Positions 1 through 64,000 of a stretch of 64,000 nucleotides of DNA are shown here, one piece after another (the stretch's first letter is position 1; each line of letters starts with the position of its first letter). The stretch comes from a bacterium (GTDB lineage Bacteria > SAR324 > XYD2-FULL-50-16 > G965216635), in contig OZ244188.1 in the NCBI GenBank assembly GCA_965216635.1, positions 136,001 to 200,000 of the forward strand. The letters are read 5' to 3'. Under the pieces are notes generated by a model, which saw nothing but the letters and a program-made list of their open reading frames with translations, was not told the DNA's origin and did no database searches. Made by a program: the position numbers and the translations under genes.

Positions 1-145
1 ATTTTTATCTTCTAAAAAACGGATGTACTTCCCTAATAGAAAAGAATCTTGCTCGTTATTCAATACAATTTTTGAAGCAAACAAACTTGGGCATAAAAAT
101 ACAAAGAATCCTAATATAAAGACTAGTTTTGAAAACAATTTCATT
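1..145 (-). CDS. Partial CDS (N-terminus only; continues beyond window start). Begins MKLFSKLVFILGFFVFLCPSLFASK, i.e. a signal peptide; function unknown
   Basis: Manual reverse-complement translation from ATG at 145; hydrophobic N-terminal signal-like segment; no stop before window edge. Confidence 0.3.
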
Positions 146-178
146 TTTAAGCGATGTAATAATTAATTAATAAAATTT

Positions 179-772
179 TTATTTTTTTTTGCTATTTTTA
201 TCTTTTTGTAGAGCAAACATAGGATTGTTTCTATCATCTGGATGCATCTTGTCTCTATCTTTTTTATCCAAATGCCAGAATGATTTAGAAATAGGAACAT
301 AGGAGTCTTTTTTATTGTGATGAAACGGACACCACCAAACTTCTACCACTTTTACTAGATAGCTACACCATTCTAGTAAAGCAATACTGATAGGACAATA
401 CCAAGTACAATTAAAAAGCCAAAATAATTTAGAATGATTCAAAGAAAAACGGCTTCCCATGACAATTTGAGTTTTGTAGGTATACCTATGAGATTTTGGA
501 TCTGGCATAAAATTTTTTAACTTTTTCAGAGTTTTACTAGCTCCCATTAATTTTAAATGCCAATAACAAGCGAGCCCAATAAGATATAAAAATATCCAAG
601 AACCTAGCAAAAAAGGAATATAAATTATAGGAATACCTAGAATTTTCAAAAAAATATTTCTTTTCTTAAAATCCTCACCAATAGAAACTCTATGGCATTC
701 CGAACAGCTCTTTGGTGAACTAAAAGGATTAGTTTCTTGAAAAGAGCTTTCTGAATCTTTATTTTTTTTCAT
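179..772 (-). CDS. Hypothetical integral membrane protein (197 aa), His/Cys/Trp-rich, immediately downstream of cfa
   Basis: ORF track; hydrophobic segments; co-oriented with the CFA synthase gene upstream. Confidence 0.4.
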   Translation of the reverse strand: MKKNKDSESSFQETNPFSSPKSCSECHRVSIGEDFKKRNIFLKILGIPIIYIPFLLGSWIFLYLIGLACYWHLKLMGASKTLKKLKNFMPDPKSHRYTYKTQIVMGSRFSLNHSKLFWLFNCTWYCPISIALLEWCSYLVKVVEVWWCPFHHNKKDSYVPISKSFWHLDKKDRDKMHPDDRNNPMFALQKDKNSKKK

Positions 773-951
773 AATTTTTTTATTTTATTATTTTTAAACC
801 AACAGATAAATCAACAAACCTTTGGAATATCCCAAAATTTTTTTTGTGAACAGGTATTACTAAAATCTACACAATTGAAAATGCCTGCCCCCAATAAAAG
901 GTAGCCAAGAATCGTTGGCTGATACCAAAAAAGAGCTAATTACTTCATTTT

Positions 952-2175
952 CTAACGACTAGTTCTCTCTCTGGTGAAATGAAATAATCTTTTTAAATTA
1001 CTAGGACGTATTCCTTTTTCTACACTTTTTTCTGCTATGATGTGGTAAGCTTGCATTGAGTTTGTCAGCATAGCATTATGTGTTCCCCATAAATACAAAT
1101 GAAATGTTCGCCAAGTTTTTTCCCCACAGATGCGAACTAATTTATCACGGTTGGCTTCAAACCGTTCTGCCCAGTGTTTTAAAGTCAAGGCATAATCCAT
1201 CCGTTCATCTATCACTTCTTTAATTTCCATACCGTGAAATAAAAACTCCCTAATTACATCTTGAAGGCACATAAGAGAATGTGCTCCTGGGTAAATAAGA
1301 ATGCGACCAAAATCCCCGAGATCATATTTTTCGTGTGAGGCTGATCCGTCTAAATATATTCTTCCACCCGGTTTTAAACAACTCCAGACCTTAGCAGCAA
1401 AACGCTGGTAATAGGGAATATGCTCAATCACACCATAGATCACAATCGCATCGTAAGGAGTTTTTGGTTTGTGGTTAAAAAAATCATCCAAATACACTCG
1501 GGCTTTCTGTTGCCAACCTTCTTCGTCAATCAATTTTTGGATACATTTTTTAGAATTATCAGCGATAGTGAGGCTGGTTACATCTATCCCGCGAGGCACA
1601 CAATAACGGGTAGCGCCACCCCAACCTCCGCCAATATCTAGCAGTCGCATACCTTTTTTGAGTTTGAGTCCACTATACATAGTCTCTAGTTTATGAACTG
1701 TAGCCTGCTCTAATGTTTCTGTGGGTTTTTTGTAGATGCACTGTGAATACATATGATATTTTTTATCAGTAAAAAGATAAAAAAATTCGTCATCAAAGCT
1801 ATAATGGTGCTGAATAGATTTTTTGTTGGATTTTATAACGGGACTGAAAAAAATTTTCCAGTTCAATTTCAAGCGAGGTATCAAAGTATTTTGCTTGATA
1901 AATTTTCGCAAAGCTAAAAACGCAGAAACCTCTCCTTTTATATCAAATTGACCTTCTATGTAGGCTCGTCCAATATTCAACTCCGTTATTCCTTTCCAGA
2001 GAAAAGCGGTAGAATGAAAAGTAACAGTAAACAGCGGTTTGCCTTTACCTATTTCAAGGCTTTCGTCTTGAGGAAATTTAAAACAACAAGAAATATCTAG
2101 TCTTTGAAGAAATTTAGCTATCTTGCTAGCGGCTGCGCCATCTTTGGTTTTAATTACAAGATTTTGTTTTGTCAT
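952..2175 (-). CDS. cfa: Cyclopropane-fatty-acyl-phospholipid synthase family SAM-dependent methyltransferase
   Basis: SAM-binding motif LLDIGGGWGG and overall CFA/mycolic acid cyclopropane synthase-like length (407 aa). Confidence 0.75.
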   Translation of the reverse strand: MTKQNLVIKTKDGAAASKIAKFLQRLDISCCFKFPQDESLEIGKGKPLFTVTFHSTAFLWKGITELNIGRAYIEGQFDIKGEVSAFLALRKFIKQNTLIPRLKLNWKIFFSPVIKSNKKSIQHHYSFDDEFFYLFTDKKYHMYSQCIYKKPTETLEQATVHKLETMYSGLKLKKGMRLLDIGGGWGGATRYCVPRGIDVTSLTIADNSKKCIQKLIDEEGWQQKARVYLDDFFNHKPKTPYDAIVIYGVIEHIPYYQRFAAKVWSCLKPGGRIYLDGSASHEKYDLGDFGRILIYPGAHSLMCLQDVIREFLFHGMEIKEVIDERMDYALTLKHWAERFEANRDKLVRICGEKTWRTFHLYLWGTHNAMLTNSMQAYHIIAEKSVEKGIRPSNLKRLFHFTRERTSR

Positions 2176-2303
2176 AACTGGTTTTTAGTAAATTATAGGG
2201 ATTTTTTAAAGATTCTAAAAAATAGAAATTCTCTATTAATAAAAATTCTCCGTTTATTTTTCAATAAAACTACACAAATTTTCAAAAAATAGCAAGTCTT
2301 TAT

Positions 2304-2398
2304 TATAGACCTTTGAATTTGTTTGTCTAGTTTAGCCAATAAGCTTATCAATATAGACCTTTGAATTTGCTTGTCTAGTTTAGCCAACAAGTCTATAT
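2304..2398. mobile_element. Two tandem mini-copies of the MITE-like element (5' end TATAGACCTTTGAATTTG, internal CTAGTTTAGCC palindrome half, second copy ends AAGTCTATA)
   Basis: Direct sequence comparison with other copies at 29446, 44027, 59556. Confidence 0.6.
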
Positions 2399-2414
2399 TA
2401 CTTGATTTAACCGT

Positions 2415-4697
2415 CTAGCGGCAAATAGCACTAAAAACCTCTACAGGCGTAGCAGGCGCATTCAGTTTGACTCTTTTATTTTTGGAAAAATAAGAAACTG
2501 CATCTTTGATTGCAAGCCAAACAGAATGAGCGAGCATCAAAGGAGGCTCTCCTACGGCTTTGGATTTAAAAATAGTATCTTCGGTATTAGAATAGGTTTT
2601 TAAATGAACTCTAAAGTCTTGCGGTAGATCGCTTACAGCTGGAATTTTGTAGGTATCAGGACCTGTCGCTAAAGCTCTACCATTTTCAGCCCACCCTAAT
2701 TCTTCACAAGTCAACCATCCCATACCCTGCACAAACCCTCCTTCTACTTGTCCTCTATCTACGGCTGGATTGATAGAATGCCCTATATCGTGCAAAATAT
2801 CTGTTCTTAAAACTTTGTATTCCCCCGTTAGAGCGTCTACTAAAACTTCAGATACCGAAGCTCCATAAGCAAAGTAGAAAAAAGGATGTCCCTTGTTGTT
2901 TTTTTTATCAAAATAAACTTTTGGTGTTTTGTAATAGCCCGTGCTAGATAGGGCTATTCTATTTTCATAAGCCAAAGCAATCAATTCTTCAAAAGTAATT
3001 TTTTTCTTTTTTTCTATCCAAACATTTCCTTGCTCAAAATGAATATTTTCTACTGGAGTTTTAAAATAAGCAGCTGCAAAGCGAATCAATCTTTCTTTTA
3101 TTTTTCTAGCTGCAATCTGAGCAGCCTTTCCATTTAAATCAGTTCCAGCAGAAGCAGCAGTAGGAGAAGTGTTAGGAACTTTATCGGTGCGGGTAGAAGT
3201 GATAGATATTTTATTTAAAGCAATTTGAAATTCTTCGGCTACAATTTGAGCTACTTTAATAAAAAGTCCTTGCCCCATTTCTGTGCCACCGTGATTGAGA
3301 TGCACACTGCCATCGCTATAGATATGAATCAAAGCCCCCGCTTGATTCATAAAGGTAACTGTGAAAGAAATACCAAACTTTACTGGAGAAATAGCGATCC
3401 CTTTTTTTAAAAAAGGGCTAGTTTGGTTAAATACAGCAACCTCTTGACGTCTTTTTTTATACTCCGAAGTTTGCACTAATTCTTCCACTAAACTAGAAAT
3501 TACTGGTTCCTCTATCTCCTGCTCGTAAGGAGTTATATTTCTACCATTTTTCTTTTCATAAAAATTGAGCCTCATAATATCTAAAGGATCTTTGTTTAGG
3601 TAACGTGCTATTTCATCTATAATATGCTCTATGTGGAGCATACCTTGAGGACCCCCAAATCCACGAAATGCAGTATTGGATACTGTATTTGTTTTACAAG
3701 GATAACCCTCTATTTTAACATTTTTGAAATAATAACAATTATCCGAATGCAACATAGCCCGATTTAAAATAGCTAAAGATAAATCCGCAGAATAACCACA
3801 TTGGGCGGCTAGTTTTATTTTAATAGCTTCAACCGCTCCCGCGTCATCAAATCCCACCTCGTAAGTATTATAAAAATTGTGTCTTTTGCCAGTAGTGATC
3901 ATATCGTCAAAACGGTTGAGTCTCATTTTCACTGGCAGCCGATTACGGTAAGCAAACAAGGCAGCAATACAAGCCGCTTGTGCAGCTTGAGTTTCTTTAC
4001 CCCCAAACCCTCCACCCATTCTTCTTGTATCTACTACTACTTGGGACATTTTTAGACCTAATACTTCGGCTACGAGTTTTTGAACTTCAGTAGGATTTTG
4101 AGTAGAGCAATAAAGAAAAATACCATCCTCCTGAGGCACAGCTAAAGAAATTTGTGTCTCTAAATAAAAATGATCCTGTCCTCCAATAAAAAGCTCCCCG
4201 CTCAAACGGTGTTTTGCTTTTTGCAAAGCAAGATTAGCGTTGCCCCGTTGTAGAGTTTGTGGCTCTAATACAAAAGATTTTTTCTGTAGTGCTTCTTTTA
4301 AATCCAAAATTGGCTCTAAAGGTTTATATTTTACTTTAATTTCTCGGACAGCCTTTCTTGCACTGTGCGTATCTTTAGCCGCCACTGCTACAATAGGCTG
4401 CCCGAAAAATTCTACTTTTTTATCTGCTAAAAGAGGGTCGCCATCAAACACTGGAGCAATATCTAATTTAGCTGGAACATCCTTCGCCTGCACAATATCT
4501 ACAACTCCTGCCATTTTTTGAGCTATAGAAATATCTACCTCTTGAATTTTAGCACAAGCCTGCTCACTACAAAAAAAACAGCAATGCAATGCCTCTGGAA
4601 AATCTAAAATATCATCTACATAAACAGCTTCACCGCTGACATGTTTTTCTGCACTATCGTGAGCGAATGGCTTTGTAATATAACTTAAATTTTTCAT
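2415..4697 (-). CDS. xdhB: Xanthine dehydrogenase, molybdopterin-binding subunit
   Basis: 760 aa; aldehyde oxidase/xanthine dehydrogenase a/b hammerhead and Mo-pterin binding regions (GFGGK, GQGL motifs). Confidence 0.85.
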   Translation of the reverse strand: MKNLSYITKPFAHDSAEKHVSGEAVYVDDILDFPEALHCCFFCSEQACAKIQEVDISIAQKMAGVVDIVQAKDVPAKLDIAPVFDGDPLLADKKVEFFGQPIVAVAAKDTHSARKAVREIKVKYKPLEPILDLKEALQKKSFVLEPQTLQRGNANLALQKAKHRLSGELFIGGQDHFYLETQISLAVPQEDGIFLYCSTQNPTEVQKLVAEVLGLKMSQVVVDTRRMGGGFGGKETQAAQAACIAALFAYRNRLPVKMRLNRFDDMITTGKRHNFYNTYEVGFDDAGAVEAIKIKLAAQCGYSADLSLAILNRAMLHSDNCYYFKNVKIEGYPCKTNTVSNTAFRGFGGPQGMLHIEHIIDEIARYLNKDPLDIMRLNFYEKKNGRNITPYEQEIEEPVISSLVEELVQTSEYKKRRQEVAVFNQTSPFLKKGIAISPVKFGISFTVTFMNQAGALIHIYSDGSVHLNHGGTEMGQGLFIKVAQIVAEEFQIALNKISITSTRTDKVPNTSPTAASAGTDLNGKAAQIAARKIKERLIRFAAAYFKTPVENIHFEQGNVWIEKKKKITFEELIALAYENRIALSSTGYYKTPKVYFDKKNNKGHPFFYFAYGASVSEVLVDALTGEYKVLRTDILHDIGHSINPAVDRGQVEGGFVQGMGWLTCEELGWAENGRALATGPDTYKIPAVSDLPQDFRVHLKTYSNTEDTIFKSKAVGEPPLMLAHSVWLAIKDAVSYFSKNKRVKLNAPATPVEVFSAICR

Positions 4698-4722
4698 CTT
4701 TAGAATTTTATGCCTCTAAGTT

Positions 4723-4824
4723 TACCAGCTAACCTGTTTTTATGCTTCATTGATTTTACCAGCTAACCTATCTTTATGCTTCATTGATTTTGCCAGCTAA
4801 TCTGTTTTTATGCTTCATTGATTT
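4723..4824. repeat. 34-bp tandem direct repeat x3 (TTACCAGCTAACCTGTTTTTATGCTTCATTGATT); the last copy overlaps and encodes the res C-terminus (…LAGKINEA*)
   Basis: Seen directly in sequence; each unit carries the same mini reading frame MKHKNRLAGKINEA* on the minus strand. Confidence 0.7.
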
Positions 4825-7800
4825 TGCCAGCTAATCTATCAAAATCATCCAACCAATATTTTCTATACTCTTCTGGAGCAAGAGTAGTGTCTCTCGTTTT
4901 GAAAAACAACTGAGTTTTTATTGTAAAGCCGTGAGACAAATATTTTTTTGCTTGGTTTTTATTTTCAATTTTTTCTTCAAATAGATTTTTATAGCCATCA
5001 ATTTTTCTTATCACATCGGTATGCTCTGTGCCTTTGGGATCTAAAAAAAGAATGGTATAATTCTTCTCTTTTTGCATCCAAAAAATAAAATCAGGGAAAA
5101 AATGGGATATAGAATTTGTCTTTGGGTTATAGTAAGGAATATGAATACTATCTAAAGTTTCGTCTAGTTTAGAAAACATCCACCAATCATAATTTTTAAA
5201 AACACTGTTATCTTTTTGCAAATATTCTTCTAAATTTTCAATAAACTTTATTTCGCTCGGCACATCAATAATATGGTTTAAGTAATCTACTTTTTCTTGC
5301 TCTGCTACAATTAGAGGATGGTAGTAATGGTTGGCTAAATATTTTATTTTAATTTTTTGATTGTTGAGCTCAAAAGTTTTTGCCGATTCGAATTTTTCAA
5401 ATAAAGTGAGTTGTTCGTCGTAATCTTTTCTTTTTCCCGTTTTGAATAATTCTTCTAATTCTAATTCTTTTGCTGCACTAGATTTATTTAGTTTTTGATT
5501 TTTTATAATTTCCAGTTTCTCTTTTAATTCTTCAATTTTATTTCCATCTTTGAATTTTATTTCTTTAAAATGCACAATTTCTGCTTCTAGTTTTTTAAAC
5601 CCATCAACCTCTTGGTTTTGAATGCTGAAATAATCTAAGATACTTTTGAGGTGTAAATCTGGTTTATCAATATTTCTTGTCTCGTCAAAATTGTAATATT
5701 TGCTTTGATTCTGCATACTTTCTGACACTTTTTTTAAGACTTTTATCTCGCATTCGTTTTTTAGCAAAACGATTTTATCTCCTAAATGTTCAAATAGTTT
5801 TTGAGTTTGGGTAAGGTCTTTTTTACTAACCGAATACTTTAAAACAGTGCTGGATTCTGCCAATATTTTATTGGATTTTTGATAAACAGGTACGAGTAAC
5901 AAACGATTTTTAATTTTTTCGTTTATTGCAAATAAGTCTCCCAAATTATGTTCTGGCTTTTGCTGTTCTTCTTGGAGTTTTTCTATTATATTTTTTAAAT
6001 TTTCTGCGTTGGTTCCAAAAACAAACAGACTTTCTAAGGCTAAAATATTTTGTTTTATTTTATCAAACAGCTCTTGCTCTGCTTCTTCAGCGGCTATTAA
6101 GTTTTGCAATCTTTTTCTTTTATTTTTTAGAGGCTCTATCCGCAACCCACGCCCTACCGATTGCAAAACAAATTTTTTAGAATCTTTTGCCATTCCTATA
6201 TTTACAAATAAAATAAGATTGGGTCTATTAGAATCCCACCCTTCGTAAAAAGAACGCGAGCCCATCAAAATATTTATATCCGAATCGTCTTGGTTGATTT
6301 TTTTGAATATACTTTCATTTTCCAAACTTTCTATGATTTGATAATCTGCCACTGTGTCTTTTAACCAGCCAGAAATATCTCCAATTTTTATCAAAGCAAA
6401 AGGTTTCTCCGAAGTCTGTAGTTTGAAAGCAATCTCTTTTTTATTTTTTGGAACCTTTAAAATTTCAATTTTGCCGAAATTATTTGCATTGAATACAGCT
6501 TGCAGAATTTTCTTGTAGCTTATTTTTGAAAGTATATTGCTATCTATTTCTATTTTTGTATTTTCAAATAGATATTTATTATTGTCCGAAAATTCAGCAA
6601 GCAATTCAGTTTTAGCTTCTTCCAGTAAATTTGGTTTAATTTGGTTGTTAGCTATTTTTTCTAGTTCTGCAAAGAAAAGTTTTAAGTCTGGTTCTTTAAT
6701 AATTTTATCCAAATCAGATTTTTTTGTATTGACGGAATTAACCAGTGTCAAGAGCAAGGGGCGGTGATAAAGACTGCCATTTGTTTTTCTTATTTTTTTA
6801 AAATGCTTGTAGCTATAGGTTTGTAAAAGCAGAGTTTTTAAAACAATTTTTTGTTTTTCTATTTCGGAGAAGTTATCTTGTTCCTTAAAAGCAGTTACTT
6901 TCTGTTTTGAAACATAGATATGCTTGCCGTATCCAGCTCCTATAAATTTGGCGAGATTAAAATCAAAAACGCAGCTAGCGTAGTCTCTAGCATCGGTAAA
7001 AGTAGCAGAGAAATTAAACAAAAAACCGTTCCTTGAAAGAATAGAATAAAAAATCTGCCGTTTGCTTTCTTCTTTGTCTCCTTTGTGGGCTTCGTCTAAA
7101 AGAATATACCATTTCCCAAAGTTATCGTAATTTTTAAAATTCACAATGTTTTGCTTGTGTTCATCAGAAATTAAATCAGAGCGGTAATAAAAAATAGTTA
7201 TCTCTTTTTTGGAATAGGGCAGAGCATTTTCGTGTTTTACGCTCTCGTATTCTTTCAAACTTTTTAAGAGGATCTTGGTCTCAAAATTATCTCTATTAAA
7301 CTCTGCTATATGCTCTTTGAACTGTTGTAAAAGATCTTCTCGGTGCGCCAAAAACAAAATATCGTTTTTAGGAATTTCTCCTTTTCTTATCAGCTCTCCT
7401 AAAAGATGAATAAGTTTTACAATCACAAGCGTTTTACCAGAGCCAGTTGCCATCCAAAAACTCATCCGATTGATAAAAGAAGCGAAAGAGATTTTGTCGC
7501 CTGAAACTGAGTATTCCTCACTGTATTCCAAAAGATATTTAGTCGTTTTGTTTTCTTTGCTTTTCTTTTTGCTGCCTTTTTGATTCAAGGTATAATCAAA
7601 ATTTTCATCGTAGTTATTGTTGCGGTATTTTTGAAAAAAATTATTTTTTCTAGTCTGGTAGTCTTTGTGATTTTCGCTGTAAAACAAGTGCAGTCCTTTC
7701 AGTGAATTTTCTAGTGCTTCTTTTTGAAAATCGTAAAGTCTTTTTTTTTGAGAAAAACTTTTTAAATCAAAATTTTGCCATTCTGCTGGCAAGTTGGCAA

Positions 7801-7849
7801 AAGAAATTTTTTTAACTATTTCCTGTAGATAATGCTCCATTATTCCCAC
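4808..7849 (-). CDS. res: Type III restriction endonuclease, Res subunit (SF2 helicase-nuclease)
   Basis: Walker A ATGSGKT, DEAH-box-like LLDEAHKG, 1013 aa, 10-nt overlap with upstream mod gene. Confidence 0.85.
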   Translation of the reverse strand: MGIMEHYLQEIVKKISFANLPAEWQNFDLKSFSQKKRLYDFQKEALENSLKGLHLFYSENHKDYQTRKNNFFQKYRNNNYDENFDYTLNQKGSKKKSKENKTTKYLLEYSEEYSVSGDKISFASFINRMSFWMATGSGKTLVIVKLIHLLGELIRKGEIPKNDILFLAHREDLLQQFKEHIAEFNRDNFETKILLKSLKEYESVKHENALPYSKKEITIFYYRSDLISDEHKQNIVNFKNYDNFGKWYILLDEAHKGDKEESKRQIFYSILSRNGFLFNFSATFTDARDYASCVFDFNLAKFIGAGYGKHIYVSKQKVTAFKEQDNFSEIEKQKIVLKTLLLQTYSYKHFKKIRKTNGSLYHRPLLLTLVNSVNTKKSDLDKIIKEPDLKLFFAELEKIANNQIKPNLLEEAKTELLAEFSDNNKYLFENTKIEIDSNILSKISYKKILQAVFNANNFGKIEILKVPKNKKEIAFKLQTSEKPFALIKIGDISGWLKDTVADYQIIESLENESIFKKINQDDSDINILMGSRSFYEGWDSNRPNLILFVNIGMAKDSKKFVLQSVGRGLRIEPLKNKRKRLQNLIAAEEAEQELFDKIKQNILALESLFVFGTNAENLKNIIEKLQEEQQKPEHNLGDLFAINEKIKNRLLLVPVYQKSNKILAESSTVLKYSVSKKDLTQTQKLFEHLGDKIVLLKNECEIKVLKKVSESMQNQSKYYNFDETRNIDKPDLHLKSILDYFSIQNQEVDGFKKLEAEIVHFKEIKFKDGNKIEELKEKLEIIKNQKLNKSSAAKELELEELFKTGKRKDYDEQLTLFEKFESAKTFELNNQKIKIKYLANHYYHPLIVAEQEKVDYLNHIIDVPSEIKFIENLEEYLQKDNSVFKNYDWWMFSKLDETLDSIHIPYYNPKTNSISHFFPDFIFWMQKEKNYTILFLDPKGTEHTDVIRKIDGYKNLFEEKIENKNQAKKYLSHGFTIKTQLFFKTRDTTLAPEEYRKYWLDDFDRLAGKINEA

Positions 7850-10308
7850 CAGATTAAAGGTTTAATTTTTTTGTAGTCTAGCTCTTTTGTGTTTTCTTTG
7901 CTTCCGTCTGTAAACAAAACTTCGTCTTCAGTGATCATTTTGATCCATTTGCCGTTTAGGCAAGATAGGGTTTCTGCTATATCAACATTGGGATAAAGTT
8001 TTTTTAAGTCTACAGTCGCTTTGTTTTTTTGGTAGTCAATTTCTAAACATTTTAGCATTTTTTCGTCCTTCATAAAAACATAGTCTTGGTAGGCTTTGTC
8101 ACTCGTTTGGTTAAATAAATTTGCATCGCCGTATTTTGTGTTTTCCAAAGTTTCTTCGTACTGCTCTAGCTCGTAGTACTTGAAAAACCCGCCTCCTTTG
8201 TAGTCTTTGGTATCCTTTGAAATACCGCTTTTATCGTAGGCTAAAACTTCTTTCATTCTCGGTAAAACTACGCTATAAAAATGCTCTCCCATTTCTACAC
8301 CGAGCCATTTTCTGCCGAGTTTATGTGCCACCGCTGTTGTAGTGCCAGAGCCGAGGAAATAGTCAAAAATTAAATCTTTTTCTTTTGAGCCTGTATTGAT
8401 TACTCTGGCTAATAATTTTTCTGAGTTTTCTGTTGTAAAACCCCAAGTTGAAGAATAGCCTACCCAATCAGTCCAATTATCTGTTAATTTTTGTGTTTCG
8501 GTTTCTTCTATTTGTGGTGTTTTATTATCTCCATTACTCCATTTTATTTTATTTTCTTTTTCTAACTCAAATATAAATTTTTGATTCAAAGCCCAATGTC
8601 TACCGTCTGGAGGCAATAACTCTGTATTAAGAATTATACGCGCCCTTGTTGTTGCTTTCCCATTTCTTTTTTCAGACTGGGCTCTTATATTTTTTTTTGA
8701 AAAAAGTTTGATATATTCATCAGGTATAGGAGACCATCTAATACCTGGTAAGTGCATAGCTCTCCATTTTGGATTATCTCTTTTTTTTGTAGCTGTAGAA
8801 AAAACAAATTGATTAGACTTTGAATAGAAAAAAAGAGAATCATGTCCACTATGATATTTATTAATTTGCTCTGTTAACTTTGCCGATTTACTAATAATAA
8901 TTTCATTTTGGTAGTTAAATATTTTATCCAACAAACACCTCACAATCCAGTTTCCGTGATAATCGCAGCGCACAAAAATACTTCCGCTATTATGCAAAAC
9001 TTCTTTGGCAAGTTTTAAGCGGTTTTCAAGGAGTGTAGCCCAGCTAGAATCCTTGTATTTGACTAGATAGTCGTAGTCTGCGTTGTTTTCTAAATTAAAA
9101 GGGGGGTCAATATAAATCGTTTGTATTTTTTCTTTGAATTTAGGCAGGATAGTATTGAGTGCTTGGTAGTTTTCACTTTTTATCAGCCAGCCGTCTAGTT
9201 GCTTATCCAAATCGTCAAATAAGCCTAAAATTTCTAGCTCCAAATCTTTAAAGTGTTTGGTATCTATAGGCAAATGCTTGTGTTTTTTGGTTAAACTATT
9301 GCCGTTTAAATCTGTTTCAAAAATAGTTTCTATCTTAAAATCACTCTCTACAATTCCGAGTTCTTGCCATTCTTGGATCTGCTCTTTTATTCCTCCGTGT
9401 TTGAGTATTTTTTGTAGCAGAATTTTATCTGCGATTCTATCTAGCGTCAAAACATAATTGCTATTTTTGGCAAACTTCGGTTTGTTCCAAATCTTGACTA
9501 GCTCGTTTTCAAACTGAGCGACAAAATCAATGATCTTAAAAGCAATGTTTTTCAGTATTTGTAATTGGTTTATTCTTATCGCAGACCATTCTTTAGCCCC
9601 TTCCCAAAGATATTGATAGCTCCAGAGTTTAAACTGCTCTTCCAAAAAAGCCTTAGCGTTTTTGTTAATGAAAAAATCTACCTCTGCTTGTCTATTGAAA
9701 ATACGAAAAGCTTTTTCTAATTCTTCTTCCTTGATAAAAACTCCTGCTTTTTTTATGGCTCTTAAGATATCTTCTGTTTTTGTTTTTGTACCATTATCGG
9801 AGTGAAGCGCAGCAAAGCAAATTGTTCTATCTTCCTTTACTTCCTTAAACTCAAAAACAAGAGATTTTTTCTCGTTCGCTTTTTTAGGTTTAATATTTTC
9901 TGCGTCAAAATAGAATTTGAAAACATCAAATTCTACGAGCGTGCTTCTAAAAATCCTATCGCTTTTGACATAGTAAAGCATCTGAGTTTTCCAAAACAAA
10001 ACTACATCTTTTTCGTCTGTATAGACCTTTTCATAAATGTTGTTATGAAAGGGAGTAGAGTTAAAATAGATAGAACCGCTTTCGCTAAAATAACGACTAA
10101 AAAAAGAATGGAGTTTGTCAAAAAGCTCCTCTCTAAAATTGGAATGTTCTTTTAGAGCTTTATAAATATCTTGTTTTAGCAAAATTTCTATCTGCTCGTA
10201 ATATTTTGATTTTATTTGCATCAAATTGATAAAACCACCTTTGCCGTCAATTTTTGCACCGATAAATATATCTTGCAGTGCTTGAAAAAATTTTTGTTCT
10301 TTCGTCAT
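7840..10308 (-). CDS. mod: Type III restriction-modification system Mod subunit (N6-adenine DNA methyltransferase)
   Basis: DPPF motif (IYIDPPFN) and downstream SAM-binding region (FDYFLGSGTT); 822 aa; operonic with res. Confidence 0.85.
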   Translation of the reverse strand: MTKEQKFFQALQDIFIGAKIDGKGGFINLMQIKSKYYEQIEILLKQDIYKALKEHSNFREELFDKLHSFFSRYFSESGSIYFNSTPFHNNIYEKVYTDEKDVVLFWKTQMLYYVKSDRIFRSTLVEFDVFKFYFDAENIKPKKANEKKSLVFEFKEVKEDRTICFAALHSDNGTKTKTEDILRAIKKAGVFIKEEELEKAFRIFNRQAEVDFFINKNAKAFLEEQFKLWSYQYLWEGAKEWSAIRINQLQILKNIAFKIIDFVAQFENELVKIWNKPKFAKNSNYVLTLDRIADKILLQKILKHGGIKEQIQEWQELGIVESDFKIETIFETDLNGNSLTKKHKHLPIDTKHFKDLELEILGLFDDLDKQLDGWLIKSENYQALNTILPKFKEKIQTIYIDPPFNLENNADYDYLVKYKDSSWATLLENRLKLAKEVLHNSGSIFVRCDYHGNWIVRCLLDKIFNYQNEIIISKSAKLTEQINKYHSGHDSLFFYSKSNQFVFSTATKKRDNPKWRAMHLPGIRWSPIPDEYIKLFSKKNIRAQSEKRNGKATTRARIILNTELLPPDGRHWALNQKFIFELEKENKIKWSNGDNKTPQIEETETQKLTDNWTDWVGYSSTWGFTTENSEKLLARVINTGSKEKDLIFDYFLGSGTTTAVAHKLGRKWLGVEMGEHFYSVVLPRMKEVLAYDKSGISKDTKDYKGGGFFKYYELEQYEETLENTKYGDANLFNQTSDKAYQDYVFMKDEKMLKCLEIDYQKNKATVDLKKLYPNVDIAETLSCLNGKWIKMITEDEVLFTDGSKENTKELDYKKIKPLIWWE

Positions 10309-10312
10309 AATT

Positions 10313-11812
10313 TTAAAATTCAGTAACTCTAGTTTTCACCTTAGTTTTTCCCTGCTCTGTTGTTTCCAAATAAAATTTATAAAGTAGATTTTGAGATACA
10401 GCACTGCGGTATTCTTTCGTTGCTCTCAAATCGCTAATAGGAGAGTAGTCTTTTTGCAAAGTTTTCATTGTAGCCATTATTGTCTCTTCTTCCCATAGTT
10501 TGCCTAGCAAAGCCTGTTCGGTTTTATAAGCTCTTTTGGGGAAGGCAGACATACCTGAAAAAGCGATGGCTATTTTTTGAATGCTGTTAGCATCATCTAG
10601 TTCAAGTTGGAAAGCTCCGCAAAGTGCAGATATATCATCGTCTATTCTTTTGGATATTTTGTAAATTCTAAAATACTGTTTTTCTGTGGGTTTTGGAATT
10701 TGAATCTGTTCTATAAACTCCCCTTTTTTCAGGGCTGTTTTTCTGTAGTCAAGAAAAAAATCTGTAGCTAGAATCACTCTAGTTTTTGCTGCGTGCCCAG
10801 TAGATACTTGGCAAGCTTGCCTTAAAACAAAACGCGCCCCCCAAACCAATAGAGCTGGTGGAGTGTCGGCTACTGCTGAAGCGTTGGCGAGGTTGCCGCC
10901 AATACTAGCTTGATTTCTAATTTGTGGAGAAGCAAATCTTGTCAACAGCAAGGCAAAGTCGGGGTAATATTTTTCAAAAATAAAAAAAAGTTTAGCAAGT
11001 GGCACAGCAGATCCTAAATGGAGTTCGGTTTTTGTTTCCTTGATAATATTTAATTCTGCCACTCTGTGTAAATCAATAATGGCATAAAATCTCTGATGCC
11101 TCTGGGTGATTGCTAGAGATAAATCCGTTCCTCCACAGCTAAGTTTGGCATCTGGATTTTGTAGTAGAAGGTGAATGAAATTTTTTAAGTTTGTAGGAAG
11201 ATAGTAATTTTTTATAAGAGTATCTCCGCCTAGCGCTGTTTTGGCTGGAGATTCTTTAAGGCTATGCAGTAGTTTTAAAGTTTTTTTCTCCTCGCACGGG
11301 TGGGCATCTGCTGGTGTATCTGCTGGTGTATCTATTGGGGCTTGAAGAGCAGCATCTATAATTGCTCTGTAACCAGTGCAGCGGCAAAGATTCCCAGTCA
11401 AACCTTCCAAGACCTGTTCACGAGTAGGTTTTATGTGGTTTTGAAACAGCGCAAATAAAGACATCACAAAACCAGGTGTGCAAAAACCACATTGGGAGCC
11501 GTGATAATCTACCAAAGCTTGTTGCACAGGGTGTAACCCTTTTTTATCTTTTAAACCCTCTACTGTTATCAACTGATTGCCTTCTAAATTGCCCAGCAAG
11601 GCTATGCAAGAGTTAATCGTCCGATATTTTAGTTTTGTATATTTAGAATCTGGCTCTGCGAGAACTACAGTGCAGGCTCCACAATCACCACTAGCGCAAC
11701 CTTCTTTAGTGCCACAAAAACCCTCTTTTCGTAAATACTCCAAAATCGTTGTATTGGCGTTTTCTTCTTGGATAGTGCGGATTTCATTTTTGTTAAGTAG
11801 GAATTGGAGCAT
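10313..11812 (-). CDS. xdhA: Xanthine dehydrogenase small subunit (2Fe-2S ferredoxin + FAD-binding domains). True start probably MLQFLLNK at 11812; the ORF-track N-terminal extension to 11908 is likely spurious
   Basis: Two [2Fe-2S] cysteine clusters (CGxGxCGAC…, CGFCTPG, CRCTGY) followed by a CO-dehydrogenase flavoprotein-like FAD domain. Confidence 0.85.
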   Translation of the reverse strand: MLQFLLNKNEIRTIQEENANTTILEYLRKEGFCGTKEGCASGDCGACTVVLAEPDSKYTKLKYRTINSCIALLGNLEGNQLITVEGLKDKKGLHPVQQALVDYHGSQCGFCTPGFVMSLFALFQNHIKPTREQVLEGLTGNLCRCTGYRAIIDAALQAPIDTPADTPADAHPCEEKKTLKLLHSLKESPAKTALGGDTLIKNYYLPTNLKNFIHLLLQNPDAKLSCGGTDLSLAITQRHQRFYAIIDLHRVAELNIIKETKTELHLGSAVPLAKLFFIFEKYYPDFALLLTRFASPQIRNQASIGGNLANASAVADTPPALLVWGARFVLRQACQVSTGHAAKTRVILATDFFLDYRKTALKKGEFIEQIQIPKPTEKQYFRIYKISKRIDDDISALCGAFQLELDDANSIQKIAIAFSGMSAFPKRAYKTEQALLGKLWEEETIMATMKTLQKDYSPISDLRATKEYRSAVSQNLLYKFYLETTEQGKTKVKTRVTEF

Positions 11813-11953
11813 AATAAAAAGTATAATTATTGTTTTTATTAAAAACACCCTAATAAACCAAAGCCTACTAATAGTAAAATAGATAATCAAGAAAAAAAAC
11901 GCTGGCAATACCTATTTGATGATTTTAAGAGCTCTTATCCTTTTAATGGATGA

Positions 11954-12040
11954 TTTTTATTTTTTTGGGGCGCGTCAGTCCAGTTAGCAGTTGGTGGGTT
12001 GGTTGTGACTATATTGCAACTTTTAAAAACTGCGAGTTAA
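11954..12040 (+). pseudogene. 3' remnant of a Bdr-like gene (encodes FLFFWGASVQLAVGGLVVTILQLLKTAS*) directly upstream of the OMP array
   Basis: Manual translation; matches the C-terminal TM cassette of the Bdr-like paralogs (…LLFWGVSVQLAVGGLVVTILQFLQN). Confidence 0.6.
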
Positions 12041-12237
12041 AATTTTTTTTTGCTTTTCGTGAAAACAAAAAAAACACAAAGCTCTCACTAAAAATAAACC
12101 CTTGCATTAAGTTATATTTTGGCTAAACTAGGAAAATGTTAAAAAAAAATAAAGAATTATTTTTTTTTGTTTGCTTTTAATTTTTTTTCAGTTATATTTC
12201 TATTTTTACCTTCTTCTAACCTTTATTAAATATTATT

Positions 12238-13491
12238 ATGCAAGAAGTAACAAAAAGGGCGTTAAATAGCTCTCTTAAAAATTGTGAGACAAAATTAGCT
12301 CAATTTAACCAACGGGCTGGTTTTCAACGGGCGAGTTTTCGTGGAGCGTTATTGCTAGGTGCGGTTTTGTTGAGTTTGCTATTTGTAGGTAATCTGCAAG
12401 CACAGAGCAGCGTTAGCACAAAACAGGGATTTTTCGCGGGTATTGTCTATCTACAAGGATTCGGAGTAGATACCACAAAAACTAGCACAAGCTCTGCTAC
12501 TGGCTATGAAATCACTGGCTATGGAGAGGCAACCACTGGAATAGATTTAACTGGTGGAAATCCTAACTGGCCTACTGCAACAGCAACTGGAATGAGAGCT
12601 TTACTAAAAGCAAACTGTGAAACAGGAATAACGAGGATTACACAAACAGATGGAAATTACTTTTTCCCCGTGAGTACCTTTAGCTCTTTTAATGAGATTA
12701 AGGATGCTACTGTAACATCCCTAGACAGTGTTACTGGAGTTCGATTTAGAAATGGAAAAGACCCAAGTGAAGACTCCCATTGTCGTAGGCATTTTTACGG
12801 TGATCTTTCCTCTGGAAGAACCGCTATTAATTTTTCTGCCTATGAGATAGCGACTCCAGATTCGCTTTCAAAATCCCCTCTCCCCAGCACAGAGAGCGAC
12901 GCACTCAACGGTGTCGGTCTGCAAGTCGGCTGGCGAGGAGAAAAATGGAGAGCCTCCTTGACTCACTTTACTGGCAAGGGTGGAGCTAACGAGCTCGTCA
13001 ATACAGTGGTGATGGCGGAGTATTTTTTTCACGAGGAGTTTTTTGCAGGAGGCGGTCTAGCGAGTATGAAGCTTACCAATGGCTCTACTAGTGCTTCGGC
13101 TACTAGTCCCGTGTTAACGGTAGGCTATAAGGAGAACTTAACTCCCAACCTATTCTTTAATATTAGCTTGACGAAGTATATCTCGGGGGTTTCTCTGAGC
13201 CGTTCTGCTCCAGCTTCTGCTCCGATTCCCACTGGCAGAACTTTTAGCGAAACACAGACTGCACGCGGTGATTCAGCCTTTCTTGGAGGCCTAGTTTATA
13301 TAAATGACAGGGGAAGTGCATTTAAATTCAGTTATGATGTTGGTGCTATTGTAGATAGCAGAATAGAAGTAACCCAAGTCCGCACAAGAGATGTGGAAAT
13401 ACAAGAAGTTGAAATTCCAGCAGCGGAGAAAATTGAAGCTGAAATCAAAGCCCCCGTAGTCGTCAGCATTTCCCTGCTTTGGCGCTTTTAA
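12238..13491 (+). CDS. Paralogous outer-membrane beta-barrel protein, copy 1 (conserved N-terminal MQEVTKRALNSSLKNCETK extension, hydrophobic signal-like segment, C-terminal …VVVSISLLWRF)
   Basis: C-terminal aromatic-X-Phe OMP signature, alternating beta-strand pattern, 5-member paralog family with shared upstream region. Confidence 0.6.
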   Translation: MQEVTKRALNSSLKNCETKLAQFNQRAGFQRASFRGALLLGAVLLSLLFVGNLQAQSSVSTKQGFFAGIVYLQGFGVDTTKTSTSSATGYEITGYGEATTGIDLTGGNPNWPTATATGMRALLKANCETGITRITQTDGNYFFPVSTFSSFNEIKDATVTSLDSVTGVRFRNGKDPSEDSHCRRHFYGDLSSGRTAINFSAYEIATPDSLSKSPLPSTESDALNGVGLQVGWRGEKWRASLTHFTGKGGANELVNTVVMAEYFFHEEFFAGGGLASMKLTNGSTSASATSPVLTVGYKENLTPNLFFNISLTKYISGVSLSRSAPASAPIPTGRTFSETQTARGDSAFLGGLVYINDRGSAFKFSYDVGAIVDSRIEVTQVRTRDVEIQEVEIPAAEKIEAEIKAPVVVSISLLWRF

Positions 13492-13597
13492 CAGAGTTGT
13501 TGAAAAAAATGCAAAATTCTTTTTTTTTGTTTGCTTTTAATTTTTTTTCAGTTATATTTCTAATTTTAATCTCTTCTAACTTTTATTAAATATTATT

Positions 13598-14902
13598 ATG
13601 CAAGAAGTAACAAAAAGAGCGTTAAAAACACCTCTTAAAAATTGTGAGACAAAAGTAGCCCAATTTAATCAACGGGCTGGTTTTCAATGGGCTGGTTTTC
13701 AATGGGCTGGTTTTCAATGGGCTGGCTTCAAATGGAATGGCGTTGTATTGCTAGGTGCGATTTTGTTGAGTTTGCTATTTGTAGGTAATCTGCAAGCACA
13801 GAGCAGCGTTAGCACAAAACAGGGATTTTTCGCGGGTATTGTTTATCTACAAGGATTCGGAGTAGATACCACAAAAACTAGCACAAGCTCTGCTACTGGC
13901 TATGAAATCACTGGCTATTCAAACGACGAAACTAGAATAGACGCAACAGGTGGGAATATTTATTTGAATAAGATAGTACTAACTAGCATCAGAGTTTTAT
14001 TCAAAGAAAACTGTGAAGCAGGAACAACGAGTATTACACAAACAGGTGGAGATGCAAATTCAAATGGAAATTACTATTTTGCCTCGAAGCACTTCAGCTC
14101 TTTTAATGAGATTAAGGATGCTACTGAAACAGCCAAGGGAGGCACTATTGTTGAAACTGGATTTAGAAATGGAACAGTGGCAACTCATGACTCCTATTGT
14201 CGCAGGTACTTTTACGGAGATCTTTCCTCTGGAAGAACCACTATTAGTTTTTCTGCCTATGAGATAGCGACTCCAGATTCGCCTTCAAAACCCCCCGTCA
14301 CCAGCACAGAGAGCGACGCACTCAACGGTGTCGGTCTGCAAGTCGGCTGGCGAGGAGAAAAATGGAGAGCCTCTCTGACTCACTTTACTGGCAAGGGTGG
14401 AGCTAACGAGCTCGTCAATACAGTGGTGATGGCGGAGTATTTTTTTCACGAGGAGTTTTTTGCAGGAGGCGGTCTAGCGAGTATGAAACTTACCAATGGA
14501 TCTACTAGCGCCTCGGCTACTAGTCCCGTGTTAACGGTAGGCTATAAGGAGAACTTAACTCCCAACCTATTCTTTAATATTAGCTTGACGAAGTATATCT
14601 CGGGTATTTCTCTGAGCCGTTCTACTAATCCAGCTCAGATTCCCACTGGCGCCCCTCTTATAAGAAAAACACAGACTAAAGATGGTGATACAGTGTACAT
14701 TGGAGGAATAGTTGAGAGGAATGAAGCACGGTTTCGATATAGCTCCGCATTAGAAAGTGTGTCAGATTCCAGAATAGAAGCAACCCAAGTCCGTAGCCGA
14801 GATGTGGAAATACAACAAGTCACAACTCCAGCAGCGCAGAAGATAGAAGCCGAAATCAAAGCCCCCGTAGTCGTCAGCATTTCCCTGCTGTGGCGCTTTT
14901 AA
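13598..14902 (+). CDS. Paralogous outer-membrane beta-barrel protein, copy 2 (4 copies of GFQWA pentapeptide repeat in N-terminal extension)
   Basis: As copy 1; 15-bp in-frame tandem repeat GCTGGTTTTCAATGG. Confidence 0.6.
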   Translation: MQEVTKRALKTPLKNCETKVAQFNQRAGFQWAGFQWAGFQWAGFKWNGVVLLGAILLSLLFVGNLQAQSSVSTKQGFFAGIVYLQGFGVDTTKTSTSSATGYEITGYSNDETRIDATGGNIYLNKIVLTSIRVLFKENCEAGTTSITQTGGDANSNGNYYFASKHFSSFNEIKDATETAKGGTIVETGFRNGTVATHDSYCRRYFYGDLSSGRTTISFSAYEIATPDSPSKPPVTSTESDALNGVGLQVGWRGEKWRASLTHFTGKGGANELVNTVVMAEYFFHEEFFAGGGLASMKLTNGSTSASATSPVLTVGYKENLTPNLFFNISLTKYISGISLSRSTNPAQIPTGAPLIRKTQTKDGDTVYIGGIVERNEARFRYSSALESVSDSRIEATQVRSRDVEIQQVTTPAAQKIEAEIKAPVVVSISLLWRF

Positions 14903-15009
14903 CAGAATTGTTGAAAAAAATGCAAAATTCTTTTTTTTTATTTTCTTTTTTATTTTTTTTCAGTTATATTTCTATTTTTACCTTCTTCTAACCTTTATTA
15001 AATATTATT

Positions 15010-16353
15010 ATGCAAGAAGTAACAAAAAGGGCGTTAAAAACACCTCTTAAAAATTGTGAGACAAAAGTAGCTCAGGCTGGTTTTCAATGGGCTAACCAAT
15101 GGGCTAATCAACGGGCTGGTTTTCAATGGGCTAATCAACGGGCTGGATTCCAATGGAATGGCGTTGTATTGCTAGGTGCGGTTTTGTTGAGTTTGCTATT
15201 TGTAGGTAATCTGCAAGCACAGAGCCCCAATGGAAACACAAAACAGGGATTTTTCGCGGGTATTGTTTATCTACAAGGATTCGGAGTAGATACCACAAAA
15301 ACTAGCACAAGCTCTGCTACTGGCTATGAAATCACTGGCTATTCAAATGACGAAACTAGAATAGACGCAACCTCTGGATTGTCTTATTGGGATACCCCAG
15401 CGGGGACGACAGCCGGAATTGGAGCTAGAGCTTTAATAGCGGCAAACTGTGAACGTGATGCAACAAATACTACATATCTAGGTGAAAATTATTATCTTCC
15501 AAGAAATTTCTATTTCTTCGATTCTTTTGATCCTGGTGCGAAACAGTCTTTAGCTGATATTAATAGTTCAATGAATGATGCTACTGTTACTTTTAATGAC
15601 GACACTATTTCTAGTAGAATCTTTCGTTCAGGATTGGTAGCTGGAGAAACATCCTATTGTAAAACTTACTTTGATAGCCTTCCCCAAATTAATTTTTCTG
15701 CCTATGATGTAACTCCAGATTCGCCTTCAAAACCCCCCGTCACCAGCACAGAGAGCAACGCACTCAACGGTGTTGGTCTGCAATTCGGCTGGCGAGGAGA
15801 AAAATGGAGAGCCTCCTTGACTCACTTTACTGGCAAAGGTGGAGCTAACGAGCTCGTCAATACAGTGGTGATGGCGGAGTATTTTTTTCACGAGGAGTTT
15901 TTTGTAGGAGGCGGTCTAGCGAGTATGAAGCTTACCAATGGCTCTACTAGCGCCTCGGCTACTAGTCCCGTGATCACGGTAGGCTATAAGGAGAACTTAA
16001 CTCCCAACCTATTCTTTAATATTAGCTTGACAAAGTATATCTCGGGTATTTCTCTGAGCCGTTCTACTAGTCCTACAGCTACTAACAAAACTTTTACCCG
16101 CACACAGACTGAACGCGGTAAAGATAGTCATAAAGCAACGATTGGTAGCAGAATCACAGTTCCTGCTAATCGGCAAAGCGGGGTAGGCGCTATTTTTCAA
16201 CAAGCAGCAGGTCCTGATAATAGAATAGAAGTAACCCAATTCCGCAGCAGAGATGTGGAAATAGAAGAAGTCACAACTCCAGCAACGCAGAAGATAGAAG
16301 CTGAAATCAAAGCCCCCGTAGTCGTCAGCATTTCCCTGCTGTGGCGCTTTTAA
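15010..16353 (+). CDS. Paralogous outer-membrane beta-barrel protein, copy 3 (mixed GFQWA/NQWA/NQRA repeats)
   Basis: As copy 1. Confidence 0.6.
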   Translation: MQEVTKRALKTPLKNCETKVAQAGFQWANQWANQRAGFQWANQRAGFQWNGVVLLGAVLLSLLFVGNLQAQSPNGNTKQGFFAGIVYLQGFGVDTTKTSTSSATGYEITGYSNDETRIDATSGLSYWDTPAGTTAGIGARALIAANCERDATNTTYLGENYYLPRNFYFFDSFDPGAKQSLADINSSMNDATVTFNDDTISSRIFRSGLVAGETSYCKTYFDSLPQINFSAYDVTPDSPSKPPVTSTESNALNGVGLQFGWRGEKWRASLTHFTGKGGANELVNTVVMAEYFFHEEFFVGGGLASMKLTNGSTSASATSPVITVGYKENLTPNLFFNISLTKYISGISLSRSTSPTATNKTFTRTQTERGKDSHKATIGSRITVPANRQSGVGAIFQQAAGPDNRIEVTQFRSRDVEIEEVTTPATQKIEAEIKAPVVVSISLLWRF

Positions 16354-16383
16354 TAGAGTTGTGTAGGCACCGAATCACCTAAA

Positions 16384-16521
16384 CTTTTGAATTTGCATTC
16401 TGTTTAGCCTATGCAGCGTTAAAAAAAAATTTTAACTCTTGAAATATTACATATATTCCTGCGAGCTAAAATTTTTTTTTGCCTTGCCTAGCCGTCACAT
16501 AACGCAAATTCAAAGGTCTAT
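16384..16521. mobile_element. MITE-like element inserted in the loop of the post-OMP3 hairpin (GGCACCGAATCACCTAAAC | element | ACCTAAACTCGGTGCC), with an apparent 8-bp duplication ACCTAAAC
   Basis: The uninterrupted version of the same hairpin exists on the other strand near 57005-57035; element body is >90% identical to the 59556-59699 copy. Confidence 0.65.
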
Positions 16522-16805
16522 TACCTAAACTCGGTGCCATTCAAAAAACCACCTCCCCGCCAAACCGCATCCCCTCCAAAAACACCTAAAAAAACAAAAT
16601 TGCAGGGACATTTTTTTTGCTTTTCGTGAAAACAAAAAAAACACAAAGCTCTCACTAAAAATAAACCCTTGCATTAAGTTATATTTTGGCTAAACTAGGA
16701 AAATTTTAAAAAAAGATAAAAAGTTATGTTTTTTTTGTTTGCTTTTAATTTTTTTTCAGTTATATTTCTATTTTTACCTTCTTCTAACCTTTATTAAATA
16801 TTATT

Positions 16806-18089
16806 ATGCAAGAAGTAACAAAAAGGGCGTTAAATAGCTCTCTTAAAAATTGTGAGACAAAAGTAGCTCAGGCTGGTTTTCAATGGGCTAATCAACGGGC
16901 TGGATTCCAATGGAATGGCGTTGTATTGCTAGGTGCGGTTTTGTTGAGTTTGCTATTTGTAGGTAATCTGAAAGCACAAACCCAAAATGGTTCCAATGGA
17001 AGCACAAAACAGGGATTTTTCGCTGGTATTGTCTATCTACAAGGATTCGGAGTAGATACCACAAAAAGCAGCACAAACTCTGCTACTGGCTATAGAATCA
17101 AATATTCAAACGATATTACTGGAATAGACGCAACAGGTGGGAATCATACGTTGAGCCCTTTACTTTTACTAACTAGCATCAGAGCTTTATTCAAAGAAAA
17201 CTGTGAAGAAGGAACAACGAATTTTACACAAACGGGTGGACAAGCAAATTCAAATGGAAATTACTATTTTACCAGGGATTACTTCGTATCTTTTAATGAG
17301 ATTAAGGATGCTACTGTAATAGAATTTGTAGACCCTATTGCTCGAACTAGATTTAACAATGGAAAAGTGGTAACTCATGACTCCTATTGTCGCAGGTACT
17401 TTTACGGTGATCTTTCCTCCACTAGAACCCCTATTAATCTTCCTGATCCTGATGTGACTGCAGATTCGCTTTCAAAACCCCCCGTCACCAGCACAGAGAG
17501 CGATGCACTCAACGGTATCGGTCTGCAAGTCGGCTGGCGAGGGGAAAAATGGAGAGCCTCTCTGACTCACTTCACTGGCAAAGGTGGAGCTAACGAGCTC
17601 GCCAATACAGTGGTAATGGCGGATTATTTTTTTCACGAGAAATTTTTTGCAGGAGGCGGTCTAGCGAGTATGAAGCTTACCAATGGTTCAACTAGCGCCT
17701 CGGCTACTAGCCCCGTGGTTCAAGTAGGCTATAAGGAAAACTTAACTCCCAACCTATTCTTTAATATTAGCTTGACAAAGTATATCTCGGGTATTTCTCT
17801 GAGCCGTTCTACTAATCCAGCTCCGATTCCCACTGGCGCCCCTCTTATTAGAAAAACACAGACTAAAGATGGTGATACAGTATTCATTGGAGGAACAGTT
17901 ACTAGAATTGACAGGTCGAATCAATATAACTCCTTATTTAGCAGTGTGTTAGATTCCAGAATAGAAGTAACCCAAGTCCGCAGCCGAGATGTGGAAATAC
18001 AACAAGTCACAACTCCAGCAGCGCAGAAGATAGAAGCCGAAATCAAAGCCCCCGTAGTCGTCAGCATTTCCCTGCTTTGGCGCTTTTAA
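16806..18089 (+). CDS. Paralogous outer-membrane beta-barrel protein, copy 4
   Basis: As copy 1; shares about 270-bp upstream region with copy 1. Confidence 0.6.
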   Translation: MQEVTKRALNSSLKNCETKVAQAGFQWANQRAGFQWNGVVLLGAVLLSLLFVGNLKAQTQNGSNGSTKQGFFAGIVYLQGFGVDTTKSSTNSATGYRIKYSNDITGIDATGGNHTLSPLLLLTSIRALFKENCEEGTTNFTQTGGQANSNGNYYFTRDYFVSFNEIKDATVIEFVDPIARTRFNNGKVVTHDSYCRRYFYGDLSSTRTPINLPDPDVTADSLSKPPVTSTESDALNGIGLQVGWRGEKWRASLTHFTGKGGANELANTVVMADYFFHEKFFAGGGLASMKLTNGSTSASATSPVVQVGYKENLTPNLFFNISLTKYISGISLSRSTNPAPIPTGAPLIRKTQTKDGDTVFIGGTVTRIDRSNQYNSLFSSVLDSRIEVTQVRSRDVEIQQVTTPAAQKIEAEIKAPVVVSISLLWRF

Positions 18090-18396
18090 CAGAAAAAAAC
18101 CTACAATGGATGTTGCAAAGCATAACATGTAGAGACGCCCTACACGGGCGTCTTATATGATGTGCATAAACCACAAAAAAAACTATTTTAATAAAAGTTC
18201 TGAATTTATGAGACGCTCGTATAGAGCGTCTCTACAGACCTACATAAAATAAAAAATAACGCCCCGCATTTCCCCAAACATCTTCTTAAGAACGGGGACA
18301 CATTTTTACCCAAAATGGTTGAATAAGCAAAAAATAACGTTCCCGCAAAAACACCTAAAAAACAAAATTGCAGTGGGCATTTTTTTAATTTTGCCC

Positions 18397-18402
18397 TATA
18401 AT
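18397..18402 (+). promoter_or_regulatory. Putative -10 box (TATAAT) of the Bdr-like array promoter, inside the conserved module CAAAATTGCAGNGGNCATTTTTTTAATTTTNCCCTATAATCTTTTTATTTT
   Basis: Module conserved (reverse-complemented) upstream of the two minus-strand Bdr-like transcription units at about 55625-55690 and 56890-56945. Confidence 0.35.
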
Positions 18403-18500
18403 CTTTTTATTTTTTGGGGCTTGACTTCACTAGAATAGTTTGCTAAAATAAAACAACCAAAATAAAATGTTAAGAAAAATAAAATGTTAAGAAAAATAAA

Positions 18501-19022
18501 ATGTTAAGAACAACTACCGCACAAAAATTTACTTCTACTAAAATCTACGATCTTTTGATTGGACTAGGTGCAGAAAAAAAGAGCGCAGAGATTGCTATTG
18601 GAGAGTTTGTAGAACTGGTCCCAAAAGCTTTGGCTTCTAGTACAACAGAAACTGGTTTGGATACCACTCTTCCTACGGACAAAGGGGATATCTGGAGATT
18701 AGAATCCATCATTTCAGACAACAAAAGCGATACAGACATAAAACTGAAAGAAATTGAGAAGGAAATAGTAAAAATCAAAAGCAACCTAAAAGAAACTATA
18801 GCAAAAACCAAAAGCGACCTAAAAGAAACTATAGCAAAAATCGAAAGCAACTTAAAAGAAACTATAGCAAAAAACAAAAGCGATACCGATTTAAAAATAG
18901 AAATGATGAGAACAGAAGCAGAAAAAAACAAAAACGCTCTATTGATTATAGGAATTTCAACACAGCTAGCAGTTGGTGGGCTGGTTGTGGCTGTATTACA
19001 GCTTTTAAAAGTTTTGACTTAA
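18501..19022 (+). CDS. Bdr-like / DUF1640-like small coiled-coil membrane protein (173 aa; C-terminal cassette …LQLLKVLT)
   Basis: Conserved N-domain MLRTTTAQKFTSTKIYDLLIGLGAEKK…, 11-aa (33-bp) tandem repeats KSDLKETIAKx, C-terminal TM helix; architecture parallels Borrelia Bdr proteins. Confidence 0.55.
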   Translation: MLRTTTAQKFTSTKIYDLLIGLGAEKKSAEIAIGEFVELVPKALASSTTETGLDTTLPTDKGDIWRLESIISDNKSDTDIKLKEIEKEIVKIKSNLKETIAKTKSDLKETIAKIESNLKETIAKNKSDTDLKIEMMRTEAEKNKNALLIIGISTQLAVGGLVVAVLQLLKVLT

Positions 19023-19110
19023 TAAAGTAGCAGAAAAGTTTAGCTTATCTGCAAAATGTATTTTGGCGAGGGGATATTTTTTGGGGGCATTGACTTTAAA
19101 AGGAGAATTT

Positions 19111-19180
19111 GCCAAAATAAGTTTGCCAAAATAAGTTTGCCAAAATAAGTTTGCCAAAATAAGTTTGCCAAAATAAGTTT
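19111..19180. repeat. 14-bp tandem repeat GCCAAAATAAGTTT x5 in the promoter region of the second Bdr-like transcription unit (downstream of TTGACT at 19090)
   Basis: Seen directly; the same repeat is present in 2 copies at 20439-20466 upstream of the next unit. Confidence 0.8.
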
Positions 19181-19251
19181 GATTGCTATGATCTTTTTAG
19201 GTAGAATTTATAAAAATAAAACAACCAGCTATAAAAACCTTTAAAAATAAA

Positions 19252-19788
19252 ATGTTAAGAACAACTACAGCACAAAAATTTACTTCTACTAAAATCTACG
19301 ATCTTTTGATTGGACTAGGTGCAGAAAAAAAGAGCGCAGAGATTGCTATTGGAGAGTTTGTAGAACTGGTCCCAAAAGCTTTGGCTTCTAGTACAACAGA
19401 AAATGGTTTGGATGTCACTCTTCCTACGGACAAAGGGGATATCTGGAGATTGGAATCCATCATTTCAGACAACAAGAACGATACAGACAGAATAATAACA
19501 GAGAACAGAAACGACCTAGAAAGAATAATAACAGACAATAAAAATGATACAGACCTAAAACTGAAAGATATTGAGAGTAAAATCGTAAAAACCAAAAGCG
19601 ACTTGATAAGAATAATAACAGACAATAAAAATGATACAGACCTGAAATTTAAGGATATAGATTTAAAAATAGAAAGGATGAGAACAGAAGTAGAAAAAAA
19701 CAAAAACGCTCTATTGATTATAGGAATTTCAACACAGCTAGCAGTTGGTGGGCTGGTTGTGGCTATTTTACAATTTTTACAAAACTAA
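19252..19788 (+). CDS. Bdr-like small coiled-coil membrane protein (178 aa; C-terminal cassette …AILQFLQN)
   Basis: Paralog family as above. Confidence 0.55.
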   Translation: MLRTTTAQKFTSTKIYDLLIGLGAEKKSAEIAIGEFVELVPKALASSTTENGLDVTLPTDKGDIWRLESIISDNKNDTDRIITENRNDLERIITDNKNDTDLKLKDIESKIVKTKSDLIRIITDNKNDTDLKFKDIDLKIERMRTEVEKNKNALLIIGISTQLAVGGLVVAILQFLQN

Positions 19789-19795
19789 AAATAAA

Positions 19796-20350
19796 ATGTT
19801 AAGAACAGCTACGACACAAAAATTTACTTCTACCAAAATCTACGATCTTTTGATTGGACTAGGTGCAGAAAAAAAGAAAGCAGAGATTGCTATTGGAGAG
19901 TTTGTAGAACTGAGACCAAAAGCTTTGGCTTCTAGTACAACAGAAACGGGTTTGGATACCACTCTTCCTACGGACAAAGGGGATATCTGGAGATTGGAAT
20001 CTATCATTTCAGAGAACAAGAACGATACAGATATAAAACTGAAAGATATTGAGAGTAAAATCGTAGAAACCAAAAGCGACCTAGAAAAAACTATAGCAAA
20101 AACCAAAAGCGACCTAGAAAAAACTATAGCAAAAATCGAAAGCAACCTAAAAGAAACTATAGCAAAAATCGAAAGCAACTTAAAAGAAACTATAGCAAAA
20201 AATAAAAGCGATACCGATTTAAAAATAGAAATGATGAGAACAGAAGTAGAAAAAAACAAAAACGCTTTATTGATTATAGGAATTTCAACACAGCTAGCAG
20301 TTGGTGGGCTGGTTGTGGCTGCATTACAGCTTTTAAAAGTTTTGACTTAA
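19796..20350 (+). CDS. Bdr-like small coiled-coil membrane protein (184 aa from MLRTATTQ; ORF-track start 19745 is an extension into the upstream gene). Separated by only 7 bp from the upstream paralog
   Basis: Paralog family as above. Confidence 0.55.
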   Translation: MLRTATTQKFTSTKIYDLLIGLGAEKKKAEIAIGEFVELRPKALASSTTETGLDTTLPTDKGDIWRLESIISENKNDTDIKLKDIESKIVETKSDLEKTIAKTKSDLEKTIAKIESNLKETIAKIESNLKETIAKNKSDTDLKIEMMRTEVEKNKNALLIIGISTQLAVGGLVVAALQLLKVLT

Positions 20351-20438
20351 TAAAGTAGCAGAAAAGTTTAGCTTATCTGCAAAATGTATTTTGGTGAGGG
20401 GATATTTTTTTGGGGCATTGACTTTAAAAGGAGAATTT

Positions 20439-20466
20439 GCCAAAATAAGTTTGCCAAAATAAGTTT
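20439..20466. repeat. 14-bp tandem repeat GCCAAAATAAGTTT x2 (same promoter context as 19111-19180)
   Basis: Seen directly. Confidence 0.8.
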
Positions 20467-20536
20467 GATTGCTATGATGTTTTTAGTAGAATTTATAAAA
20501 ATAAAACAACCAAAATAAAAACTTTTAAAAAATAAA

Positions 20537-21106
20537 ATGTTAAGAACAACTACAGCACAAAACTTTACTTCTACTAAAATCTACGATCTTTTGATTGGAC
20601 TAGGTGCAGAAAAAAAGAAAGCAGAGATTGCTATTGGAGAGTTTGTAGAACTGAGACCAAAAGCTTTGGCTTCTAGTACAACAGAAACTGGTTTGGATGT
20701 CACTCTTCCTACGGACAAAGGGGATATCTGGAGATTGGAATCTATCATTTCAGAGAACAAGAACGATACAGATATAAAACTGAAAGATATTGAGAGTAAA
20801 ATCGTAGAAACCAAAAGTAACCTAGAAAAAATAATAACAGAAAACAGAAACGACCTAGAAAAAATAATAACAAAAAACAGAAACGACCTAGAAAAAATAA
20901 TAACAGACAACAGAAACGACCTAGAAAGAATAATAACAGACAATAAAAATGATACAGACCTGAAATTTAAGGATATAGATTTAAAAATAGAAAGGATGAG
21001 AACAGAAGTAGAAAAAAACAAAAACGCTCTGTTATTCTGGGGTGTGACAGCCCAGCTGACTATTGGTGGGTTGGTTGTGACTATACTACAATTTTTACAA
21101 AACTAA
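20537..21106 (+). CDS. Bdr-like small coiled-coil membrane protein (189 aa; C-terminal cassette …LLFWGVTAQLTIGGLVVTILQFLQN)
   Basis: Paralog family as above. Confidence 0.55.
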   Translation: MLRTTTAQNFTSTKIYDLLIGLGAEKKKAEIAIGEFVELRPKALASSTTETGLDVTLPTDKGDIWRLESIISENKNDTDIKLKDIESKIVETKSNLEKIITENRNDLEKIITKNRNDLEKIITDNRNDLERIITDNKNDTDLKFKDIDLKIERMRTEVEKNKNALLFWGVTAQLTIGGLVVTILQFLQN

Positions 21107-21113
21107 AAATAAA

Positions 21114-21617
21114 ATGTTAAGAACAACTACAGCACAAAACTTTACTTCTACTAAAATCTACGATCTTTTGATTGGACTAGGTGCGGAAAAAAAGAAAGCA
21201 GAGATTGCTATTGGAGAGTTTGTAGAACTGAGACCAAAAGCTTTGGCTTCTAGTGCAGCAAAAACGGGTTTGGATACCACTCTTCCTACGGACAAAGGGG
21301 ATATCTGGAGATTGGAATCTATCATTTCAGAGAACAAGAACGATACAGATATAAAACTGAAAGATATTGAGAGTAAAATCGTAGAAACCAAAAGTAACCT
21401 AGAAAGAATAATAACAGACAACAGAAACGATCTAGAAAGAATAATAACAGACAATAAAAATGATACAGACCTGAAATTTAAGGATATAGATTTAAAAATA
21501 GAAAGGATGAGAACAGAAGTAGAAAAAAACAAAAACGCTCTATTGATTATAGGAATTTCAACACAGCTAGCAGTTGGTGGGCTGGTTGTGACTATACTAC
21601 AATTTTTACAAAACTAG
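21114..21617 (+). CDS. Bdr-like small coiled-coil membrane protein (167 aa)
   Basis: Paralog family as above. Confidence 0.55.
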   Translation: MLRTTTAQNFTSTKIYDLLIGLGAEKKKAEIAIGEFVELRPKALASSAAKTGLDTTLPTDKGDIWRLESIISENKNDTDIKLKDIESKIVETKSNLERIITDNRNDLERIITDNKNDTDLKFKDIDLKIERMRTEVEKNKNALLIIGISTQLAVGGLVVTILQFLQN

Positions 21618-22065
21618 AGACCTTTATTAGCGTTCTGTTTAGCCTATGCAGCGTTGAAAAATTTTTTTAACTCTTGAAATATCACACATATTCCAGCGAG
21701 CTAAAAAAATTTTTCGCCTTGCCTAGCCGTCACATAACACTAATACAAAACTCTCACTAAAAATAGGACCTTTATTAGCGTTCTGTTTAGCCAAAACAAG
21801 CTTATTGCTTGAAACTATTTATGGGCTATAGAAAAAGTGCCTTTTGGCACTTTTTCATTTCTTTTTTGGAGTATGCAAAGTTTGTAGTGCCCTGATCCCA
21901 TTATTGTGGCACTACGCCATTGAAAAATTTTTTTAACTCTTGAAATATCACACATATTCCAGCGAGCTAAAAAAATTTTTCGCACCTGTTCTAACCATTT
22001 GGCTAGCCGTCTTAAGAACAACTACAGCACAAACTCTCACTAAAAATAAGACCTTTGCGGGATTT
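21615..22065. mobile_element. Cluster of degenerate/partial MITE-like copies (two internal segments …AACTCTTGAAATATCACACATATTCCAGCGAGCTAAAAAAATTTTTCGC…), interleaved with a fragment of a Bdr-like gene start (CTTAAGAACAACTACAGCACAAA at about 22012-22034)
   Basis: Direct comparison with the full copies at 16384 and 59556 and with the Bdr-like 5' ends (ATGTTAAGAACAACTACAGCACAAAA). Confidence 0.5.
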
Positions 22066-24024
22066 TTATTTTTCGTTGGCACTTTTAACCAATGCAGCGT
22101 AACTTCCTTTTTTTCTTAGCAATTCTTGGTGTGTGCCTCTTTCTGTGATTTTTCCATTTTGTAAGAAAAGGATTATATCGGATTGTTGGATGGTGCTGAG
22201 TTGGTGGGCTATGGCTATCACTGTTTTTTGGGAAAATATTTTCTGTATTGCCTTGTTAATTTTGGTGGTGGTGATGCTATCTACTGTGCTGGTCACTTCG
22301 TCTAGTAAGAACAATTCTTTTTTTTGGGCTACAATTCTGGCTAGGCTGATTAGTTGCGCCTGCCCTGAAGATAAATTTTTTCCGTTATCTGTAATTTGAA
22401 AGTTGAGCCCTTTTTTCATTTTTTTGACAAAATCTAGAGCATCTACATAGTTTAAAGCTTCTAGAACATCTTTTTTTGTAATTTCTTTTTTGGCAAGATT
22501 GACATTAAATTCTACAGATTCATTAAATAGATAAGTATCTTGAAATTGAATAGAAGCAAAATCTAGCAATAATTTTTTGGGTATTTTTTTCAATTCTATT
22601 CCGTTGATTTGAATTTCGCCTTCGTAGTCTTCGTATTGCTTGCTTAAAACCCTTAGAATGCTGCTTTTTCCGCACCCAGTAGCTCCAACCAAAGCCAATT
22701 TTTGTTTTGAATGCAAAGTAAAGGAAATATTTTTTAACACATATTCTGAAGTATCAGGGTAGCGAAAGGAAACATTCTTAAAAGTAATTTTTTTCATTTT
22801 TTCTAGTGTTTTATTCTGATATATCGGCAAAACTGGCTCTGGTTCTATTTTTTGGCGGAAGAGGTTTTCAATTTGATCTAACGAAGAAAGAGCTCTTTGA
22901 ATAGTAGATATTTGTTGAAAAAGCTCGCGTATCGGCACAAAACATTTTTGTAAAGCGTTCATAAAGGCAATCACTACACTAATGCTAATGAGTTGCTTGA
23001 TGGAAAGATGGGCAGCATACCAAAGCACCACTAAAACACAAATAATAGAAATGCCTTCTATAAAAGCGGTTAGAAAGGATTCGTATTTGTTGACATTTTT
23101 TTGTTGTTTGAAAAATTCATTGTTTTTTTTTTGATAATTCCACAATACTTTTTCTTCGGCTAGATAGAGTTGGACGGTCTGCATTCCTTGAATACACTCG
23201 CTGAGGTAAGCAGCAGCCTTAGCAAGCACCGATCTGGCTATGAGATAGGCTTCTCTCATTAGACTGCGGACAACATGAGCTACTCCCCAAATGATGGGAA
23301 AAAATAAACTAACAATTACAGCCAGTTTCCAATTTAAGAAATAGAGCAGCGCAAAAAGAAAGATGGTTTTAATGAAATCTACTAAAAAGGTTAGCACTCC
23401 TATTGCTAAAGATTCTTGCACATTTTCAAAGTCGCTAGTAAGTCTGGAGAGTAGTCTTCCCAAAGGCTCTTTATCAAAAAATTTTTTAGGAAATTGCAAA
23501 ATTCTGGCAAATAAATCTTGCCTCATATTGACGATGGATCTTTGTGCTATATATTGTAAAGAAAAAGAATAGATGAATTCAAAAACGATACTCAGTAGTA
23601 AAGAAGCTAATAATGCTCCTACCCACAATTTCATTGTAGCCAAATTTTTATGAATGAGGATTTGATCGCTGATTTGCACTACAATCCAAGGCACAGCAAC
23701 AGAAAAAAAAACGAGTAGTGGAATAGCTAAAATAGCGAGGGATAAACTTTTTTTATACTTCAAACTGTAAGAGATAAATCTTTTTAGAATAGCCCAATCT
23801 TTTTTTCGCAGTTCTCCCCTTAGACCTTTGGTTTTGTTTTGAAGCTGGCTAAACTCGCCTTGAATGTTATCTATATGGGTGTGCTCTGTAGAGGAGTTTC
23901 CTAGTTGTGGTTTTACTGTAATGGAATTGTTGCTATATTTTTTTTTATTTATATAACCTATGGGGGGCTTATTTTGTTTCATCTTGTATTTTCCAAGTTT
24001 TGTATAAATAACCTTTCTTTTCAA
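22066..24024 (-). CDS. ABC transporter, fused permease/ATP-binding (MsbA/ABCB-type exporter half-transporter). The real start is probably downstream of the overlap with the upstream gene
   Basis: N-terminal 6-TM domain plus NBD with Walker A GATGCGKSS, signature LSSGQAQ, Walker B LFLLDE. Confidence 0.8.
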   Translation of the reverse strand: MKRKVIYTKLGKYKMKQNKPPIGYINKKKYSNNSITVKPQLGNSSTEHTHIDNIQGEFSQLQNKTKGLRGELRKKDWAILKRFISYSLKYKKSLSLAILAIPLLVFFSVAVPWIVVQISDQILIHKNLATMKLWVGALLASLLLSIVFEFIYSFSLQYIAQRSIVNMRQDLFARILQFPKKFFDKEPLGRLLSRLTSDFENVQESLAIGVLTFLVDFIKTIFLFALLYFLNWKLAVIVSLFFPIIWGVAHVVRSLMREAYLIARSVLAKAAAYLSECIQGMQTVQLYLAEEKVLWNYQKKNNEFFKQQKNVNKYESFLTAFIEGISIICVLVVLWYAAHLSIKQLISISVVIAFMNALQKCFVPIRELFQQISTIQRALSSLDQIENLFRQKIEPEPVLPIYQNKTLEKMKKITFKNVSFRYPDTSEYVLKNISFTLHSKQKLALVGATGCGKSSILRVLSKQYEDYEGEIQINGIELKKIPKKLLLDFASIQFQDTYLFNESVEFNVNLAKKEITKKDVLEALNYVDALDFVKKMKKGLNFQITDNGKNLSSGQAQLISLARIVAQKKELFLLDEVTSTVDSITTTKINKAIQKIFSQKTVIAIAHQLSTIQQSDIILFLQNGKITERGTHQELLRKKGSYAALVKSANEK

Positions 24025-25735
24025 GCAATTCTTTAAAAGTTCCTTTTTCTACTATTTTTCCTTGCTCTAAAACTAAAATATAATCCGCGTGTGATAACAC
24101 CCTTGCTCTGTGAGAAATAATAAGAACGCTACTGCTATGCTCTTTTTTTATAATTGTTTTTAGTAAAATATTTTCGGTTTCATAATCTAGGGCAGACATA
24201 ATATTATCCAAAATCAAGAGTTCACAATTTTCTAGCATTGAGCGAGCAAAAGAAATACGCTGCTTTTGTCCTCCGGAAAGCATAATTCCTTTTTCGCCTA
24301 TGAGGGTTTCTTTTTTCTTAGGAAAAATTTTGAGTTCGTTGGTAAGGGCTGATTTTTCAAAAATAGTCCGCCACTCTGCTTTAGTAAGGATTTGCTCTGT
24401 TCTCGCTCCGAAAAGAATGTTGTTTGCCACTGTATCGGAAAAAAGAAAGGAATCTTGAGTAACGCTACGGATTAGTTTTCTTAAAATGCGGTAATCAATA
24501 TCTTCTATATCTAAATTCCCTATAAAAATACTACCCCTAGGGGCAGAGACATATTTATTCAAGCATCTTGCAAGCGTAGTTTTACCAGAGCCGACAGAAC
24601 CTAACACTCCCACAACTTGCCCTTTTTTTATGGAGAAGTTTAAATTTTTTAGCACCGCAGATTCCTTGTCTTCGGGGTAGCAAAAATTCAAATTTTTAAA
24701 CCTAATACCTTTAGCTAACTCCTTTTTTACCTGTTCTAGTTTTTGTTTGTCCTTAGTGTTGTAAGCATTTTCTTGAGCGAAAATACTATAAACGCTTTGC
24801 AAACCTAATCTGCCTTGTAGTAAAACATTTAAAAACCATCCCATACTCGCCAAAGGTGGTGTCAGAAAAGCAGTATAGCTAATCATTGCAGTAATGTCTC
24901 CTATCGTAAAATTGCCTTCAAAAAAATAAATACCACCGACGAAAAAAATTAAGGCTTTGAGCAGACTATCTGTATTATTCAAAATGGGGGAAAACAGGGA
25001 CCTGATTCTGGAAGCCTTGATAGAATTTTGATAAAGTTCTTGATTTTGTTTTGCAAAGTGCTCCTTACTCCAATCTTGCAGATCACAAGAGCGGATCACC
25101 TCCAAACCGTTAAGACTAGAGAGGATACTATTAGATAGCTGTTGCAAACATTTAATCCTTTTGAGGTAAAATTTCATAGAGTAGATAATTCCAGTATGAA
25201 TACCTGAAAAAAGCACAATCAAAGTGATAATGGTGTAGATAGTAACAGTGGGAGAAATTTGCCACATTTTGTAAGGAATGATAGAGAAGGCGCTAAAAAT
25301 ATTAACTAATTGCATCAAACCAAACCCGCAGAGTAGACGTATCCAAATAGTATCGTTATTGATTTGGGAAATAATTTTTCCAGCAAGATTTTTCATAAAA
25401 TACTCACGGGGTAATCGGGTAATTTTTTCAAATAGTTGATTTTTTACCTCAAACTCTATTTTTCTAGCAGTATTAAAAAAAAAAATTCTGGAAAGAGTTC
25501 TGACTCCTACCACCGCCACAGTTAAAAATATAGCCCATCCTACTGCTTGCAAAAATACATTTTGAGATGGATTTACTCCTTGGTACATAAAATCTATAAT
25601 TTCTTTGATACGGATAGGAATAGACGCTAAAATATAGTTCGTAAGTAGGATGAAAACGATTCCTAAAAGATAACTATATTTGTATTTAAAAACATAGCTT
25701 AAAAGAAAACGAAAACTTGGATGGATTTTTAGCAT
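23969..25735 (-). CDS. ABC transporter, fused permease/ATP-binding (second half-transporter; likely heterodimer partner)
   Basis: TMD + NBD (GSVGSGKTT, LSGGQKQR, LLILDN). Confidence 0.8.
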   Translation of the reverse strand: MLKIHPSFRFLLSYVFKYKYSYLLGIVFILLTNYILASIPIRIKEIIDFMYQGVNPSQNVFLQAVGWAIFLTVAVVGVRTLSRIFFFNTARKIEFEVKNQLFEKITRLPREYFMKNLAGKIISQINNDTIWIRLLCGFGLMQLVNIFSAFSIIPYKMWQISPTVTIYTIITLIVLFSGIHTGIIYSMKFYLKRIKCLQQLSNSILSSLNGLEVIRSCDLQDWSKEHFAKQNQELYQNSIKASRIRSLFSPILNNTDSLLKALIFFVGGIYFFEGNFTIGDITAMISYTAFLTPPLASMGWFLNVLLQGRLGLQSVYSIFAQENAYNTKDKQKLEQVKKELAKGIRFKNLNFCYPEDKESAVLKNLNFSIKKGQVVGVLGSVGSGKTTLARCLNKYVSAPRGSIFIGNLDIEDIDYRILRKLIRSVTQDSFLFSDTVANNILFGARTEQILTKAEWRTIFEKSALTNELKIFPKKKETLIGEKGIMLSGGQKQRISFARSMLENCELLILDNIMSALDYETENILLKTIIKKEHSSSVLIISHRARVLSHADYILVLEQGKIVEKGTFKELLEKKGYLYKTWKIQDETK

Positions 25736-25831
25736 TGAATACTGTTATAGTGGTAGTAAAATTCTTGCATTAACATTACCAGTATAACAGATAAATTTTA
25801 TATTTTCAATTCCATCAAATATCTGCAGCTA

Positions 25832-26218
25832 ATGAAAAAAGAAAATTCCAACGATAAAAAACTCTTTCAAAAAAAAGAAACGGATCTTTATCAAAAAATA
25901 GTCCATTTAGCCCTAGATATTAAAGCCTTCAATGAACAGGTTTATGATTTACGCGAGGTGAGCGCAGAAATGGATTATGCTGTTTTAGTCAACAGTAATT
26001 CCATAATGCACGCTAAAGGTATTAGTGAAAATGTAGAACTACAACTAAAAAAACAAAATGTTTATGCATTAGGAATAGAAGGGAAAAAAGGTAGCGACTG
26101 GATTTTGATGGATTACAACGAAGTTATTTTGCATATTTTTACCGATGAAGCAAGAGAGCACTACGATTTAGATACTGTCTTCCAAAAATATTTCAAAGCT
26201 ACAAAAATAAATCTATGA
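25832..26218 (+). CDS. rsfS: Ribosomal silencing factor RsfS (Iojap family)
   Basis: 128 aa; conserved DWILMDYNEVILHIFTDEAREHYDLDTVF motif region. Confidence 0.75.
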   Translation: MKKENSNDKKLFQKKETDLYQKIVHLALDIKAFNEQVYDLREVSAEMDYAVLVNSNSIMHAKGISENVELQLKKQNVYALGIEGKKGSDWILMDYNEVILHIFTDEAREHYDLDTVFQKYFKATKINL

Positions 26219-27021
26219 AAAATTTTCATAAGTCTCTTGCTTTTGTCACACAAAAATACGCCTATAAAGAATCCAGTTTTGTGTGTAATATTTTCAGTCA
26301 AAAATTCGGTAAAGGAAAATTTATGCTTTACGGAGCTACAAAAAATCAGAAGCAATTAAGCAACTATCAAGTGGGCAGTATTATTTCCATAGAAGCAATC
26401 CAAAAAACAACGAGTGAGTGGTTAAGCATCTACGATAACCAGTTAGTTTTAGAAAAAAATCCTAAAGACTATAATGCTTTTTCTTTTCTTTCTTTTATTT
26501 TGGAGTGGGTTTTAAAATGCGAATTTAGTGACAATCTTTTTGAAAAAATTTTTGAAAAATACCACAGCTTGTATCAAAAAATAGATGAACCCTATCCAAG
26601 AATAGTCTATTCTTTTTTGAATTTTTTTTTTCAAGTACTGAGAATGAACGGGTTTGCTCTAAACTGGAAAAATTGTAAATATTGCCAACAGACGAGCTAT
26701 CAAAAAGACGAGCAGCGAGGGTATATTTTTAGAAAAGAAAACTACGATTTTGAGTTTTCCAGCGCTTCTATTGTTTGTAGCCAGTGTTGTAGCGATAAAA
26801 AATTTTCTTTGCAGGCGGCAAATATAAAAATTTTCTTTCATCTATTTTACGAAAATGAAATAACTGCAGAAAATATTCCTCCATCTCTGTTAGCACAGAA
26901 TCTGATTTTACTTTTACAAGCCTACCTTTATCACTACCCAATGAGGCTGAAGTCTGCAGAAAATTTGATGAATTGCTTGAAAGCTATTAGTGCTAATGTG
27001 GAGAGTAAACCTGTTTTATGA
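26215..27021 (+). CDS. recO: Probable DNA repair protein RecO (N-terminal OB-fold-like region, C-terminal CxxC…CxxCC zinc motif)
   Basis: 268 aa; four-Cys cluster CKYCQQ…CSQCC; N-terminal similarity in pattern to RecO. Weak call. Confidence 0.4.
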   Translation: MKNFHKSLAFVTQKYAYKESSFVCNIFSQKFGKGKFMLYGATKNQKQLSNYQVGSIISIEAIQKTTSEWLSIYDNQLVLEKNPKDYNAFSFLSFILEWVLKCEFSDNLFEKIFEKYHSLYQKIDEPYPRIVYSFLNFFFQVLRMNGFALNWKNCKYCQQTSYQKDEQRGYIFRKENYDFEFSSASIVCSQCCSDKKFSLQAANIKIFFHLFYENEITAENIPPSLLAQNLILLLQAYLYHYPMRLKSAENLMNCLKAISANVESKPVL

Positions 27022-27226
27022 AGGCATTCTAAAGTAATTAACACACAACAAATATATTTAAAAAATTAGTGGTTGCAATAATATTATTTTTATTATACAT
27101 TTAAGCAATGCAGTGTAAGTATGTTTGTGAAAGATAGAGAATTTATTAAAAAAAACTTATAAACAAAGAACGCACCAAGCAAGAAGCAAAAAACTCCCTT
27201 CTTGCCAAAGATAAAATACATAAAAA

Positions 27227-27712
27227 ATGAAAAATTGGTTTCGCTTAACTCATCCACCAGCCACTTTGCTCACTAGCTTGAAAGCAGGTATAGGAGCTGG
27301 TGTTGCCATAGGCTGCTTATTTTTAGTGAGTCAATTTTCTGGAGAATTATTGATTATGGCTCCTTTTGGTGCGAGTAGTGTCTTGCTTTTTGCAGTTCCT
27401 CAAAGTCCTTTAGCTCAACCTGCAAATCTTATAGGAGGACATCTTTTGAGTTCAGCTATAGCTTTAATCTGTGTCTATTTTATTAAAGAGCCTTTGCTAG
27501 CACTCCCTCTAGCTATGATGCTCTCTATCGGACTGATGGCATTTTTTAGACTTACTCATCCACCGGCAGGAGCAGATCCTATTGTAATTGTTTTGGGAGA
27601 ACATACTTGGGAATTCTTTTTTTTTCCTGTATTTATTGGTAGTGTGCTATTGCTTGTTTTAGCAGTATTATATCACCGATTAATTACTAAAATAAAATAT
27701 CCACTAATATAG
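27227..27712 (+). CDS. HPP-family integral membrane protein
   Basis: Two LTHPPA motifs and 4 predicted TM helices (161 aa). Confidence 0.6.
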   Translation: MKNWFRLTHPPATLLTSLKAGIGAGVAIGCLFLVSQFSGELLIMAPFGASSVLLFAVPQSPLAQPANLIGGHLLSSAIALICVYFIKEPLLALPLAMMLSIGLMAFFRLTHPPAGADPIVIVLGEHTWEFFFFPVFIGSVLLLVLAVLYHRLITKIKYPLI

Positions 27713-27715
27713 AAA

Positions 27716-28726
27716 ATGATAACCATAATTATAATCGGAATAATTGTACTTCTGCCGTTAGTTTATCTTTCTTTGCTAAAAGGCGAATACGAAGTAAAAA
27801 GAAATATCCTAATCCATAAAAAAGCAAAAGTAATTTTTGATAAAATTTGTGATTTTAAGACTTGGAATGAATGGAGTCCTTGGCTAATTCACGAACCAGA
27901 AACGAAAATCGTCTATAGCCGTGACTTCCAAAAAGAAGGTGGCAGTTATACTTGGGACGGTAAAACTATCGGGTCGGGTAAATTAACGCATACCCGTTTA
28001 GTTTCACCTAACAAAATTGAGCAAAGAATTGATTTCATCAAACCTTTTCGTGCTGTTTGTAGAGTTGCTTGGAAAATTGAAGAAGAAAAAGGGAGCAGCA
28101 AAGTTACTTGGATTATGCAAGGAAAAATGCCTTTCTTGTTTCGCTTTATGACTGCAAAAACAGTCTGTATGATAGAAAAAGACTACGATTTTGGTTTGGC
28201 TATGATCAACGGAATTTTGGATAGCAAGGCAGAAAGACCTGAACTTAGTTTTAATGGAAAAACAGTGTTGGCAGAACAAAACTGTTTAACTAAGTCTTAC
28301 ACTGGTTCTTTTGATAATTTAAAATCAGTAATGTCGCAAACATTTCCCGAGCTTTATCAATACATAGTGAAATCTGAAAACTTAGAAATTGCGGGAGTGC
28401 CTTTTACCGCTTATCGCAAAATGAGCCCAAAGAAAAACACGGTAAAACTGGATATATGCATTCCCATTAAAGGAAGTAGTAGCGCAAACACTTATGAAAT
28501 TAAAACTTTTCCAGCGGGTAAATATTTCAAAAGCACACTCAAAGGAAATTATAAATTTTTAGAGTTTGCTTGGCCCCAAAGTTTTAACCATCTTAAAATG
28601 CAGAAAAAAATACAAAAAATGAGATTTGATTGGCGAAGAGTTTGTTTAGAGTTTTATCCTAATGATCCTACAAAACTAAAACATACTAACGATACTCTTA
28701 CTGAGATCTATATTCCTATAAAATAA
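27716..28726 (+). CDS. Membrane-anchored protein with SRPBCC (polyketide cyclase/START-like) N-domain and GyrI-like effector-binding C-domain
   Basis: N-terminal TM helix; WNEWSPW motif typical of SRPBCC domains; C-terminal half resembles the AraC-effector/GyrI-like fold. Weak call. Confidence 0.35.
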   Translation: MITIIIIGIIVLLPLVYLSLLKGEYEVKRNILIHKKAKVIFDKICDFKTWNEWSPWLIHEPETKIVYSRDFQKEGGSYTWDGKTIGSGKLTHTRLVSPNKIEQRIDFIKPFRAVCRVAWKIEEEKGSSKVTWIMQGKMPFLFRFMTAKTVCMIEKDYDFGLAMINGILDSKAERPELSFNGKTVLAEQNCLTKSYTGSFDNLKSVMSQTFPELYQYIVKSENLEIAGVPFTAYRKMSPKKNTVKLDICIPIKGSSSANTYEIKTFPAGKYFKSTLKGNYKFLEFAWPQSFNHLKMQKKIQKMRFDWRRVCLEFYPNDPTKLKHTNDTLTEIYIPIK

Positions 28727-28733
28727 GAGACTG

Positions 28734-29264
28734 TTGAATCAAATTATGTTTAGATTTTTAAAAAAAGTTTTTAAAGCAAAGAGTGGTTTTAGCCATTTAG
28801 ACGTAAGCGGAAAAGCAAAAATGGTTAGCGTGGTAGAAAAAAAGAGAAGTCATAGAGTAGCCTGTGCAAGAGCAATAATCAAAGCAAGTAGTGAGTTAAT
28901 AGAAAAATTGAAACAGAACGATTTGAAAAAAGGAGATACTATTACAGTGGCTAAAGTTGCTGGAATCAGTGCTGCTAAAAAAACTTCTGATTTAATTCCT
29001 CTTTGTCACTCCCTGCCTTTAGAAAATGTTACCCTAGATATAGAATACAACGGTAATCAGATTCGTATTCAAAGCAAGGTAGAATGTTATGGCAAGACCG
29101 GCGTAGAAATGGAAGCCTTGACTGCAGTTTCAGTAGCTGCTTTGACTATTTACGATATGTGCAAATCCATAGACAAAAGCATTATTGTTGAAAAACAAGG
29201 ACTGTATTCCAAAACAGGAGGTAAGTCTGGTGATTTTTTAAATTCTGCAATGGAGTGGAATTAG
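28734..29264 (+). CDS. moaC: Cyclic pyranopterin monophosphate synthase accessory protein MoaC (molybdenum cofactor biosynthesis)
   Basis: Conserved MoaC motifs (…HLDVSGKAKMVSV…, TGVEMEALTAVSVAALTIYDMCKS). Confidence 0.8.
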   Translation: MNQIMFRFLKKVFKAKSGFSHLDVSGKAKMVSVVEKKRSHRVACARAIIKASSELIEKLKQNDLKKGDTITVAKVAGISAAKKTSDLIPLCHSLPLENVTLDIEYNGNQIRIQSKVECYGKTGVEMEALTAVSVAALTIYDMCKSIDKSIIVEKQGLYSKTGGKSGDFLNSAMEWN

Positions 29265-29445
29265 TCGGGGAAAATCAAATTTGGGAATTATCTTCTTGTT
29301 AGGAAGCAAGAATGAAAAAAAAATAAAGAAATTTTCTAAAATCACTAAAAGTGAAAAGTAAGAAATAGATAAATTATCATCAAATACATTTTTAAGAATG
29401 AACCTCAAAAACTTGCCTAGAAATTTTATTATTCTATATTACTCC

Positions 29446-29612
29446 TATAGACTTTTGAATTTGCGTTCTGTTTAGCCTATACATCGTTAAAAAAAATTGT
29501 CCCTTGAAATACTTGAGTATTGCTGCGAGCCAAATTTTTTTCGCACCTGTTCTAACCATTTGGCTAGCCTTCGCAGCTGGTTTTGTCCTATTTGGTAAAT
29601 TCAAAGGTCTAT
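29446..29612. mobile_element. Full-length MITE-like element (167 bp) with inverted termini TATAGACTTTTGAATTTG … AAATTCAAAGGTCTAT
   Basis: Terminal inverted repeats seen directly; related to copies at 16384, 59556, 61841. Confidence 0.7.
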
Positions 29613-29789
29613 CCTATTTTTTTGGATAATATTTTAGACAAATTTCTTTGTTTTTCTTTAAAAATCCCTATTTATAAGATATTTTTTGATTTTTAAAGCA
29701 ATTTACTCTTATAATTCTTAAAACAAACTTGACAAAAATTTTAAAATTCTTATGCTTTATTATAATTTCAAACTACTTATTTTTAAAAA

Positions 29790-30056
29790 ATGAAACCACA
29801 AGGTGAAGTAAGAATAGACAATGCGGTATTGGTAGCTAGTTTACTGGCTTATTACCGTAAATCTGTTTCTGACGAAAATAAGAATATACTAAAAAAAATC
29901 ATTAAAGATTTTAAAAATGATCCTAAAAATATTCCTCACGATATTGATAGATTTTGCAGATATTTGGAGATGGATAAAAACCTTATGGGTAGTTTGAAAA
30001 CAATGTCTCCTTTAGAAAGAATATTGACATTTCCTAGGAAAGGCAAAAAAAGCTAG
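29790..30056 (+). CDS. Hypothetical protein (88 aa)
   Basis: ORF track only. Confidence 0.3.
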   Translation: MKPQGEVRIDNAVLVASLLAYYRKSVSDENKNILKKIIKDFKNDPKNIPHDIDRFCRYLEMDKNLMGSLKTMSPLERILTFPRKGKKS

Positions 30057-30405
30057 AGAAATCGGATTAAGTGTATGTTTTCTAACATTATTTTCTTGTT
30101 TAAATTTATTTCTAACTCAATTAAAGCGCTATACTTGACAAATTATTTTCTTATGGTTATAATAAACCTAAATTTCAACTAAGAACTGCATTGTTTAAGA
30201 CAGTCGGCACCAGTTATCTTAATTTATTAAGGCTATCTTAATTTATTAAGGTAGAGGAAGGTTTAAAAATGCCTACCGAGACGATTTTCCAAATCATTGG
30301 ACAGGGATTAATTAAGATTGCTGAATTAGGGATTCTAGTTCAATAGTCTCTAATGCCTACCGTCTCACCTGCCTTTTACCTGCATTTCTACAACATTAAA
30401 AAACA

Positions 30406-30936
30406 TTGTTAACTAGGAAAAACAAAGAAGAACTGTTAACTGAATACAGTGAGATTTTTAATAATCTTTCTTCAGGTATTTTTATAGATTATAAAGGTCT
30501 GACTGTTTTAGAGATTACAGAATTTAGAAAAAAACTAGCAGTGAGTGGTTCTTACTTTAGAGTATTGAAAAATCGTATTGCAAAACGAGCGTTAGCTTCT
30601 TCTCCTTTAAAGGAAGTCGCGAAGGAATTAGTGGAAACTAAAGCACTTATCTACGGTAAAACCGATATGGTGACTTTGGCTAAATTGGTTTGCGGACAAC
30701 TAAGCAGACTGGATAAATGCCAATTAATTAGCGGTTTTACTCTTGAAAAGGAGCAGGTAGAACTTCTTGACGAAAAAAAAGTTGTGGTTATGAGCAAATT
30801 AGCTTCTAAAGAAGAGTTATTGAGTAAATTACTTTTCTTACTCAATGCTCCATTGACAAATTTGGCAAGAGTGCTCAATGAGGTTCCGGCTAAGTTTGTG
30901 CGTTTATTGTCGGCAGTCGCTGATAGTAAAAAATAA
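30406..30936 (+). CDS. rplJ: 50S ribosomal protein L10
   Basis: 176 aa; typical L10 N-terminal region; followed by rplL. Confidence 0.8.
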
Positions 30937-30968
30937 TAAAACCTTTAAATATAATTAAAAAAAAAAAT

Positions 30969-31355
30969 ATGACAACAATAACACAAGATCAGTTGATTGA
31001 GCATATTTCTAAAATGAGTGTTTTAGAAGTATCGGAGTTGGTTAAAGCATTAGAAGAAAAATTTGGTGTAAGCGCAGCCGCCATTGTATCTGCTCCAGCA
31101 GGTGGTGGACAGGTAGCAGAAGCTGTAGAAGAAAAAACAGAATTTGATATAATTCTTAAATCTGCAGGTCCTAATAAAATTGCTGTCATCAAAGCAGTTC
31201 GTGTTTTAAATTCTGCTTTAGGCTTGAAAGAGGCTAAAGATTTGGTAGAATCTGCTAGTGATAATACAAAAATTAAGGAAGCAGTAAAAAAAGAAGAAGC
31301 TGAGGAAATCGTCAAAAAAATTAATGCTACAGGAGCAGAAGCTATTTTGGTTTAA
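30969..31355 (+). CDS. rplL: 50S ribosomal protein L7/L12
   Basis: 128 aa; Ala-rich hinge; C-terminal domain …[22 protein letters not shown]…. Confidence 0.9.
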
Positions 31356-31420
31356 TTATTTCGGATATTTTTTAGCTTTAAAAATAGGACTTTTTGTCCA
31401 ATTTTCTACTTCCTATCTAA

Positions 31421-31504
31421 GCCGAGGTGGTGAAATTGGTAGACACGCTGGACTCAAAATTCAGTAGACGCAAGTCTGTGTCGGTTCAAGTCCGACCCTC
31501 GGCA
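31421..31504 (+). tRNA. tRNA-Leu (anticodon CAA), long variable arm
   Basis: Cloverleaf by hand: 7-bp acceptor GCCGAGG/CCTCGGC, anticodon stem CTGGA/TTCAG with loop CTCAAAA, variable arm, T-arm GTCGG TTCAAGT CCGAC; no encoded CCA. Confidence 0.8.
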
Positions 31505-31531
31505 CTTGCATTTTGTGAAAGAATCTATATT

Positions 31532-32710
31532 ATGATATCTTCTCAAATCTCAGAATTTATTCAAAACTCTTCTTGGATTCGCAGAATGTTTGAGGCGGGA
31601 GACGAGATGAGAAAGAGCCTCGGAGAAGAAAATGTTTTTGATTTTTCTTTAGGCAATCCTTGCTTAAAGCCTCCTATAGAAGTGGTGAATGCCTGGATAA
31701 AACATCTACAAAAAAAAAATAGCCATAGCTATACTTCTAATGCAGGGCTTTGGGAAACTAGAGAATTTATTGCACAAAGATTAAAATGCGAGACTTCTCT
31801 TGATTTTACAGCGGATTTAATTACTCTTTGCTGTGGTGCTGGTGGGGGGTTGAATGTTGTTCTACATTCGCTTTTAAACTCGGAAGAAGAGGTTTTAGTT
31901 TCACGACCCTATTTCCCCGAATATTTTTTTTATGCATTCAATCACAGTGGGGTTTTAAAAACAGTCTCAAGCAAACAAAATTTCCAGTTAGATTTAGATA
32001 GTATTGAAAAAAGCTTGTCTAAAAAAACAAAAGTTTTTTTAATCAATTCTCCCAACAATCCTACAGGTGTAGTTTATCAAAAAGAAGATATTCAAAAATT
32101 GGGTTTGCTTTTAGAAAATTATACGCAAAAAAATGGCACATTCATTTACCTTGTATCCGATGAGCCTTATGCAAAAATTATTTACGACGGTGTAAAAAAT
32201 CCGTCAGTTTTTGATTGTTATCAAAATTCTATACGGGTAACTTCTCACTCCAAAGACCTTTCTTTAGCTGGAGAAAGAATAGGATATATAGCCTTGCATC
32301 CAGAAATCCAAGAAAAAGAAAAATTGGTAGAAGCCTGTGGTTTTTCCAATCGCACACTAGGTTTTGTGAATGCTCCAGCTACAATGCAAGCAATTTTACC
32401 AAAAATTTTTGATTTAGCACTAGATTTAGACTACTACCTTGCTTTGAGAAATCTCTTATACGACAGATTGACAAAAATAGGTTACAAAATGCAAAAACCA
32501 CAGGGAGCCTTTTACCTATTCCCAGAATCTTTAGAAAAAGATGATTTGTCTTTTATAAAAAAAGCACTAGAGTTTGGTATTCTTTTAGTTCCGGGATCTG
32601 GATTTGGAATGCCTTCACACTTTCGTTTGTCTTACGCTGTAGATAAATCTATGGCAGAAAGATCACTTTGTGCTTTTGAAGAACTGTTTAACTATTATAA
32701 GAAAAGGTGA
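31532..32710 (+). CDS. Class I/II pyridoxal-phosphate-dependent aminotransferase (aspartate/aromatic or LL-DAP-type; subtype not resolved). ORF-track start 31427 is an artefact overlapping the tRNA
   Basis: 392 aa from MISSQ…; fold-type I aminotransferase features (…SHSKDLSLAGERIGY…). Confidence 0.65.
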   Translation: MISSQISEFIQNSSWIRRMFEAGDEMRKSLGEENVFDFSLGNPCLKPPIEVVNAWIKHLQKKNSHSYTSNAGLWETREFIAQRLKCETSLDFTADLITLCCGAGGGLNVVLHSLLNSEEEVLVSRPYFPEYFFYAFNHSGVLKTVSSKQNFQLDLDSIEKSLSKKTKVFLINSPNNPTGVVYQKEDIQKLGLLLENYTQKNGTFIYLVSDEPYAKIIYDGVKNPSVFDCYQNSIRVTSHSKDLSLAGERIGYIALHPEIQEKEKLVEACGFSNRTLGFVNAPATMQAILPKIFDLALDLDYYLALRNLLYDRLTKIGYKMQKPQGAFYLFPESLEKDDLSFIKKALEFGILLVPGSGFGMPSHFRLSYAVDKSMAERSLCAFEELFNYYKKR

Positions 32711-34272
32711 AAATATATCTATTTGATACTACTCTCAGGGATGGAACTCAAGGCGAGGATGTTTCTTTTAGTTTAGAAGACAAACTTAATATCGCAAAAG
32801 CCTTAGATAATTTTGGCATTCACTACATAGAAGCAGGTTGGCCCGGCTCTAATCCTAAAGATATTGAATTTTTTCAGAGAGCAAAAAAAATCAAATTTAA
32901 AAATGCTAAAATCACTGCTTTTGGCTCTACTAGAAAAGCGAATGTGGCTTGTGAAATGGATAACAATTTACAAGCTATTTTAGAAGTCCAACCAAAAGTA
33001 GCCTGTATTTTTGGGAAATCGTGGGATTTTCATGTCAAAACCGCACTCAGAACAAATTTAGAAGAAAATCTAAAAATGATTTCCAGTTCCATCCGCTATC
33101 TAAAGAAAAACCTCAAAGAAGTGATTTATGATGCAGAACATTTTTTTGATGGCTATAAAAATAATCCCGAATACGCTTTAAAAACGATCCAAGTAGCAGC
33201 TGATGCAGGTGCAGATTTTATCGTGCTTTGCGATACTAATGGAGGTGCTTTAAGTTGGGAAATAGAAAAAATTCTAAACGAAGCAAAAAACTATTGCAGT
33301 AAAAAAATAGGCATTCACGCCCACAACGATGGTGAAATGGCAGTAGCTAATAGTCTTGTAGCCTTGCGTAACGGGGCAGAGATGGTGCAAGGGACAATCA
33401 ACGGAATTGGAGAAAGATGCGGTAATGCAAACCTTATTAGTATTATAGCTAATTTACAACTGAAGATGGGATATAAAATTTTACCTGCGAAAAAAATAAC
33501 AACTTTAAGTAATTTAAGCCACTCTATAAGAGAATTTGCTAATTTGGACGAATGGAAAAATCAGCCTTTTGTCGGCAAAAGTGCTTTTGCCCATAAAGGA
33601 GGAATCCATGTTTCAGCTGTGCAAAAAAATGCAACAAGCTACGAGCATATAGAACCAGAACAAGTAGGCAATAGTAGACGCATTTTAGTGAGTGAGCTTA
33701 GTGGTATATCCAATATTCGTTGGAAAATTAAAGAACAAAATTTTAAAATAAACGAAAACGACCCCGAGCTAAAAAAAATTGTAAGCGAACTCAAAAAATC
33801 AGAAAATACAGGTTATTCTTATGAGGGAGCAGATGCTAGTTTGGAATTACTGACACTCCGTAGCAAAAAAATGCTTAAAGAATATTTTGTTTTGGAAGGC
33901 TACCAAGTTTATGACGGTAGGAGAAATCAAGAAAAAGATTCTTATACAGAAGCGAGTATAAAAATCAGTGTTAAAGAAAAAATTTTTCATACCGCAAGTA
34001 GTGGGGATGGACCTGTAGATGCCCTCAATAAATCTTTAAGAAAAGCTCTTAGCAATTTTTTTCCTCGTATACGCTCTGTTCATTTACAAGACTACAAGGT
34101 GCGGATTTTGGATAAAAATAAAGGCACTGCAGCACAGACTAGAGTTTTGATTACCTGTAGCGATGGCAAACAAAATTGGACAACAGTAGGCGTTGATAAA
34201 GATATTATCAGGGCTTCTTATATTGCTCTTACCGATTCTTACATCTACAAACTTTACAAAACAAAGGCTTAG
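32707..34272 (+). CDS. cimA: (R)-citramalate synthase / LeuA-family alpha-isopropylmalate-synthase homolog (CimA-type, short form)
   Basis: N-terminal DTTLRDGTQGE…GWPGSNPKD motif characteristic of the CimA branch; HxH metal site (IHAHND); 521 aa. Confidence 0.65.
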   Translation: MKIYLFDTTLRDGTQGEDVSFSLEDKLNIAKALDNFGIHYIEAGWPGSNPKDIEFFQRAKKIKFKNAKITAFGSTRKANVACEMDNNLQAILEVQPKVACIFGKSWDFHVKTALRTNLEENLKMISSSIRYLKKNLKEVIYDAEHFFDGYKNNPEYALKTIQVAADAGADFIVLCDTNGGALSWEIEKILNEAKNYCSKKIGIHAHNDGEMAVANSLVALRNGAEMVQGTINGIGERCGNANLISIIANLQLKMGYKILPAKKITTLSNLSHSIREFANLDEWKNQPFVGKSAFAHKGGIHVSAVQKNATSYEHIEPEQVGNSRRILVSELSGISNIRWKIKEQNFKINENDPELKKIVSELKKSENTGYSYEGADASLELLTLRSKKMLKEYFVLEGYQVYDGRRNQEKDSYTEASIKISVKEKIFHTASSGDGPVDALNKSLRKALSNFFPRIRSVHLQDYKVRILDKNKGTAAQTRVLITCSDGKQNWTTVGVDKDIIRASYIALTDSYIYKLYKTKA

Positions 34273-34306
34273 TTTTGTATAAAAAAAGTAGATAGAGCAA
34301 AGATTT

Positions 34307-34624
34307 TTACATTTGCATATCTTTAATTTGTGCTAATTCAATATTAGCGCTTTCGTCTAATGGACATTTTTTTGCTATTTCAATAGCTTCTTCCATACTG
34401 TCTGCCTTAATAATAGTATAACCATTAACTGGATTACTTCCACCATCGTCTACTACTGACTTGTCGCCTTTCACAGTTTTGGAAGGACCTACTGGAGCTC
34501 CCGTATCATGAATAGCTTCACCTATAGATATGAACCAATCTTTCCACTGTTTCATTATTTTATCTCCTTCTTCTTTACTTTCTGGTTTTTTACCTCCGTG
34601 GTAAACGAATAGATATTTTGACAT
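34307..34624 (-). CDS. Small alpha/beta-barrel protein, YciI/Dabb-like (105 aa)
   Basis: Weak pattern similarity only. Confidence 0.25.
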   Translation of the reverse strand: MSKYLFVYHGGKKPESKEEGDKIMKQWKDWFISIGEAIHDTGAPVGPSKTVKGDKSVVDDGGSNPVNGYTIIKADSMEEAIEIAKKCPLDESANIELAQIKDMQM

Positions 34625-34764
34625 TTTATTTTTTGTTTATAATTTTTGTGATATTTACAGAGATTTTTTGCATTGATTTTAGTTCAAACAAAAACACTCA
34701 CTTTTCAGTAAAAAAACTATCAAAAAAAAATCTATTTTGCAATAGTATTTTTAATAAGTTCAGA

Positions 34765-35226
34765 TTAAAACTGATTTGGGGTTGTTTGGCGGAGAGCTTC
34801 AAAAGCTACAATAGCTACAGCACTAGAGAGGTTATAACTGCGAAGTCCTTTATTAAAGATGGGAATAGTATAACAACGAGCCTTATGCTCGCCTAGTATT
34901 TGTTTGCCTAAACCTGTAATTTCGCTTCCAAAAATCAAAAAATCGTCTTTTTGAAACTTTATGCGGGTATAAGGTTTGTTACTTTTTGTTGTTAGTAGAT
35001 AGTAATTTTTTCCCTTTAGATTTTTAAGATAAGTTGCGCTATCTTCAAAATAGCTATAATCCACTAAATGCCAATAGTCTAAGCCTGCTCTTTTTAGGTG
35101 CTTGTCTGTCAGCTCAAAACCCAGCTTACCTACTAAATGTAGACGAATATTAGTGCCAGCGCAAAGACGGGCAATATTACCAGTATTGGGAGGGATTTGG
35201 GGATTGATTAGGGTAATAGTCAACAT
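34765..35226 (-). CDS. trmL: tRNA (cytidine(34)/5-carboxymethylaminomethyluridine(34)-2'-O)-methyltransferase TrmL (SpoU family)
   Basis: 153 aa; N-terminal IPPNTGNIARLCAGT motif and C-terminal SLNLSSAVAIVAFEALRQ. Confidence 0.8.
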   Translation of the reverse strand: MLTITLINPQIPPNTGNIARLCAGTNIRLHLVGKLGFELTDKHLKRAGLDYWHLVDYSYFEDSATYLKNLKGKNYYLLTTKSNKPYTRIKFQKDDFLIFGSEITGLGKQILGEHKARCYTIPIFNKGLRSYNLSSAVAIVAFEALRQTTPNQF

Positions 35227-35254
35227 TACTATTTTTGGGAGTGTTATAATTTAG

Positions 35255-35340
35255 TATAGACTTTTGAATTTGCCAAATAGGACAAAACCAGCTATGACGT
35301 TTTGCTTCAAGCAAAATTCCCTGAAATACCAGCTCGCACT
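35255..35340. mobile_element. Partial MITE-like element (5' terminus TATAGACTTTTGAATTTG only)
   Basis: Seen directly. Confidence 0.5.
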
Positions 35341-35419
35341 ATAGCTACAGTTCTAAATAGAGAAGAAAAAAAAGAAGTAGCATGAAGTTAAGGTGGATTT
35401 AAAATAAAATGTTCAAGGA

Positions 35420-35566
35420 GTGAAAAAGGATTTAAAAGAAGGGTTTGCAAAAATAGATAAAGAAATCCAAAAACTTAAAACGGAGATTATTCTTATAAAA
35501 TGGACACTGGTCCTGGTTCTTGTAGCGGTGGTTATTCCTATTTTACAAAATATTTTTAGATTTTAG
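35420..35566 (+). pseudogene. Orphan 48-codon reading frame (VKKDLKEGFAKIDKEIQKLKTEIILIKWTLVLVLVAVVIPILQNIFRF*) resembling the coiled-coil + C-terminal TM cassette of the Bdr-like family (XhlA-like architecture). No in-frame ATG
   Basis: Manual translation; resembles the …ESRVHIIKWVIATTLTSTGILIVIIFGLLQFLKVAA cassette of genes 52873-53451 and 55738-56238. Confidence 0.35.
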
Positions 35567-35671
35567 AGGCAGGTTTTTATTTTCTGATTTTTGAATTTGT
35601 CAATAAAAGGGCATCACAACAAACATATGCCCTATTATAATATCTAACTGCGAGGCACTTCTTTTTGTAAA

Positions 35672-36517
35672 TTATTCTTCACCCCTAATATGCAAAAATA
35701 CTGGAAAACGGGGTATTCCTTTTTTTGTAAAACCTTGATAACGAAAGGTCACGCGGCTTCCTAATGGCGGTGGATTTTTTCTTTGAGCATCACTCAAACC
35801 ACTGCCAATATAAAAAACAACACCATCGTCTCCTTGAACCTTGAGAGAGCCTACCATTTGGGAAAATTTTCCTTTTCCTTTTTTATAACCCAAAACTGTA
35901 GCTTCAGCGTCGTTATAAGGTTTCAGTTTTAGCAAATCTTGACTTCGTCCTTTTTTATAGAGTGCAGTTTTTTTGTGTAGCATCAAGCCTTCACCTCCTC
36001 TATCTATTGTATTTTTTAATTGCTGCATTAATTGAGCTTCATCTGCGACCTGATTTTGCTGGACGAGTTTCAAGTAGGCAGAGCTATTCGTTTTTACTAT
36101 TTTTCTCATTTGCTTTAGTCTTGTATCAAAAATCCCTGAATTTTTCGGCGAATCAAAAATCCAAAAAGCGATTTCTTGCCAGCCTTTGTGAGGTTTGTCT
36201 TGGCTAACGACAGAAAAAATGTCTTCGTATTTTTTATTTACTGCCCATAATTCTCCGTCTAGAGCTATTTTTGGAAATAATGCAGTGAACCAAATCGGTG
36301 CATCAAAAACTTTACCTCCTCGTGAAATAAGCTGTTTTCCATCCCAATGAGCCCTCACTCCATCTAGTTTTTCGCTGACCCAATATTGAGTAACATCAAT
36401 GTTCTCAGAATAGATTTTTGCTAACATTAAATCGGGAGATTTTTCTTTTTTACTAAAAGAAGAAAAAGTAAAAAAGAATAGTAGCAAGCAACTATAGAAA
36501 AAAATTTGTTTAATCAT
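35672..36517 (-). CDS. Minimal ATP-dependent DNA ligase with N-terminal signal peptide (Lig E-type, predicted periplasmic)
   Basis: KxDG adenylation motif (SEKLDGVRAHWDG), about 280 aa, cleavable-looking signal MIKQIFFYSCLLLFFFTFSSFS. Confidence 0.7.
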   Translation of the reverse strand: MIKQIFFYSCLLLFFFTFSSFSKKEKSPDLMLAKIYSENIDVTQYWVSEKLDGVRAHWDGKQLISRGGKVFDAPIWFTALFPKIALDGELWAVNKKYEDIFSVVSQDKPHKGWQEIAFWIFDSPKNSGIFDTRLKQMRKIVKTNSSAYLKLVQQNQVADEAQLMQQLKNTIDRGGEGLMLHKKTALYKKGRSQDLLKLKPYNDAEATVLGYKKGKGKFSQMVGSLKVQGDDGVVFYIGSGLSDAQRKNPPPLGSRVTFRYQGFTKKGIPRFPVFLHIRGEE

Positions 36518-36632
36518 TTTTTATGAAAGGTAATGTGAAAATTTTTATTTAAAATAATATTTCAACTCTGATAGTGGGATTTGCCCATTTACAAAGTTCA
36601 TTGAAGTTTGTTCTCGGGTGCTTAAGTCTTTA

Positions 36633-38285
36633 CTACTCTATTCGCCAAGTTTTGACTGCGATTTCAGCTAATTTTACTTGTCTAGAATTGATTTCTGCAA
36701 GTTTCCATTCTGTATAATTTTCAATATTACGATTGATAGAATATTTACTTTTAAGCAGGATCTTTTTTTTTTTTTCAAAGTCTTCTTGACCTGGATTTTC
36801 TTTGCTTGGTAATAAAGCCATATTGCCTAATCTTTGATTGCATTGCCCCCAATCATTTCCAAAATAATCTATCCATTCTTCTTGTGGGTTAAGAGGCAAA
36901 ATATGCTCTACTGTTAGATCTGTTTCACTAATGTTTTTTTTACTCTCAAATTCTTCTAATCTTGCCAATAGATAGCAAGCTCTCTTATTAGATTTTTTTG
37001 TAGGCATTACCTTTTCCTCAAAGTTCTGCTTAAAAATTTTATCGTTTGGATAAAGTGTTAATAATTTTTCTTTTACAGCATCAATTTTACAGCCTTTGGT
37101 AATAGCAACACAAATATCATTATAAAGAATTTCTTGTTCACCTGAATGTCCTCGACCAATTATATTGTAGCGTAAAGATAAAACACAAACCCATTCCAAG
37201 ATAATGTGAAAATCCTGTTTAAATTTCAAATAGCTTGCAAGTAATAGACTAATAGGCTTGCGAACACCAAATAAATGTAAGAATGAAATATTTTTTTTAA
37301 TCTTTCCAACTTGTTGATTAATCTTGTAGTCTTTCCAAAACTCACTATTTTCACTTACTAAAGCTCCATATAGATAACAGTCTGCAACAAGTTTATTGAG
37401 ATATTCATCCGACTGTTCTTTTTGCTGGATTTCTTGCCTGATGGCTCTAAATAGATGATTTTGACGCACCAGTTTATGATGATTATTCCAGTGAGCTAAT
37501 ATATATTCTGTATAGCTTTTTCCCGAAATATTTGCTCCTATTTTTTCCCATTTTTCATCCCATTCGTCCAAAATATTATCAGGGGTATCCCCCTCATCAT
37601 CAATTTTAGAAAATAGATAATTTTTTAATAAATCAGCAGAGGAAAGTTTTACCCCTCTTGCGTTGAGAGTTTCAAATATCTTGTAAGCATTAAGTTCATC
37701 TCCTATGTAAAGTGTTGTAAAAAACATTCTATTTGTCATTTTATTAACTAGACTGCTAATTTTTTCTCCTTCACTAATAGCAGCAAATTTTTCACTAAAA
37801 AAATCTATTGATTTTCTCATCAAACTCACAGTTTCTTTTACATTTCGTCTGGGGATTTCGTTTTCGTCTACTGCACTGCGGTAGTGATAATCATTATTAC
37901 GATTGAGCTTTAGTTTGTTTTCTACACGTAAATAGACTAAATCTTTCGTACCAATAAAGTTTTTTAGTAGCTCGTCTGCTCGTTCTTTGTCATCGATTTT
38001 TTTCAGTCTTTTAATGGCTGCTAAAATCAATAAAGAAAAGGTAGTTAATCGCTGTTGCCCATCAATCACTTTGTAGAAACGTTCTTCTGTTTCTTCTAAT
38101 ACAAGATAGCCCATATAATGATACTCTTCTTCAGAATTAACAAGCTCTATATCTTCCCATAAATCTCTCCAATGTTCATTTTCCCAAGAATAGTCTCTTT
38201 GAAATTTTGGAACTAAGTATTTTTTACCATTGCCAAATATATCTCTCAGACTCTCATCTTTAGGATTAACTATTACTTTTGGCAT
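36633..38285 (-). CDS. GmrSD-like Type IV restriction endonuclease (DUF262 ParB-like N-domain + DUF1524 His-Me finger C-domain)
   Basis: N-terminal FQRDYSWE…DGQQRLTT (DUF262 signature), C-terminal EHILP…N…H-type HNH-like motif (DUF1524); 550 aa. Confidence 0.7.
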   Translation of the reverse strand: MPKVIVNPKDESLRDIFGNGKKYLVPKFQRDYSWENEHWRDLWEDIELVNSEEEYHYMGYLVLEETEERFYKVIDGQQRLTTFSLLILAAIKRLKKIDDKERADELLKNFIGTKDLVYLRVENKLKLNRNNDYHYRSAVDENEIPRRNVKETVSLMRKSIDFFSEKFAAISEGEKISSLVNKMTNRMFFTTLYIGDELNAYKIFETLNARGVKLSSADLLKNYLFSKIDDEGDTPDNILDEWDEKWEKIGANISGKSYTEYILAHWNNHHKLVRQNHLFRAIRQEIQQKEQSDEYLNKLVADCYLYGALVSENSEFWKDYKINQQVGKIKKNISFLHLFGVRKPISLLLASYLKFKQDFHIILEWVCVLSLRYNIIGRGHSGEQEILYNDICVAITKGCKIDAVKEKLLTLYPNDKIFKQNFEEKVMPTKKSNKRACYLLARLEEFESKKNISETDLTVEHILPLNPQEEWIDYFGNDWGQCNQRLGNMALLPSKENPGQEDFEKKKKILLKSKYSINRNIENYTEWKLAEINSRQVKLAEIAVKTWRIE

Positions 38286-38354
38286 TTTAATTTTTAATAC
38301 TGTTTTTAGTTAAAAACTTTTTATTGTTAGATAATATCAATTTCACAATAATAC

Positions 38355-39728
38355 TCAAGAAAAATAATTTTCTAGTTTGGCGAGAGAGATTTGCCCATTT
38401 ACAAAATCTATTGAAGTTTGTTCTCGGGTGCTTAAGTCTTTAATGCTGATAGTTTTTTTTTGTTTTTCTTCTTCTCCATAAAGCAGAACCCAACGAATTT
38501 TTTTTTTTTCGGCGTAGCTAAGTTGGTTTTTTATTTTTTTATCTTCTAAATAGTGTTCTACAGCTATACCGATTTTTCTAATTTTTTCTGCTATTAAAAA
38601 GTTTTCGGCTAGGTAATCTTCTCCCATAAAAGTAATCAGCAATTTATTTTCTGCTTGTTCTTCTTTTGGGGTGTTTTTTTCAGCGTTCAGAACAGCATCA
38701 AAAAGACGTGATAAGCCTACTGATAAGCCTATACCCGGTAGTTTTTTGTTGATAAACTGGCTTGCTAAATTATCATATCTTCCTCCACTACAAACAGAAC
38801 CTAATTGAGAATAATTGTCTAATTCTGTCTCAAAAACAATTCCAGTGTAATAGTCTAGCCCTCTAGCTAATTGAGGATTAAACCAAAAAATATTTTTATA
38901 ACCTGGATTATCTTCTAATATTTGAAAGGTTTGCTTCATTTCTTGGATTGCATTTTGGTAATTTGGTCCGAATGGAAATTGTGTTGCGAACTTATCTAGA
39001 CGATCTATGCTCTTATCTCCTACTGTTTCATCTAAAAAATTTAAAAATTGAAAAAATTCTTCTTTTTTGATTCCACTAAAATATTGCTCTAGCCTAGCAT
39101 CAAAATTATTTCTAGGATTTGTCTGTAAACTGGTTAGGTATTTATCAATTCGGCGGACTAGTTCTGCTAGCTCTTGTTCGTTTCTACAATTACTATAATA
39201 CTTTAGATAACCTCGTAGAATTTCACGGTGGTTAATATAAATTCTAAATTCTCCTAAACCTAATGATTTAAAAATACTTGCCACTAAAAACAAAATTTCT
39301 ACGCTATGATAATGCGAAAGATTTTCTTGATTAATAATATCAAAATCGCACTGGTAAAATTGGCGGTATCTTCCTTTTTGAGCTCGTTCTCCTCTCCAAA
39401 CAGGTTGGATTTGATAGCGACGGAAAGGAAATGTTAAGTTATGAAAGTGGGTTGCGACATAGCGAGCTAAAGGCACAGTCAAATCAAATCGTAAGCCTAA
39501 ATCTTTGCTGCCTTCGTCTTCGGATTGCACTCGTCTTAAACCATAAATTTCTTTGGAGTTACCACCTTTTTGGAGTAAAGTTGTTAGTCTTTCTACAGCT
39601 GGAGTTTCTATAGGATCTGCTCCATAGGATGCAAAAATATTTTTTATTTTATCTATTATGTTTTGGAAAGCTTTCTGTTGTTGCGGTAAAAACTCGGGAA
39701 AGCCTGATATATTTTTGGAAGATACCAC
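38355..39728 (-). CDS. hisS: Histidine--tRNA ligase (class IIa; eukaryote/archaea-like sequence type)
   Basis: Class II motifs (…GLRFDLTVPLARY…, …RYQIQPVWRGERAQKGRYRQFYQCDFDI…, …GGGRYDNL…) and C-terminal anticodon-binding domain. Confidence 0.85.
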   Translation of the reverse strand: MVSSKNISGFPEFLPQQQKAFQNIIDKIKNIFASYGADPIETPAVERLTTLLQKGGNSKEIYGLRRVQSEDEGSKDLGLRFDLTVPLARYVATHFHNLTFPFRRYQIQPVWRGERAQKGRYRQFYQCDFDIINQENLSHYHSVEILFLVASIFKSLGLGEFRIYINHREILRGYLKYYSNCRNEQELAELVRRIDKYLTSLQTNPRNNFDARLEQYFSGIKKEEFFQFLNFLDETVGDKSIDRLDKFATQFPFGPNYQNAIQEMKQTFQILEDNPGYKNIFWFNPQLARGLDYYTGIVFETELDNYSQLGSVCSGGRYDNLASQFINKKLPGIGLSVGLSRLFDAVLNAEKNTPKEEQAENKLLITFMGEDYLAENFLIAEKIRKIGIAVEHYLEDKKIKNQLSYAEKKKIRWVLLYGEEEKQKKTISIKDLSTREQTSIDFVNGQISLAKLENYFS

Positions 39729-39731
39729 AGG

Positions 39732-40616
39732 TTAAGAGGTGATTCTTTTTTGGCGAAGATTTTCTATGAGAGCAGAAGTGTCCCATTTTTGCTTGCCGTC
39801 TTCTTCTAATAAAGCGTAATATTTATCTACAAGACTAGTGACAGGTAAAGCTATGTTTTTTTCTTGTGCTTCGTTTAAACAAATGGCTAAATCTTTTCTC
39901 ATCCATTTCAAAGCAAAACCAAAATCAAATTTTCCTTCTATCATAGTATCCGCTCTATTTTCCATTTGCCAAGAACTTGCAGCCCCTTTGTTAATAGTGG
40001 ACATGATTTTTTTTATATTGATACCAGATTTTTCGCCAAAGTAAATAGCTTCGGACAACCCTTGCAGTAATCCAGCAATGCAAATTTGGTTGACCATTTT
40101 TGCTAGCTGTCCGTGTCCAGCAGGACCTATAAGTTCTGCTTTTTGAGAATAACATTGAAAGCATGGTTTTGCTTTATTAAAAGCAGTTTCGTTTCCTCCC
40201 ACCATAATTGTAAGGATTCCTTTTTCAGCACCTAGTTGTCCCCCAGATACTGGAGCATCCAAAAAATCAATATTTTTTTCTTGGCAATTTTTTTCTAATT
40301 GTTGGGCTAATTTTGCAGAAGCAGTGGTGTGATCTATGAGTAAGCTTCCTTCTTTCATTGCGTTCAAAACTCCTGTTTCACCTCCCACGACAGAGAGAAC
40401 ATCATCATCGTTGCCGACACACAACATTACAAAATCTGCATCTTTAGCAGCTATAGCAGGAGTATCTTTTGCTTCGCCTGAGTGTTTTTTTAGCCATAAT
40501 TGGGATTTTTCTGCGGTGCGGTTAAAAACAGTGACTTCGTAGCCCGCGTCTGCTAAGTGTCCTGCCATAGAAAAACCCATTACACCTAAACCGATAAAAC
40601 AAACTTTTGCTTTCAT
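39732..40616 (-). CDS. NAD(P)-dependent 3-hydroxyisobutyrate/2-hydroxy-3-oxopropionate-reductase-family dehydrogenase
   Basis: N-terminal Rossmann FIGLGVMGFSMAGHL; 6PGDH-like C-domain; 294 aa. Confidence 0.75.
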   Translation of the reverse strand: MKAKVCFIGLGVMGFSMAGHLADAGYEVTVFNRTAEKSQLWLKKHSGEAKDTPAIAAKDADFVMLCVGNDDDVLSVVGGETGVLNAMKEGSLLIDHTTASAKLAQQLEKNCQEKNIDFLDAPVSGGQLGAEKGILTIMVGGNETAFNKAKPCFQCYSQKAELIGPAGHGQLAKMVNQICIAGLLQGLSEAIYFGEKSGINIKKIMSTINKGAASSWQMENRADTMIEGKFDFGFALKWMRKDLAICLNEAQEKNIALPVTSLVDKYYALLEEDGKQKWDTSALIENLRQKRITS

Positions 40617-40644
40617 TTTAGAGAATGTGAGGTTGAAAATAAAA

Positions 40645-40905
40645 TTAGGCTGATTGTTGAGGCAGTATATTTACTAATTTCTTATTATTGCTGCTGTGGA
40701 ATTTTACTACACCTTCTGATTTTGCAAAGAGAGTAAAATCTCTGCCTGTGCCGACATTGTCGCCTGCATAAAATTTATTACCTACTTGACGCACTAAAAT
40801 AGTTCCAGATGATACTAGTTGACCGTCAAATTTTTTTACACCTCTGAATTTAGGTTTAGAGTCCCTACCATTTCTGGTGCTGCCTTGTCCTTTTTTATGT
40901 GCCAT
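40645..40905 (-). CDS. rpmA: 50S ribosomal protein L27
   Basis: [16 protein letters not shown]… conserved L27 N-terminus. Confidence 0.9.
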
Positions 40906-40960
40906 AATTTTTTAATTTAAAAAATTTGGGAATTATACGCTTAAAAAACCATTGTCTATT

Positions 40961-41155
40961 TTATTTATAAACATTGATTTTTGAAAATGCGTGTTTTAAA
41001 ACTTTATCAATCTGTATAATTTTTTCTTTTCCTATCTCTTTTTCTGCTTTTTCTCTTTCCTTTGTAGTTAAGTGAGAACTGGCTTTTTCATAAGGGGACA
41101 TATTACAAATGTCCTTTATTTCAATCCCCTTATTTTTAACTTCTGTTTTTATCAT
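40961..41155 (-). CDS. Hypothetical protein (64 aa) between rplU and rpmA
   Basis: ORF track only. Confidence 0.3.
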   Translation of the reverse strand: MIKTEVKNKGIEIKDICNMSPYEKASSHLTTKEREKAEKEIGKEKIIQIDKVLKHAFSKINVYK

Positions 41156-41157
41156 TA

Positions 41158-41811
41158 TTAGTTAAAAATCCAATCTGCTAGTGATTTGTATTCTAATTCT
41201 GAACCTTCTATTTTAAAATAAGTTATATTAAAATTTTGTCCATCTTTATCTATTGTAAATTGAATTTTAGTCGGTTGTCCCTCTGCGATATAATATTTAT
41301 TTCTATAAGCAACTGCAGCAGAAAGTAATATAGAACTTGCATACTTACCCTCGGATTTAAAACTATTAGGTCTCTCCTCAGTACAAGTATTAAATAATAT
41401 AACGGTAAGATATTCCACTGGAGCGTCATAATCAAAATCATATCCCCGAACAATGCCTTTAGTATCACAACTACTAATATACTTCCCCAAAACAAGAACA
41501 TCATTCATATTTTTAAGGTTATATTTCTCTTTTTCTGTCTTACTGCTAATACTTATTTTTTCATCAAAATATCTTTTATCCAAATCTTTACCAACCTTCC
41601 CTTGAAATTCTACTATAGTTTTTTGTTTTTTGGTTTTGAATGTAGTCCATTTTCCATCAGTAAAACTAGATTCCAATGCATCACCAATAGCAACCGAAGG
41701 ATAAGACTCTAAAACACCAGTTTTGACTAATTTAATAGGACTTTCTTTACAACCAACTAACAGCAAAGCAAAACAAACCAGAGCAATAACTCTGTACATA
41801 ATTTTATTCAT
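41158..41811 (-). CDS. Putative lipoprotein (217 aa) between rplU and rpmA
   Basis: Lipobox LLVGC at residues 17-21. Confidence 0.45.
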   Translation of the reverse strand: MNKIMYRVIALVCFALLLVGCKESPIKLVKTGVLESYPSVAIGDALESSFTDGKWTTFKTKKQKTIVEFQGKVGKDLDKRYFDEKISISSKTEKEKYNLKNMNDVLVLGKYISSCDTKGIVRGYDFDYDAPVEYLTVILFNTCTEERPNSFKSEGKYASSILLSAAVAYRNKYYIAEGQPTKIQFTIDKDGQNFNITYFKIEGSELEYKSLADWIFN

Positions 41812-41866
41812 AAGTAATATAAGTTAAGTTAAGATTTTTAGTTTTTTTCATTTTTTTATGAATAAA

Positions 41867-42418
41867 TTATTTTGATTCTTTAGGTTTTGGACTAGTTGGT
41901 TTAGAATCGCTTGATTTTTTACTAGTTGGTTTAGAATCGCTTGATTTTTTACTAGTTGGTTTTGTCGCACCCGCTGTTTTAGCAGAATCTGTTTTGACTA
42001 CTTTAGTTACTTTAGCCGTTTTTGCTTGCTCTGCTGCTTGTTTTTTTTTTCTATGGGATGGTTTTACAACTTTTGTGGTTTTATCATCTTCCAATAGATC
42101 CTTGCCGTTCACCAAAATTTTTTCAATTAAAAGAGTGGTCTTATATTGCCGATGCCCTTGTTTTTTTTTATAACCTTTTCTTCTTTTCTTTTTAAAAACA
42201 ACAATTTTTTTATCTCTACCTTGCTCTAATACTTTTGCTTGCACCACAGCCTTAGCTACAAAAGGAGTACCTAAAATCACTTTGCTTTCTTGTCTTAGTA
42301 AAAGGACTTGATCCAAAGGAAAAGTTTCGTCTTTTTTGTAGGGTAGCTTATCTACAGAAATACGATTTTGAGGTTTTACTTTCCATTGCTTGCCTGAAAT
42401 TTTTACGATTGCATACAT
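41867..42418 (-). CDS. rplU: 50S ribosomal protein L21 with a long Lys/Ser/Pro-rich C-terminal tail (histone-H1-like) that contains 33-bp tandem repeats. True start likely MYAIVKISGKQWKV at 42418
   Basis: L21 core MYAIVKISGKQWKV…; tail …KPTSKKSSDSKPTSKKSSDSKPTSPKPKESK encoded by tandem repeat at about 41885-41950. Confidence 0.8.
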   Translation of the reverse strand: MYAIVKISGKQWKVKPQNRISVDKLPYKKDETFPLDQVLLLRQESKVILGTPFVAKAVVQAKVLEQGRDKKIVVFKKKRRKGYKKKQGHRQYKTTLLIEKILVNGKDLLEDDKTTKVVKPSHRKKKQAAEQAKTAKVTKVVKTDSAKTAGATKPTSKKSSDSKPTSKKSSDSKPTSPKPKESK

Positions 42419-42575
42419 AATATAAATAGTTAATATACTAATGAGATTAGAATTTTTTAAAACTTTTGTCAAACTTTTTAATATAATCTCTAGAAATTAT
42501 TTAATTTATCTTTTATTTAAGAAAAGAATGGAATTTTTTTTGCTTAATAGGTAGTTTATTGTTAACTTGAACTAA

Positions 42576-43880
42576 ATGATGAAAAAAATATATTTTCTTT
42601 TTGGGGCTCTTATTTTTTTTACTTTGAGTATTCATTCTACGCTAGCTTCTAGTAGGCTATATTATGAATTAGACCAGAGTATTTTACAATCTAATCTTGA
42701 AAAGAAACAAGCCTACCTATCTATTATTTTTGATTCTAAAATCAGAAATGAAAATATAGATAAAATCAGACTAAAAAAAGCTATTGCTACAAATTTAGCA
42801 GCCAACTACCGAGTTGCTAGTCCTATACAAACGCAGCAATTTTTTAAAAACCATTCTATTAGTCTGGATACATTGAGAAAGGATAAAAGTTTGTTGCAAC
42901 AATTTTTTTCAAAGACAAAAACGAATATTTTAGTTCATACAGCTTTGCAAGAAAAAGGTAATATTGTGGTTGCCGAATATAGAATTTTTGGGAAAAATAC
43001 TCACCAAATAGGAATAACAACGCAGTCTTTCCTTAAAACACAGTTTTATAAGCAGTCCCAGAATTCTGAACCGAAAATTCTGCCTAATCTATTGGTTTCT
43101 TCAGAAAATAATCTAGGCGGTCTCCTAGCCCAACAAAATTTAGAAGAGTTTTTTGAACAACCCACTAAGGCAATAGATAATTTTATAAACCAATCAGAAC
43201 CTGTTGCAGAAAATGGAAATTCTTGGTCTTTTTATTTACCTACCGCTTATTTTCCAGTAAGAACCCACAGCCTAGAAATCAATTTTGCTATAGAAGATTT
43301 GCGATTCGTAAAAATTCAAGGTGAATCTTATCGTTATCTTTTTGGTAATTCTCTTTTTGAGTTTTCTACGAATTTGCAAACCAGAAACTCTAGCCTTTAT
43401 CAAAGTTTTGTGGGTATTAAAGCGGGTATTTTTCAAAGAGATGACCTCCAATCTCCTTTTAGACTCGCACTGGGCGTGCGAACCCTCTTTCAAAAAAATG
43501 AATCATCAAGAAGTGATCCTTCAGAAGATACAAATAAGAAAGATGAAAGAAAAAAATTAAGAAGGCTATCTTTTTTTGCAGTGGCAAGTGGCAATATTTC
43601 CCCTCACAATATAATTTACAATATTTATTTGGATAACTATACTATTGGAGGAGGTATAAAATACAAATTGCCTCATAGAATTTTTCTATTTTTGGATAGC
43701 CGTTTGGATTATGAAAGCAAAGCCAAAGAATCTTTTTTAGCTCTAGGTTTTGAGCATTTTCCAGCGGATAGCGTTGGTTATACTTTGACTTATAAAACAG
43801 AAGAAAGAAAAATAGAAAATTCTAGCGATAAAAAAGAAAAAGTATCATTAGTAGTGTTTGGTATTAAAATTTCTTTTTAA
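42576..43880 (+). CDS. Hypothetical outer-membrane beta-barrel protein (signal peptide; C-terminal …VVFGIKISF)
   Basis: Signal peptide, alternating amphipathic strands, terminal Phe. Confidence 0.45.
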   Translation: MMKKIYFLFGALIFFTLSIHSTLASSRLYYELDQSILQSNLEKKQAYLSIIFDSKIRNENIDKIRLKKAIATNLAANYRVASPIQTQQFFKNHSISLDTLRKDKSLLQQFFSKTKTNILVHTALQEKGNIVVAEYRIFGKNTHQIGITTQSFLKTQFYKQSQNSEPKILPNLLVSSENNLGGLLAQQNLEEFFEQPTKAIDNFINQSEPVAENGNSWSFYLPTAYFPVRTHSLEINFAIEDLRFVKIQGESYRYLFGNSLFEFSTNLQTRNSSLYQSFVGIKAGIFQRDDLQSPFRLALGVRTLFQKNESSRSDPSEDTNKKDERKKLRRLSFFAVASGNISPHNIIYNIYLDNYTIGGGIKYKLPHRIFLFLDSRLDYESKAKESFLALGFEHFPADSVGYTLTYKTEERKIENSSDKKEKVSLVVFGIKISF

Positions 43881-44026
43881 GAAAAAATGAGTTGAGATAA
43901 ACATTCCTAAAAAGGAAGTTATACAAATATTCTTAGAACCAAATTTTGTAAATTAGCAGTATATCATTCTTCCTAAAGTTTTTGCTTTAATTATGTTTTT
44001 GTAGTAGTATAACCTTTTACTAATAA

Positions 44027-44089
44027 TATAGACCTTTGAATTTGTGTTCTGTGACGGCTAAACTAGATAAGCAAATTCAAAAGTCTATA
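44027..44089. mobile_element. Mini MITE-like element (63 bp): TATAGACCTTTGAATTTG…GGCTAAACTAG…CAAATTCAAAAGTCTATA
   Basis: Both inverted termini present. Confidence 0.65.
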
Positions 44090-44094
44090 ATACA

Positions 44095-44673
44095 ATGAAA
44101 AAATTTATAATCAGTATGTCAATTTTATTCTCTCTTTTAGCTGCCAACGAGGCTATGGCTGACGAATTTCCTAAAGTGGAAATAAAAACCAATCAAGGTA
44201 TAATTGTTTTAGAACTCAACTCTAAATTAACTCCTGTTACTGCAGAAAATTTTTTGAAATATGTAGGATCTAATTTTTATGATGGCACTATTTTTCATCG
44301 TGTGATTGGAAATTTTATGATTCAGGGTGGTGGTTATACTCAAGATTTTAAAGAAAAACCAACACTTGATGCCATAGAAAACGAATCTCGTCAGGGATTC
44401 CAAGCTGGTTTAAAAAACGATAGAGGCACTATTGCAATGGCAAGAACAAATGATCCTCATTCAGCAACATCGCAGTTTTTTATTAATGTTGTAGATAATG
44501 ATTTTTTAAACTATAGCTCTTCTAATGCGGGTTACGCAGTTTTTGGAAAGGTTATAGAGGGTATGGATGTTGTAGATAAAATCAGACTTATTCCAACAGG
44601 TGCTGCTGGCTTTTTTCCAACCGATGTCCCACAAACACCAGTAGTTATTGAATCTGTGAAAGTTTTGCGTTAG
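44095..44673 (+). CDS. ppiA: Periplasmic peptidyl-prolyl cis-trans isomerase, cyclophilin type
   Basis: Signal peptide + cyclophilin motifs ([13 protein letters not shown], …SQFFINV…). Confidence 0.85.
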
Positions 44674-44743
44674 ATATGACGCCCTCCAGTAATCTCTTTA
44701 GAGATATTCATTATAGTATAGACTTCATCCTGTTACGTCTTAA

Positions 44744-46423
44744 TTGGCTTTTTTTTATCATCAAACAATGCAAACAAACGAAAAAAAAAAACTGATCCAA
44801 GAAGCTGCTTTTGTTCCTTTTTGGGTGTTGAATAGTCGTCAATTATGCGACCTTGAATTACTTCTTAGCGGTAGTTTTGCACCTATGAATAGTTTTTTAG
44901 GGCAAAAAGATTACGAATCTGTATTAGCTAAAATGCGAATGGCAGATAACTCACTTATGCCTATCCCTGTTACCTTAGATGTTTCTGAAAAATTTATTGA
45001 ACCGCTTTCTGTAGGAGAAAAAATTGCTTTACGAACATCGGATATGACTCCGTTAGCTATTTTAACCATTTCTGAAATATGGAAACCTGATTTTGAAAAA
45101 GAAGCTCAAGCAGTTTATGGAACTTGTGATCAAACACACCCTGGAGTAGATTATCTGATGAGTTCTACAAATCCTTTTTATATTAGTGGAGAAATTCAAA
45201 AAATTAGCCTACCTCAATACCCTGATTATAAAGCATTAAGATATACCCCAGAGACTTTAAAAGCCTTCTTCAAGGAGCAAAAATGGGAGCAGATAGTAGC
45301 CTTTCAGACTCGCAACCCAATGCACAGAGCACATGTAGAATTGACACAGTATGCAATGCAAAAAAGTAATGCAAAACTATTACTACACCCTGTCGTAGGA
45401 GTCACAAAACCCGGTGATATAGACTATTACACGAGAGTGAAATGCTACTTAGAAATTTTGAAATACTACCCTAAGGACAGTGCAAAATTAGCACTATTGC
45501 CTCTCGCTATGAGGATGGCAGGACCTCGCGAAGCAATTTGGCACGGTTTAATTCGTAAAAATTATGGCTGTAATCACTTTATTATAGGTAGAGACCACGC
45601 AGGACCAGGTGTAGATAAACAAGGAAAACCATTTTATGAGGAATACGAAGCACAAGAATTATTCCAAAAGCACGAAAAAGAATTAGGTATTAAAATGATA
45701 GCTATAGAAAAAATAGGTTATTCTCCTTCACAAAAAAAATATATTTTTCAAAAAGATTTTACCGAAGAAACAAAGTTTATTTCAGGGACTAAAATGAGAA
45801 AGATGCAAGAAGAAGGAGAACAAATTCCAGAATGGTTCACTTATTCAGAAGTAGCAAAACAACTACAAGAATCTTATCCTCCATTGAAAAAAAGAGGTTT
45901 TACTGTTTTTTTTACAGGGCTTTCTGGATCAGGTAAGTCTACACTCGCTCAAGCCTTAATCGTAAAGATTAGAGAAAAAACCTATCGTGGCATTACGCTA
46001 CTAGATGGAGATATTGTCCGCAGTAACCTTTCCAGTGAATTAGGATTTTCTAAAGAACATCGTTCTATTAATATACGGCGTATAGGTTTTGTTGCTAGTG
46101 AAATCACAAAAAACAACGGTGTTGCTATTTGTGCTCCCATTGCTCCTTATGCAGAAGATCGTCTTTTCAATCGTAAGTTGATTTCAGAAGTCGGGGGTTA
46201 TATTGAGGTTTATGTGAATACACCTTTTTCAGTTTGTGCAGAACGTGATGTAAAAGGATTTTATTTGCGGGCTAGTAAAAAGCTAACCAAAAATTTTACC
46301 GGTGTAGATGATCCTTATGAAGAGCCCCGAAATCCTGATATAGTAGTAACTACAACAGTAGATTCTGTTGAAAAAAGCACTCTATCTATTGTAAAAAAAA
46401 TTGAAGAATTAGGTTATATCTAA
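44744..46423 (+). CDS. sat: Bifunctional sulfate adenylyltransferase (ATP sulfurylase) / adenylyl-sulfate kinase-like fusion protein. Start may be MQTNEKK at 44768
   Basis: QTRN and GRDHAG ATP-sulfurylase motifs; C-terminal APS-kinase P-loop GLSGSGKST. Confidence 0.8.
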   Translation: MAFFYHQTMQTNEKKKLIQEAAFVPFWVLNSRQLCDLELLLSGSFAPMNSFLGQKDYESVLAKMRMADNSLMPIPVTLDVSEKFIEPLSVGEKIALRTSDMTPLAILTISEIWKPDFEKEAQAVYGTCDQTHPGVDYLMSSTNPFYISGEIQKISLPQYPDYKALRYTPETLKAFFKEQKWEQIVAFQTRNPMHRAHVELTQYAMQKSNAKLLLHPVVGVTKPGDIDYYTRVKCYLEILKYYPKDSAKLALLPLAMRMAGPREAIWHGLIRKNYGCNHFIIGRDHAGPGVDKQGKPFYEEYEAQELFQKHEKELGIKMIAIEKIGYSPSQKKYIFQKDFTEETKFISGTKMRKMQEEGEQIPEWFTYSEVAKQLQESYPPLKKRGFTVFFTGLSGSGKSTLAQALIVKIREKTYRGITLLDGDIVRSNLSSELGFSKEHRSINIRRIGFVASEITKNNGVAICAPIAPYAEDRLFNRKLISEVGGYIEVYVNTPFSVCAERDVKGFYLRASKKLTKNFTGVDDPYEEPRNPDIVVTTTVDSVEKSTLSIVKKIEELGYI

Positions 46424-46507
46424 AATAAAAAAATCAAATATGTTATTATTTTTTTATTGACAATTAGTAGTTATTCGTTTAGTGGTATTAGTTTAAGTTA
46501 TTTTAAT

Positions 46508-47746
46508 ATGAAAAAAATAAAAGTAGATAATCCCATTGTAGAATTAGACGGCGATGAAATGACCCGTGTCATTTGGAAATTCATTAAGGACAAACTGATT
46601 TTACCTTACTTGGATTTGCCGATTGAATATTTTGATTTGGGAATCCAAAACAGAGATGCTACTGAAGATAAAGTCACTCTCGCAGCAGCAGAAGCAATTA
46701 AAAAATACAATGTAGGTATTAAGTGTGCCACGATCACACCTGATGAAGCGAGAATAAAAGAGTTTGGCTTAAAAAAAAAATGGAATAGTCCTAATGGGAC
46801 AATTAGAAATACTATTGGAGGCACAGTATTTCGTGAACCTATTATTTGTAAAAATATCCCCCGTCTAGTTTCTAACTGGACAAAACCAATAGTGATTGGA
46901 AGACATGCTTTTGGAGATCAGTATAGAGCAAAAAGTATGTTAATACCGGGTAAAGGAAGTTTAAGTTTAGTATTTACTCCAGCCGATGGCTCCAAAACTC
47001 TGACCAGAGAAATTTTTGATTTTCCTTCCGAAGGAGTAGCAATGGGAATGTCTAACCTCAAAGATTCAATTCAAGGTTTTGCTAGAGCTTCTCTCAGCTA
47101 TGGACTGCAGAAAAAATGGCCCGTCTATTTTTCTACTAAAAACACTATTCTCAATATTTACGACGGTTATTTTAAAAACATTTTTAGTGAAATTTTTGAA
47201 GCAGAATTTAAAGAACTTTTTGAAAAAGCAGGCATTACCTACGAACATCGTTTGATTGATGATATGGTAGCTGCCGCTCTCAAATGGTCTGGAGGTTTTG
47301 TTTGGGCTTGTAAAAATTACGACGGGGATGTGCAATCTGATACTGTGGCGCAAGGTTTTGGTTCTTTAGGCTTGATGACTTCGGTATTATTGGCATCCGA
47401 TGGCAAAACTATGGAATCAGAAGCTGCTCACGGCACGGTCACCCGCCATTTTCGCTTGCACCAAAAAGGAGAAGAGACTAGCACAAACCCTATCGCAAGT
47501 ATTTTTGCTTGGACGAGAGGGCTTATTCATAGAGGCAAACTGGATTCCAATCAACCTTTAGTGGATTTTGCTGTGCAGTTGGAGAAAGTTTGTATAGCCA
47601 CAGTAGAAGCAGGTTTTATGACAAAAGATTTGGCTGTTAACATTAAAGGCGACAAGACACAAAGAAGCGATTATCTCAATACGCAAGAATTTTTAGATAA
47701 ATTGGATATAGAGCTTTCTCAAGGAGCTCAAAGCCATCATAACTAA
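46508..47746 (+). CDS. icd: Isocitrate dehydrogenase [NADP], eukaryote-like homodimeric type
   Basis: 412 aa from [23 protein letters not shown]…; subfamily II IDH signature regions. Confidence 0.85.
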
Positions 47747-47788
47747 TGCAAAGATTTCTTTCAAACTTTAGATTGAAAAAATCTTTGA

Positions 47789-48334
47789 ATGGGCTATAGT
47801 TTTAGAAAATTATTAAAAAACAAAATGGATATTAAAAATTTGGTGCTTTTTATTTTGAATAACTGCAAGCCTAATATGGGAGTAAAAAAGCTTAACAAAT
47901 TAGCTTTTTTGTTGGAGTTCACTTATATTTTTGATCATTTTGATGGTGATTTTAGTAAACATAAAAAGCTAACAAAAACTAATTTTGTAGCTTTACCCAT
48001 GGGTCCCGTGATTCAGGATTACAAAGAATTATTCCAAGGGATGAAAAAAGAAAAATTGATTGTGCAAAATACAAAAGCAGATATAGGTAAAATTGATTAT
48101 CTTCCGCTAGTCAATAGAGATTTTGAAATTGACGAGAATAAGAAAAATTTTTTGTTACGAGTTTTGGATAAATACAAAAATCTCTCCGCAGCACAATTAC
48201 AAAACTATACTCATTCTTTGGATAGTTACGGTATTACTATGTCAGAAAACAACAACAAACCCGGTAAAATTATAGATAAAGAGCTGGCTCATTTGGACGC
48301 TATTTTATCTTTAGAAAATCTGATGGACGATTAA
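47789..48334 (+). CDS. Panacea-domain (DUF4065, SocA/PanA-like) putative antitoxin
   Basis: LNKLAFLLEF… and …FVALPMGPVIQDY… resemble the Panacea core (LxKLLYxAD… / …AxxYGPVxxxxY); 181 aa. Confidence 0.5.
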   Translation: MGYSFRKLLKNKMDIKNLVLFILNNCKPNMGVKKLNKLAFLLEFTYIFDHFDGDFSKHKKLTKTNFVALPMGPVIQDYKELFQGMKKEKLIVQNTKADIGKIDYLPLVNRDFEIDENKKNFLLRVLDKYKNLSAAQLQNYTHSLDSYGITMSENNNKPGKIIDKELAHLDAILSLENLMDD

Positions 48335-48339
48335 AATCT

Positions 48340-48618
48340 ATGCAGGTTATTCAGGTGATCTATGAACCAGATTTTGAAAAAAATTCTAAAAAAGAATTGC
48401 AAAAGAATTATTCTCAAGTAAAAAAAATTTTTGATAGAAAAGTCAATTTTCTTCTAAAGGAAGGACTTTTATACCCCTCTCTAAACACCAAAAAAACTGA
48501 ACCAAAATCAAGCAATATTTGGGAGTTTTACATCACAAGAAAAGAATATCGTTGTTTTTTTCGTTATGATAAGAAAGAAAAAACAACGACTAATATAAAA
48601 ATAGGCAAACACTTATAA
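48340..48618 (+). CDS. Small basic protein (92 aa), putative RelE/HigB (Gp49-like) family toxin partner of the upstream Panacea protein
   Basis: Size, pI, and C-terminal EFYITRKEYRCFFRYDKKEK pattern reminiscent of Gp49/HigB toxins; 5-bp spacing to upstream gene. Weak call. Confidence 0.35.
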   Translation: MQVIQVIYEPDFEKNSKKELQKNYSQVKKIFDRKVNFLLKEGLLYPSLNTKKTEPKSSNIWEFYITRKEYRCFFRYDKKEKTTTNIKIGKHL

Positions 48619-48650
48619 TTTGAATCTGCATAACTTAAAACTGCATAACT

Positions 48651-51116
48651 ATGAAATTATCTTTAAACTGGTTAAAAGACTATGTTACTTTACCAGAAAT
48701 TACCGCTGAAGAACTACTAAGCAAGGTGTCTCTTAGTGTTTGTGAAATGGAAAGTTGCGTGGTTGTTGGAGATTGCTTAAAAAAAATTGTAGTAAGTGAA
48801 GTTTTGGAAATTAATCCGCACCCTAATGCAGATAGATTGACTTTGGTGAAAGTAAGCACAGGCAAAGAAATGTTTGAGGTGGTCTGCGGAGCAAAAAATT
48901 TTTCTGTAGGCGACAAAGTGCCTTACGCTCCTTTAGGCACTGCTCTCATAGATTTTACGGTGAAAAAAGCAAAAATCAGAGGGGTTGAGAGTTGCGGTGT
49001 GCTTTGTGCGGAAGATGAAATAGGCTTTGGAGAGGATCATAGCGGATTGATGCTTTTGGATAAAAAAGAAAAATTAGGAAAGCCATTAGCAGAAATTTAT
49101 CCCGATCAATTAGATACAATTTTGGATTTGGATAATAAGTCTATCAATCACCGACCTGATCTTTGGGGGCATTATGGCTTTGCGAGGGAGCTTTCGGTTT
49201 TGTTTGGGGTGTCTTTTAAGGAATTTTCACCAACTCAAAATATAAAAGGCAAGACGAAAAGCAATTTTTCCATTTCTGTAGAATGCAAAGATTTAGTTCC
49301 AAGATTTTCTGCTTTAGATATAGAAGGCTTACAGATATGCCCCAGTCCCGATTGGCTAAAATTTCGTCTGCATAGAGTAGGTTTGCGAGCAATTAGTAAT
49401 CTTGTAGATGTTACAAACTATGTGATGCTGGATTTAGGACAGCCGATGCATATTTTTGATAAAGAGCGGTTGAGTTCCTCCCAGCTAGTAGTTCGCAAAG
49501 CCAAAGCCAAAGAAAAGCTGACTACTCTAAAAGAAAAAGAAATAGAATTATGCGAGGAAGATATTTGCATTTCCGATGGCAAAAAACCTGTTTCTTTAGC
49601 GGGGGTTATGGGTGGTTTAAATAGTGGCATTCAAGAAAACACCAAAAATACTTTGCTAGAGGCTGCTTGCTGGGATGCAAGCACTATCCGTAAAACTGCA
49701 GCGAGAACGAAACAGCGCACCGATGCTAGTCAAAGGTTTGAAAAATCATTAGACCCAACACTTACTTCTTTGGGAATTTATAAAGCAGTAGAAATTTTAA
49801 AAATTTCTAATCCCAATTTAGAAATAAAAGGAGAATTGATAGATATAGCCTCACCTGAAATTACCCCCCAACCTCAAGAGCAAACAATAGAATTTCAACC
49901 GAAAGATTGCGATAGAATTTTAGGAGTAAGTGTGCCCAAAGAAAAAATGAAAGAAATTCTTTTAGGACTGGGTTTTAAGATTGAAGAAAAAAACGAAAGA
50001 TGGCGAGTCAAAGTGCCTAGCTGGAGAGCGACTAGGGATGTTGCTATTGCAGAAGATTTAATTGAAGAAATAGGGAGATTTTACGGATACGATAAAATTA
50101 AGGCAGAAGCACCAGTCTTTCCAGTTTTGCATCCAGAAATAAACCAACAAAGAAAACTGGAAAGAAAAGCAAAACAAATTTTAGTGGATAGGGGGTATTT
50201 TGAAACCTTTAGTTATCCTTTGAGTAGTGAAGAGAGAGAAAAGGAGTGGAGTATTCCTAATTTAAAACAAGGTAAGATGCTTATCAATCCGACATCAGAA
50301 GAAGAAACTAGAATGAGATTAAGTTTATTGCCTCAAGTCTGTGACGCAGTTTCTTTGAATACGAAGGAATATTCTCATTTTCGTTTTTTTGAATTGGGTA
50401 GGATTTATACTTGGGATGACGCTATTTCATCCACTCGGCAACCACAAGAAGAAAATATATTTTTTTGGGCTGCTTACGATGAAAAGATTAGCCTTGGTGA
50501 ACTTTTTGAATCAGTAAAAACAGACCTTTTTATTTGGCTTGCCAAACTATTGCAAAAATCTTGTGTTCTAAAACCGCTAGCCCAAAAACCACTAAAGGCA
50601 GAACAGACAAATCTAAAGGCAGAAAGTGATTTTCACCCTTACGCTAACGCAGAAATTTTAATTGAGCCAAAAAACTATTTAAATAAAAACTATTCGCAAA
50701 AAATAGGTAGAATTTTTTCTTTTACTCCCCTTAAAAGAAAGCAGCTCGGTTGGGATGGGAATGCAGTTTTTATAGAATTGAATTTTGATTTAGTCTTTCA
50801 AAGAGTGAAAAGAAGCTCACAGAATATGTTTGTAGAACCAAATAAGTATCCACCCGCGAAATTTGAAATATCTTTGGTTGTGCCTATCCGCACTTATTTC
50901 TCTGAATTGGAAGTGATCGCAAAAAAAATTGAAATACTAGAAAAAATAGAATTTCAATACGATTATTTTCTACCCGAACAGCCTGATAAAAAATCTGTTA
51001 CCTTAGCTATGACTTTTCGTTCTAAAGAGCAAACTGTGGATAGCGAGCGTTTAACCAAAATACAAGATTCCATAGTAGCTTCTTTTGAAGAGAAAGGTTT
51101 TATGCTCCGTCGTTAG
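48651..51116 (+). CDS. pheT: Phenylalanine--tRNA ligase beta subunit
   Basis: N-terminal tRNA-binding (EMT/Myf) domain, B3/B4 and B5 domains, 821 aa; no pheS adjacent. Confidence 0.85.
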   Translation: MKLSLNWLKDYVTLPEITAEELLSKVSLSVCEMESCVVVGDCLKKIVVSEVLEINPHPNADRLTLVKVSTGKEMFEVVCGAKNFSVGDKVPYAPLGTALIDFTVKKAKIRGVESCGVLCAEDEIGFGEDHSGLMLLDKKEKLGKPLAEIYPDQLDTILDLDNKSINHRPDLWGHYGFARELSVLFGVSFKEFSPTQNIKGKTKSNFSISVECKDLVPRFSALDIEGLQICPSPDWLKFRLHRVGLRAISNLVDVTNYVMLDLGQPMHIFDKERLSSSQLVVRKAKAKEKLTTLKEKEIELCEEDICISDGKKPVSLAGVMGGLNSGIQENTKNTLLEAACWDASTIRKTAARTKQRTDASQRFEKSLDPTLTSLGIYKAVEILKISNPNLEIKGELIDIASPEITPQPQEQTIEFQPKDCDRILGVSVPKEKMKEILLGLGFKIEEKNERWRVKVPSWRATRDVAIAEDLIEEIGRFYGYDKIKAEAPVFPVLHPEINQQRKLERKAKQILVDRGYFETFSYPLSSEEREKEWSIPNLKQGKMLINPTSEEETRMRLSLLPQVCDAVSLNTKEYSHFRFFELGRIYTWDDAISSTRQPQEENIFFWAAYDEKISLGELFESVKTDLFIWLAKLLQKSCVLKPLAQKPLKAEQTNLKAESDFHPYANAEILIEPKNYLNKNYSQKIGRIFSFTPLKRKQLGWDGNAVFIELNFDLVFQRVKRSSQNMFVEPNKYPPAKFEISLVVPIRTYFSELEVIAKKIEILEKIEFQYDYFLPEQPDKKSVTLAMTFRSKEQTVDSERLTKIQDSIVASFEEKGFMLRR

Positions 51117-51288
51117 TTATTCTGGTGCCAATTATTTAGGTTGCCAATTATTTAGGTTGCCAGTAACAATAAAGGCATTATTCTAGTGCTAGTTATTGGA
51201 GTTTTTTTTGTAGATTTTGCCTGAATTTTGCAATAATCAGCTACAAGTTGTAATTTTTAACATTTTTAACAACCAACGAATACCAATT

Positions 51289-51609
51289 ATGGCAAAATAC
51301 ATTGTAAGATACGCACTCAAAAATAGAGACAGCGAAAACACAGATTTAGAAAAAATACTTCATAAAATATCTACTTCTTGCGAAAAAATTGCAAAGGCAA
51401 CCTTTGTGATTGATTCTGAGAAGACAGCTAGAAGAGTAATGGAAAGTCTCGCTTCGGAGATGAATATTAAAGACAACTTCATGGAGGAATTTTATACAGC
51501 GCTTCCAGCAGCACTTTATAATACTATTGGGGCAGATTCTGCTAATTACGCTACAGATAAAATCTTTATTGGAGAATTGAGAGGAAAGGCTGCGTGGTGT
51601 TGGAAGTAG
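51289..51609 (+). CDS. Hypothetical protein (about 107 aa from MAKYIVRY…)
   Basis: ORF track; start chosen at internal Met with plausible spacing. Confidence 0.3.
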   Translation: MAKYIVRYALKNRDSENTDLEKILHKISTSCEKIAKATFVIDSEKTARRVMESLASEMNIKDNFMEEFYTALPAALYNTIGADSANYATDKIFIGELRGKAAWCWK

Positions 51610-51652
51610 GTTTATTTTTTTAAACTCTTCAATTATCTCCCCAATAAAAAAA

Positions 51653-52672
51653 ATGGATTTCATCCAACAGATTCACAAAGCTGCACAAGGCACAAGCAAA
51701 AGGATTGTGTTACCTGAAACAAGCGATGAAAGGATTTTAAAAGCCGCTCACATAATTCAACAAAAAAATATTGCGGAAGTTTTGCTTTTAGGAGAAGCAG
51801 AAAATTTAAAGCAAAAATTTCAAAAACTTGGATTAGATAGTAGCGCTATAAAGTTTGTTTCTTTAGCAGAAAACAAAGAAAATTACGCTGATTTGATGCT
51901 AGAAATCAGAAAAGCCTATACTCAAAAAAAAACTCTCTTAAAATGCGAGGCGCTGAAGCAATTAGAAAATCCACTATATTATGGTTGCTTAATGGTAAAA
52001 AGCGGGGCAGCGGATGGTATGGTAGCAGGTGCTATCCATCCCACTGCAGATGTTCTGCGAGCTGCTTTGAGTTATATTAAATTTCCCTTCTCCTCCGAGC
52101 AAAACAGCAGTTTAGTTTCAGGTTTTTTTTTAGCAGTCTTGCCCCATAATCAATCAGAGGCAAATAATAGTCTCAGCCCTATTTTAGGTTTAGCAGATTG
52201 TGCTGTAAATCCTAACCCTAGCCCCCAACAACTCGCAGAGATTGCGATTAATTCTGCCTCTACTATGGAAAAACTTACCCAGCTAGAACCCAAAGTGGCG
52301 ATGCTTAGTTTTTCTACAAAAGGTAGTGCAACACACAAAATGGTAGAAAAAGTGAATGAAGCTACAAAAATAGCAAAAAAACTAGCCCCTTCTTTGGAGA
52401 TAGACGGAGAAATGCAGTTAGATGCAGCCTTGATAGAAGAGGTAGCCCAAAGCAAAGCACCGCAAAGTTCTGTCGCAGGATATGCGAATGTTTTGATTTT
52501 TCCAGACTTAAATTCTGGTAATATTGGGTATAAAATTATCCAAAGGCTGGGAAAAGCTCAAGTTATAGGACCCATTCTGCAGGGAATGGCAGCTCCAGTG
52601 AATGATCTTTCTCGCGGCTGTAGTATCAACGAAATTGTTAATCTTGTAGCTATTACTTCCCTACAAAGCTAA
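51653..52672 (+). CDS. pta: Phosphate acetyltransferase (short, Pta-II-less form)
   Basis: 339 aa; conserved …GMVAGAIHPTADVLRAAL… and …IGPILQGMAAPVNDLSRGCS… motifs. Confidence 0.8.
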   Translation: MDFIQQIHKAAQGTSKRIVLPETSDERILKAAHIIQQKNIAEVLLLGEAENLKQKFQKLGLDSSAIKFVSLAENKENYADLMLEIRKAYTQKKTLLKCEALKQLENPLYYGCLMVKSGAADGMVAGAIHPTADVLRAALSYIKFPFSSEQNSSLVSGFFLAVLPHNQSEANNSLSPILGLADCAVNPNPSPQQLAEIAINSASTMEKLTQLEPKVAMLSFSTKGSATHKMVEKVNEATKIAKKLAPSLEIDGEMQLDAALIEEVAQSKAPQSSVAGYANVLIFPDLNSGNIGYKIIQRLGKAQVIGPILQGMAAPVNDLSRGCSINEIVNLVAITSLQS

Positions 52673-52701
52673 CTGTAATTTGCTGAATTAGACATTCTAT
52701 T

Positions 52702-52775
52702 TATAGATTTTTGAATTTGCTTATCTAGTGTAGCCTATGCAGCGTTGAATTTTTTTTGTCTTGCCTAGCCTTCCA
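52702..52775. mobile_element. Partial MITE-like element (5' terminus TATAGATTTTTGAATTTG + internal segment)
   Basis: Seen directly. Confidence 0.5.
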
Positions 52776-52872
52776 ATGCCTGATTTTATTTGTGGGAGGG
52801 GATGCAGTTTTTAGGTGGTTTTTGGTGGGGATACGGTTTTTTGATGGGTTTTGACGCGGAGGTATTTTATGT

Positions 52873-53451
52873 TTATGCTGCCACTTTTAAAAATTGTAAC
52901 AATCCAAATATTATAACAATCAATATACCCGTGCTGGTTAGAGTAGTCGCAATAACCCATTTGATTATATGAACTCTACTTTCTGATATTTTTAACTCAA
53001 GGTCGCTTTTGATTTTTGCTATAGTTTCTTTTAGGTTGCTTTTGGTTTCTACGATTTTACTCTCAATATCTTTCAGTTTTAGGTCTGTATCATTTTTATT
53101 GTCTGTTATTATTTTTTCTAGGTCGTTTCTGTTTTTTGTTATTATTTTTTCTAGGTCGTTTCTGTTTTTTGTTATTATTTTTTCTGTATCGTTTTTGTTG
53201 TCTGCTATTATTCTTATCAAGTCGTTTTTGTTCTCTGAAATGATGGATTCCAATCTCCAGATATCGCCTTTGTCCGTAGGAAGAGTGGTATCCAAACCCG
53301 TTTCTGTTGTACTAGAAGCCAAAGCTTTTGGGACCAGTTCTACAAACTCTCCAATAGCAATCTCTGCGCTCTTTTTTTCTGCACCTAGTCCAATCAAAAG
53401 ATCGTAGATTTTAGTAGAAGTAAATTTTTGTGCTGTAGTTGTTCTTAACAT
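52873..53451 (-). CDS. Bdr-like small coiled-coil membrane protein (192 aa; third C-terminal cassette …ESRVHIIKWVIATTLTSTGILIVIIFGLLQFLKVAA)
   Basis: Paralog family; N-domain identical to cluster-1 genes. Confidence 0.55.
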   Translation of the reverse strand: MLRTTTAQKFTSTKIYDLLIGLGAEKKSAEIAIGEFVELVPKALASSTTETGLDTTLPTDKGDIWRLESIISENKNDLIRIIADNKNDTEKIITKNRNDLEKIITKNRNDLEKIITDNKNDTDLKLKDIESKIVETKSNLKETIAKIKSDLELKISESRVHIIKWVIATTLTSTGILIVIIFGLLQFLKVAA

Positions 53452-53458
53452 TTTATTT

Positions 53459-53962
53459 TTAGTTTTGTAAAAATTGCAGTATAGTCACAACCAACCCACC
53501 AACTGCTAACTGGACTGACACACCCCAAAATAATAAAGAGTTTTTATTTTTTTCTGCTTCTGTTCTCATCCTTTCTATTTTTAAATCTATATCCTTAAAT
53601 TTCAGGTCTGTATCGCTTTTGATTTTTGCTATAGTTTCTTTTAGGTCGCTTTTGTTTTTTTCTGCTTCTGTTCTCATCTTTTCTATTTTCAAATCGGTAT
53701 CGTTTTTGTTGTCTGCTATTATTCTTATCAAGTCGTTTTTGTTCTCTGAAATGATGGATTCCAATCTCCAGATATCGCCTTTGTCCGTAGGAAGAGTGGT
53801 ATCCAAACCAGTTTCTGTTGTACTAGAAGCCAAAGCTTTTGGGACCAGTTCTACAAACTCTCCAATAGCAATCTCTGCGCTCTTTTTCTCCGCACCTAGT
53901 CCAATCAAAAGATCGTAGATTTTAGTAGAAGTAAATTTTTGTGCTGTAGTTGTTCTTAACAT
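53459..53962 (-). CDS. Bdr-like small coiled-coil membrane protein (167 aa)
   Basis: Paralog family; identical protein to 54502-55005. Confidence 0.55.
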   Translation of the reverse strand: MLRTTTAQKFTSTKIYDLLIGLGAEKKSAEIAIGEFVELVPKALASSTTETGLDTTLPTDKGDIWRLESIISENKNDLIRIIADNKNDTDLKIEKMRTEAEKNKSDLKETIAKIKSDTDLKFKDIDLKIERMRTEAEKNKNSLLFWGVSVQLAVGGLVVTILQFLQN

Positions 53963-53969
53963 TTTATTT

Positions 53970-54494
53970 TTAGTTTTGTAAAAATTGCAATATAGTCACA
54001 ACCAACCCACCAACTGCTAACTGGACTGACACACCCCAAAATAATAAAGAGTTTTTATTTTTTTCTGCTTCTGTTCTCATCCTTTCTATTTTTAAATCTA
54101 TATCCTTAAATTTCAGGTCTGTATCGCTTTTGATTTTTGCTATAGTTTCTTTTAGTTCGCTTTTGTTTTTTTCTGCTTCTGTTCTCATCTTTTCTATTTT
54201 CAAATCGGTATCGCTTTTGCTTTCTATTATTTTTCCCTCAATTTCTTTCAGTTTTATGTCTGTATCGTTTTTGTTCTCTGAAATGATGGATTCCAATCTC
54301 CAGATATCGCCTTTGTCCGTAGGAAGAGTGGTATCCAAACCAGTTTCTGTTGTACTAGAAGCCAAAGCTTTTGGGACCAGTTCTACAAACTCTCCAATAG
54401 CAATCTCTGCGCTCTTTTTTTCTGCACCTAGTCCAATCAAAAGATCGTAGATTTTAGTAGAAGTAAATTTTTGTGCTGTAGTTGTTCTTAACAT
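53970..54494 (-). CDS. Bdr-like small coiled-coil membrane protein (174 aa)
   Basis: Paralog family; 1-aa difference from 55013-55537. Confidence 0.55.
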   Translation of the reverse strand: MLRTTTAQKFTSTKIYDLLIGLGAEKKSAEIAIGEFVELVPKALASSTTETGLDTTLPTDKGDIWRLESIISENKNDTDIKLKEIEGKIIESKSDTDLKIEKMRTEAEKNKSELKETIAKIKSDTDLKFKDIDLKIERMRTEAEKNKNSLLFWGVSVQLAVGGLVVTILQFLQN

Positions 54495-54501
54495 TTTATT
54501 T

Positions 54502-55005
54502 TTAGTTTTGTAAAAATTGCAGTATAGTCACAACCAACCCACCAACTGCTAACTGGACTGACACACCCCAAAATAATAAAGAGTTTTTATTTTTTTCTGC
54601 TTCTGTTCTCATCCTTTCTATTTTTAAATCTATATCCTTAAATTTCAGGTCTGTATCGCTTTTGATTTTTGCTATAGTTTCTTTTAGGTCGCTTTTGTTT
54701 TTTTCTGCTTCTGTTCTCATCTTTTCTATTTTCAAATCGGTATCGTTTTTGTTGTCTGCTATTATTCTTATCAAGTCGTTTTTGTTCTCTGAAATGATGG
54801 ATTCCAATCTCCAGATATCGCCTTTGTCCGTAGGAAGAGTGGTATCCAAACCAGTTTCTGTTGTACTAGAAGCCAAAGCTTTTGGGACCAGTTCTACAAA
54901 CTCTCCAATAGCAATCTCTGCGCTCTTTTTTTCTGCACCTAGTCCAATCAAAAGATCGTAGATTTTAGTAGAAGTAAATTTTTGTGCTGTAGTTGTTCTT
55001 AACAT
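54502..55005 (-). CDS. Bdr-like small coiled-coil membrane protein (167 aa)
   Basis: Paralog family. Confidence 0.55.
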   Translation of the reverse strand: MLRTTTAQKFTSTKIYDLLIGLGAEKKSAEIAIGEFVELVPKALASSTTETGLDTTLPTDKGDIWRLESIISENKNDLIRIIADNKNDTDLKIEKMRTEAEKNKSDLKETIAKIKSDTDLKFKDIDLKIERMRTEAEKNKNSLLFWGVSVQLAVGGLVVTILQFLQN

Positions 55006-55012
55006 TTTATTT

Positions 55013-55537
55013 TTAGTTTTGTAAAAATTGCAGTATAGTCACAACCAACCCACCAACTGCTAACTGGACTGACACACCCCAAAATAATAAAGAGTTTTTA
55101 TTTTTTTCTGCTTCTGTTCTCATCCTTTCTATTTTTAAATCTATATCCTTAAATTTCAGGTCTGTATCGCTTTTGATTTTTGCTATAGTTTCTTTTAGTT
55201 CGCTTTTGTTTTTTTCTGCTTCTGTTCTCATTTTTTCTATTTTCAAATCGGTATCGCTTTTGCTTTCTATTATTTTTCCCTCAATTTCTTTCAGTTTTAT
55301 GTCTGTATCGTTTTTGTTCTCTGAAATGATGGATTCCAATCTCCAGATATCCCCTTTGTCCGTAGGAAGAGTGGTATCCAAACCAGTTTCTGTTGTACTA
55401 GAAGCCAAAGCTTTTGGGACCAGTTCTACAAACTCTCCAATAGCAATCTCTGCGCTCTTTTTTTCTGCACCTAGTCCAATCAAAAGATCGTAGATTTTAG
55501 TAGAAGTAAATTTTTGTGCTGTAGCTGTTCTTAACAT
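55013..55537 (-). CDS. Bdr-like small coiled-coil membrane protein (174 aa)
   Basis: Paralog family. Confidence 0.55.
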   Translation of the reverse strand: MLRTATAQKFTSTKIYDLLIGLGAEKKSAEIAIGEFVELVPKALASSTTETGLDTTLPTDKGDIWRLESIISENKNDTDIKLKEIEGKIIESKSDTDLKIEKMRTEAEKNKSELKETIAKIKSDTDLKFKDIDLKIERMRTEAEKNKNSLLFWGVSVQLAVGGLVVTILQFLQN

Positions 55538-55631
55538 TTTACTTTTATAAGGTTTTTATTTTGGTTATTTTATTTGGTTGTTTTATTTTAGCAAACTATT
55601 CTACTAAAGTCAAGCCCAAAAAAATAAAAAG

Positions 55632-55637
55632 ATTATA
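55632..55637 (-). promoter_or_regulatory. Putative -10 box (TATAAT on minus strand) of the 5-gene Bdr-like transcription unit, inside the conserved promoter module
   Basis: Reverse complement of 55625-55690 matches the 18360-18410 module upstream of array 1. Confidence 0.35.
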
Positions 55638-55737
55638 GGGAAAAAATTAAAAAAATGTCCCCTGCAATTTTGTTTTTTAGTGGGTTTTGAGGGGGACGCA
55701 GTTTTTAGGTGGGTTTTGACGGGGAGGTATTTTATGT

Positions 55738-56238
55738 TTATGCTACCACTTTTAAGAATTGTAACAATCCAAATATTATAACAATCAATATACCCGTACT
55801 GGTTAGAGTAGTCGCAATAACCCATTTGATTATATGAACTCTACTTTCTGATATTTTTAACTCAAGGTCGCTTTTGATTTTTGCTATAGTTTCTTTTAGG
55901 TCGCTTTTGTTTTTTTCTGCTTCTGTTCTCATCTTTTCTATTTTCAAATCGGTATCGCTTTTGCTTTCTATTATTTTTCCCTCAATTTCTTTCAGTTTTA
56001 TGTCTGTATCGTTTTTGTTCTCTGAAATGATGGATTCCAATCTCCAGATATCCCCTTTGTCCGTAGGAAGAGTGGTATCCAAACCAGTTTCTGTTGTACT
56101 AGAAGCCAAAGCTTTTGGGACCAGTTCTACAAACTCTCCAATAGCAATCTCTGCGCTCTTTTTTTCTGCACCTAGTCCAATCAAAAGATCGTAGATTTTA
56201 GTAGAAGTAAAGTTTTGTGCTGTAGTTGTTCTTAACAT
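55738..56238 (-). CDS. Bdr-like small coiled-coil membrane protein (166 aa; third C-terminal cassette)
   Basis: Paralog family. Confidence 0.55.
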   Translation of the reverse strand: MLRTTTAQNFTSTKIYDLLIGLGAEKKSAEIAIGEFVELVPKALASSTTETGLDTTLPTDKGDIWRLESIISENKNDTDIKLKEIEGKIIESKSDTDLKIEKMRTEAEKNKSDLKETIAKIKSDLELKISESRVHIIKWVIATTLTSTGILIVIIFGLLQFLKVVA

Positions 56239-56245
56239 TTTACTT

Positions 56246-56803
56246 TTAGTTTTGTAAAAATTGCAATATAGTCACAACCAACCCACCAACTGCTAACTGG
56301 ACTGACACACCCCAAAATAATAAAGAGTTTTTATTTTTTTCTGCTTCTGTTCTCATCCTTTCTATTTTTAAATCTATATCCTTAAATTTCAGGTCTGTAT
56401 CGCTTTTGATTTTTGCTATAGTTTCTTTTAGGTTGCTTTCGATTTTTGCTATAGTTTCTTTTAGTTCGCTTTTGTTTTTTTCTGCTTCTGTTCTCATCTT
56501 TTCTATTTTCAAATCGGTATCGCTTTTGCTTTCTATTATTTTTCCCTCAATTTCTTTCAGTTTTATGTCTGTATCGCTTTTGTTGTCTGAAATGATGGCT
56601 TCCAATCTCCAGATATCCCCTTTGTCCGTAGGAAGAGTGGTATCCAAACCAGTTTCTGTTGTACTAGAAGCCAAAGCTTTTGGGACCAGTTCTACAAACT
56701 CTCCAATAGCGATCTCTGCTTTCTTTTTTTCTGCACCTAGTCCAATCAAAAGATCGTAGATTTTAGTAGAAGTAAATTTTTGTGCTGTAGTTGTTCTTAA
56801 CAT
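56246..56803 (-). CDS. Bdr-like small coiled-coil membrane protein (185 aa)
   Basis: Paralog family. Confidence 0.55.
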   Translation of the reverse strand: MLRTTTAQKFTSTKIYDLLIGLGAEKKKAEIAIGEFVELVPKALASSTTETGLDTTLPTDKGDIWRLEAIISDNKSDTDIKLKEIEGKIIESKSDTDLKIEKMRTEAEKNKSELKETIAKIESNLKETIAKIKSDTDLKFKDIDLKIERMRTEAEKNKNSLLFWGVSVQLAVGGLVVTILQFLQN

Positions 56804-56897
56804 TTTACTTTTATAAGGTTTTTATTTTGGTTATTTTATTTGGTTGTTTTATTTTAGCAAATTGTCCTATTAAAGTCAAGTTCTAAAAAATAAAAAG

Positions 56898-56903
56898 ATT
56901 ATA
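56898..56903 (-). promoter_or_regulatory. Putative -10 box (TATAAT on minus strand) of the 2-gene Bdr-like transcription unit, same conserved module
   Basis: Sequence conservation with 18360-18410 and 55625-55690. Confidence 0.35.
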
Positions 56904-57087
56904 GGGAAAAAATTAAAAAAATGTCCCCTGCAATTTTGTTTTTTTAGTGGGTTTTGGTGGGGAGGTGGTTTTTTGAGGGGCACCGAATTTAGGTGATTCG
57001 GTGCCTCTGCAGAATGTTATCAGTTTTTTGAGGGGCACCGAGAGTTCACTTCTTTTTTAGTGGATTTCTCGGTGCCTCTAAATTCTG

Positions 57088-58344
57088 TTAAAAGCGCCAC
57101 AGCAGGGAAATGCTGACGACTACGGGGGCTTTGATTTCGGCTTCTATCTTCTCCGTTGCTGGAGTTTCAACTTCTTGTATTTCCACATCTCTTGTGCCGA
57201 CTTGGGTTGCTTGTATTCTATTATCGTTTTCCTCGCTGAGGTACAGCAGACCTAATGTATTATATGTGCCACACGGCGAAATATTGCAAATACGCGTTCC
57301 TATCGTGACTGAATCACCACCTTCTCCGGACTGTGTTTCGCTAAAAGTTCTGCCAGTGGGAATCGGAGCAGAAACTGTACGGTTTAGAGAAATACCCGAG
57401 ATATACTTTGTCAAGCTAATATTAAAGAATAGGTTGGGAGTTAAGTTCTCCTTATAGCCTACCGTTAACACGGGACTAGTAGCCGAGGCGCTAGTTGAGC
57501 CATTGGTAAGCTTCATACTCGCTAGACCGCCTCCTGCAAAAAACTCCTCGTGAAAAAAATACTCCGCCATCACCACTGTATTGACGAGCTCGTTAGCTCC
57601 ACCCTTGCCAGTAAAGTGAGTCAGAGAGGCTCTCCATTTTTCTCCTCGCCAGCCGAATTGCAGACCGACACCGTTGAGTGCGTCGCTCTCTGTGCTAGTG
57701 ACGGGGGATTTTGAAAGCGAATCTGGAGTCGCTATCTCATAGGCAGAAAAACTAATAGTGGTTCTGTTGGAGGAATCATCACCGAAAAAATAGCTAAAAC
57801 AAACGGATGTTTTTTCGTCTTTACCATTATATATGTTACCTGGAGAGTCTGTAGTTCCTTCATTAGACGACTTTGTGCCTTCATTAAAGGATTGGAAACT
57901 ATCACTTCTAAAATAATAGTCTGTTCCCTTTGAATCAACAGATGCTTTGCCTTCTTTACAGGTTGCGGTCATTAAAGCGCTTATTCCAGCCATTACTGCT
58001 GGACTGTGAGACGATCTTATTTTAGTAATTTCTATTCCAATGGTTTCGTTTGAATAGGTTACTCCATAGCTAGTAGAAGAGCTTGTGCTAGTTTTTGTGG
58101 TATCTACTCCGAAACCTTGTAGATAGACAATACCAGCAAAAAATCCCTGTTTCGTGCTAGCGCTGCTCTGTGCTTGCAGATTACCTACAAATAACAAACT
58201 CAACAAAACCGCACCTAGCAATACAACGCCATTCCATTGGAAGCTAGCCCGTTGAAAACTCGCCCGTTGAAAACCTGCCTGAGCTACTTTTGTCTCACAA
58301 TTTTTAAGAGGTGTTTTTAACGTTCTTTTTGTTACTTCTTGCAT
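57088..58344 (-). CDS. Paralogous outer-membrane beta-barrel protein, copy 5 (minus-strand counterpart of the 12238-18089 family)
   Basis: Same N-terminal MQEVTKRTLKTPLKNCETKVAQ… extension with GFQRA/SFQRA repeats and C-terminal …VVVSISLLWRF; shares upstream region (58345-58460) with copies 1 and 4. Confidence 0.6.
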   Translation of the reverse strand: MQEVTKRTLKTPLKNCETKVAQAGFQRASFQRASFQWNGVVLLGAVLLSLLFVGNLQAQSSASTKQGFFAGIVYLQGFGVDTTKTSTSSSTSYGVTYSNETIGIEITKIRSSHSPAVMAGISALMTATCKEGKASVDSKGTDYYFRSDSFQSFNEGTKSSNEGTTDSPGNIYNGKDEKTSVCFSYFFGDDSSNRTTISFSAYEIATPDSLSKSPVTSTESDALNGVGLQFGWRGEKWRASLTHFTGKGGANELVNTVVMAEYFFHEEFFAGGGLASMKLTNGSTSASATSPVLTVGYKENLTPNLFFNISLTKYISGISLNRTVSAPIPTGRTFSETQSGEGGDSVTIGTRICNISPCGTYNTLGLLYLSEENDNRIQATQVGTRDVEIQEVETPATEKIEAEIKAPVVVSISLLWRF

Positions 58345-58561
58345 AATAATATTTAATAAAGATTAGAAGAGATTAAAATTAGAAATATAACTGAAAAAAA
58401 ATTAAAAGCAAACAAAAAAAACATAACTTTTTATCTTTTTTTAAAATTTTCCTAGTTTAGCCAAAATATAGCAGAAAAAAAATTTAAAAGCAAATAAAAA
58501 AAAAAGAATTTTTAAAATTGGCTTTTTGGGGCTGTTTTTTGGTTTTATTTGGGATTTTTTG

Positions 58562-59527
58562 CTATAGCAGGGTAAAATTTTCTGGTGGAATTACTTTTAT
58601 TTGTTCTAAATCGGATAGTTCTGGACAAGATTCTTTTAGTGTTTCTAAGGCAGTGATGATTTTTTCTTGTTTTTCTATTTCTAAGGGTAGATAGGGAAGT
58701 CTGCTTACTGGTTTGCATAAACCCATCATAGCTAAAACCGTATTGAGCACGATGGGGTTGGGCTCTATAAATAACGAGACAGTAAAGGGTAAAATTTTTT
58801 TCTGTAGTTCTTCGTTGTTTTCATCCATTAAAATCCGAAAAAGAGCGGGGATCACATTGGCTGTTACAGAAATGACTCCGTGTGATCTGCTGGCTTTAGA
58901 TTTGCTGTCTTTAGATTTTTTGGCTTTGACTATTGGGGCGTGTCTGGATTCAAACGCTTGGTCGTCGTTTCCAGACCAGCAGGCAATGGATTTTTTTTCG
59001 TAGTAGTCAATTCTATCACAGCCAGCACATTCTTTGACTCCTATAAAATTGGGGTGTTTTTGTAGTTTTTCTATAATAGTTGGAGTTATATCTTGGGCGG
59101 TTCTACTGGGAACATTATAGATAAAACAGGGGGCAATGTTTAGCGAAGTTTCTAAATGCAATAAAATACCTGCTTCGTTGGTTTTTCCGTAGTAAGGATT
59201 GATCTGTAGACAGGCGTGGCAACCGTTGTCCGTAGCTTCTTGGGTGGCTTGTTTTGCTTCTTTGGTAGAGTTGCTGCCTGTATTGCCAATAATAAGCAAA
59301 TCTTTACCAAAAAACTCTACTGCATAACGAATGAGTGAAATATTTTCTTTCCAACTCATCAAATGCCCCTCTCCAGTAGTTCCGCAGATTACGAGCCCAT
59401 CTGTGCCTGCTTTGATTTGCCTCACTACTAGCTTATCAAAGGCTGCAAAATCTATTTCTCCTGTTTTTTGATAAGGAGTTTTTATAGCAGTTATTAGCGA
59501 GGCTTGTTTGATTTGTGTTATACTCAT
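58562..59527 (-). CDS. dapA: 4-hydroxy-tetrahydrodipicolinate synthase (plant-like sequence type) with a unique Lys/Ser-rich insertion (…PIVKAKKSKDSKSKASRSHG…)
   Basis: …LITAIKTPY…GTTGEG…IGNTGSNSTKEA…INPYYGKT…YNVPSRTAQDI… conserved DHDPS blocks. Confidence 0.8.
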   Translation of the reverse strand: MSITQIKQASLITAIKTPYQKTGEIDFAAFDKLVVRQIKAGTDGLVICGTTGEGHLMSWKENISLIRYAVEFFGKDLLIIGNTGSNSTKEAKQATQEATDNGCHACLQINPYYGKTNEAGILLHLETSLNIAPCFIYNVPSRTAQDITPTIIEKLQKHPNFIGVKECAGCDRIDYYEKKSIACWSGNDDQAFESRHAPIVKAKKSKDSKSKASRSHGVISVTANVIPALFRILMDENNEELQKKILPFTVSLFIEPNPIVLNTVLAMMGLCKPVSRLPYLPLEIEKQEKIITALETLKESCPELSDLEQIKVIPPENFTLL

Positions 59528-59555
59528 ATCTATGTTATAGTTTTTTTAAATATTT

Positions 59556-59699
59556 TATAGACTTTTGAATTTGCGTTCTGTTTAGCCTATACAGCGTTGA
59601 AAAAATTTTTTAACTCTTGAAATACTTCAGTATTCCAGCGAGCTAAAAAATTTTTTCGCCTTGCCTAGCCGTCACATAACGCAAATTCAAAAGGTCTAT
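59556..59699. mobile_element. Full-length MITE-like element (144 bp), TATAGACTTTTGAATTTG … CAAATTCAAAAGGTCTAT
   Basis: Both inverted termini; body >90% identical to 16384-16521 copy. Confidence 0.7.
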
Positions 59700-59746
59700 T
59701 TTATTTAATAGTTTTTTTAAAGAATTTTATCTATAATATAGAAATA

Positions 59747-60490
59747 ATGATAGAGTTTGTCAATGTTTATAAATCTTTTGGGGATTTTAAAATTTTACAG
59801 GGAATGAGTCTTGTCTTTCCTAAAAAAAAAACAACGGTTTTATTAGGTCGTTCTGGCACTGGAAAATCTGTTACGATAAAACATATACTTGGCTTTTTAG
59901 CTCCTGATAGTGGAAAGGTACTGATTGATCAAAAGGACACTTCTAAGTATTCCAAAAAGGAGTGGAGAAAGGTGAGGAAAAACATTGGGATTTCTTTTCA
60001 GGGCTCGGCTTTGTTTGATTCTATGAGTGTTTTGGAAAATGTGGCTTTTCCCATTCGTGAGCATAGCAAGATGAGTAATGCAAATATTATAGAAAAAGCT
60101 ATGGAAAAATTAGAAATAGTGGGCTTGAAAGAGCATGTTAAGAAAATGCCTAGTGAACTTTCAGGGGGTATGCAAAAAAGGGCTGCTTTAGCAAGGGCTA
60201 TTGCGTTAGATCCTGAGGTGGTTCTTTTTGATGAGCCTACTTCGGGGCTGGATCCTATAGTAACATCTGTAATAGATGAGCTGGTAAAACAAACTCAAGA
60301 AAAAACGGAGTGCACTTTTATTATTATCAGTCATGATATGACGTCTACTTTCCGTGTTGCTGATAAAGTGGCAATGCTTTATCAGGGTAAAATTTTAGAG
60401 GAAGGCACGGTGGAAGAATTTAAAAATACAACAAATTCTTTAGTGTTGCAGTTTATTCATGGGTCTTTGGATGGTGATTTCAAAATCTAA
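59747..60490 (+). CDS. ABC transporter ATP-binding protein, MlaF/Mkl-type (Mce-associated)
   Basis: Walker A GRSGTGKS, signature LSGGMQKR, Walker B VVLFDEPTSGLD; followed by MCE gene. Confidence 0.8.
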   Translation: MIEFVNVYKSFGDFKILQGMSLVFPKKKTTVLLGRSGTGKSVTIKHILGFLAPDSGKVLIDQKDTSKYSKKEWRKVRKNIGISFQGSALFDSMSVLENVAFPIREHSKMSNANIIEKAMEKLEIVGLKEHVKKMPSELSGGMQKRAALARAIALDPEVVLFDEPTSGLDPIVTSVIDELVKQTQEKTECTFIIISHDMTSTFRVADKVAMLYQGKILEEGTVEEFKNTTNSLVLQFIHGSLDGDFKI

Positions 60491-60495
60491 TTATT

Positions 60496-61842
60496 ATGTG
60501 GTCTTTTTTAGCAAAAATCAAAGCAGAAACTTTAGTAGGTATTTTGATAATATCAGGGGTGGGTTTAGTGATTTACAGCTCTATTAAGGTGACTGGTTTC
60601 AAAGATTTTCAGGGTGAGGGGAATATAGTTTATGCTTATTTTGATAATGCCGCTGGATTGTCTCCAAAAACTGCCGTACGTATTGCCGGCATCAAAGTAG
60701 GTCGTATAGAAAATATTAGTTTGGATGAGAGAAAGGCTAAAGTCTCTATACTTGTTTTTTCAGGTTATGCGATTCCAGTGGATTCTATTGCTACTATTAA
60801 AAGTTTAGGGATTCTGGGGGATAAATATGTGGAAATTGCAACAGGTGTAGCAAGCATTCAATTACAAGATGGAGAGATTATTGCTACACAGAACGCTAAA
60901 GGATTGGAGACTGCTATTGAAAATTTGACGGATCTTAGTTTTTCTTTAAAAAGAATTGCTGAGAAAAATGAAGGTGATATTAGAGAACTTATTGCTAATC
61001 TTAAAGTATTTAGTGCAGAATTAAAAACTATTGCGACTAGAGGTGATTTGGGTGATAGTCTTGCTAATCTTAAAGTATTTAGTGCAGAATTAAAAACTAT
61101 TGCGACTAAAGGTGATTTGGGTGATAGTCTTGCTAATCTTGAGTCTATCACGGCTAAAATTGATAAAGGCGAGGGAACTTTGGGACAACTCATCAACGAC
61201 AGCGACACTGTTGAAAAACTTAATGTTGCTTTAGATGATATTGGTAATCTTCTCGGCTCTGCTTCTCGGTGGCAGTATGATGTGGCTTTTGAAGGAGATT
61301 ATCTGGGAAAACAAGGAGTTCTTAAATCAAATTTTGGAGTTAAAATTAGAACCCAAAAGGATAGATTTTATCAGTTTAAGTTAACAAACCATCCTTTTGG
61401 GAAAATAGAAAATAAAACTACTACCCAAACTATCACAGATGCTAGTGGCAATGTGGCAACTAGCACTACCGAAGAAATAATAAAAACAGAAGATTATCTG
61501 CTTTCGTTACAGATTGCAAAAAGGTTTTACGACACGCAATTTAAAATAGGTATTTTTGAAGATACTTTTGGAGTTGGAGTAGAGCAGTTTTTTGGTTTAA
61601 AAGATAGGTTGAGAGTTTATACAGAGGCTTGGAATTTTGGTCGCGAAGACTTGCCTCCACAATCGGTGCTTGGGGGCTCCTACCGCGTGGCAGGTGGATT
61701 ATACTTGAATTTTGGAGTACACGATGTATTTCACAAGGATCCTAAACAAAGAGACTATTTTTTAGGCTTGAAGCTAGAGTTTAAAGAGGACGATCTGAAT
61801 ATTTTAGGGGCTGGGGCTGTGACAGGCGCTATTGCTAGGTAG
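60496..61842 (+). CDS. MCE-family (MlaD-like) substrate-binding protein with long C-terminal extension; contains an internal 69-bp (23-aa) exact duplication
   Basis: N-terminal TM + MCE domain (…YAYFDNAAGLSPKTAVRIAGIKVGRI…); 448 aa. Confidence 0.7.
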   Translation: MWSFLAKIKAETLVGILIISGVGLVIYSSIKVTGFKDFQGEGNIVYAYFDNAAGLSPKTAVRIAGIKVGRIENISLDERKAKVSILVFSGYAIPVDSIATIKSLGILGDKYVEIATGVASIQLQDGEIIATQNAKGLETAIENLTDLSFSLKRIAEKNEGDIRELIANLKVFSAELKTIATRGDLGDSLANLKVFSAELKTIATKGDLGDSLANLESITAKIDKGEGTLGQLINDSDTVEKLNVALDDIGNLLGSASRWQYDVAFEGDYLGKQGVLKSNFGVKIRTQKDRFYQFKLTNHPFGKIENKTTTQTITDASGNVATSTTEEIIKTEDYLLSLQIAKRFYDTQFKIGIFEDTFGVGVEQFFGLKDRLRVYTEAWNFGREDLPPQSVLGGSYRVAGGLYLNFGVHDVFHKDPKQRDYFLGLKLEFKEDDLNILGAGAVTGAIAR

Positions 61843-62140
61843 ATTTTTGAATTTGTGTTCTGTTTAGCCAGAGCAAGCGTTAAATTTTTTTTTTTGCACT
61901 TTTCTAACCATTTGGCTAGCCTCAATAGTGGGGTAAGCATCAGCGAAATCCTTAAAGATTTATTGAGGTTTAATAAGTAGTGAGAAACTGCTATTTTAAT
62001 GTTTTTTGAAAAAATTTTTGATTTTTTTTAAAAAACTTGAATTTTTTGTTTTAAAAGGGTATTCTATAGAGAAAGCTTGAATTTTTAAGGAGGATTTTAT
62101 TTGCTGAAAGTACAAAATAGACGAAATTCAAAGGTCTATA
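61841..62140. mobile_element. MITE-like element, longer/composite variant: 5' terminus AGATTTTTGAATTTGTGTTCTGTTTAGCC at 61841, 3' terminus AAATTCAAAGGTCTATA at about 62124-62140
   Basis: Terminal sequences match family; interior differs (may be two partial copies). Confidence 0.4.
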
Positions 62141-62313
62141 ATAGCACCATTGGCTCTTTTGTATTGCATTTTTGCTAGAAAACATTCATAGCTCTAATTT
62201 GAAATATTAATTTTTTTACTATTTTTACCTGATTCTATTATTTTCTTGACAGAAATATTTTTTTCGGCTAGGATGTTGTAGAATTTAACTTTGACTAACC
62301 AAACATAACAAAA

Positions 62314-64000
62314 AATGACTAGTTCAACAATTCATGGACCGGATGTTGTACATCCAGAGAAAGCTAGTGCTGTAGGCTCTAGAAATAGTTTGAATCGTAA
62401 CGCCAGAGACGAGTATAAAGAATCTAAATATGTTGTTGATGAAGAAGTAGATAAGGTTCTCAATCATATCAATTCAAAGTTGCCTCCGGAAGTTCTTAGT
62501 AAACTCCATATCAGCTCTTCTATAAAAGAATTGCTTCATAGTTATTTTAACCAGGGGTTACATAACATGACAAACCGCTATCTTACAACAGTGGAAGATG
62601 AGATGGCTAAGAAATTTAGGGACTTTGTAGATAGTGCCGAACAGCATGGGTTGAATAAATATACTCCTGGTGAGGTGCCTAAGTTGTTAAATCAAATCGG
62701 CGGAGAAGGTAAATTTAATACTACAGAGGTAGAAAAATCTGTAGTTAATATTTATGGCCATCTTCAAGGGCACGTACAAAGAGGGCAGTTTGAATTAGAA
62801 CAAGAAACGAATAGCTTGCTTAGACAAAAGGTAGATATAGGCGCTTTTATTCGTGGGGAAAATGTTCATTCTATTATTAAATGTGTTTTTAAGGATTCCC
62901 TTATTAAACCAGAAACAGTCACAGACATTTCTTTGGCTATTAATATTTTAGATGAGGATATGTTTAGTCCAATCTATCACTACCGAAGACCAGTCCATAC
63001 TATTTTGTCGCATGTTATCTCAGACGCTATATTCACCTATGTGGACAACCATGTGAAGAAAAAAAATGTAGATGTGGTGGATAAAGGAGGGGAAGACTTC
63101 TCGGCTCACGATATTTTCTTTGAAAAGGTTAAGTCCGTGGAGAATTTATTTTCGTCGGTAAAAACAGAGAAAGGTGAACAGATTAGCCATGCAACAGAAT
63201 TAAAAGAGATGAGTGAAGGATATGTATCTCTTGTTAAAGGTATACCAGCTGAGTTGAGTAAGTTGTATTCAGATCCTTTGTCTGTTAAAGAAAATATTGT
63301 TAAATTGTTGGATGCGGATTCTGTTAGAAACAGAGGTTTTAATACCGCAGTGAATACTATCACCGCCATCTTAGATACTTCTAGAATGGGTTATCAATTT
63401 ATTGAGAATAATAAAAATGCCAGACAACTTTTAATTAGGGAGTATGAAGATGAGAATAAGGAAAACTTACCAGATGAAAATTATGAGATTAGTATGAAGT
63501 ATTTAGATGCTGAACAGCTAAGAGAATTTCGTATTTCCTATGTTCAGACATTTAGTGATTTTGAAATTCAAACGAAAATGGTCTGGGATGTTTGTAAGGA
63601 GATCTATAATGAAACCAAGAGGGATTTTAATAGAATAGATTATGACGATGTCAAACAGGAATACTTAGGCAAAAGAAAAAAAGGCTTGTTTGCTAGAATT
63701 TTTTCCTCCCTAGGAGCCAGTGACACTGAGGATGATTTTGAAGAAAATGAAAAAATATGGGATGAAATTTTGTTCATCCATCCAGATGAAACGGAAATTG
63801 AAAAAGCGAATGCCACTTTTAGAGATTCTTTTAACAGAACAACTAAACTCTTTGAGTTGATAAGAACAGAAATGGAATCTGTTTTTCAGAGAATCTATCC
63901 TGTAGAAAGAGTTTACGTAGAAGAAAGGGTGGATGCTTTAGAAGAAAGTTTAAATGAGTTTTATAAGATGTACAATCCCTTTCACTGTCAACCTGGTTTG
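62314..64000 (+). CDS. Partial CDS (N-terminal >560 aa of a large acidic/Lys-rich protein; runs off window end). Hypothetical, possibly secreted/effector-like
   Basis: Uninterrupted frame from ATG at 62314 (MTSSTIHGPDVVHPEK…) to window end; not in ORF track because no stop inside the window. Confidence 0.5.

What the first reader, a model, noticed from the sequence alone, without database searches (positions are those of the whole stretch)
4808..10308. Complete Type III R-M cassette inserted precisely between xdhA and xdhB
xdhA (10313-11812) and xdhB (2415-4697) are normally contiguous. Here mod starts 4 bp after the xdhA stop, res overlaps mod by 10 nt, and the cassette ends 110 bp before the xdhB start, all on the same strand. 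Either a mobile R-M module integrated into the xdh operon without destroying it, so xdhB would depend on read-through or a new promoter, or the R-M genes are transcriptionally coupled to purine catabolism. Both res and mod also carry A9 homopolymer tracts in coding sequence (near 7741-7749 and 8690-8698, plus strand T-runs), which are potential slipped-strand switches, though such tracts are common in AT-rich DNA.
Basis: partly seen in the sequence, partly recalled or inferred. Interest (0 to 1): 0.6.

Follow-up and report, generated by a model that had tools for sequence, protein, structure and literature searches.

The report
Old restriction-modification cassette inside xdh operon
A complete, apparently functional Type III-like DNA restriction-modification gene pair sits exactly between the two subunit genes of xanthine dehydrogenase, but it is an old, vertically inherited insertion shared with a sister species rather than a recent arrival, and there is no specific sign that it switches on and off.

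Summary
On the minus strand the order is xdhA (10313-11812), mod (7840-10308), res (4808-7840), xdhB (2415-4697), with a 4-nt gap, a TAATG overlap and a 110-nt spacer. All four genes look intact.

Adjacent xdhA-xdhB is the norm. In 80 diverse genomes, none has a Mod or Res homologue within 10 kb, and xdhB follows xdhA in 68. The next relatives, at 51-55% XdhA identity, also lack the cassette.

The insertion is not recent. A sister species in an ENA metagenome has the same xdhA-mod-res-xdhB order. Window and sister Mod are each other's closest relatives (NJ bootstrap 100/100). Synonymous divergence of mod and res (0.43-0.65) is close to that of xdhB (0.70) and below that of xdhA (1.2), with dN/dS about 0.15-0.24.

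Since insertion, the Mod target-recognition domain was replaced in one lineage. In the window, the res 3' tail was tandemly duplicated (34 bp x 3.4). In the sister population a deletion between two AAAAATTTTTT repeats removed the cassette and left a mod-start relic.

The A9 tracts exist, but they are no denser than in other coding DNA of the window and are not conserved. Co-transcription with xdh is inferred, not shown. This is a new example of a known phenomenon.

The parts
10313..11812 (-). xdhA, xanthine dehydrogenase small (Fe-S/FAD) subunit, 499 aa. The native C-terminus (...KTRVTEF*) is intact.
   Evidence: TIGR02963 552 bits, above the cut-off. The C-terminus aligns to the end of its homologues. 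Identical to P0001.
10309..10312 (-). 4-nt spacer (AATT) between the xdhA stop and the mod start; left border of the cassette.
   Evidence: Sequence read. The sister species has a 42-52-nt spacer here.
7840..10308 (-). mod, an 822-aa beta-class N6-adenine DNA methyltransferase of a ~800-aa Type III Mod family, with a ~370-aa family-specific N-terminal region.
   Evidence: PADLOC MTase_III PDLC03638 895 bits over the full length. Pfam PF01555 at residues 395-679. Motif IV DPPF at 401 and motif I FLGSG at 651. Weak match to EcoP15I Mod 4zcf_A, E 7.5e-9. The N-terminus MTKEQKF is conserved across the family.
8452..8931 (-). Mod target-recognition domain (residues ~460-619), a mosaic segment replaced relative to the sister species.
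   Evidence: 48% identical to the sister (rank 25 of 51) but 77% to P0123. The flanking parts are 80% and 87% identical to the sister, rank 1. TRD dS 2.1, against 0.43-0.65 for the flanks.
4808..7840 (-). res, 1010 aa from ATG 7840 (an alternative GTG at 7849 gives 1013 aa). SF2 DEAH ATPase plus a C-terminal PD-(D/E)xK-type nuclease motif. The start overlaps the mod stop as TAATG.
   Evidence: Pfam ResIII 62.9 bits. PADLOC REase_III 88 bits. GSGKT at 133, DEAH at 249, SAT at 278, QSVGRGLR at 560, PDF...FLDPKG at 916-936. All family-invariant columns are kept. Identical to P0241.
5033..5095 (-). Putative nuclease motif of Res (residues 916-936, PDFIFW...FLDPKG).
   Evidence: Motif search. P916, D917, D934, P935 and G937 are invariant, and K936 nearly so, in 24 homologues.
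7741..7749 (-). A9 tract in res codons ~31-33 (SQKKR).
   Evidence: The sister has A6 at this position.
8690..8698 (-). A9 tract in mod codons ~537-539 (SKKN), inside the TRD.
   Evidence: It lies in a stretch absent from the sister's TRD.
4721..4834 (-). 34-bp tandem repeat, 3.4 copies at 92% match. It duplicates the last codons of res (…LAGKINEA*), the stop and a few following bases, and fills most of the res-xdhB spacer.
   Evidence: TRF score 193. Three near-exact matches against 0 expected, and none elsewhere in the window. The Res family C-termini end ...YWFDNFxxFAxKI.., so the unit is res-derived. The sister has a single homologous copy.
4698..4807 (-). 110-nt res-xdhB spacer; right border of the cassette.
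   Evidence: No promoter- or terminator-like site was found by the scan. RNA fold z-score -1.15. The sister's spacer is 8 nt.
2415..4697 (-). xdhB, xanthine dehydrogenase molybdopterin-binding subunit, 760 aa, intact.
   Evidence: TIGR02965 1164 bits, above the cut-off. 89% identical to the sister's XdhB.

Best explanation
A Type III-like restriction-modification cassette (mod then res) was inserted once into the short spacer between xdhA and xdhB. This happened in the common ancestor of the window's organism and a sister species, after that ancestor split from relatives with about 51-55% XdhA identity. The cassette has since been inherited vertically with the operon and kept functional by purifying selection.

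By homology, Mod methylates adenine in an asymmetric site. Mod-Res complexes would use the DEAH ATPase and the C-terminal PD-(D/E)xK nuclease to cut DNA that carries unmethylated sites.

The cassette lies 4 nt after xdhA, mod and res overlap, and no terminator-like or promoter-like element lies at either border. The most likely expression mode is therefore one xdhA-mod-res-xdhB transcript, with xdhB made by read-through. This step is inferred, not shown.

Three things happened after insertion. The Mod target-recognition domain was exchanged in one lineage, which probably changed specificity. In the window lineage, the res 3' tail was tandemly duplicated. In the sister population, a deletion between two 11-nt AAAAATTTTTT repeats (mod codons 5-8 and the last res codons) removed the cassette and restored xdhA-xdhB adjacency, leaving a 10-codon mod/res hybrid relic.
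For: Shown:
(1) Gene identities and intact catalytic motifs.
(2) xdhA-xdhB adjacency without R-M in 68 of 80 diverse loci, with 0 of 80 carrying Mod or Res. The next relatives L002/L003, L091 and L092 also lack it.
(3) The sister species has xdhA-mod-res5' on L004 and res3'-xdhB on L006.
(4) Window and sister Mod are reciprocal nearest neighbours with NJ bootstrap 100/100. The sister's Res is 74% identical, against at most 66% for any other homologue.
(5) Nei-Gojobori divergence, window against sister: mod 1-443 dS 0.65; mod 620-822 dS 0.43; res N-terminal half dS 0.57; xdhB dS 0.70; xdhA dS 1.2. dN/dS is 0.15-0.24 for the cassette.
(6) GC3 of mod (0.32) and res (0.28) falls within the host range of 0.22-0.37.
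(7) TRD mosaic.
(8) The deletion junction in L001, L093 and L095 equals the mod 5' end of L004 joined to the res 3' end of L006 at AAAAATTTTTT. The retained MDKEQKFF is the family-wide Mod N-terminus.
(9) Foreign origin: Mod and Res are 60-73% identical to proteins named from Bacteroidia, Atribacteria, Patescibacteria, Thermodesulfobium and Desulfurella, and to a copy on an Athalassotoga plasmid.

Inferred: co-transcription, from the spacing and the absence of terminator- or promoter-like sites at the borders.
Against: - There are no expression data, so an internal promoter inside res or mod cannot be excluded. Weak sigma-70-like matches exist, for example at 4968-4939, and the consensus scan may not suit this organism.
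- Only one sister lineage was found, so 'ancestral' rests on two lineages.
- All sister contigs are foldback chimeras from one metagenome assembly. The deletion allele could in principle be a template-switch artefact at the 11-nt repeat. However, it recurs in three contigs that carry two different xdhA-mod spacer sequences.
- Res shows no sequence match to any solved structure, including EcoP15I Res, and its structure model was too poor to use. The Type III mechanism is therefore assigned by motifs, gene order and PADLOC profiles only.
- No insertion signature remains: no long flanking repeats and no integrase or transposase. The insertion mechanism is unknown.
Confidence: 0.8

Rival explanations
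1. Recent, lineage-specific insertion of a mobile R-M module into the window organism's xdh operon.
For: The cassette's GC (31.6%) is lower than that of xdhA and xdhB (38-39%). The Mod and Res families are spread across phyla and occur on a plasmid. Most xdhAB loci lack the cassette.
Against: The same gene order occurs in a sister species whose XdhA is only 71% identical. Cassette dS (0.43-0.65) is close to xdhB's (0.70). GC3 equals the host's, and the low total GC comes from GC2, that is, from amino-acid composition. No mobility genes or flanking repeats remain.
Confidence: 0.04
2. Two independent insertions of related cassettes at an xdhA-xdhB hot spot, or replacement of the whole cassette by homologous exchange, in the two lineages.
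For: The TRD has clearly been exchanged with a foreign allele, so recombination with incoming homologues does occur at this locus. Overall Mod identity to the sister (73-77%) is only slightly above that to foreign Mods (72-74%).
Against: Outside the TRD the sister ranks first (80% and 87%, against at most 74-78% for others). NJ bootstrap is 100/100. Res N-terminal identity is 74%, against at most 66% for others. The conserved parts have a dS no larger than the flanks'. The borders are homologous, including the res-tail-derived TTAGCnnGnAAA...CTTAAAG sequence just before xdhB.
Confidence: 0.08
3. The R-M pair is a phase-variable system (a phasevarion) switched by slippage in the A9 tracts of mod and/or res.
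For: An A9 tract in mod meets the formal >=9 mononucleotide criterion used for Type III mod genes (PMC5909438). Both tracts are in coding sequence.
Against: A/T runs of >=9 occur at 0.36 per kb in the cassette and 0.39 per kb in the other coding DNA of the window. Those other genes include hisS (A12), ABC transporters and gmrSD (A13). The res tract is A6 in the sister, and the mod tract lies in a stretch absent from the sister's TRD. Both genes are in frame. The mod tract lies mid-gene in the TRD, not in a dedicated 5' repeat region.
Confidence: 0.07
4. The embedding is functional: defence is deliberately co-regulated with purine catabolism, or the cassette is retained because its position makes imprecise loss costly.
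For: The arrangement has been retained under purifying selection since the species split. The junctions are tight in both species. The only loss allele seen is one that restores a compact xdhA-xdhB junction.
Against: There is no regulatory or expression evidence. Only two lineages are known. Loss alleles appear frequent in the sister sample (3 contigs against 2), so retention is not obligatory. Passive hitch-hiking in an operon explains the same data.
Confidence: 0.12

Closest known systems
R-M gene complexes inserted into operon-like clusters or at gene start/stop boundaries (Furuta, Abe & Kobayashi 2010, PMC2853133)
   Same: A foreign R-M unit sits at a translation stop/start boundary inside an operon-like structure and leaves the target genes intact. 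Its homologues are scattered across distant taxa. An allelic 'empty' site exists in a relative.
   Different: There is no long target duplication, no flanking inverted repeats and no mobility genes. The insertion is old and has co-diverged with the flanks. Here the empty allele is demonstrably a secondary deletion that carries a mod relic, not the pre-insertion state.
Classical Type III R-M systems (EcoP15I/EcoP1I; PDB 4ZCF)
   Same: Gene order mod then res, with overlapping stop and start. Mod is a beta-class m6A methyltransferase with motif order IV-TRD-I. Res carries SF2 DEAH ATPase motifs and a C-terminal PD-(D/E)xK-type motif.
   Different: Mod is ~180 aa longer, with a ~370-aa N-terminal region not seen in EcoP15I Mod. 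Res has no detectable sequence similarity to EcoP15I Res or to any PDB chain. Its precomputed Pfam annotation includes PF27151 'YagJ'. No biochemistry is known from this work.
Allelic TRD exchange in Type III mod genes (e.g. Haemophilus/Neisseria modA alleles; PMC1557822, PMC5909438)
   Same: Conserved 5' and 3' parts with a hypervariable central TRD that is exchanged between alleles.
   Different: The conserved parts are only 80-87% identical here because this is an inter-species comparison. There is no dedicated simple-sequence repeat region.

Membership tests
Type III restriction-modification system | Mod subunit is a beta-class N6-adenine methyltransferase (motif IV DPPY/F, then the TRD, then motif I FxGxG). 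| tested here: met
   DPPF at residue 401, TRD at ~460-619, FLGSG at 651. PF01555 113.5 bits. PADLOC MTase_III PDLC03638 895 bits over the full length. Weak EcoP15I Mod match, E 7.5e-9.
Type III restriction-modification system | Res subunit has SF2 helicase-like ATPase motifs plus a C-terminal PD-(D/E)xK endonuclease. | tested here: met
   GSGKT, DEAH, SAT and QxxGRGxR motifs, plus PD...D-P-K at 916-936. These are invariant or nearly so in 24 homologues. PF04851 ResIII 62.9 bits.
Type III restriction-modification system | Detectable homology of Res to characterised Type III Res enzymes. | tested here: inconclusive
   PADLOC REase_III gave only 88 bits over residues 292-636. No PDB sequence hit was found with the single sequence or the profile. 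The AlphaFold model had mean pLDDT 46 and was unusable.
Type III restriction-modification system | mod immediately upstream of res in one operon. | tested here: met
   TAATG stop/start overlap at 7840-7842. The same is seen in L004 and L007-L009.
Type III restriction-modification system | Asymmetric recognition site, hemimethylation, ATP-dependent cleavage requiring two inversely oriented sites. | not testable with these tools
   Needs a methylome and biochemistry.
Phase-variable Type III mod (phasevarion) | Simple-sequence repeat in the mod ORF of a length known to slip (>=9 for mononucleotides; PMC5909438). | tested here: met
   A9 at 8690-8698. The criterion was read. The tract is at background density for this genome.
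Phase-variable Type III mod (phasevarion) | Tract is conserved within the mod group, and its length varies between strains or reads with ON/OFF consequences. | tested here: not met
   For conservation: the sister lacks both tracts. Length variation cannot be tested without reads.
R-M insertion with long target duplication / IR-flanked R-M transposon-like unit (PMC2853133) | Long direct repeats duplicating the target, or terminal inverted repeats, flanking the R-M unit. | tested here: not met
   There are no flanking repeats of >=14 nt spanning the two borders. Only a 7-nt TAAAATT occurs at both borders, which is at chance level in AT-rich DNA. The 34-bp repeat is a local tandem duplication of the res tail.
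XdhAB-type xanthine dehydrogenase operon | Intact small (Fe-S/FAD) and large (Moco) subunit genes above the curated equivalog cut-offs. | tested here: met
   TIGR02963 552 bits against 467; TIGR02965 1164 bits against 849.5.

The most novel reading that the evidence does not exclude
The R-M system is expressed as part of the xanthine dehydrogenase transcript. Restriction and methylation levels would then follow purine-catabolic regulation, giving a metabolically gated defence or epigenetic state. Alternatively, the operon position itself would stabilise the cassette, because only a near-precise deletion keeps xdhB expressed. That would explain why the cassette has persisted since before a species split.
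Probability: 0.12. Interest if true: 0.6.

Novelty: new member of a known kind. Interest (0 to 1): 0.35.

Why it matters
This is a clean natural example of a defence cassette becoming a long-term, vertically inherited resident inside a metabolic operon, between the two subunit genes of one enzyme. Three later events can be read from the sequences: a swap of the Mod recognition domain, a tandem duplication of the res tail, and a microhomology-mediated deletion that leaves a diagnostic relic.

It also shows that an 'empty' site in a relative need not be the ancestral state. That matters for methods that infer insertions from presence/absence comparisons.

It does not reveal a new kind of system or mechanism.

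Tried and rejected
1. Exact look-ups of the window's Mod and XdhA found no retrievable contig.
2. The first genome-contig scan with XdhA alone found nothing. The metagenome-contig scan found only a 33%-identical fragment. No further close relatives could therefore be added beyond the ENA sample ERZ26869290.
3. The organism could not be named. The cluster look-up returned no names or accessions. The only Rfam hit in the window is one tRNA, so there is no rRNA marker.
4. The structure prediction of Res (24-sequence alignment) gave mean pLDDT 46 and pTM 0.33. No fold search was run, because its results would have been meaningless.
5. Sequence and profile searches of Res against the PDB found nothing.
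6. The RNA fold of the res-xdhB spacer is not more stable than shuffles, z -1.15. An attenuator or terminator role for the 34-bp repeat was dropped.
7. The promoter/terminator scan found 40 promoter-like sites against 30.4 expected, and none in either border spacer. It is uninformative for an organism whose genes generally lack Shine-Dalgarno sequences and whose promoter type is unknown.
8. I considered that the mod-like start in the sister's empty site might be native spacer sequence. I rejected this because MTKEQKF[YF] is the conserved N-terminus of the Mod family across phyla, and because the sequence after the junction equals the sister's res 3' end.
Full report
**1. What is in the window**

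Four minus-strand ORFs occupy 2415-11812.
- The ORF at 10313-11812 is XdhA, matching TIGR02963 at 552 bits (cut-off 467).
- The ORF at 2415-4697 is XdhB, matching TIGR02965 at 1164 bits (cut-off 849.5).
- Between them lies an 822-aa methyltransferase. It matches Pfam N6_N4_Mtase and, end to end, PADLOC MTase_III PDLC03638 at 895 bits.
- Next to it lies a ~1010-aa ResIII/DEAD-type protein, matching PADLOC REase_III at 88 bits.

- The xdhA stop TAA is followed by 4 nt and then the mod ATG at 10308.
- The res stop is at 4808-4810.
- A 110-nt spacer separates res from the xdhB ATG at 4697.

One correction concerns the res start. The database copy of this protein (P0241, 1010 aa) and the homologue alignment place it at ATG 7840. 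Mod and res therefore overlap as TAATG rather than by 10 nt.

Both T9/A9 runs are at the stated coordinates.

**2. Are the genes intact?**

Yes, as far as sequence can show.
- Mod has motif IV (DPPF, residue 401), then the TRD, then motif I (FLGSG, residue 651). This is the beta-class order typical of Type III Mods.
- Res has GSGKT, DEAH, SAT and QSVGRGLR motifs, and a C-terminal PDF...FLDPKG motif.
- The window's Res keeps every column that is invariant in 24 homologues.
- XdhA's C-terminus aligns to the very end of its homologues, so the insertion lies strictly downstream of the xdhA stop.

**3. Is xdhA-xdhB adjacency the rule?**

A profile scan of species-representative genomes returned 80 xdhA loci from many phyla.
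- In 68 of them, xdhB follows on the same strand. The distance between the ends of the two alignments is 6-784 nt, and at most 260 nt in all but four.
- In none of the 80 is there a Mod or Res homologue within 10 kb.
- The next-closest XdhA relatives, at 55%, 53% and 51% identity, also have adjacent genes. These are L002/L003, L091 and L092.

**4. The decisive comparison: a sister species**

The closest XdhA relative (P0002, 71% identity) comes from ENA metagenome ERZ26869290. Contigs from that one sample show both states of the locus.
- L004 carries xdhA, a 52-nt spacer, mod (P0130, 73% identical) and the 5' half of res (74% identical).
- L006 carries the 3' half of res, then 8 nt, then xdhB.
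- L001, L093 and L095 carry xdhA directly followed by xdhB.

L001 and L004 are 98.4% identical across xdhA. Their alignment stops 24 nt inside mod.

The spacer of the 'empty' contigs reads ATGGATAAAGAACAAAAATTTTTTGCTAGATAAAACTATG.... Its first half is the mod start of L004. Its second half is the res end of L006. The two are joined at an 11-nt AAAAATTTTTT that occurs in both genes.

MTKEQKF[YF] is the conserved N-terminus of this Mod family in unrelated phyla. The empty site is therefore a deletion derivative, not the ancestral state.

One caveat applies. All these contigs are foldback chimeras, so template-switch artefacts are conceivable. Against that, the same junction occurs in three contigs that carry two different xdhA-mod spacer sequences. 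The presence of the cassette at this site in two organisms does not depend on the deletion allele.

**5. One insertion, vertically inherited**

- Among 52 Mod sequences, the window and the sister are reciprocal nearest neighbours and group in 100 of 100 NJ bootstraps.
- Res is 74% identical to the sister, against at most 66% for any other homologue.
- Nei-Gojobori estimates of window against sister:

| Region | dS | dN/dS |
|---|---|---|
| mod residues 1-443 | 0.65 | 0.17 |
| mod residues 620-822 | 0.43 | 0.15 |
| res N-terminal half | 0.57 | 0.24 |
| xdhB | 0.70 | 0.09 |
| xdhA | 1.2 | 0.13 |

The cassette has therefore diverged about as much as its flanks, under purifying selection.

GC3 of mod (0.32) and res (0.28) lies inside the host range of 0.22-0.37. 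The cassette's low total GC comes from second codon positions.

No long flanking repeats and no mobility genes remain.

**6. Foreign origin**

Mod and Res are 60-73% identical to proteins that sources name from Bacteroidia, Atribacteria, Patescibacteria, Thermodesulfobium, Desulfurella and others. Mod is also 64% identical to a mod gene, followed by a DEAD/DEAH helicase gene, on an Athalassotoga plasmid. XdhA's named relatives are only 45-49% identical.

**7. Changes after insertion**

(a) TRD swap. Mod residues ~460-619 are 48% identical to the sister (rank 25 of 51) but 77% identical to P0123. The flanking parts rank the sister first. The TRD's dS is 2.1. This is the TRD exchange known for Type III mod alleles (PMC1557822, PMC5909438).

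(b) Tandem duplication in the window. The window has a 34-bp unit in 3.4 copies at 4721-4834. The unit consists of the res tail, LAGKINEA*. The family ends ...YWFDNFxxFAxKI... The sister has one homologous copy, which abuts xdhB.

(c) The deletion in the sister population described in section 4.

**8. Expression**

Neither border has a terminator-like or promoter-like site. The spacer RNA is not unusually structured. The sister's res-xdhB gap is only 8 nt. Genes in this window generally lack Shine-Dalgarno sequences, so their absence before mod and xdhB carries no information. A single xdhA-mod-res-xdhB transcript is the simplest reading, but it remains an inference.

**9. Phase variation**

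An A9 tract formally meets the threshold used by Atack et al. (PMC5909438). Four points weigh against it being a switch:
- A/T runs of >=9 occur at 0.36 per kb in the cassette and 0.39 per kb in the other coding DNA of the window.
- Those other genes include hisS (A12) and gmrSD (A13).
- The res tract is A6 in the sister, and the mod tract lies in a stretch missing from the sister's TRD.
- Both ORFs are open.

**10. Comparison with the known, and verdict**

R-M units inserted at start/stop boundaries and into operon-like clusters have been described (PMC2853133). This case differs in three ways. It is old. It lacks any target duplication. The 'empty' allele is a secondary deletion.

The system meets the testable defining features of Type III R-M. 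The exception is detectable homology of Res to characterised enzymes, which was inconclusive.

The finding is real and tidy, but it is a new member of a known kind. Interest is 0.35.

Noticed in passing
window 11813-22065: About 10.25 kb separates xdhA from an ABC-transporter gene (22066-24024, minus strand). In the sister species that gene directly abuts xdhA (L093: the ABC gene ends at 1495 and xdhA starts at 1564). The extra block holds four tandem paralogues of 417-447 aa. These are 61-78% identical to each other, have signal-peptide-like N-termini, no Pfam hit, and 42-44% GC against 34.6% for the window. It also holds five tandem paralogues of ~170-200 aa, which are coiled-coil proteins with a C-terminal hydrophobic segment.
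   Followed up: partly
window 52873-58344: A second array of the same two paralogue families lies in inverted orientation. It has seven small genes (two of them 100% identical, at 53459 and 54502) plus one large one (57088-58344). The two inverted arrays could support recombination or variation of surface proteins.
   Followed up: partly
window 36633-38285 (tract at 36763-36775): A GmrSD-type Type IV restriction gene (PF03235 plus PF07510) carries an A13 tract on its coding strand, near codon 504 of 550. It is a better slipped-strand candidate than the A9 tracts in mod and res.
   Followed up: no
window 38355-39728 (tracts at 38498-38509 and 38453-38461): The histidyl-tRNA synthetase gene contains A12 and A9 tracts in frame. 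This shows that long A runs are tolerated in essential genes of this genome.
   Followed up: partly
window, gene starts throughout (e.g. 12238, 13598, 15010, 48651): Almost no gene has a Shine-Dalgarno-like sequence upstream. The starts sit in A/T-rich contexts, and three of the large paralogues share an almost identical ...ttctaacctttattaaatattattATG leader. The organism could not be named: it has a 2.39-Mb genome, the window is 34.6% GC, and the sources give no names.
   Followed up: partly
window 11306-11333 and XdhA residues ~337-344: xdhA carries a perfect 12-bp tandem repeat (x2.3, encoding TPAD repeats) in the linker between its Fe-S and FAD domains. It also has an 8-residue insertion (ACQVSTGH) absent from all aligned homologues.
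   Followed up: no
window 179-2175 and loci L002, L091, L092: No xdhC (PF02625) gene follows xdhB in the window; a cyclopropane-fatty-acid-synthase-like methyltransferase does. L091 and L092 also lack an adjacent xdhC. L002 and L003 have one.
   Followed up: no
L005 2124-10834: In another member of this Mod/Res family, mod and res are separated by an AAA_15/AAA_21 ATPase, a 249-aa protein and a DUF6119 protein, and are preceded by an HTH gene. The family therefore also occurs as a larger defence island.
   Followed up: no
L001, L004, L006, L093, L095 (ENA ERZ26869290): All sister-species contigs are foldback (inverted-duplication) chimeras. Some have frameshifted genes, which is typical of amplification or long-read artefacts. 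Homopolymer lengths in them, such as A7T6 at the sister's res end, are unreliable.
   Followed up: partly
window 10309-10315 and 4707-4713: The heptamer TAAAATT occurs at both borders of the cassette: at the xdhA stop plus spacer, and 10 nt before the xdhB ATG. It could be a remnant of a short target duplication, but it is at chance level in this AT-rich DNA.
   Followed up: no

Follow-up and report, generated by a model that had tools for sequence, protein, structure and literature searches.

Two oppositely oriented gene arrays flank a housekeeping segment

The window (the whole 64,000-nt stretch of DNA analyzed) contains two arrays built from the same two gene types, one encoding a putative outer-membrane barrel protein (herein OMP) and the other a small protein with a coiled-coil stalk and a predicted C-terminal membrane anchor. 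Block A (11956-21617, plus strand) comprises a small-gene remnant, four OMP genes, and five small genes; block B (52873-58344, minus strand) comprises one OMP gene and seven small genes in matching relative order, the two being inverted around 31.3 kb (Table 1). A preliminary description of the locus had proposed this layout, and all the genes that it assigned to either block were found in that order. All 5 OMP genes and all 12 small genes are full length; the sole truncated copy is the 91-nt remnant. By blastn, this remnant is 89 to 93% identical to the small-gene 3' ends of block B (inverted) and 79 to 88% identical to the small genes of block A (direct), and its translation (...FWGASVQLAVGGLVVTILQLLKTAS*) matches the tail of P0092, a paralog elsewhere in the genome.

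Every OMP copy in the window has a start codon, a signal-peptide-like N terminus, and the conserved sequence upstream. The small genes lie either behind conserved promoter-like leaders or 7 nt after the preceding small gene. SD motifs are nearly absent. The segment between the blocks is rich in housekeeping genes, as previously described: it encodes two ABC exporters, rsfS, recO, moaC, rplJ-rplL, tRNA-Leu, a leuA/cimA-like gene, an ATP-dependent ligase, GmrSD, hisS, rpmA, rplU, a PPIase, sat/cysC, idh, a SocA pair, pheT, and pta. IDH is ∼70% identical to proteins of many phyla, with no shared synteny; the closest homologs of Pta outside the lineage are from Bacteroidota MAGs (51 to 54%). Together with the scarcity of SD motifs, these Pta matches give a weak taxonomic hint only. 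A replication-related reading of strand usage was dropped: GC skew tracks the strand of the genes, and a window of this length does not suffice to place ori or ter.

Table 1. Features of blocks A and B and of the intervening segment (window positions)
Feature	Position	Strand	Remarks
Small-gene 3'-end remnant (TM tail and stop), 91 nt	11956-12046	+	blastn; 5' of OMP A1
OMP A1, 417 aa	12238-13491	+	identical to P0002
OMP A2, 434 aa	13598-14902	+	identical to P0004
OMP A3, 447 aa	15010-16353	+	identical to P0009
GGCACCGA...TCGGTGCC hairpin after OMP A3, interrupted	16366-16545	+	∼140-bp insert
MITE-like palindromic element, ∼140 bp	16380-16522	.	splits OMP A3 hairpin
OMP A4, 427 aa	16806-18089	+	identical to P0005
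Promoter-like TTGACT-17-TAAAAT before small gene A1	18421-18449	+	motif conserved in five operon leaders
Small gene A1, tail-anchored coiled coil, 173 aa	18501-19022	+	identical to P0095
Small gene A2, 178 aa	19252-19788	+	identical to P0090
Small gene A3, 184 aa	19796-20350	+	identical to P0094; ATG 7 nt past A2 stop
Small gene A4, 189 aa	20537-21106	+	identical to P0086
Small gene A5, 167 aa	21114-21617	+	identical to P0089
Intervening segment, 31.3 kb	21618-52872	.	housekeeping-rich
Small gene B7, 192 aa	52873-53451	-	identical to P0113; type III tail
Small gene B6, 167 aa	53459-53962	-	identical to P0083 and B4
Small gene B5, 174 aa	53970-54494	-	identical to P0082
Small gene B4, 167 aa	54502-55005	-	identical to P0083
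Small gene B3, 174 aa	55013-55537	-	identical to P0117
Small gene B2, 166 aa	55738-56238	-	identical to P0091; type III tail
Small gene B1, 185 aa	56246-56803	-	
Two GGCACCGA...TCGGTGCC hairpins, 3' of OMP B	56979-57076	-	MFE -43 kcal/mol, z-score -8.3
OMP B, 418 aa	57088-58344	-	closest paralog P0001 (81%), outside window
Conserved OMP upstream region, common to OMP B and OMP A1-A4	58345-58470	-	91-nt exact match

The blocks share inverted homology and flanking elements

A repeat search of the window returned 148 inverted repeat pairs (≥60 nt). The longest measures 523 nt at 88% identity; others are 441 nt (92%), 429 nt (94%), and 351 nt (96%) long. Inverted stretches shared by the blocks measure 290 to 523 nt at 88 to 96% identity, and there are 216 exact inverted matches ≥25 nt in length (longest 182 nt), in agreement with the extensive near-identical sequence reported earlier. 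Whole OMP genes align across the blocks (12113-13498 versus 58470-57081; 1420 nt, 81%; blastn), as do the small-gene arrays over ∼1.1 kb at 81 to 82%. The inverted homology between blocks A and B is beyond chance. With the exception of a 140-bp intergenic element, repeats are restricted to 11956-21773 and 52807-58470.

Promoter-like modules are shared, as in the preliminary description. Upstream of the OMP genes there is a 91-nt exact match (16680-16770 versus 58470-58380), and a TTGACT-17-(T/C)AAAAT motif is kept ahead of five small-gene operons, with related copies at 19090-19118 and 20418-20446 (plus strand) and at 56879-56851 and 55613-55585 (minus strand); the motif is a putative promoter. 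Phase variation via a 14-bp promoter repeat was considered and dropped: the last repeat always restores the same TTGCCA-16-TATGAT arrangement, so gaining or losing repeats would not necessarily turn expression on or off. The hairpins are also shared, being intact twice in block B (56979-57005 and 57034-57076) and split in block A, and dinucleotide shuffles gave no match to them. As they lack a U-tract, the terminator role previously given to them is putative, and their classification as canonical intrinsic terminators was dropped.

OMP is a putative outer-membrane barrel protein

The AF2 model of OMP B is β-rich, with ∼14 to 16 strands (mean pLDDT 78.8, pTM 0.49). All top Foldseek matches in the PDB are outer-membrane barrels (FadL, porins, OmpG, OmpA), although these matches are weak (TM-score <0.2) and generic. 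Alignments reveal a signal-peptide-like N terminus, hydrophobic and followed by LQAQ, and an invariant terminal F; distant members match PF13505 below threshold. OMP combines the generic features of an outer-membrane β-barrel (modeled fold, signal-peptide-like N terminus, C-terminal aromatic residue), and it is probably an outer-membrane barrel protein, with a predicted membrane location and surface exposure. There was no Pfam or NCBIfam match at E ≤ 1 to named OMP families (Helicobacter HP_OMP, OmpA, porins, FadL, autotransporters) and no PHROG match.

The small proteins resemble Bdr in architecture and not in sequence

Repeats with a 33-bp period (2.5 to 4.4 copies; TRF) were detected in six small genes, and both the number and the type of the 11-residue repeats vary between copies. 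Three types of tail occur, with ∼20 to 27 hydrophobic residues at the extreme C terminus. The AF2 model comprises two short helices, a linker, a long helix, and a TM helix (helix 147-173; low-confidence model, pLDDT 65), and the protein is predicted to be anchored in the membrane via its C terminus without a signal peptide.

The preliminary description called these proteins Bdr-like, which is apt for their architecture. Like Borrelia Bdr, they are small (160 to 250 aa), occur as numerous paralogs in a genome, and combine a conserved stretch of ∼45 to 75 aa at the N terminus, a variable number of central 11-residue (33-bp) repeats, and a C-terminal hydrophobic anchor with almost no residues beyond it. 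The likeness does not extend to sequence. Against the Pfam model of the KID repeat (PF02524; cut-off 20.8), Bdr of B. burgdorferi B31 cp32-1 reaches 70.6 bits, whereas none of four window small proteins gave a match at E ≤ 1; hhalign of the A3 profile against Bdr returned a probability of 6.3%, over only 22 TM columns; no Bdr model in NCBIfam was matched; and tblastn of the small proteins against 72,556 PLSDB plasmids (including Borreliella burgdorferi B31 cp32-1) found no Borrelia match at E ≤ 1. With PF02524, hhalign, and plasmid tblastn all negative, homology to Bdr was rejected. Both Bdr and the small proteins weakly match phrog_6701 and phrog_9415, which may reflect coiled-coil composition. 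Their settings also differ: Borrelia bdr genes are carried on plasmids and prophages (cp32-1), whereas the small genes lie in chromosomal arrays beside OMP genes, in housekeeping surroundings, with no homolog in PLSDB.

CCDC90-like/DUF1640 proteins (MCUR1, CCDC90B, and bacterial members; PF07798) likewise have a coiled-coil stalk that leads into a TM helix at the C terminus. The best match to this family is that of B7 (26.2 bits, E = 8e-6, cut-off 33.5; residues 88 through 181 against profile positions 83 through 171 of 175), and it covers the compositionally simple stalk and TM part alone, leaving the N-terminal domain unmatched. Three small-protein paralogs have a precomputed PF07798 match. 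Searched against PDB sequences, the small-protein profile yielded chance coiled-coil matches only.

Both families are expanded in one genome

The 2.39-Mb genome encodes at least 47 OMP and at least 25 small-protein paralogs, the latter divided between the window (12) and the rest of the genome (13). OMP searches yielded 81 matches, all in one 2,394,643-bp NCBI genome and ENA contigs, and the family forms only 122 clusters among 1.84 billion representatives; 43 distinct OMP sequences were counted, and four further divergent members occur in the same genome. The six ENA contigs retrieved for OMP or small-gene matches are all from sample ERZ26869290. The OMP profile had no match in the GTDB genome collection, neither family profile had a match in JGI metagenomes, and no Pfam or NCBIfam model was matched by either family above threshold. 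Judged from these searches, both families are lineage-specific.

In two contigs from relatives (L091, L092) an OMP gene precedes a small gene of the same orientation, and in two others (L002, L003) a small gene precedes an OMP gene; the OMP-then-small pair is conserved in relatives. A further contig (L090) carries pta, a 198-aa lipoprotein gene (p198), dapA, and mlaF, with no array at the block B site, and no remnant of p198 was found in the window. L090 is a palindromic chimera from one sample; the dapA-p198-pta adjacency recurs wholly or partly within it. Identity to the relative's copies is 64% for the small protein and 47 to 52% for OMP, as against 80 to 92% for housekeeping proteins, and in both families a paralog resembles the other copies in its own genome more closely than those of the relative, which also supports recombination among copies.

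Evidence for sequence exchange among copies and for a recent tandem duplication

Divergence between the blocks is uneven along the OMP genes, with dS of 0.06 to 0.2 in the barrel framework versus 0.6 to 1.1 in two variable regions, where the alignment is uncertain and dS is thus inflated. Between OMP B and OMP A2, dS is 0.062 in framework 2 and 0.73 to 0.85 in the variable regions. The nearest copies also switch from segment to segment, pairing A3 with A4 in framework 1, A2 with B in framework 2, and A2 with A4 in framework 3 and both variable regions. Across the subfamily of OMP B, the other 12 copies retain 85 to 98% framework identity and ∼35% variable-region identity. At the 5' ends of the small genes, variable sites occur in all four combinations across the blocks (four-gamete). 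The exchange between the two loci that had been proposed is supported by the low framework dS, the switching of nearest copies, and the four-gamete sites; these patterns support recombination among copies, whose partners may be A, B, or third loci. Within block B, 53222-54504 and 54265-55547 are 99.4% identical over 1283 nt, the units containing B5-B6 and B3-B4, respectively, of a recent tandem duplication.

Origin of the arrays and the inversion question

The two blocks had been described as a large inverted duplication. The inverted homology and the shared gene order stand; a single event does not, and the sequences argue that blocks A and B are not one inverted duplication. Copying of one OMP and small-gene block once, inverted, with later local gain and loss of genes, would account for the common relative order and for the promoter-like and hairpin modules, but it is quite unlikely given the relationships of the copies. 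OMP B is closest to P0001 (81%) and OMP A3 to P0006 (74%), both outside the window, while A-to-B OMP identity is only 62 to 67%; the high-identity framework is common to the other 12 copies of the OMP B subfamily, at several loci; and the left-hand remnant resembles the tail of the third-locus gene P0092. Moreover, copy numbers are unequal (4 OMP and 5 small genes versus 1 and 7), no unique flank is duplicated around either block, the genome has at least 47 OMP and 25 small-protein paralogs in all, the block B site of L090 is free of any array, and the OMP-small module occupies other, non-syntenic sites in relatives. A false mirror arrangement created by misplaced or collapsed repeats is highly improbable. 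The 1.28-kb tandem units of block B, at 99.4% identity, would indeed be unresolvable by short reads, but inter-block copies differ by 4 to 20%, each array has unique flanks, 10 of the 12 small proteins and 4 of the 5 OMPs exactly match proteins recorded for a 2,394,643-bp single-contig genome, and a relative independently shows the linkage of the pta and dapA flanks.

That the arrays face opposite ways is probably incidental, and their inverted homology could serve RecA in flipping the 31-kb segment. The 216 exact inverted matches extend up to 182 nt, well beyond the minimal length for RecA, and crossovers at homologous positions of inverted genes would leave the frames intact. These points would favor an active system in which the arrays recombine, flip the 31 kb with appreciable frequency, yield chimeric OMP and small genes, and act as a variation switch. 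We regard such a system as unlikely. Neither a recombinase or invertase gene nor any short crossover site turned up in the window (no recombinase among 20 flanking or intervening proteins by Pfam scan, nor among the remaining translations, which were read through), and the segment includes ribosomal-protein and tRNA-synthetase genes. The pta-array-dapA linkage is, in the one informative comparison, collinear with the pta-dapA adjacency of L090; therefore the present orientation is the shared one. An inversion of 31 kb is possible from the sequence, and none is in evidence.

We consider it likely that these are two of several chromosomal arrays of an OMP and small-gene module, grown by tandem duplication and shaped by recombination among copies. 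The module consists of an OMP barrel gene followed by a small hendecad-repeat gene whose product is conserved at the N terminus and predicted to be membrane-anchored at the C terminus, both families being lineage-restricted and greatly expanded in the genome. Arrays probably grow via tandem duplication and unequal crossing-over. Gene conversion within and between them would hold the regulatory flanks, the N-terminal domain, and the barrel framework close to identity, with diversity persisting in two regions of OMP and in how many 11-residue repeats, and of which type, a small gene has. The likely outcome is a set of envelope proteins that differ in parts probably exposed at the surface, and this diversity may itself be a selected function. 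A further-reaching reading, which we consider unlikely, is that OMP and the small protein form a coupled envelope pair, with the arrays as a recombination-driven diversity generator (occasional 31-kb inversion included) that reshuffles variable OMP regions and repeat cassettes to vary the cell surface, a Bdr-like system independent of Borrelia and tied to a new OMP family.

Comparison with known systems

Inverted paralog arrays that exchange sequence are familiar at bacterial surface-protein loci, so a mirror duplication that might flip is ordinary, and unproven; here an ordinary mechanism acts on two uncharacterized families. The genes are of modest interest in themselves: at least 47 OMP genes in one 2.39-Mb genome have no Pfam or NCBIfam model, at least 25 small proteins independently reproduce the Bdr architecture (conserved head, 11-residue repeats, tail anchor), and relatives retain the two gene types as neighbors. 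To our knowledge, the function of Bdr-type proteins in Borrelia is still an open question, and should OMP and the small protein act jointly in the envelope, they would provide another, unrelated setting in which to ask what such proteins do.

Chromosomal inversions occur between inverted rrn operons, IS copies, and paralogous genes. As in those cases, long inverted homology brackets a segment; unlike them, no inversion has been observed. Site-specific invertible elements (shufflons, Hin/Gin) use a recombinase and short inverted sites, where the present arrays offer whole-gene homology. Systems with an expression site and silent cassettes (vls, pilE/pilS, msp2) have one expressed locus and promoterless truncated donors, an arrangement absent here. 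Close parallels are found in paralogous OMP families shaped by gene conversion, namely Helicobacter pylori Hop/Bab/Sab, Neisseria opa, Treponema tpr, and Anaplasma msp2/p44. In contrast to these, the OMP family described here has no Pfam or NCBIfam homology and is coupled to a second, co-amplified family of small proteins. In common with them, it has many full-length paralogs with near-identical ends or framework parts and hypervariable middles, mosaic relationships among copies at several loci in both orientations, and uneven divergence along the genes, as gene conversion would give.

Two inverted gene arrays and the homology between them

An ORF map and translations reproduce the gene layout of the preliminary description: in each of two blocks on opposite strands, outer-membrane-barrel-type (OMP) genes are followed by small genes for coiled-coil, tail-anchored products, and the blocks flank a housekeeping segment. 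A repeat search of the window bears out their proposed inverted homology, with 148 inverted repeat pairs of 60 nt or more (the longest 523 nt at 88%, another 351 nt at 96%) and 216 perfect inverted matches of 25 nt or longer; blastn aligns whole genes of block A with those of block B at 81 to 87%. Repeats in the window are restricted to the two blocks, a short intergenic element excepted. The shared leaders and hairpins were found in both, comprising the OMP leaders, small-gene leaders of the form TTGACT-17-TAAAAT or CAAAAT, and GGCACCGA...TCGGTGCC hairpins.

Features of the two arrays and of other loci in the window
Feature	Position	Strand	Remarks
MoCo subunit, xanthine-dehydrogenase type	2415-4697	-	
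res, type III restriction-modification	4808-7849		
mod, type III restriction-modification	7840-10308		
FeS/FAD subunit, xanthine-dehydrogenase type	10313-11908	-	
3' end of a sixth small gene	11956-12046		91 nt; ahead of block A genes
OMP A1-A4	12238-18089	+	block A; 417-447 aa
15-nt in-frame repeats	12310-12340, 13669-13735, 15084-15156		OMP signal-peptide N-region
MITE-like element	16380-16522, 21615-21750, 21920-22056, 29446-29544, 59556-59700		about 140 bp; terminal inverted repeats TAGACTTTTGAATTTGCG
17-bp repeat	18459-18510		perfect, 3.1 copies
Small genes A1-A5	18501-21617	+	block A, after OMP genes; 167-189 aa
14-bp tandem repeats TTTGCCAAAATAAG	19108-19181, 20436-20467		perfect, 5.3 and 2.3 copies; promoter regions of small genes A2 and A4
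Intervening housekeeping segment			31.3 kb; ABC exporters, rsfS, recO, moaC, rplJ-rplL, tRNA-Leu, hisS, rpmA, rplU, sat/cysC, idh, pheT, pta
83-bp direct repeat	36551-36632, 38361-38442		copy of hisS 3' end
GmrSD-type restriction gene	36633-38285	-	
434-aa protein gene	42576-43880		
SocA/Panacea-domain antitoxin gene and 92-aa partner	47789-48618		directly upstream of pheT
Small genes B1-B7	down to 52873	-	block B, after OMP gene; 166-192 aa
OMP B	57088-58344	-	block B; 418 aa
MlaD-like gene	60496-61842		
69-bp in-frame tandem duplication	60992-61140		in MlaD-like gene; near-perfect (98.75%)

The large genes probably encode proteins of the outer-membrane barrel class

The OMP genes match no Pfam or NCBIfam model, and hits of distant family members to PF13505 stay below threshold. 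An AF2 model (69 family members) is β-rich, with a mean pLDDT of 78.8 and an α/β insert at about residues 109 to 214. All significant Foldseek matches in the PDB are outer-membrane barrels (FadL, porins, OmpG, OmpA, and OpcA), at TM-scores <0.2 that support the general barrel class only. Alignments reveal an N-terminal hydrophobic segment that closes with LQAQ, and the C-terminal residue is an invariant Phe. We accept OMP as a class name; no named family fits.

The 15-nt repeats in the signal-peptide region encode two to five AGFQW/ANQW units, and other paralogs carry ARFVL or MQKTA there. Elsewhere in the window, the 434-aa protein has no Pfam match, ends in GIKISF, and is kept beside rplU in a relative (64% identity); possibly it is a further outer-membrane barrel with no relation to the array family.

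Both families are lineage-restricted and occur as pairs

In the source genome, an NCBI record of 2,394,643 bp, OMP paralogs number at least 47 (43 different sequences and a further four that are divergent) and small paralogs at least 25 (the window's 12 and 13 at other loci). Of the window's own products, Pta, four OMPs, and 10 of the 12 small proteins are identical to proteins recorded from that genome. An exhaustive HMMER search returned only 122 clusters among 1.84 billion representatives. Relatives were found only in the metagenome-assembled genome GCA_014238815.1 and on ENA contigs (those fetched for OMP or small-gene matches come from sample ERZ26869290), with none among GTDB representatives or JGI metagenomes; housekeeping proteins of a relative are 80 to 92% identical to those of the window. 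Both gene families are uncharacterized and lineage-restricted.

On two contigs of a relative (L091 and L092) a lone OMP gene is followed on the same strand by a lone small gene, and on two others (L002 and L003) a small gene precedes an OMP gene. As these pairs lie at sites nonsyntenic with the window, the pairing is older than the arrays, and it suggests that the two genes are functionally linked. Several relative contigs, among them L001, L090, and L092, contain internal palindromes in which the gene order is mirrored, as is typical of amplification or assembly chimeras; adjacencies drawn from them call for caution.

Sequence exchange between copies

Codon alignment shows the OMP genes to be sharply mosaic, with framework segments 90 to 100% identical, third positions included, and two variable segments 40 to 60% identical. 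Between OMP B and OMP A2, dS (Nei-Gojobori) is 0.062 in framework 2, 0.73 in one variable region, and 0.85 in the other; dN/dS lies around 0.2 across the frameworks and close to 1 in the variable parts, where the alignment is uncertain. The closest pair shifts along the gene, from A3-A4 to A2-B and then A2-A4. Variable region 1 coincides with the modeled insert between strands, which would face outward given the usual barrel topology.

Among the 5' ends of the small genes only 26 of 225 sites vary, and each of the four site combinations is present across blocks. A two-gene unit in block B is duplicated (99.4% over 1283 nt), and paralogs within each genome are far more alike than they are to the other organism's copies. 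Together these patterns point to tandem amplification combined with gene conversion. Of the gene conversion proposed between the loci, exchange itself is upheld by the mosaic dS and the site combinations; it may have run directly between A and B or through third loci.

Origin of the arrays and orientation of the intervening segment

The blocks had been read as a large inverted duplication; the closest relationships speak against a single event. The nearest paralogs of OMP B (P0001, 81%) and OMP A3 (P0006, 74%) lie outside the window, and A-to-B OMP identities are 62 to 67%; the near-identical framework recurs in the 12 further copies of OMP B's subfamily, and the 11956 remnant looks like the tail of a third-locus gene (P0092). 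On L090, pta is followed by a gene for a 198-aa lipoprotein, dapA, and mlaF, ordered and oriented as in the window, and the pta-dapA interval is free of an array; the adjacency is to be read with caution in a palindromic, possibly chimeric contig. In a second relative hom comes after pta, and a third contig has a convergent OMP gene after idh. All this marks the arrays as lineage-specific insertions or expansions at variable sites rather than the halves of a single event.

Inversion of the 31.3-kb segment, also proposed, is a possibility rather than a finding. The substrate is ample, with exact inverted matches up to 182 nt, and crossover between corresponding positions of the genes would leave reading frames intact. 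What speaks against an active switch is that neither a recombinase gene nor short crossover sites were seen in the window, and that its pta-array-dapA linkage agrees with the pta-dapA adjacency of L090, so that the present orientation is the shared one. The blocks are paralogous arrays of probable envelope genes under concerted evolution, here inverted, and the mechanism is an ordinary one.

Other elements in the window

The type III restriction-modification pair separates the split xanthine-dehydrogenase-type genes. The MITE-like element is palindromic and intergenic; one copy sits within the hairpin 3' of OMP A3 and seems to have produced a CCTAAAC target duplication. The GmrSD-type gene and its flanking 83-bp repeat look like an insertion footprint. 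The SocA/Panacea pair has the same arrangement in the relative contig L088. A Shine-Dalgarno-like motif precedes 1 of 42 start codons in the window, and leaders are A-rich. Outside the lineage, the nearest homologs of Pta are from Bacteroidota MAGs (51 to 54%).

Small proteins and comparison with Bdr

All 12 small-gene products share a near-identical head of about 75 residues. Their center consists of 11-residue units (33-nt period, TRF) of at least two types (KSDLKETIAKI-like and NRNDLEKIITD-like) in varying number, and one of three hydrophobic tail types lies at the extreme C terminus. A low-confidence AF2 model has two short helices, a linker, one long helix, and a transmembrane helix. PF07798 (CCDC90-like/DUF1640) is matched below threshold, confined to the stalk and transmembrane part. 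Upstream, the 17-bp repeat includes the ATG of small gene A1 and generates short upstream ORFs; it and the 14-bp repeats may be regulatory or slippage-prone.

The genes had been called Bdr-like, and in architecture the likeness stands. The sequence does not bear out family membership: a genuine Bdr from Borrelia burgdorferi cp32-1 scores 70.6 bits against the Pfam KID repeat, which four small proteins scanned from the window do not match at E<=1; hhalign of the family profile with Bdr gives 6% probability; and tblastn against all PLSDB plasmids yielded no Borrelia match. Both Bdr and the window's small proteins weakly match phrog_6701 and phrog_9415, possibly an effect of coiled-coil composition. 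The small protein does not belong to the Bdr family but is its structural analogue.

Follow-up and report, generated by a model that had tools for sequence, protein, structure and literature searches.

An in-frame repeat array in a long predicted signal peptide of an expanded family of putative outer-membrane barrel proteins

What does an array of short in-frame DNA repeats do at the 5' end of genes for secreted proteins? Conservation in a secreted protein is normally lowest in its signal peptide, which is also the portion of least interest, and DNA repeats in leader-coding regions are familiar as on/off switches that act by frameshift (Opa, Hop). The DNA analysed here (64,000 nt; the window) comes from a low-GC bacterium with about fifty copies of a predicted small outer-membrane barrel protein, and the n-region array of this family is in frame throughout and persists across clades despite completely diverged unit sequences.

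Five paralogous OMP-like genes had been predicted in the window, and we found all five ORFs there, encoding paralogs of 417-447 aa with 68-76% identity to gene 1. Genes 1 to 4 lie on the + strand at 12238..13491 (417 aa; predicted 55-aa signal peptide, then the barrel protein), 13598..14902 (434 aa; 67-aa signal peptide; P0001, the copy modelled with AlphaFold), 15010..16353 (447 aa; 70-aa signal peptide) and 16806..18089 (427 aa; 57-aa signal peptide). Gene 5 lies in inverted orientation at 57088..58344 on the - strand (418 aa; 58-aa signal peptide).

The family proved broader than reported, since the same 2.39-Mb chromosome holds at least 47 relatives of the window genes (47 paralogs counted on one contig, plus gene 5). 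It is thus lineage-specific and massively expanded, with at least 48 copies that take up ~2.6% of the 2.39-Mb genome, and matching clusters number 145 among the 1.84 billion protein representatives searched. No Pfam or NCBIfam model scored above threshold for the family, and we found no description of a variable barrel family with a repeat-built in-frame leader. Because the relatives all come from one metagenome assembly (ERZ26869290), which has frameshifted ORFs and one palindromic contig, population-level conclusions concern paralogs or variants of one sample.

The mature proteins (~360 aa) are, by structural modelling, small outer-membrane beta-barrels of the OmpA/OprF/NspA/OmpW type. In the AlphaFold model of gene 2 (mean pLDDT 77.5), residues 1-46 are disordered, residues 47-62 form a helix and the remainder is beta-rich, as expected of an antiparallel membrane beta-barrel. 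All five window copies share the OMP-type C-terminus that had been noted, APVVVSISLLWRF (...VVVSISLLWRF), an aromatic-ended beta-signal; relatives end in ...ISLHLSF, ...VYSF or ...IWRFR, and an aromatic beta-signal closes every member of the family. Profile matches were weak: OMP_b-brl models hit 7/71 members (best PF13505 E-value 0.0021), OmpA_membrane hit one member of 71 (E 0.08) and TIGR04565 gave 15.9 bits against a cut-off of 60. No member reached the curated thresholds of PF13505, PF01389 or TIGR04565, and a profile search of PDB sequences gave no match to the family.

The identity profile and the copy alignment separate blocks of >90% nucleotide identity from two hypervariable coding segments, and these middle and C-proximal segments fall outside the conserved barrel blocks, in line with the original prediction. 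In gene 2, the first segment (13913..14302, + strand, aa 106-235) is a non-barrel insert with the family-invariant C139 and C201, and the second spans 14624..14764 (+ strand, aa 343-389). Segment 1 corresponds to 12517-12885 in gene 1, 15337-15744 in gene 3 and 17103-17489 in gene 4 (all + strand) and to 57697-58056 in gene 5 (- strand); segment 2 corresponds to 13207-13353, 16066-16215 and 17811-17951 in genes 1, 3 and 4 (+ strand) and to 57226-57375 in gene 5 (- strand). The variation among paralogs is mosaic and gene-conversion-like, as had been proposed. Conserved barrel strands would alternate with two mosaic hypervariable segments, one a putatively Cys-bridged insert of ~130 aa and the other ~50 aa. 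We infer that both segments are candidate surface loops, and antigenic variation is a plausible candidate role for the family.

At the N-terminus, the five copies start with MQEVTKR(A/T)L(N/K)(S/T)(S/P)LKNCETK(L/V)AQ, followed by the repeats; this conserved opening is present in all five as predicted, at a length of 22 aa instead of 20. After the repeats comes (V/A)(V/L)LLGA(V/I)LLSLLFVGNL(Q/K)AQ, a hydrophobic core that lacks Met in every copy, as had been observed. In gene 2, the core and c-region (VVLLGAILLSLLFVGNLQA; 13742..13798, + strand) overlap the model helix 47-62 and contain a probable A|Q cleavage site; the equivalents are 12346-12402, 15163-15219 and 16920-16976 in genes 1, 3 and 4 (+ strand) and 58171-58227 in gene 5 (- strand). 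The leader comprises a basic n-region, a 15-residue hydrophobic core (Kyte-Doolittle maximum 2.9) and an L-x-A|Q motif whose L(-3), A(-1) and Q(+1) do not vary among 71 sequences (L65, A67 and Q68 in gene 2). Judged by these parts, the N-terminus is best read as a single long, cleavable Sec signal peptide, predicted at 55-70 aa for the window genes and at 44-83 aa across the genome. A lipoprotein or Tat signal was ruled out, since the c-region GNL(Q/K)A|Q lacks Cys and the window leaders lack RR. Signal peptides of the usual short kind (20-25 aa) are found on the window's other secreted proteins, and the most distant family members have ordinary ones of 20 aa.

The original prediction had left a choice between this long signal and a non-AUG start farther downstream. 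Each of the five genes has an in-frame TAA at -21, after which the annotated ATG is the earliest start; the only remaining in-frame starts are TTG codons within the hydrophobic core. Frame 0 stays open over 37-52 codons in 5/5 genes, the other two frames hold 4-8 stops, and the ATG lies in an A/T-rich context, as at other window genes. Hence, translation of the extension from the annotated ATG is much the likelier, and the downstream half of the choice is disfavoured. Were the start mis-annotated, a TTG inside the core would initiate, and the 22 conserved codons and the repeats would form a 5' UTR whose repeat number acts on spacing or mRNA. Such TTG codons do exist and some metagenome copies are called from them, but these internally called copies are frameshifted in homopolymer runs, probably through assembly errors. 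Initiation at TTG would also leave a 13-17 residue signal without a charged n-region, in a G/C-richer context unlike that of every start in the window. With the leader open in 47/47 copies of this genome and in three clades whose units are unrelated, and with units always multiples of 3, a mis-annotated start is very improbable.

The DNA ahead of the ATG was duplicated with the genes, as had been predicted: identity exceeds 90% between about -80 and the ATG, similarity declines overall by about -140, and genes 1 and 4 have ~200 nt upstream in common. The block before gene 2 (13492..13597, + strand) is a conserved, presumed promoter region without a Shine-Dalgarno sequence, and we found no Shine-Dalgarno sequence at any gene in the window. 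The promoter-like TTAACA-18-CAAAAT at 13488-13517 is no better than chance, and promoter-like matches across the window are not above chance frequency. In a syntenic relative, an invariant TTGACA-N17-TACAAT lies ~75 nt 5' of the conserved ATG. In the initiation region, structure does not exceed that of shuffled sequence (z 0.1 to 1.6).

Between the opening segment and the core lies the array, whose units are 15 bp (GGT TTT CAA YGG GCT) or 12 bp (AAY CAA YGG GCT) with a shared core of CAA YGG GCT. A pentapeptide VNTR had been described; the in-frame repeats are there, and their units are of 4 or 5 residues, not solely pentapeptides. Tandem Repeats Finder reported 15-bp arrays at 12310-12340 and at 13669-13725 (3.8 copies, 97% matches, score 107) and a 27-bp (15+12) array at 15096-15156 (score 108). 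By codon-level dissection, genes 1 to 5 have 3, 5, 6, 3 and 3 units. The zones are 12298..12345 in gene 1 (+ strand, codons 21-36: NQRA, GFQRA, SFRG), 13658..13741 in gene 2 (+ strand, codons 21-48: NQRA, three perfect 15-bp copies of GFQWA, GFKWN), 15070..15162 in gene 3 (+ strand, codons 21-51, a 15-/12-bp mixture: GFQWA, NQWA, NQRA, GFQWA, NQRA, GFQWN), 16866..16919 in gene 4 (+ strand: GFQWA, NQRA, GFQWN) and 58228..58284 in gene 5 (- strand: GFQRA, SFQRA, SFQWN). Copy number is variable as claimed, with real figures of 3-6 in the window and 1-9 genome-wide instead of 1 to about 5. The further claim that the array changes length without frameshift is borne out, every unit being a multiple of 3, as is the placement of the repeats within a very long signal-peptide region, at its n-region. 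Pentapeptide-repeat proteins (PF00805) were rejected as relatives, given no Pfam match, only 1-9 units and a disordered region (pLDDT <50).

Beyond the window, clade A of the same genome has 1-9 units and clade B has 2-6 ARFVL units. At this place in the leader, other clades have in-frame units of different sequence (ARFVL, KTAIE/AKIT and others), as do more distant members (AGSVMGRF, GFLAL, ENTTTEQKSI), and the GFQWA leader is retained in proteins with mature identity of only 24-32%. The array is the most variable portion of otherwise identical genes. Clusters at >=90% identity include 2-7 different n-regions on 95-100% identical mature parts. The syntenic relative, with units of 15 and 12 bp, has in-frame indels in the array between paralogs with identical mature parts; in the DNA alignment of its paralogs the differences fall in the array, the clearest being a 15-nt in-frame indel with conserved flanks. 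The correct anatomy is therefore very probably a variable barrel family whose signal peptide is translated and repeat-built.

How might such an array work? From the annotated ATG, each protein would carry one long cleavable Sec signal peptide (44-83 aa), ordered as a basic N-terminal stretch, the 12-/15-bp in-frame minisatellite, the 15-residue core and the L-x-A|Q site. Array length would shift via slipped-strand mispairing or unequal recombination between units, and since the change always comes in multiples of three, the gene would never be switched off. Instead, the length and charge of the n-region (the first 20-50 mRNA codons) may provide graded, heritable tuning of each paralog's translation or export. 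This tuning function is a tentative proposal, less likely than not. The explanation as a whole (an expanded barrel family, a repeat-built signal peptide, in-frame length change and graded tuning) has a slightly better than even chance of being the right one. That selection maintains the array as a new type of contingency locus, exerting graded, heritable and frameshift-free control over translation or Sec export of ~50 paralogs and kept, while its unit sequences changed, since before the subfamilies diverged, is rather doubtful.

The array could also be a tolerated minisatellite, translated in an unconstrained n-region, in which an ancestral 15-bp duplication persists, turns over by slippage and gene conversion and leaves the phenotype indifferent to copy number. 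Units have completely different sequences between clades, and their chemistry is aromatic/Gly/Gln in one, Arg-hydrophobic in another and Lys/Thr in a third; hence, a specific binding function is argued against and a tolerated array fits. By inspection, the first 22 codons of the compared copies differ at ~3 synonymous and ~5 non-synonymous positions, so the leader gives no sign of strong purifying selection. RNA structure is absent, and since the leader would be cleaved off ahead of the protein's arrival in the outer membrane, it would lie beyond immune or phage selection. Set against this, arrays occupy the same position in well over 100 genes of at least two species and are kept across two subfamilies whose mature parts share just that 24-32% identity. 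Neutral arrays would be expected to be lost often, yet there are 0 short leaders among the window and same-genome copies, in a genome whose other secreted proteins have 20-25 aa signal peptides. We consider a tolerated array possible but unlikely.

The repeats might instead act as a recombination hinge, in which they and the conserved 5' block supply homology for exchange of promoter/leader modules and so change the cassette behind an active promoter. Comparable cassette logic is found in Campylobacter fetus sap and mycoplasma vsa. Some identical mature parts do carry quite different N-terminal modules (MYKISK... vs MKNITTIE...), but the module-swapped contigs derive from error-prone assembly. 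The 5' region of genes 1 to 5 is mosaic (gene 3 resembles genes 1 and 4 upstream and genes 2 and 5 in its coding variant, KTP), and paralog clusters are inverted relative to each other; however, no recombinase or invertase was found nearby in the window. A conserved upstream block and a start codon of its own accompany every examined copy; hence, silent promoterless cassettes are not evident, and exchange at a hinge is improbable.

Graded tuning, if copy number affects output, would amount to graded phase variation via protein export or early-coding-region translation, in an organism without use of Shine-Dalgarno sequences, and the family would offer a natural experiment on n-region length and charge in Sec targeting. 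Should the array be neutral, the genes still form an undescribed, very large repertoire of variable, putative surface proteins in a poorly known lineage.

Compared with small barrels of the OmpA/OprF-N/OmpW/OmpX type (OMP_b-brl clan), the family has large variable inserts, massive paralogy and an unusual leader. Anaplasma Msp2/P44 comprises dozens of paralogs in which conserved flanks enclose a hypervariable core; gene conversion diversifies them, with one expression site and truncated donor pseudogenes, and leader repeats are lacking. Here, in contrast, every copy seen is full-length and has an upstream block to itself. Helicobacter pylori Hop/Hor is a large paralogous OMP family switched on and off by frameshifting CT dinucleotide repeats that lie where the signal peptide is encoded. 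Simple repeats at the leader-coding 5' end are the shared trait, although the barrel type differs.

ESPR denotes a conserved motif of 25 residues that is restricted to type V secretion proteins and for which a slowing of inner-membrane translocation has been proposed (PMC8151025). The likeness is a signal peptide of > ~50 residues made of an N-terminal extension and a canonical C-terminal signal. A relationship to the ESPR extensions, of which the leader had been called reminiscent, is not supported, as PF13018 matches neither the window proteins nor the 71 members and the extension is hypervariable, not a conserved motif. The family proteins contain no autotransporter or TPS domains and no type V passenger; ESPRs belong to type V proteins with large passengers, whereas here a repeat-built extension precedes a small barrel. 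In function, slowing of translocation offers a possible parallel.

Of the known systems, Neisseria Opa comes nearest; it is likewise multicopy, with hypervariable segments between conserved barrel blocks and leader-coding repeats. Sequence similarity is lacking (no match to the Opacity Pfam, PF02462, in 71 members at E <= 1), and the proteins here are larger (~360 aa mature), with the ~130-aa Cys-containing insert. Neisserial genomes have up to about a dozen opa loci, fewer than the ~48 copies here. Opa proteins are eight-stranded barrels with hypervariable regions on surface loops; there are multiple paralogs per genome, diversified mainly via intragenomic recombination, and the leader-coding tandem repeats vary in number through slipped-strand mispairing (PMC3960869). 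The Opa unit is a CTCTT pentanucleotide that shifts the frame as an on/off switch, whereas the 12/15 bp units here always stay in frame and may constitute a rheostat counterpart to the Opa switch.

The four tandem genes of the original prediction, its fifth copy on the opposite strand, the conserved N-terminus and the repeats were all recovered in the ORF list and by Tandem Repeats Finder. We found four tandem barrel-protein paralogs on the + strand (g1, 12238-13491; g2, 13598-14902; g3, 15010-16353; g4, 16806-18089) and a fifth on the - strand (g5, 57088-58344), which encode proteins of 417-447 aa, have 68-76% identity to g1, and all end in APVVVSISLLWRF. They share a 22-residue N-terminal segment, MQEVTKR(A/T)L(N/K)(S/T)(S/P)LKNCETK(L/V)AQ, which is followed by short repeats and then by (V/A)(V/L)LLGA(V/I)LLSLLFVGNL(Q/K)AQ. 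DNA alignment of the five copies and their flanks showed mosaic identity: blocks above 90% nucleotide identity cover about -80 to +55, +160 to +330, +745 to +1080 and +1270 to +1390, and two segments between conserved barrel blocks, HV1 (about +340 to +740) and HV2 (about +1090 to +1260), have 35-60% identity, which confirms the predicted hypervariability of the middle and C-proximal regions. Identity is also low in the repeat zone because of indels.

The conserved block upstream of each barrel gene contains T8-T9 homopolymer runs (12150-12190, 13520-13550, 14930-14960 and 16725-16760); the first run is T9 in g1 and g2, T8 in g4 and rearranged in g3, and these runs are candidates for transcriptional phase variation. 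The long g3-g4 spacer (16354-16805) has a second copy of the g1 upstream region (roughly 200 nt) and a C-rich 16-bp repeat, AAACCACATCCCCGCC (2.2 copies, 16546-16580), unlike the rest of the AT-rich window, where G+C is 30-43% in 2-kb steps and mostly about 33%.

The repeats had been described as pentapeptides; they are real and in frame, but their units have 4 or 5 residues, with 3-6 units per gene in the window (3, 5, 6, 3 and 3 in g1-g5). Tandem Repeats Finder placed arrays at 12310-12340 in g1, at 13669-13725 in g2 (period 15, 3.8 copies, 97% matches) and at 15096-15156 in g3 (period 27, i.e. 15+12). Codon by codon, the core of every unit is CAA (T/C)GG GCT, which is preceded by GGT TTT in the 15-bp unit (GFQ[W/R]A) and by AA(T/C) in the 12-bp unit (NQ[W/R]A). 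There are three perfect unit copies in g2, and the final unit always has diverged codons (GGA TTC CAA TGG AAT).

The original prediction offered either an extended signal peptide or a non-AUG start downstream of the repeats. In 5/5 genes, an in-frame TAA lies 21 nt upstream of the ATG, which is the first start codon after it, and the first 70 codons contain 4-8 stops in frames +1 and +2 and none in frame 0. A downstream non-AUG start would have to use TTG codons within the hydrophobic core, the only other in-frame starts before the mature part; such a start would leave a signal of 13-17 residues without a charged n-region (the N-terminal part of the signal peptide), in a context G/C-richer than that of any start in the window. 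Against shuffled controls, the initiation region shows no excess structure (z +0.1 to +1.6); the leader is open in 47/47 same-genome copies and in clades with sequence-unrelated leaders, and unit lengths are all multiples of three (12 and 15 bp, and 18, 24 and 30 bp in relatives). In addition, a related organism in metagenome assembly ERZ26869290 (hereafter the relative) has an invariant TTGACA-N17-TACAAT about 75 nt upstream of the conserved ATG. This clean promoter is found in the relative only; the block upstream of the genes in the window is simply conserved, and a promoter and terminator scan of the window gave matches at chance number, promoter-like ones included. Taken together, these several lines of evidence argue that the extension is translated and favor the extended signal peptide over the non-AUG start. 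RNA structure in the 5' region or the repeats was also considered and rejected (z -0.2 to +1.6).

The 71-sequence alignment has no variation at L(-3), A(-1) or Q(+1), which fits an L-x-A|Q site for signal peptidase I. The hydrophobic core has a Kyte-Doolittle value of 2.9 over 11 residues, and the n-region carries 5-7 K+R versus 2 D+E. We conclude from these sequence features that a single long Sec signal peptide probably takes up the whole 55-70 aa. Signal peptides of ordinary short length are found on other secreted proteins of the window (an outer-membrane-like protein at 42576, a PPIase at 44095 and a lipoprotein at 41158). The first of these (42576-43880, +) is an unrelated 434-aa protein with a 24-aa signal peptide, a C-terminal ...GIKISF and no Pfam match; it is probably an outer-membrane protein, and its synteny is kept in the relative as a 440-aa gene in L083. 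Lipoprotein and Tat signal peptides were considered for the leaders and rejected. A Shine-Dalgarno sequence is absent from 26/26 gene starts inspected in the window (e.g. 18501, 26215, 44095 and 48651), where the 15 nt upstream are A/T-rich. This absence and the Q at +1 prompted us to consider a Bacteroidota-type promoter with the Q-rule; this was rejected, since Q is not found at +1 of the window's other signal peptides and the promoter of the relative is canonical sigma-70.

A search of 5.8 billion proteins gave 108 matches to the family, none with a name or a Pfam domain. Of these, 47 are on one 2,394,643-bp contig, evidently the source chromosome, and the others are on ENA metagenome contigs; with g5, which the search had not listed, the chromosome has at least 48 copies, about 2.6% of the genome. 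Only 145 clusters reached E <= 1e-3 when 1.84 billion cluster representatives were searched exhaustively with HMMER and the family profile, and the family alignment had no match when scanned against genome-collection contigs and JGI metagenomes, nor did tblastn find the family on plasmids. The barrel family is narrow and lineage-specific.

All metagenome relatives come from ERZ26869290. One contig there shares synteny with the window (IDH, Sat/CysC, PPIase, the 440-aa outer-membrane-like protein and L21), and a coiled-coil neighbor gene is 55% identical between the window and the relative. Hence, these relatives belong to a related organism. The assembly is error-prone: many of its ORFs carry frameshifts in homopolymer runs, namely A- or T-tracts of the leader, and its contig L082 is palindromic, built of repeated inverted copies of the same three genes. 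The family copies from this assembly were treated as paralogs, or as variants of a single sample. In PLSDB, no chromosome-like record matches PheT at more than about 30% identity; in the genome collection, which lacks the source genome, the best IDH matches are 71% or less and of mixed phyla. These results point to a poorly sampled source lineage.

Within the source genome, clade A (13 close and 4 distant copies) has 1-9 GFQWA/NQRA-type units, and clade B (30 copies) has MKN(I/T)NSQVLRKTFA and then 2-6 (A/V)RF(T/V/I)L units that continue into the hydrophobic core. Copies in the relative begin with MKNITTIE... and continue with KTAIE/KTAMQ/AKIT units, encoded by a 15-bp unit (CCATACAAAAAACAG, 5.6 copies) and a 12-bp unit (2.4 copies). 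More distant members have AGSVMGRF x4, GFLAL x3, ENTTTEQKSI x3 and MKTINNPNPI x2, and the most distant members have ordinary signal peptides of roughly 20 aa. The array is a family trait, with different units at the same position in different clades. The leader itself is the best-conserved module between subfamilies, since four members (P0105-P0108) keep the clade A leader with mature parts that are only 24-32% identical. A protein search with the leader alone gave no scored hits.

The array is also unstable: among ten clusters of the relative (90% identity or more), mature regions are 95-100% identical and each cluster has 2-7 different n-regions. P0342 and P0345, for instance, do not differ over 393 mature residues, but their n-regions are 33 and 35 aa long and 72% identical; those of P0336 and P0338 measure 27 and 39 aa. 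In five such loci aligned as DNA, the differences fall in the array, the clearest being a 15-nt in-frame indel with conserved flanks. That the array gains and loses units in frame is strongly supported. Slipped-strand mispairing or unequal recombination may drive these changes, since internal units are perfect and the edge unit is diverged. Frameshifted copies in A/T runs of the relative also exist; since the assembly is error-prone, homopolymer phase variation there was discarded as evidence.

AlphaFold2 with the g2 protein (P0001) and the 71-sequence alignment gave a model with mean pLDDT of 77.5, in which residues 1-46 are below 50 and disordered, residues 47-62 are a helix that coincides with the hydrophobic core, and the chain beyond residue 62 is beta-rich. 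The model agrees with the barrel anticipated originally: in it, the conserved blocks make up a small OmpA-type barrel. Of the roughly 365 mature residues, about 120-150 align, and the remainder is HV1 (g2 aa 106-235), with a helix and two Cys (C139 and C201) invariant in 71/71 sequences, and HV2 (aa 343-389). From the strand list, we infer a barrel of eight strands in which loop 1 holds HV1 and loop 4 holds HV2, so that both segments would be surface loops. Structurally, the family belongs to the small outer-membrane barrels, but it scores under all curated profile thresholds: Pfam and NCBIfam gave nothing above threshold (weak OMP_b-brl matches in 7/71, best E 0.0021; TIGR04565 at 15.9 bits versus a cut-off of 60), and PDB sequences searched by profile gave nothing.

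The HV segments are common to paralogs in differing combinations: g2 and g4 share both GG(D/Q)ANSNGNYYF and NPA(Q/P)IPTGAPLIRKTQTKDGDTV, and g1 and g5 share APIPTGRTFSETQ. This sharing indicates intragenomic recombination, and homogenization of the conserved blocks (nucleotide identity up to 100%) around mosaic inserts is strongly supported. Overall, the sequences strongly support a variable small-barrel outer-membrane family that is probably exported with a long signal peptide built of repeats. Speculatively, copy number could tune output by changing the length and charge of the n-region, with an effect at the Sec/SRP step, or by changing the early coding region, which would govern initiation in an organism that lacks Shine-Dalgarno sequences. 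As the main rival explanation, the array could be merely tolerated, a view favored by the chemically unrelated units of different clades; against it, long arrays persist in >100 genes and are restricted to the barrel family.

A second expanded family of 166-201 aa proteins adjoins the barrel genes, with five tandem genes at 18501-21617 (+) and seven at 52873-56803 (-). In these proteins, a conserved N-terminal domain (MLRTTTAQKFTSTKIYDLLIGLGAEKK...) is followed by coiled-coil repeats of 33 bp (11 aa), which vary in number, and the C-terminus forms a transmembrane anchor; their Pfam similarity is only weak (CCDC90-like/DUF1640, E 3.4e-4). The two families may be a conserved module, since the 55%-identical coiled-coil homolog immediately follows a barrel gene in the relative, too. 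Clusters of both families occur twice, inverted (12238-21617 and 52873-58344), with arms 88-96% identical and about 31 kb of housekeeping genes in between; homologous recombination between the arms would flip the intervening segment. A perfect 17-bp tandem repeat, AAAATAAAATGTTAAGA (3.1 copies, 18459-18510), includes the start codon of the first coiled-coil gene, so that the ATG is present three times together with the sequence upstream of it; since 17 bp is not a multiple of three, the last ATG alone is in frame. The repeat could serve as a switch of the start site or of a uORF. Between coiled-coil genes, the intergenic DNA has perfect 14-bp tandem repeats, TTTGCCAAAATAAG (5.3 copies at 19108-19181 and 2.3 at 20436-20467). 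Elsewhere in the window, the xanthine dehydrogenase genes (2415-11908, -) are interrupted by an insertion, with a ResIII/SNF2-type helicase (4808-7849) and an 822-aa ORF (7840-10308) between the xdhB-like gene (2415-4697) and the Fe-S/FAD subunit (10313-11908), and a 34-bp tandem repeat (3.4 copies) is at 4721-4834. A 69-bp in-frame tandem repeat (60992-61140, 2.2 copies, 98% matches) lies within an MlaD-domain gene (60496-61842), and a GmrSD-type restriction endonuclease (DUF262/DUF1524; 36633-38285, -) is surrounded by housekeeping genes.

The original prediction likened the extension to the ESPR of autotransporters, which did not hold: there is no PF13018 match, and whereas the ESPR is a conserved extension on type V passenger proteins, the extension here is hypervariable and without a passenger. 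The ESPR, proposed to slow inner-membrane translocation (PMC8151025), is nonetheless a precedent for tuning at export. The leader repeats were also rejected as pentapeptide-repeat proteins. Neisseria Opa is the nearest analogue, an eight-stranded barrel with hypervariable loops and many recombining paralogs, whose leader-peptide region has tandem coding repeats that vary through slipped-strand mispairing (PMC3960869). However, the CTCTT units of Opa shift the frame to switch expression on and off, whereas the units here never do, and sequence homology to Opa was not found for the 71 members, so membership in Opa was rejected. In our literature search, no paper was found to describe in-frame repeats within the signal-peptide n-regions of any outer-membrane protein family. 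The array is a real and striking feature, and its interest would grow if copy number tunes expression or export; the barrel family combines known kinds, namely variable outer-membrane protein families, leader-region repeats and extended signal peptides.

Follow-up and report, generated by a model that had tools for sequence, protein, structure and literature searches.

The locus and its gene neighborhood

The locus described here lies immediately downstream of a gene for a putative outer-membrane beta-barrel surface protein (paralogue copy 3) within a 64-kb stretch of bacterial DNA, referred to below as the window; the coordinates of all features are collected in Table 1. The copy 3 protein has no Pfam family and is accompanied by ~50 paralogues on a single contig of 2,394,643 bp. 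In an AlphaFold model (pLDDT 78) it is beta-rich, and the structure matches of this model, all of them to outer-membrane barrels, are weak; on this modeling the "OMP" label used in the preliminary description of the window appears plausible.

Read directly on the plus strand, the sequence that follows the copy 3 gene has the order GGCACCGAATC-ACCTAAAC-138 bp-ACCTAAAC-TCGGTGCC, in which the two copies of the octamer flank an AT-rich insert of 138 bp (16385-16522). The octamer repeat can be extended to 11 bp with one mismatch, ATcACCTAAAC (16374-16384) against ATtACCTAAAC (16520-16530), with a period of 146 bp. A MITE-like element inserted into the loop of a hairpin had previously been proposed at this site; the strings read as described and the insertion is confirmed by the filled and empty sites compared below, the element coordinates given at that time (16384-16521) being one base too low. 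Between the hairpin and the next surface-protein gene lies a block of 210 positions (16596-16805) that is conserved upstream of other paralogues, including the region upstream of copy 5 (96% identity over 126 bp). This block had been termed a "promoter module". Its conservation holds (94% to the region upstream of copy 1), no sigma-70 consensus was found in 16200-16900, and the label, which derives from conservation, is unproven. The blocks upstream of paralogues 1 and 4 (12026-12237 and 16596-16805) also contain MITE-derived pieces: GCGAGTTAAAATTTTTTT (12032-12049) matches the centre-right part of the element, and ACAAAGCTCTCACTAAAAATAAACCCTT (12077-12105 and 16644-16672) corresponds to the junction of tandem F-type copies at 21741-21775 and 22030-22060.

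Several other features of the neighborhood were recorded. Two tandem arrays of paralogous ORFs of ~170-190 aa, with weak coiled-coil Pfam matches, occupy 18501-21617 and 52873-56803; a good sigma-70-like promoter lies ahead of each (TTGACT-17-TAAAAT in one case, 56879-56851, minus strand), and long antisense shadow ORFs are present in every copy of these arrays. Between the xdhA (10313-11908) and xdhB (2415-4697) genes lie two ORFs (4808-10308), one of 1013 aa and the other of 822 aa and carrying a DNA methyltransferase domain, which probably represent a restriction-modification system inserted in the xanthine dehydrogenase operon. At 35672-38285, a small ATP-dependent DNA ligase (281 aa, DNA_ligase_OB_2) adjoins a GmrSD-type restriction endonuclease, and a solo end of the element family (copy J) is found just downstream of the ligase gene. 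No Shine-Dalgarno-like purine tract was seen at the inspected starts, such as 12238, 44095, 48651 and 59747, which may be a trait of the lineage.

Table 1. Features of the insertion site, of its empty counterparts and of the element family (window coordinates unless a contig is named).
Feature	Position	Strand	Remarks
Surface-protein paralogue copy 3 (putative outer-membrane beta-barrel)	15010-16353	+	ORF; stop codon 12 nt 5' of the hairpin
Host hairpin, left arm GGCACCGA	16366-16373	+	followed by ATC; pairs with 16531-16538 in the predicted fold
Left 5-bp target duplication, family register	16375-16379	+	TCACC
Left copy of perfect 8-bp direct repeat ACCTAAAC	16377-16384	+	duplication proposed in the preliminary description
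Copy A, family register	16380-16520	+	TAAAC...GTCTA, 141 bp; 89.6% identity to copy B over 144 columns
Copy A, left terminal inverted repeat TAAACTTTTGAATTTGCATT	16380-16399	+	canonical form TAGACTTTTGAATTTGCGTT
Copy A, centre	16421-16480	+	A9 run, apical hairpin, T9 run; resembles a bidirectional terminator with a weak stem
Copy A, right terminal inverted repeat AACGCAAATTCAAAGGTCTA	16501-16520	+	from the comparison of termini
Right 5-bp target duplication, family register	16521-16525	+	TTACC, one C>T difference
Right copy of perfect 8-bp direct repeat ACCTAAAC	16523-16530	+	single copy at the empty site
Host hairpin, right arm TCGGTGCC	16531-16538	+	pairs with the left arm in the predicted fold
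C-rich, G-poor tract (C 26, G 6)	16539-16615	+	3' of the hairpin; counterpart also after the empty hairpin
Conserved block	16596-16805	+	5' of paralogue copy 4 (16806-18089); 94.4% identity to 12026-12237
Paralogous empty site, hairpin GGCACCGAAT-CACCTAA-ATTCGGTGCC	56979-57005	-	downstream of the paralogue at 57088-58344; octamer present once
Second hairpin of the same stem type, also empty	57034-57076	-	23-nt loop; different from the hairpin at 57005-56979
Copy B	59558-59698	+	141 bp, full length; perfect TTTTA duplication; at the centre of the AT palindrome TTAAATA-TTT-TATTTAA
Copy C	29448-29611	+	164 bp, chimeric right half; perfect TCCTA duplication
Copy D	44029-44087	+	minimal, 59 bp, two ends only; perfect TAATA duplication
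Copy I	2306-2395	+	90 bp, doubled left end; perfect TATTA duplication
Copy F	21615-21755	+	variant ends GAGACCTTTATTAGCG; composite of F and F2 (21615-22038) also in a relative
Copy F2	21766-22038	+	interrupted by a ~130-bp insert
Copy H	52704-52775	+	left end and part of the core, truncated
Copy J	35256-35293	+	solo end
"E"	61843-62140	+	left end and right end, unpaired, no matching duplications; encloses a homologue of the native spacer of L007 (8950-9030)
Core copies in the closer relative	L004 1479-1612; L009 3436-3568; L011 4785-4918 and 11080-11213; L012 8231-8355; L015 1912-2045		not all independent (see text)

The empty counterpart of the insertion site

An uninterrupted form of the same hairpin is present downstream of surface-protein paralogue 5. 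Its existence had been noted before, with the position 57005-57035, which has to be corrected to 57005-56979 on the minus strand. Global alignment of the filled and empty sites, as suggested in the preliminary description, demonstrates homology on both sides of the insertion: the final ~110 nt of the two surface-protein genes are ~93% identical, 18 of 18 nt match to the left of the insertion (from GGCACCG to CCTAAA), and 38 of the 42 nt past the right repeat are the same, including the tract CAAAAAACCACCTCCCC. Since the empty site carries a single octamer between homologous flanks, the duplication is real and does not represent a chance repeat. The empty site used in this comparison is a paralogue of the filled one, not an allele, and the comparison demonstrates insertion under either of the duplication registers considered below.

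A family of short fold-back elements

Searches with blastn using the copies as queries identified the insert at this locus (copy A) as a member of a family of fold-back MITEs with ~10 copies or fragments in the window, ranging in size from 59 to 164 bp. The 14-nt terminal motif TTTGAATTTGCRTT alone occurs 8 times in the window, with 0.32 occurrences expected by chance. The canonical ends of the family are TAGACYTTTGAATTTG...GTCTA, and the termini TAGACYTTTGAATTTGCGTT and AACGCAAATTCAAARGTCTA, which pair in the predicted folds, were recognized on 14 ends. The left and right ends designated "E" probably do not form one element, judging from their sequences, because their flanking duplications do not match and because they enclose sequence that in a relative belongs to the native spacer.

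The element has no coding capacity, the longest internal ORF being 29 aa. No Rfam family was matched by the element at the gathering threshold, the sole match at threshold being a tRNA; when E-values were used instead, the best match was a generic miRNA-precursor hairpin with 29.8 bits against a threshold of 211. No transposase was detected among the 30 window ORFs scanned. Scans of public DNA with the element yielded 3 matches in genome contigs and 2 in metagenome contigs, all due to chance and located inside coding sequence, and no matches in viral contigs or plasmids.

The earlier view of a non-coding, repeated element with terminal inverted repeats is thus borne out, at ~10 loci in the window. 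Its mobility is likewise supported by more than one filled and empty pair: in addition to copy A, empty counterparts were found for copies B and D in the orthologous spacers of relatives (60 vs 219 bp for B and 27 vs 214 bp for D). Small size, terminal inverted repeats, target duplication, the absence of coding sequence and dispersal of copies at non-homologous sites are all features by which MITEs are recognized. We consider it likely that copy A is a full-length, ~141-bp copy of a non-autonomous fold-back transposon (MITE) with the ends TAGACYTTTGAATTTGCGTT...AACGCAAATTCAAARGTCTA.

Length of the target duplication

The perfect repeat of ACCTAAAC had been taken for an 8-bp target duplication. 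The repeat itself is beyond question, and its length as a duplication is put in doubt by the sister copies B, C, D and I, in which the flanking repeats are 5 bp long, identical at 5 of 5 positions and of the form T-N-N-T-A, a pentamer that occurs at 3.1% of window positions. For copy A, the flanks match at 4 of 5 positions in the family register or at 8 of 8 in the shifted one, and an 8-bp register applied across the family gives only 6 of 8 matches in A, C and D. In the family register, copy A is 141 bp long, exactly the length of copy B.

Under this register, the left end of copy A has to be accepted as an altered terminus. Thirteen of the 14 termini start with TAGA(C/T)YTTTGAATTT, and the sole exception is the left end of copy A, which reads TAAAC. 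The termini of H and "E" each carry a transition as well, which indicates that terminal decay is common, and where copy A alone departs from the family consensus, the change is a G>A or C>T transition, the same type as both junction changes. The perfect octamer would then probably be composed of 3 bp of true duplication (ACC) and of the 5 bp TAAAC, a left terminus that by analogy with the sister copies mimics the native bases of the loop. Two weaknesses of the 5-bp register are that two point changes are needed within 15 junction bases, for which we estimate P ~0.08 at the ~3% private divergence of copy A, and that the target TCACC lacks the TA that closes the duplication at the other four sites. 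The 5-bp duplication is equally readable as a 3-bp duplication with ATAGAC ends. Duplication of TA was considered and rejected, as the right flanks after GTCTA read TT, TT and TC in copies A, B and C.

In the competing register, the element would span 16385-16522 (138 bp) between true 8-bp duplications of ACCTAAAC, and copy A would be a 5'-truncated copy without TAGAC that arose by aberrant or different transposition. We regard this as unlikely, even though it requires no point mutations at all and accounts directly for an octamer that is identical at 8 of 8 positions on both sides and occurs once at the empty site. It would leave the left end of copy A as the only one of 14 termini without TAGA(C/T), set this copy apart from four sister copies with exact 5-bp duplications, and leave unexplained the TT that separates GTCTA from the repeat; the missing terminus would have to be imitated, at 4 of its 5 positions, by the final five bases of the target (~1.7% by base composition, an estimate), the equality of 138+8 with the 141+5 of copy B would be a coincidence, and both intact ends are normally required by a transposase. 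On the ten copies compared here, the 5-bp register is therefore probably the correct one.

Predicted folds, hairpin function and choice of target

The empty host hairpin is predicted to fold with -18.3 kcal/mol (z -5.9). In the filled locus, the predicted fold of 16355-16545 reaches -53.5 kcal/mol (z -7.0), with the GGCACCGA/TCGGTGCC stem closing around the element. Copy A on its own folds back over its whole length (-39.1 kcal/mol on the plus strand and -52.1 kcal/mol on the minus strand), and the corresponding values are -50.7 kcal/mol (z -8.9) for copy B and -21.7 kcal/mol for the minimal copy D.

The host hairpin had been described as terminator-like. The stable GC-rich stem is there, and the features of an intrinsic terminator are not: no U-tract follows the stem, CCTCAAAAAACC coming next, and consensus scans for intrinsic terminators found none at either the filled or the empty locus, so that "terminator" is an unproven label for this hairpin. 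The tracts downstream of the filled hairpin (C:G 26/6 over 16539-16615) and of the empty one (22/5 over 56978-56905, minus strand) are C-rich and G-poor, a composition compatible with Rho-type termination. Together with a tract at the end of a small-ORF array (52872-52776, minus strand, C:G 35:6), these 3'-end tracts resemble Rho-utilisation sites; the GC content of the genome is 34.5%.

Hairpins occur after paralogues 3, 4 and 5 and are missing from the 106-107-bp spacers between paralogues 1-2 and 2-3. Those after paralogue 4 are GC-rich and of different sequence, at 18128-18150 (GAGACGCC...GGCGTCT) and 18210-18236 (GAGACGCTC...GAGCGTCTC), and have no U-tracts. One of the three GGCACCGA-type hairpins in the window is filled and two are empty, and the other members of the family reside in unrelated AT-rich spacers; the proposal that such hairpins form an insertion hot-spot is thus not upheld. 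A broader preference for the centres of palindromes is suggestive at most. When the empty sites are reconstructed, those of A, B and I each have a palindrome at their centre, with stem lengths of 8, 7 and 5 bp, and those of C and D are not palindromic; tested against every intergenic position in the window, the five sites give a combined p of ~0.03 (Fisher, n=5), a weak hint. Tolerance of a palindromic insert within a hairpin is an equally good explanation as targeting of hairpins.

A conserved core in related genomes

The nearest named PheT homologues are only ~40% identical to the PheT protein encoded in the window, and closer genomes are represented by contigs. The syntenic NCBI contig L007 (GCA_014238815.1) encodes a PheT 78% identical to that of the window and a CfpA_C-domain protein 87% identical to the product of the last window ORF, a relationship that points to a spirochaete-like lineage. 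The elements are all missing from this contig, where the spacer that corresponds to the copy B site measures 60 bp against 219 bp in the window. In L007 (4557-6486), pta and the DHDPS gene are adjacent; in the window (52704-58344), ~5.9 kb lie between them, comprising the element remnant H, seven coiled-coil ORFs of ~170 aa (52873-56803, minus strand) and surface-protein paralogue 5.

The core of the element is present in another, closer relative (PheT 85% identical; ENA ERZ26869290). Several homologous surface-protein genes of this relative have a core that starts 2 nt past their stop codon (TAA CC AAATTAGCGTT...) and is always co-oriented with the gene. Behind it comes another, interrupted copy, which gives the same composite as F and F2; two further paralogues (L010) lack the core. 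The copies listed in Table 1 are not all independent, as several of the contigs L009-L014 are mirror-image duplications on opposite strands, typical of fold-back chimeras. The outer ends TAGACYTTTGAATTTG have no match in 98 kb of this relative.

The core is 86-92% identical between the window organism and the relative, as similar as the copies within the window are to each other (88-92%). Housekeeping genes of the same two organisms are 82-86% identical, with 65-74% identity at third codon positions. The potential to fold back is retained by double changes at 8 of the 45 predicted pairs, with no one-sided changes, and three of these eight are mere shifts of the boundary between the A-run and the T-run. 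Covariation in the core amounts to 0.117, compared with 0.038 in shuffles, none of 500 of which scored as high, and with 0.013-0.060 in slid controls. The combination of a conserved interior and variable ends is opposite to what is usual for MITEs and, on the sequences compared here, hints at a function beyond mobility, although the conservation could result either from selection on the hairpin or from recent lateral spread.

It may accordingly be asked whether the fold-back core is primarily a selected module at the 3' ends of surface-protein cassettes, serving as a terminator in both directions, as a hairpin for RNA stability or RNase III or as an anchor for recombination, with mobility being secondary. 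The cross-species identity of the core in excess of that at third codon positions, the pair-preserving double changes with covariation above shuffles, and the layout of an A9 run, a hairpin and a T9 run would all agree with such a role, as would the position of most core-bearing copies, by our count, downstream of and co-oriented with a gene. This interpretation is nevertheless doubtful: the scan for terminator consensus was negative and the apical stem is weak, part of the double changes reduces to the run-boundary shifts, copy B is located between divergent genes, a core-bearing copy lies downstream of only 1 of the 6 window paralogues, and high copy number combined with lateral spread between co-resident relatives would also produce high identity.

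The arrangement in the relative also bears on the order of events. If the palindromic module were native to the 3' flank of the gene family, as its position 2 nt past the stop codon of several paralogues in the orientation of copy A might suggest, the filled state would be ancestral and the "empty" hairpin would be the product of a palindrome-stimulated, precise deletion between the direct repeats. Slipped-strand deletion between repeats that surround palindromes is known from the precise excision of Tn5 and Tn10, and a 141-bp palindrome flanked by 11-bp direct repeats is a classic target of this process. Such a history is nonetheless quite improbable, given that the outer ends of copy A are specific to the window and recur in copies at unrelated loci with duplications of their own, that these ends are missing from the 98 kb of the relative, and that the gene ends of the relative lack a GGCACCGA hairpin. 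The flanking direct repeats would still imply a past insertion, so that the order of events would change and the nature of the element would not. Insertion of copy A into a previously uninterrupted hairpin remains our preferred reading.

Comparison with known mobile elements

Bacterial MITEs are non-autonomous deletion derivatives of insertion sequences. For the family described here, no parent insertion sequence was found among the window ORFs or in the scans of public DNA. MITEs are abundant in some genomes of Spirochaetes (PMC11602168), and the window family resembles bacterial MITEs such as those of that census in its small size, terminal inverted repeats, short duplications, lack of coding sequence, intergenic location, multiple copies and size variants with common ends. 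It differs from them in that the whole element folds back, and not only its termini, and in that the inner palindrome is conserved across species above the ends.

Three other groups of elements were considered and rejected. The Correia elements (CREE) of Neisseria are fold-back repeats of ~100-150 bp that start with TATAG..., are found near surface-protein genes, form long RNA hairpins and duplicate TA. The window family shares with them the fold-back size, the TATAG start and the dispersal near surface-protein genes. A Correia or IS630-type assignment fails, as TA is not duplicated on the right side in copies A, B and C, exact repeats of 5 bp are present instead, and there is no similarity beyond TATAG. 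REPINs, which are linked to RAYT (Y1) transposases, are likewise intergenic repeats with a long, imperfect hairpin of ~100 bp; they make no target duplication, whereas four copies here have exact 5-bp ones, and the scanned ORFs of the window include no RAYT or Y1 gene.

Insertion sequences of five families are known to insert inside REP hairpins (PMC1525189). The REP/BIME-targeting elements IS1397, ISKpn1, ISPpu9/10 and ISRm22 (PMC1525189) offer a parallel to copy A, a mobile element in an extragenic GC-rich palindrome near the 3' end of a gene, flanked by its broken halves. In contrast to their systematic insertion into hairpins, one of ~10 copies is found in such a site here and two sister hairpins are empty; moreover, those elements are autonomous, unlike the family of copy A. 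Membership among REP-targeting elements was rejected, as only copy A lies in a GGCACCGA hairpin and the targets of C and D are non-palindromic.

Proposed origin and significance

The following scenario may be proposed for the locus. A DDE-type transposase, encoded elsewhere in the genome and not in the window, would have moved copy A in trans into the loop of a GC-rich stem-loop that starts 12 nt past the stop codon of paralogue 3. By analogy with the four sister copies, a staggered cut would have duplicated 5 bp, TCACC, now seen as TCACC/TTACC, and the left terminus of the copy would subsequently have decayed from TAGAC to TAAAC by a G>A change, which happens to make it equal to the next five bases of the target. 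The near-perfect palindrome of the element would allow the host stem to close around the insert, giving a single long coaxial hairpin (-53.5 kcal/mol as predicted). Judging from this modeled fold, any 3'-end function of the host hairpin probably survived, and this would account for the tolerance of the insertion.

The insertion itself is of an ordinary kind; the unusual point is the conservation of the inner part in a related species. The locus provides a textbook pair of filled and empty sites, which demonstrates that this MITE family has been mobile in the genome and that long palindromic inserts are tolerated inside hairpins at gene ends. The ends TAGACYTTTGAATTTG together with the 5-bp T-N-N-T-A duplication supply markers for a census of the family, and the natural pair of filled and empty hairpins could be used to study read-through between tandem surface-protein genes. 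The most interesting lead appears to be the inner palindrome attached to the stop codons of homologous genes in the relative, with a conservation above that of silent sites. It is conceivable, as a tentative and rather unlikely extension of these comparisons, that the ~110-nt core is a selected 3'-end module of the surface-protein family in at least two species, serving in termination, as a hairpin for RNA processing or as an anchor of homology in the exchange of cassettes, and that it acquired transposon ends in this genome and now spreads as a mobile regulatory or recombination module. If selection does explain the conservation of the core, the element would represent a connection between mobile DNA and the way in which a large family of variable surface proteins is expressed or recombined, in a spirochaete-like lineage of which little is known.
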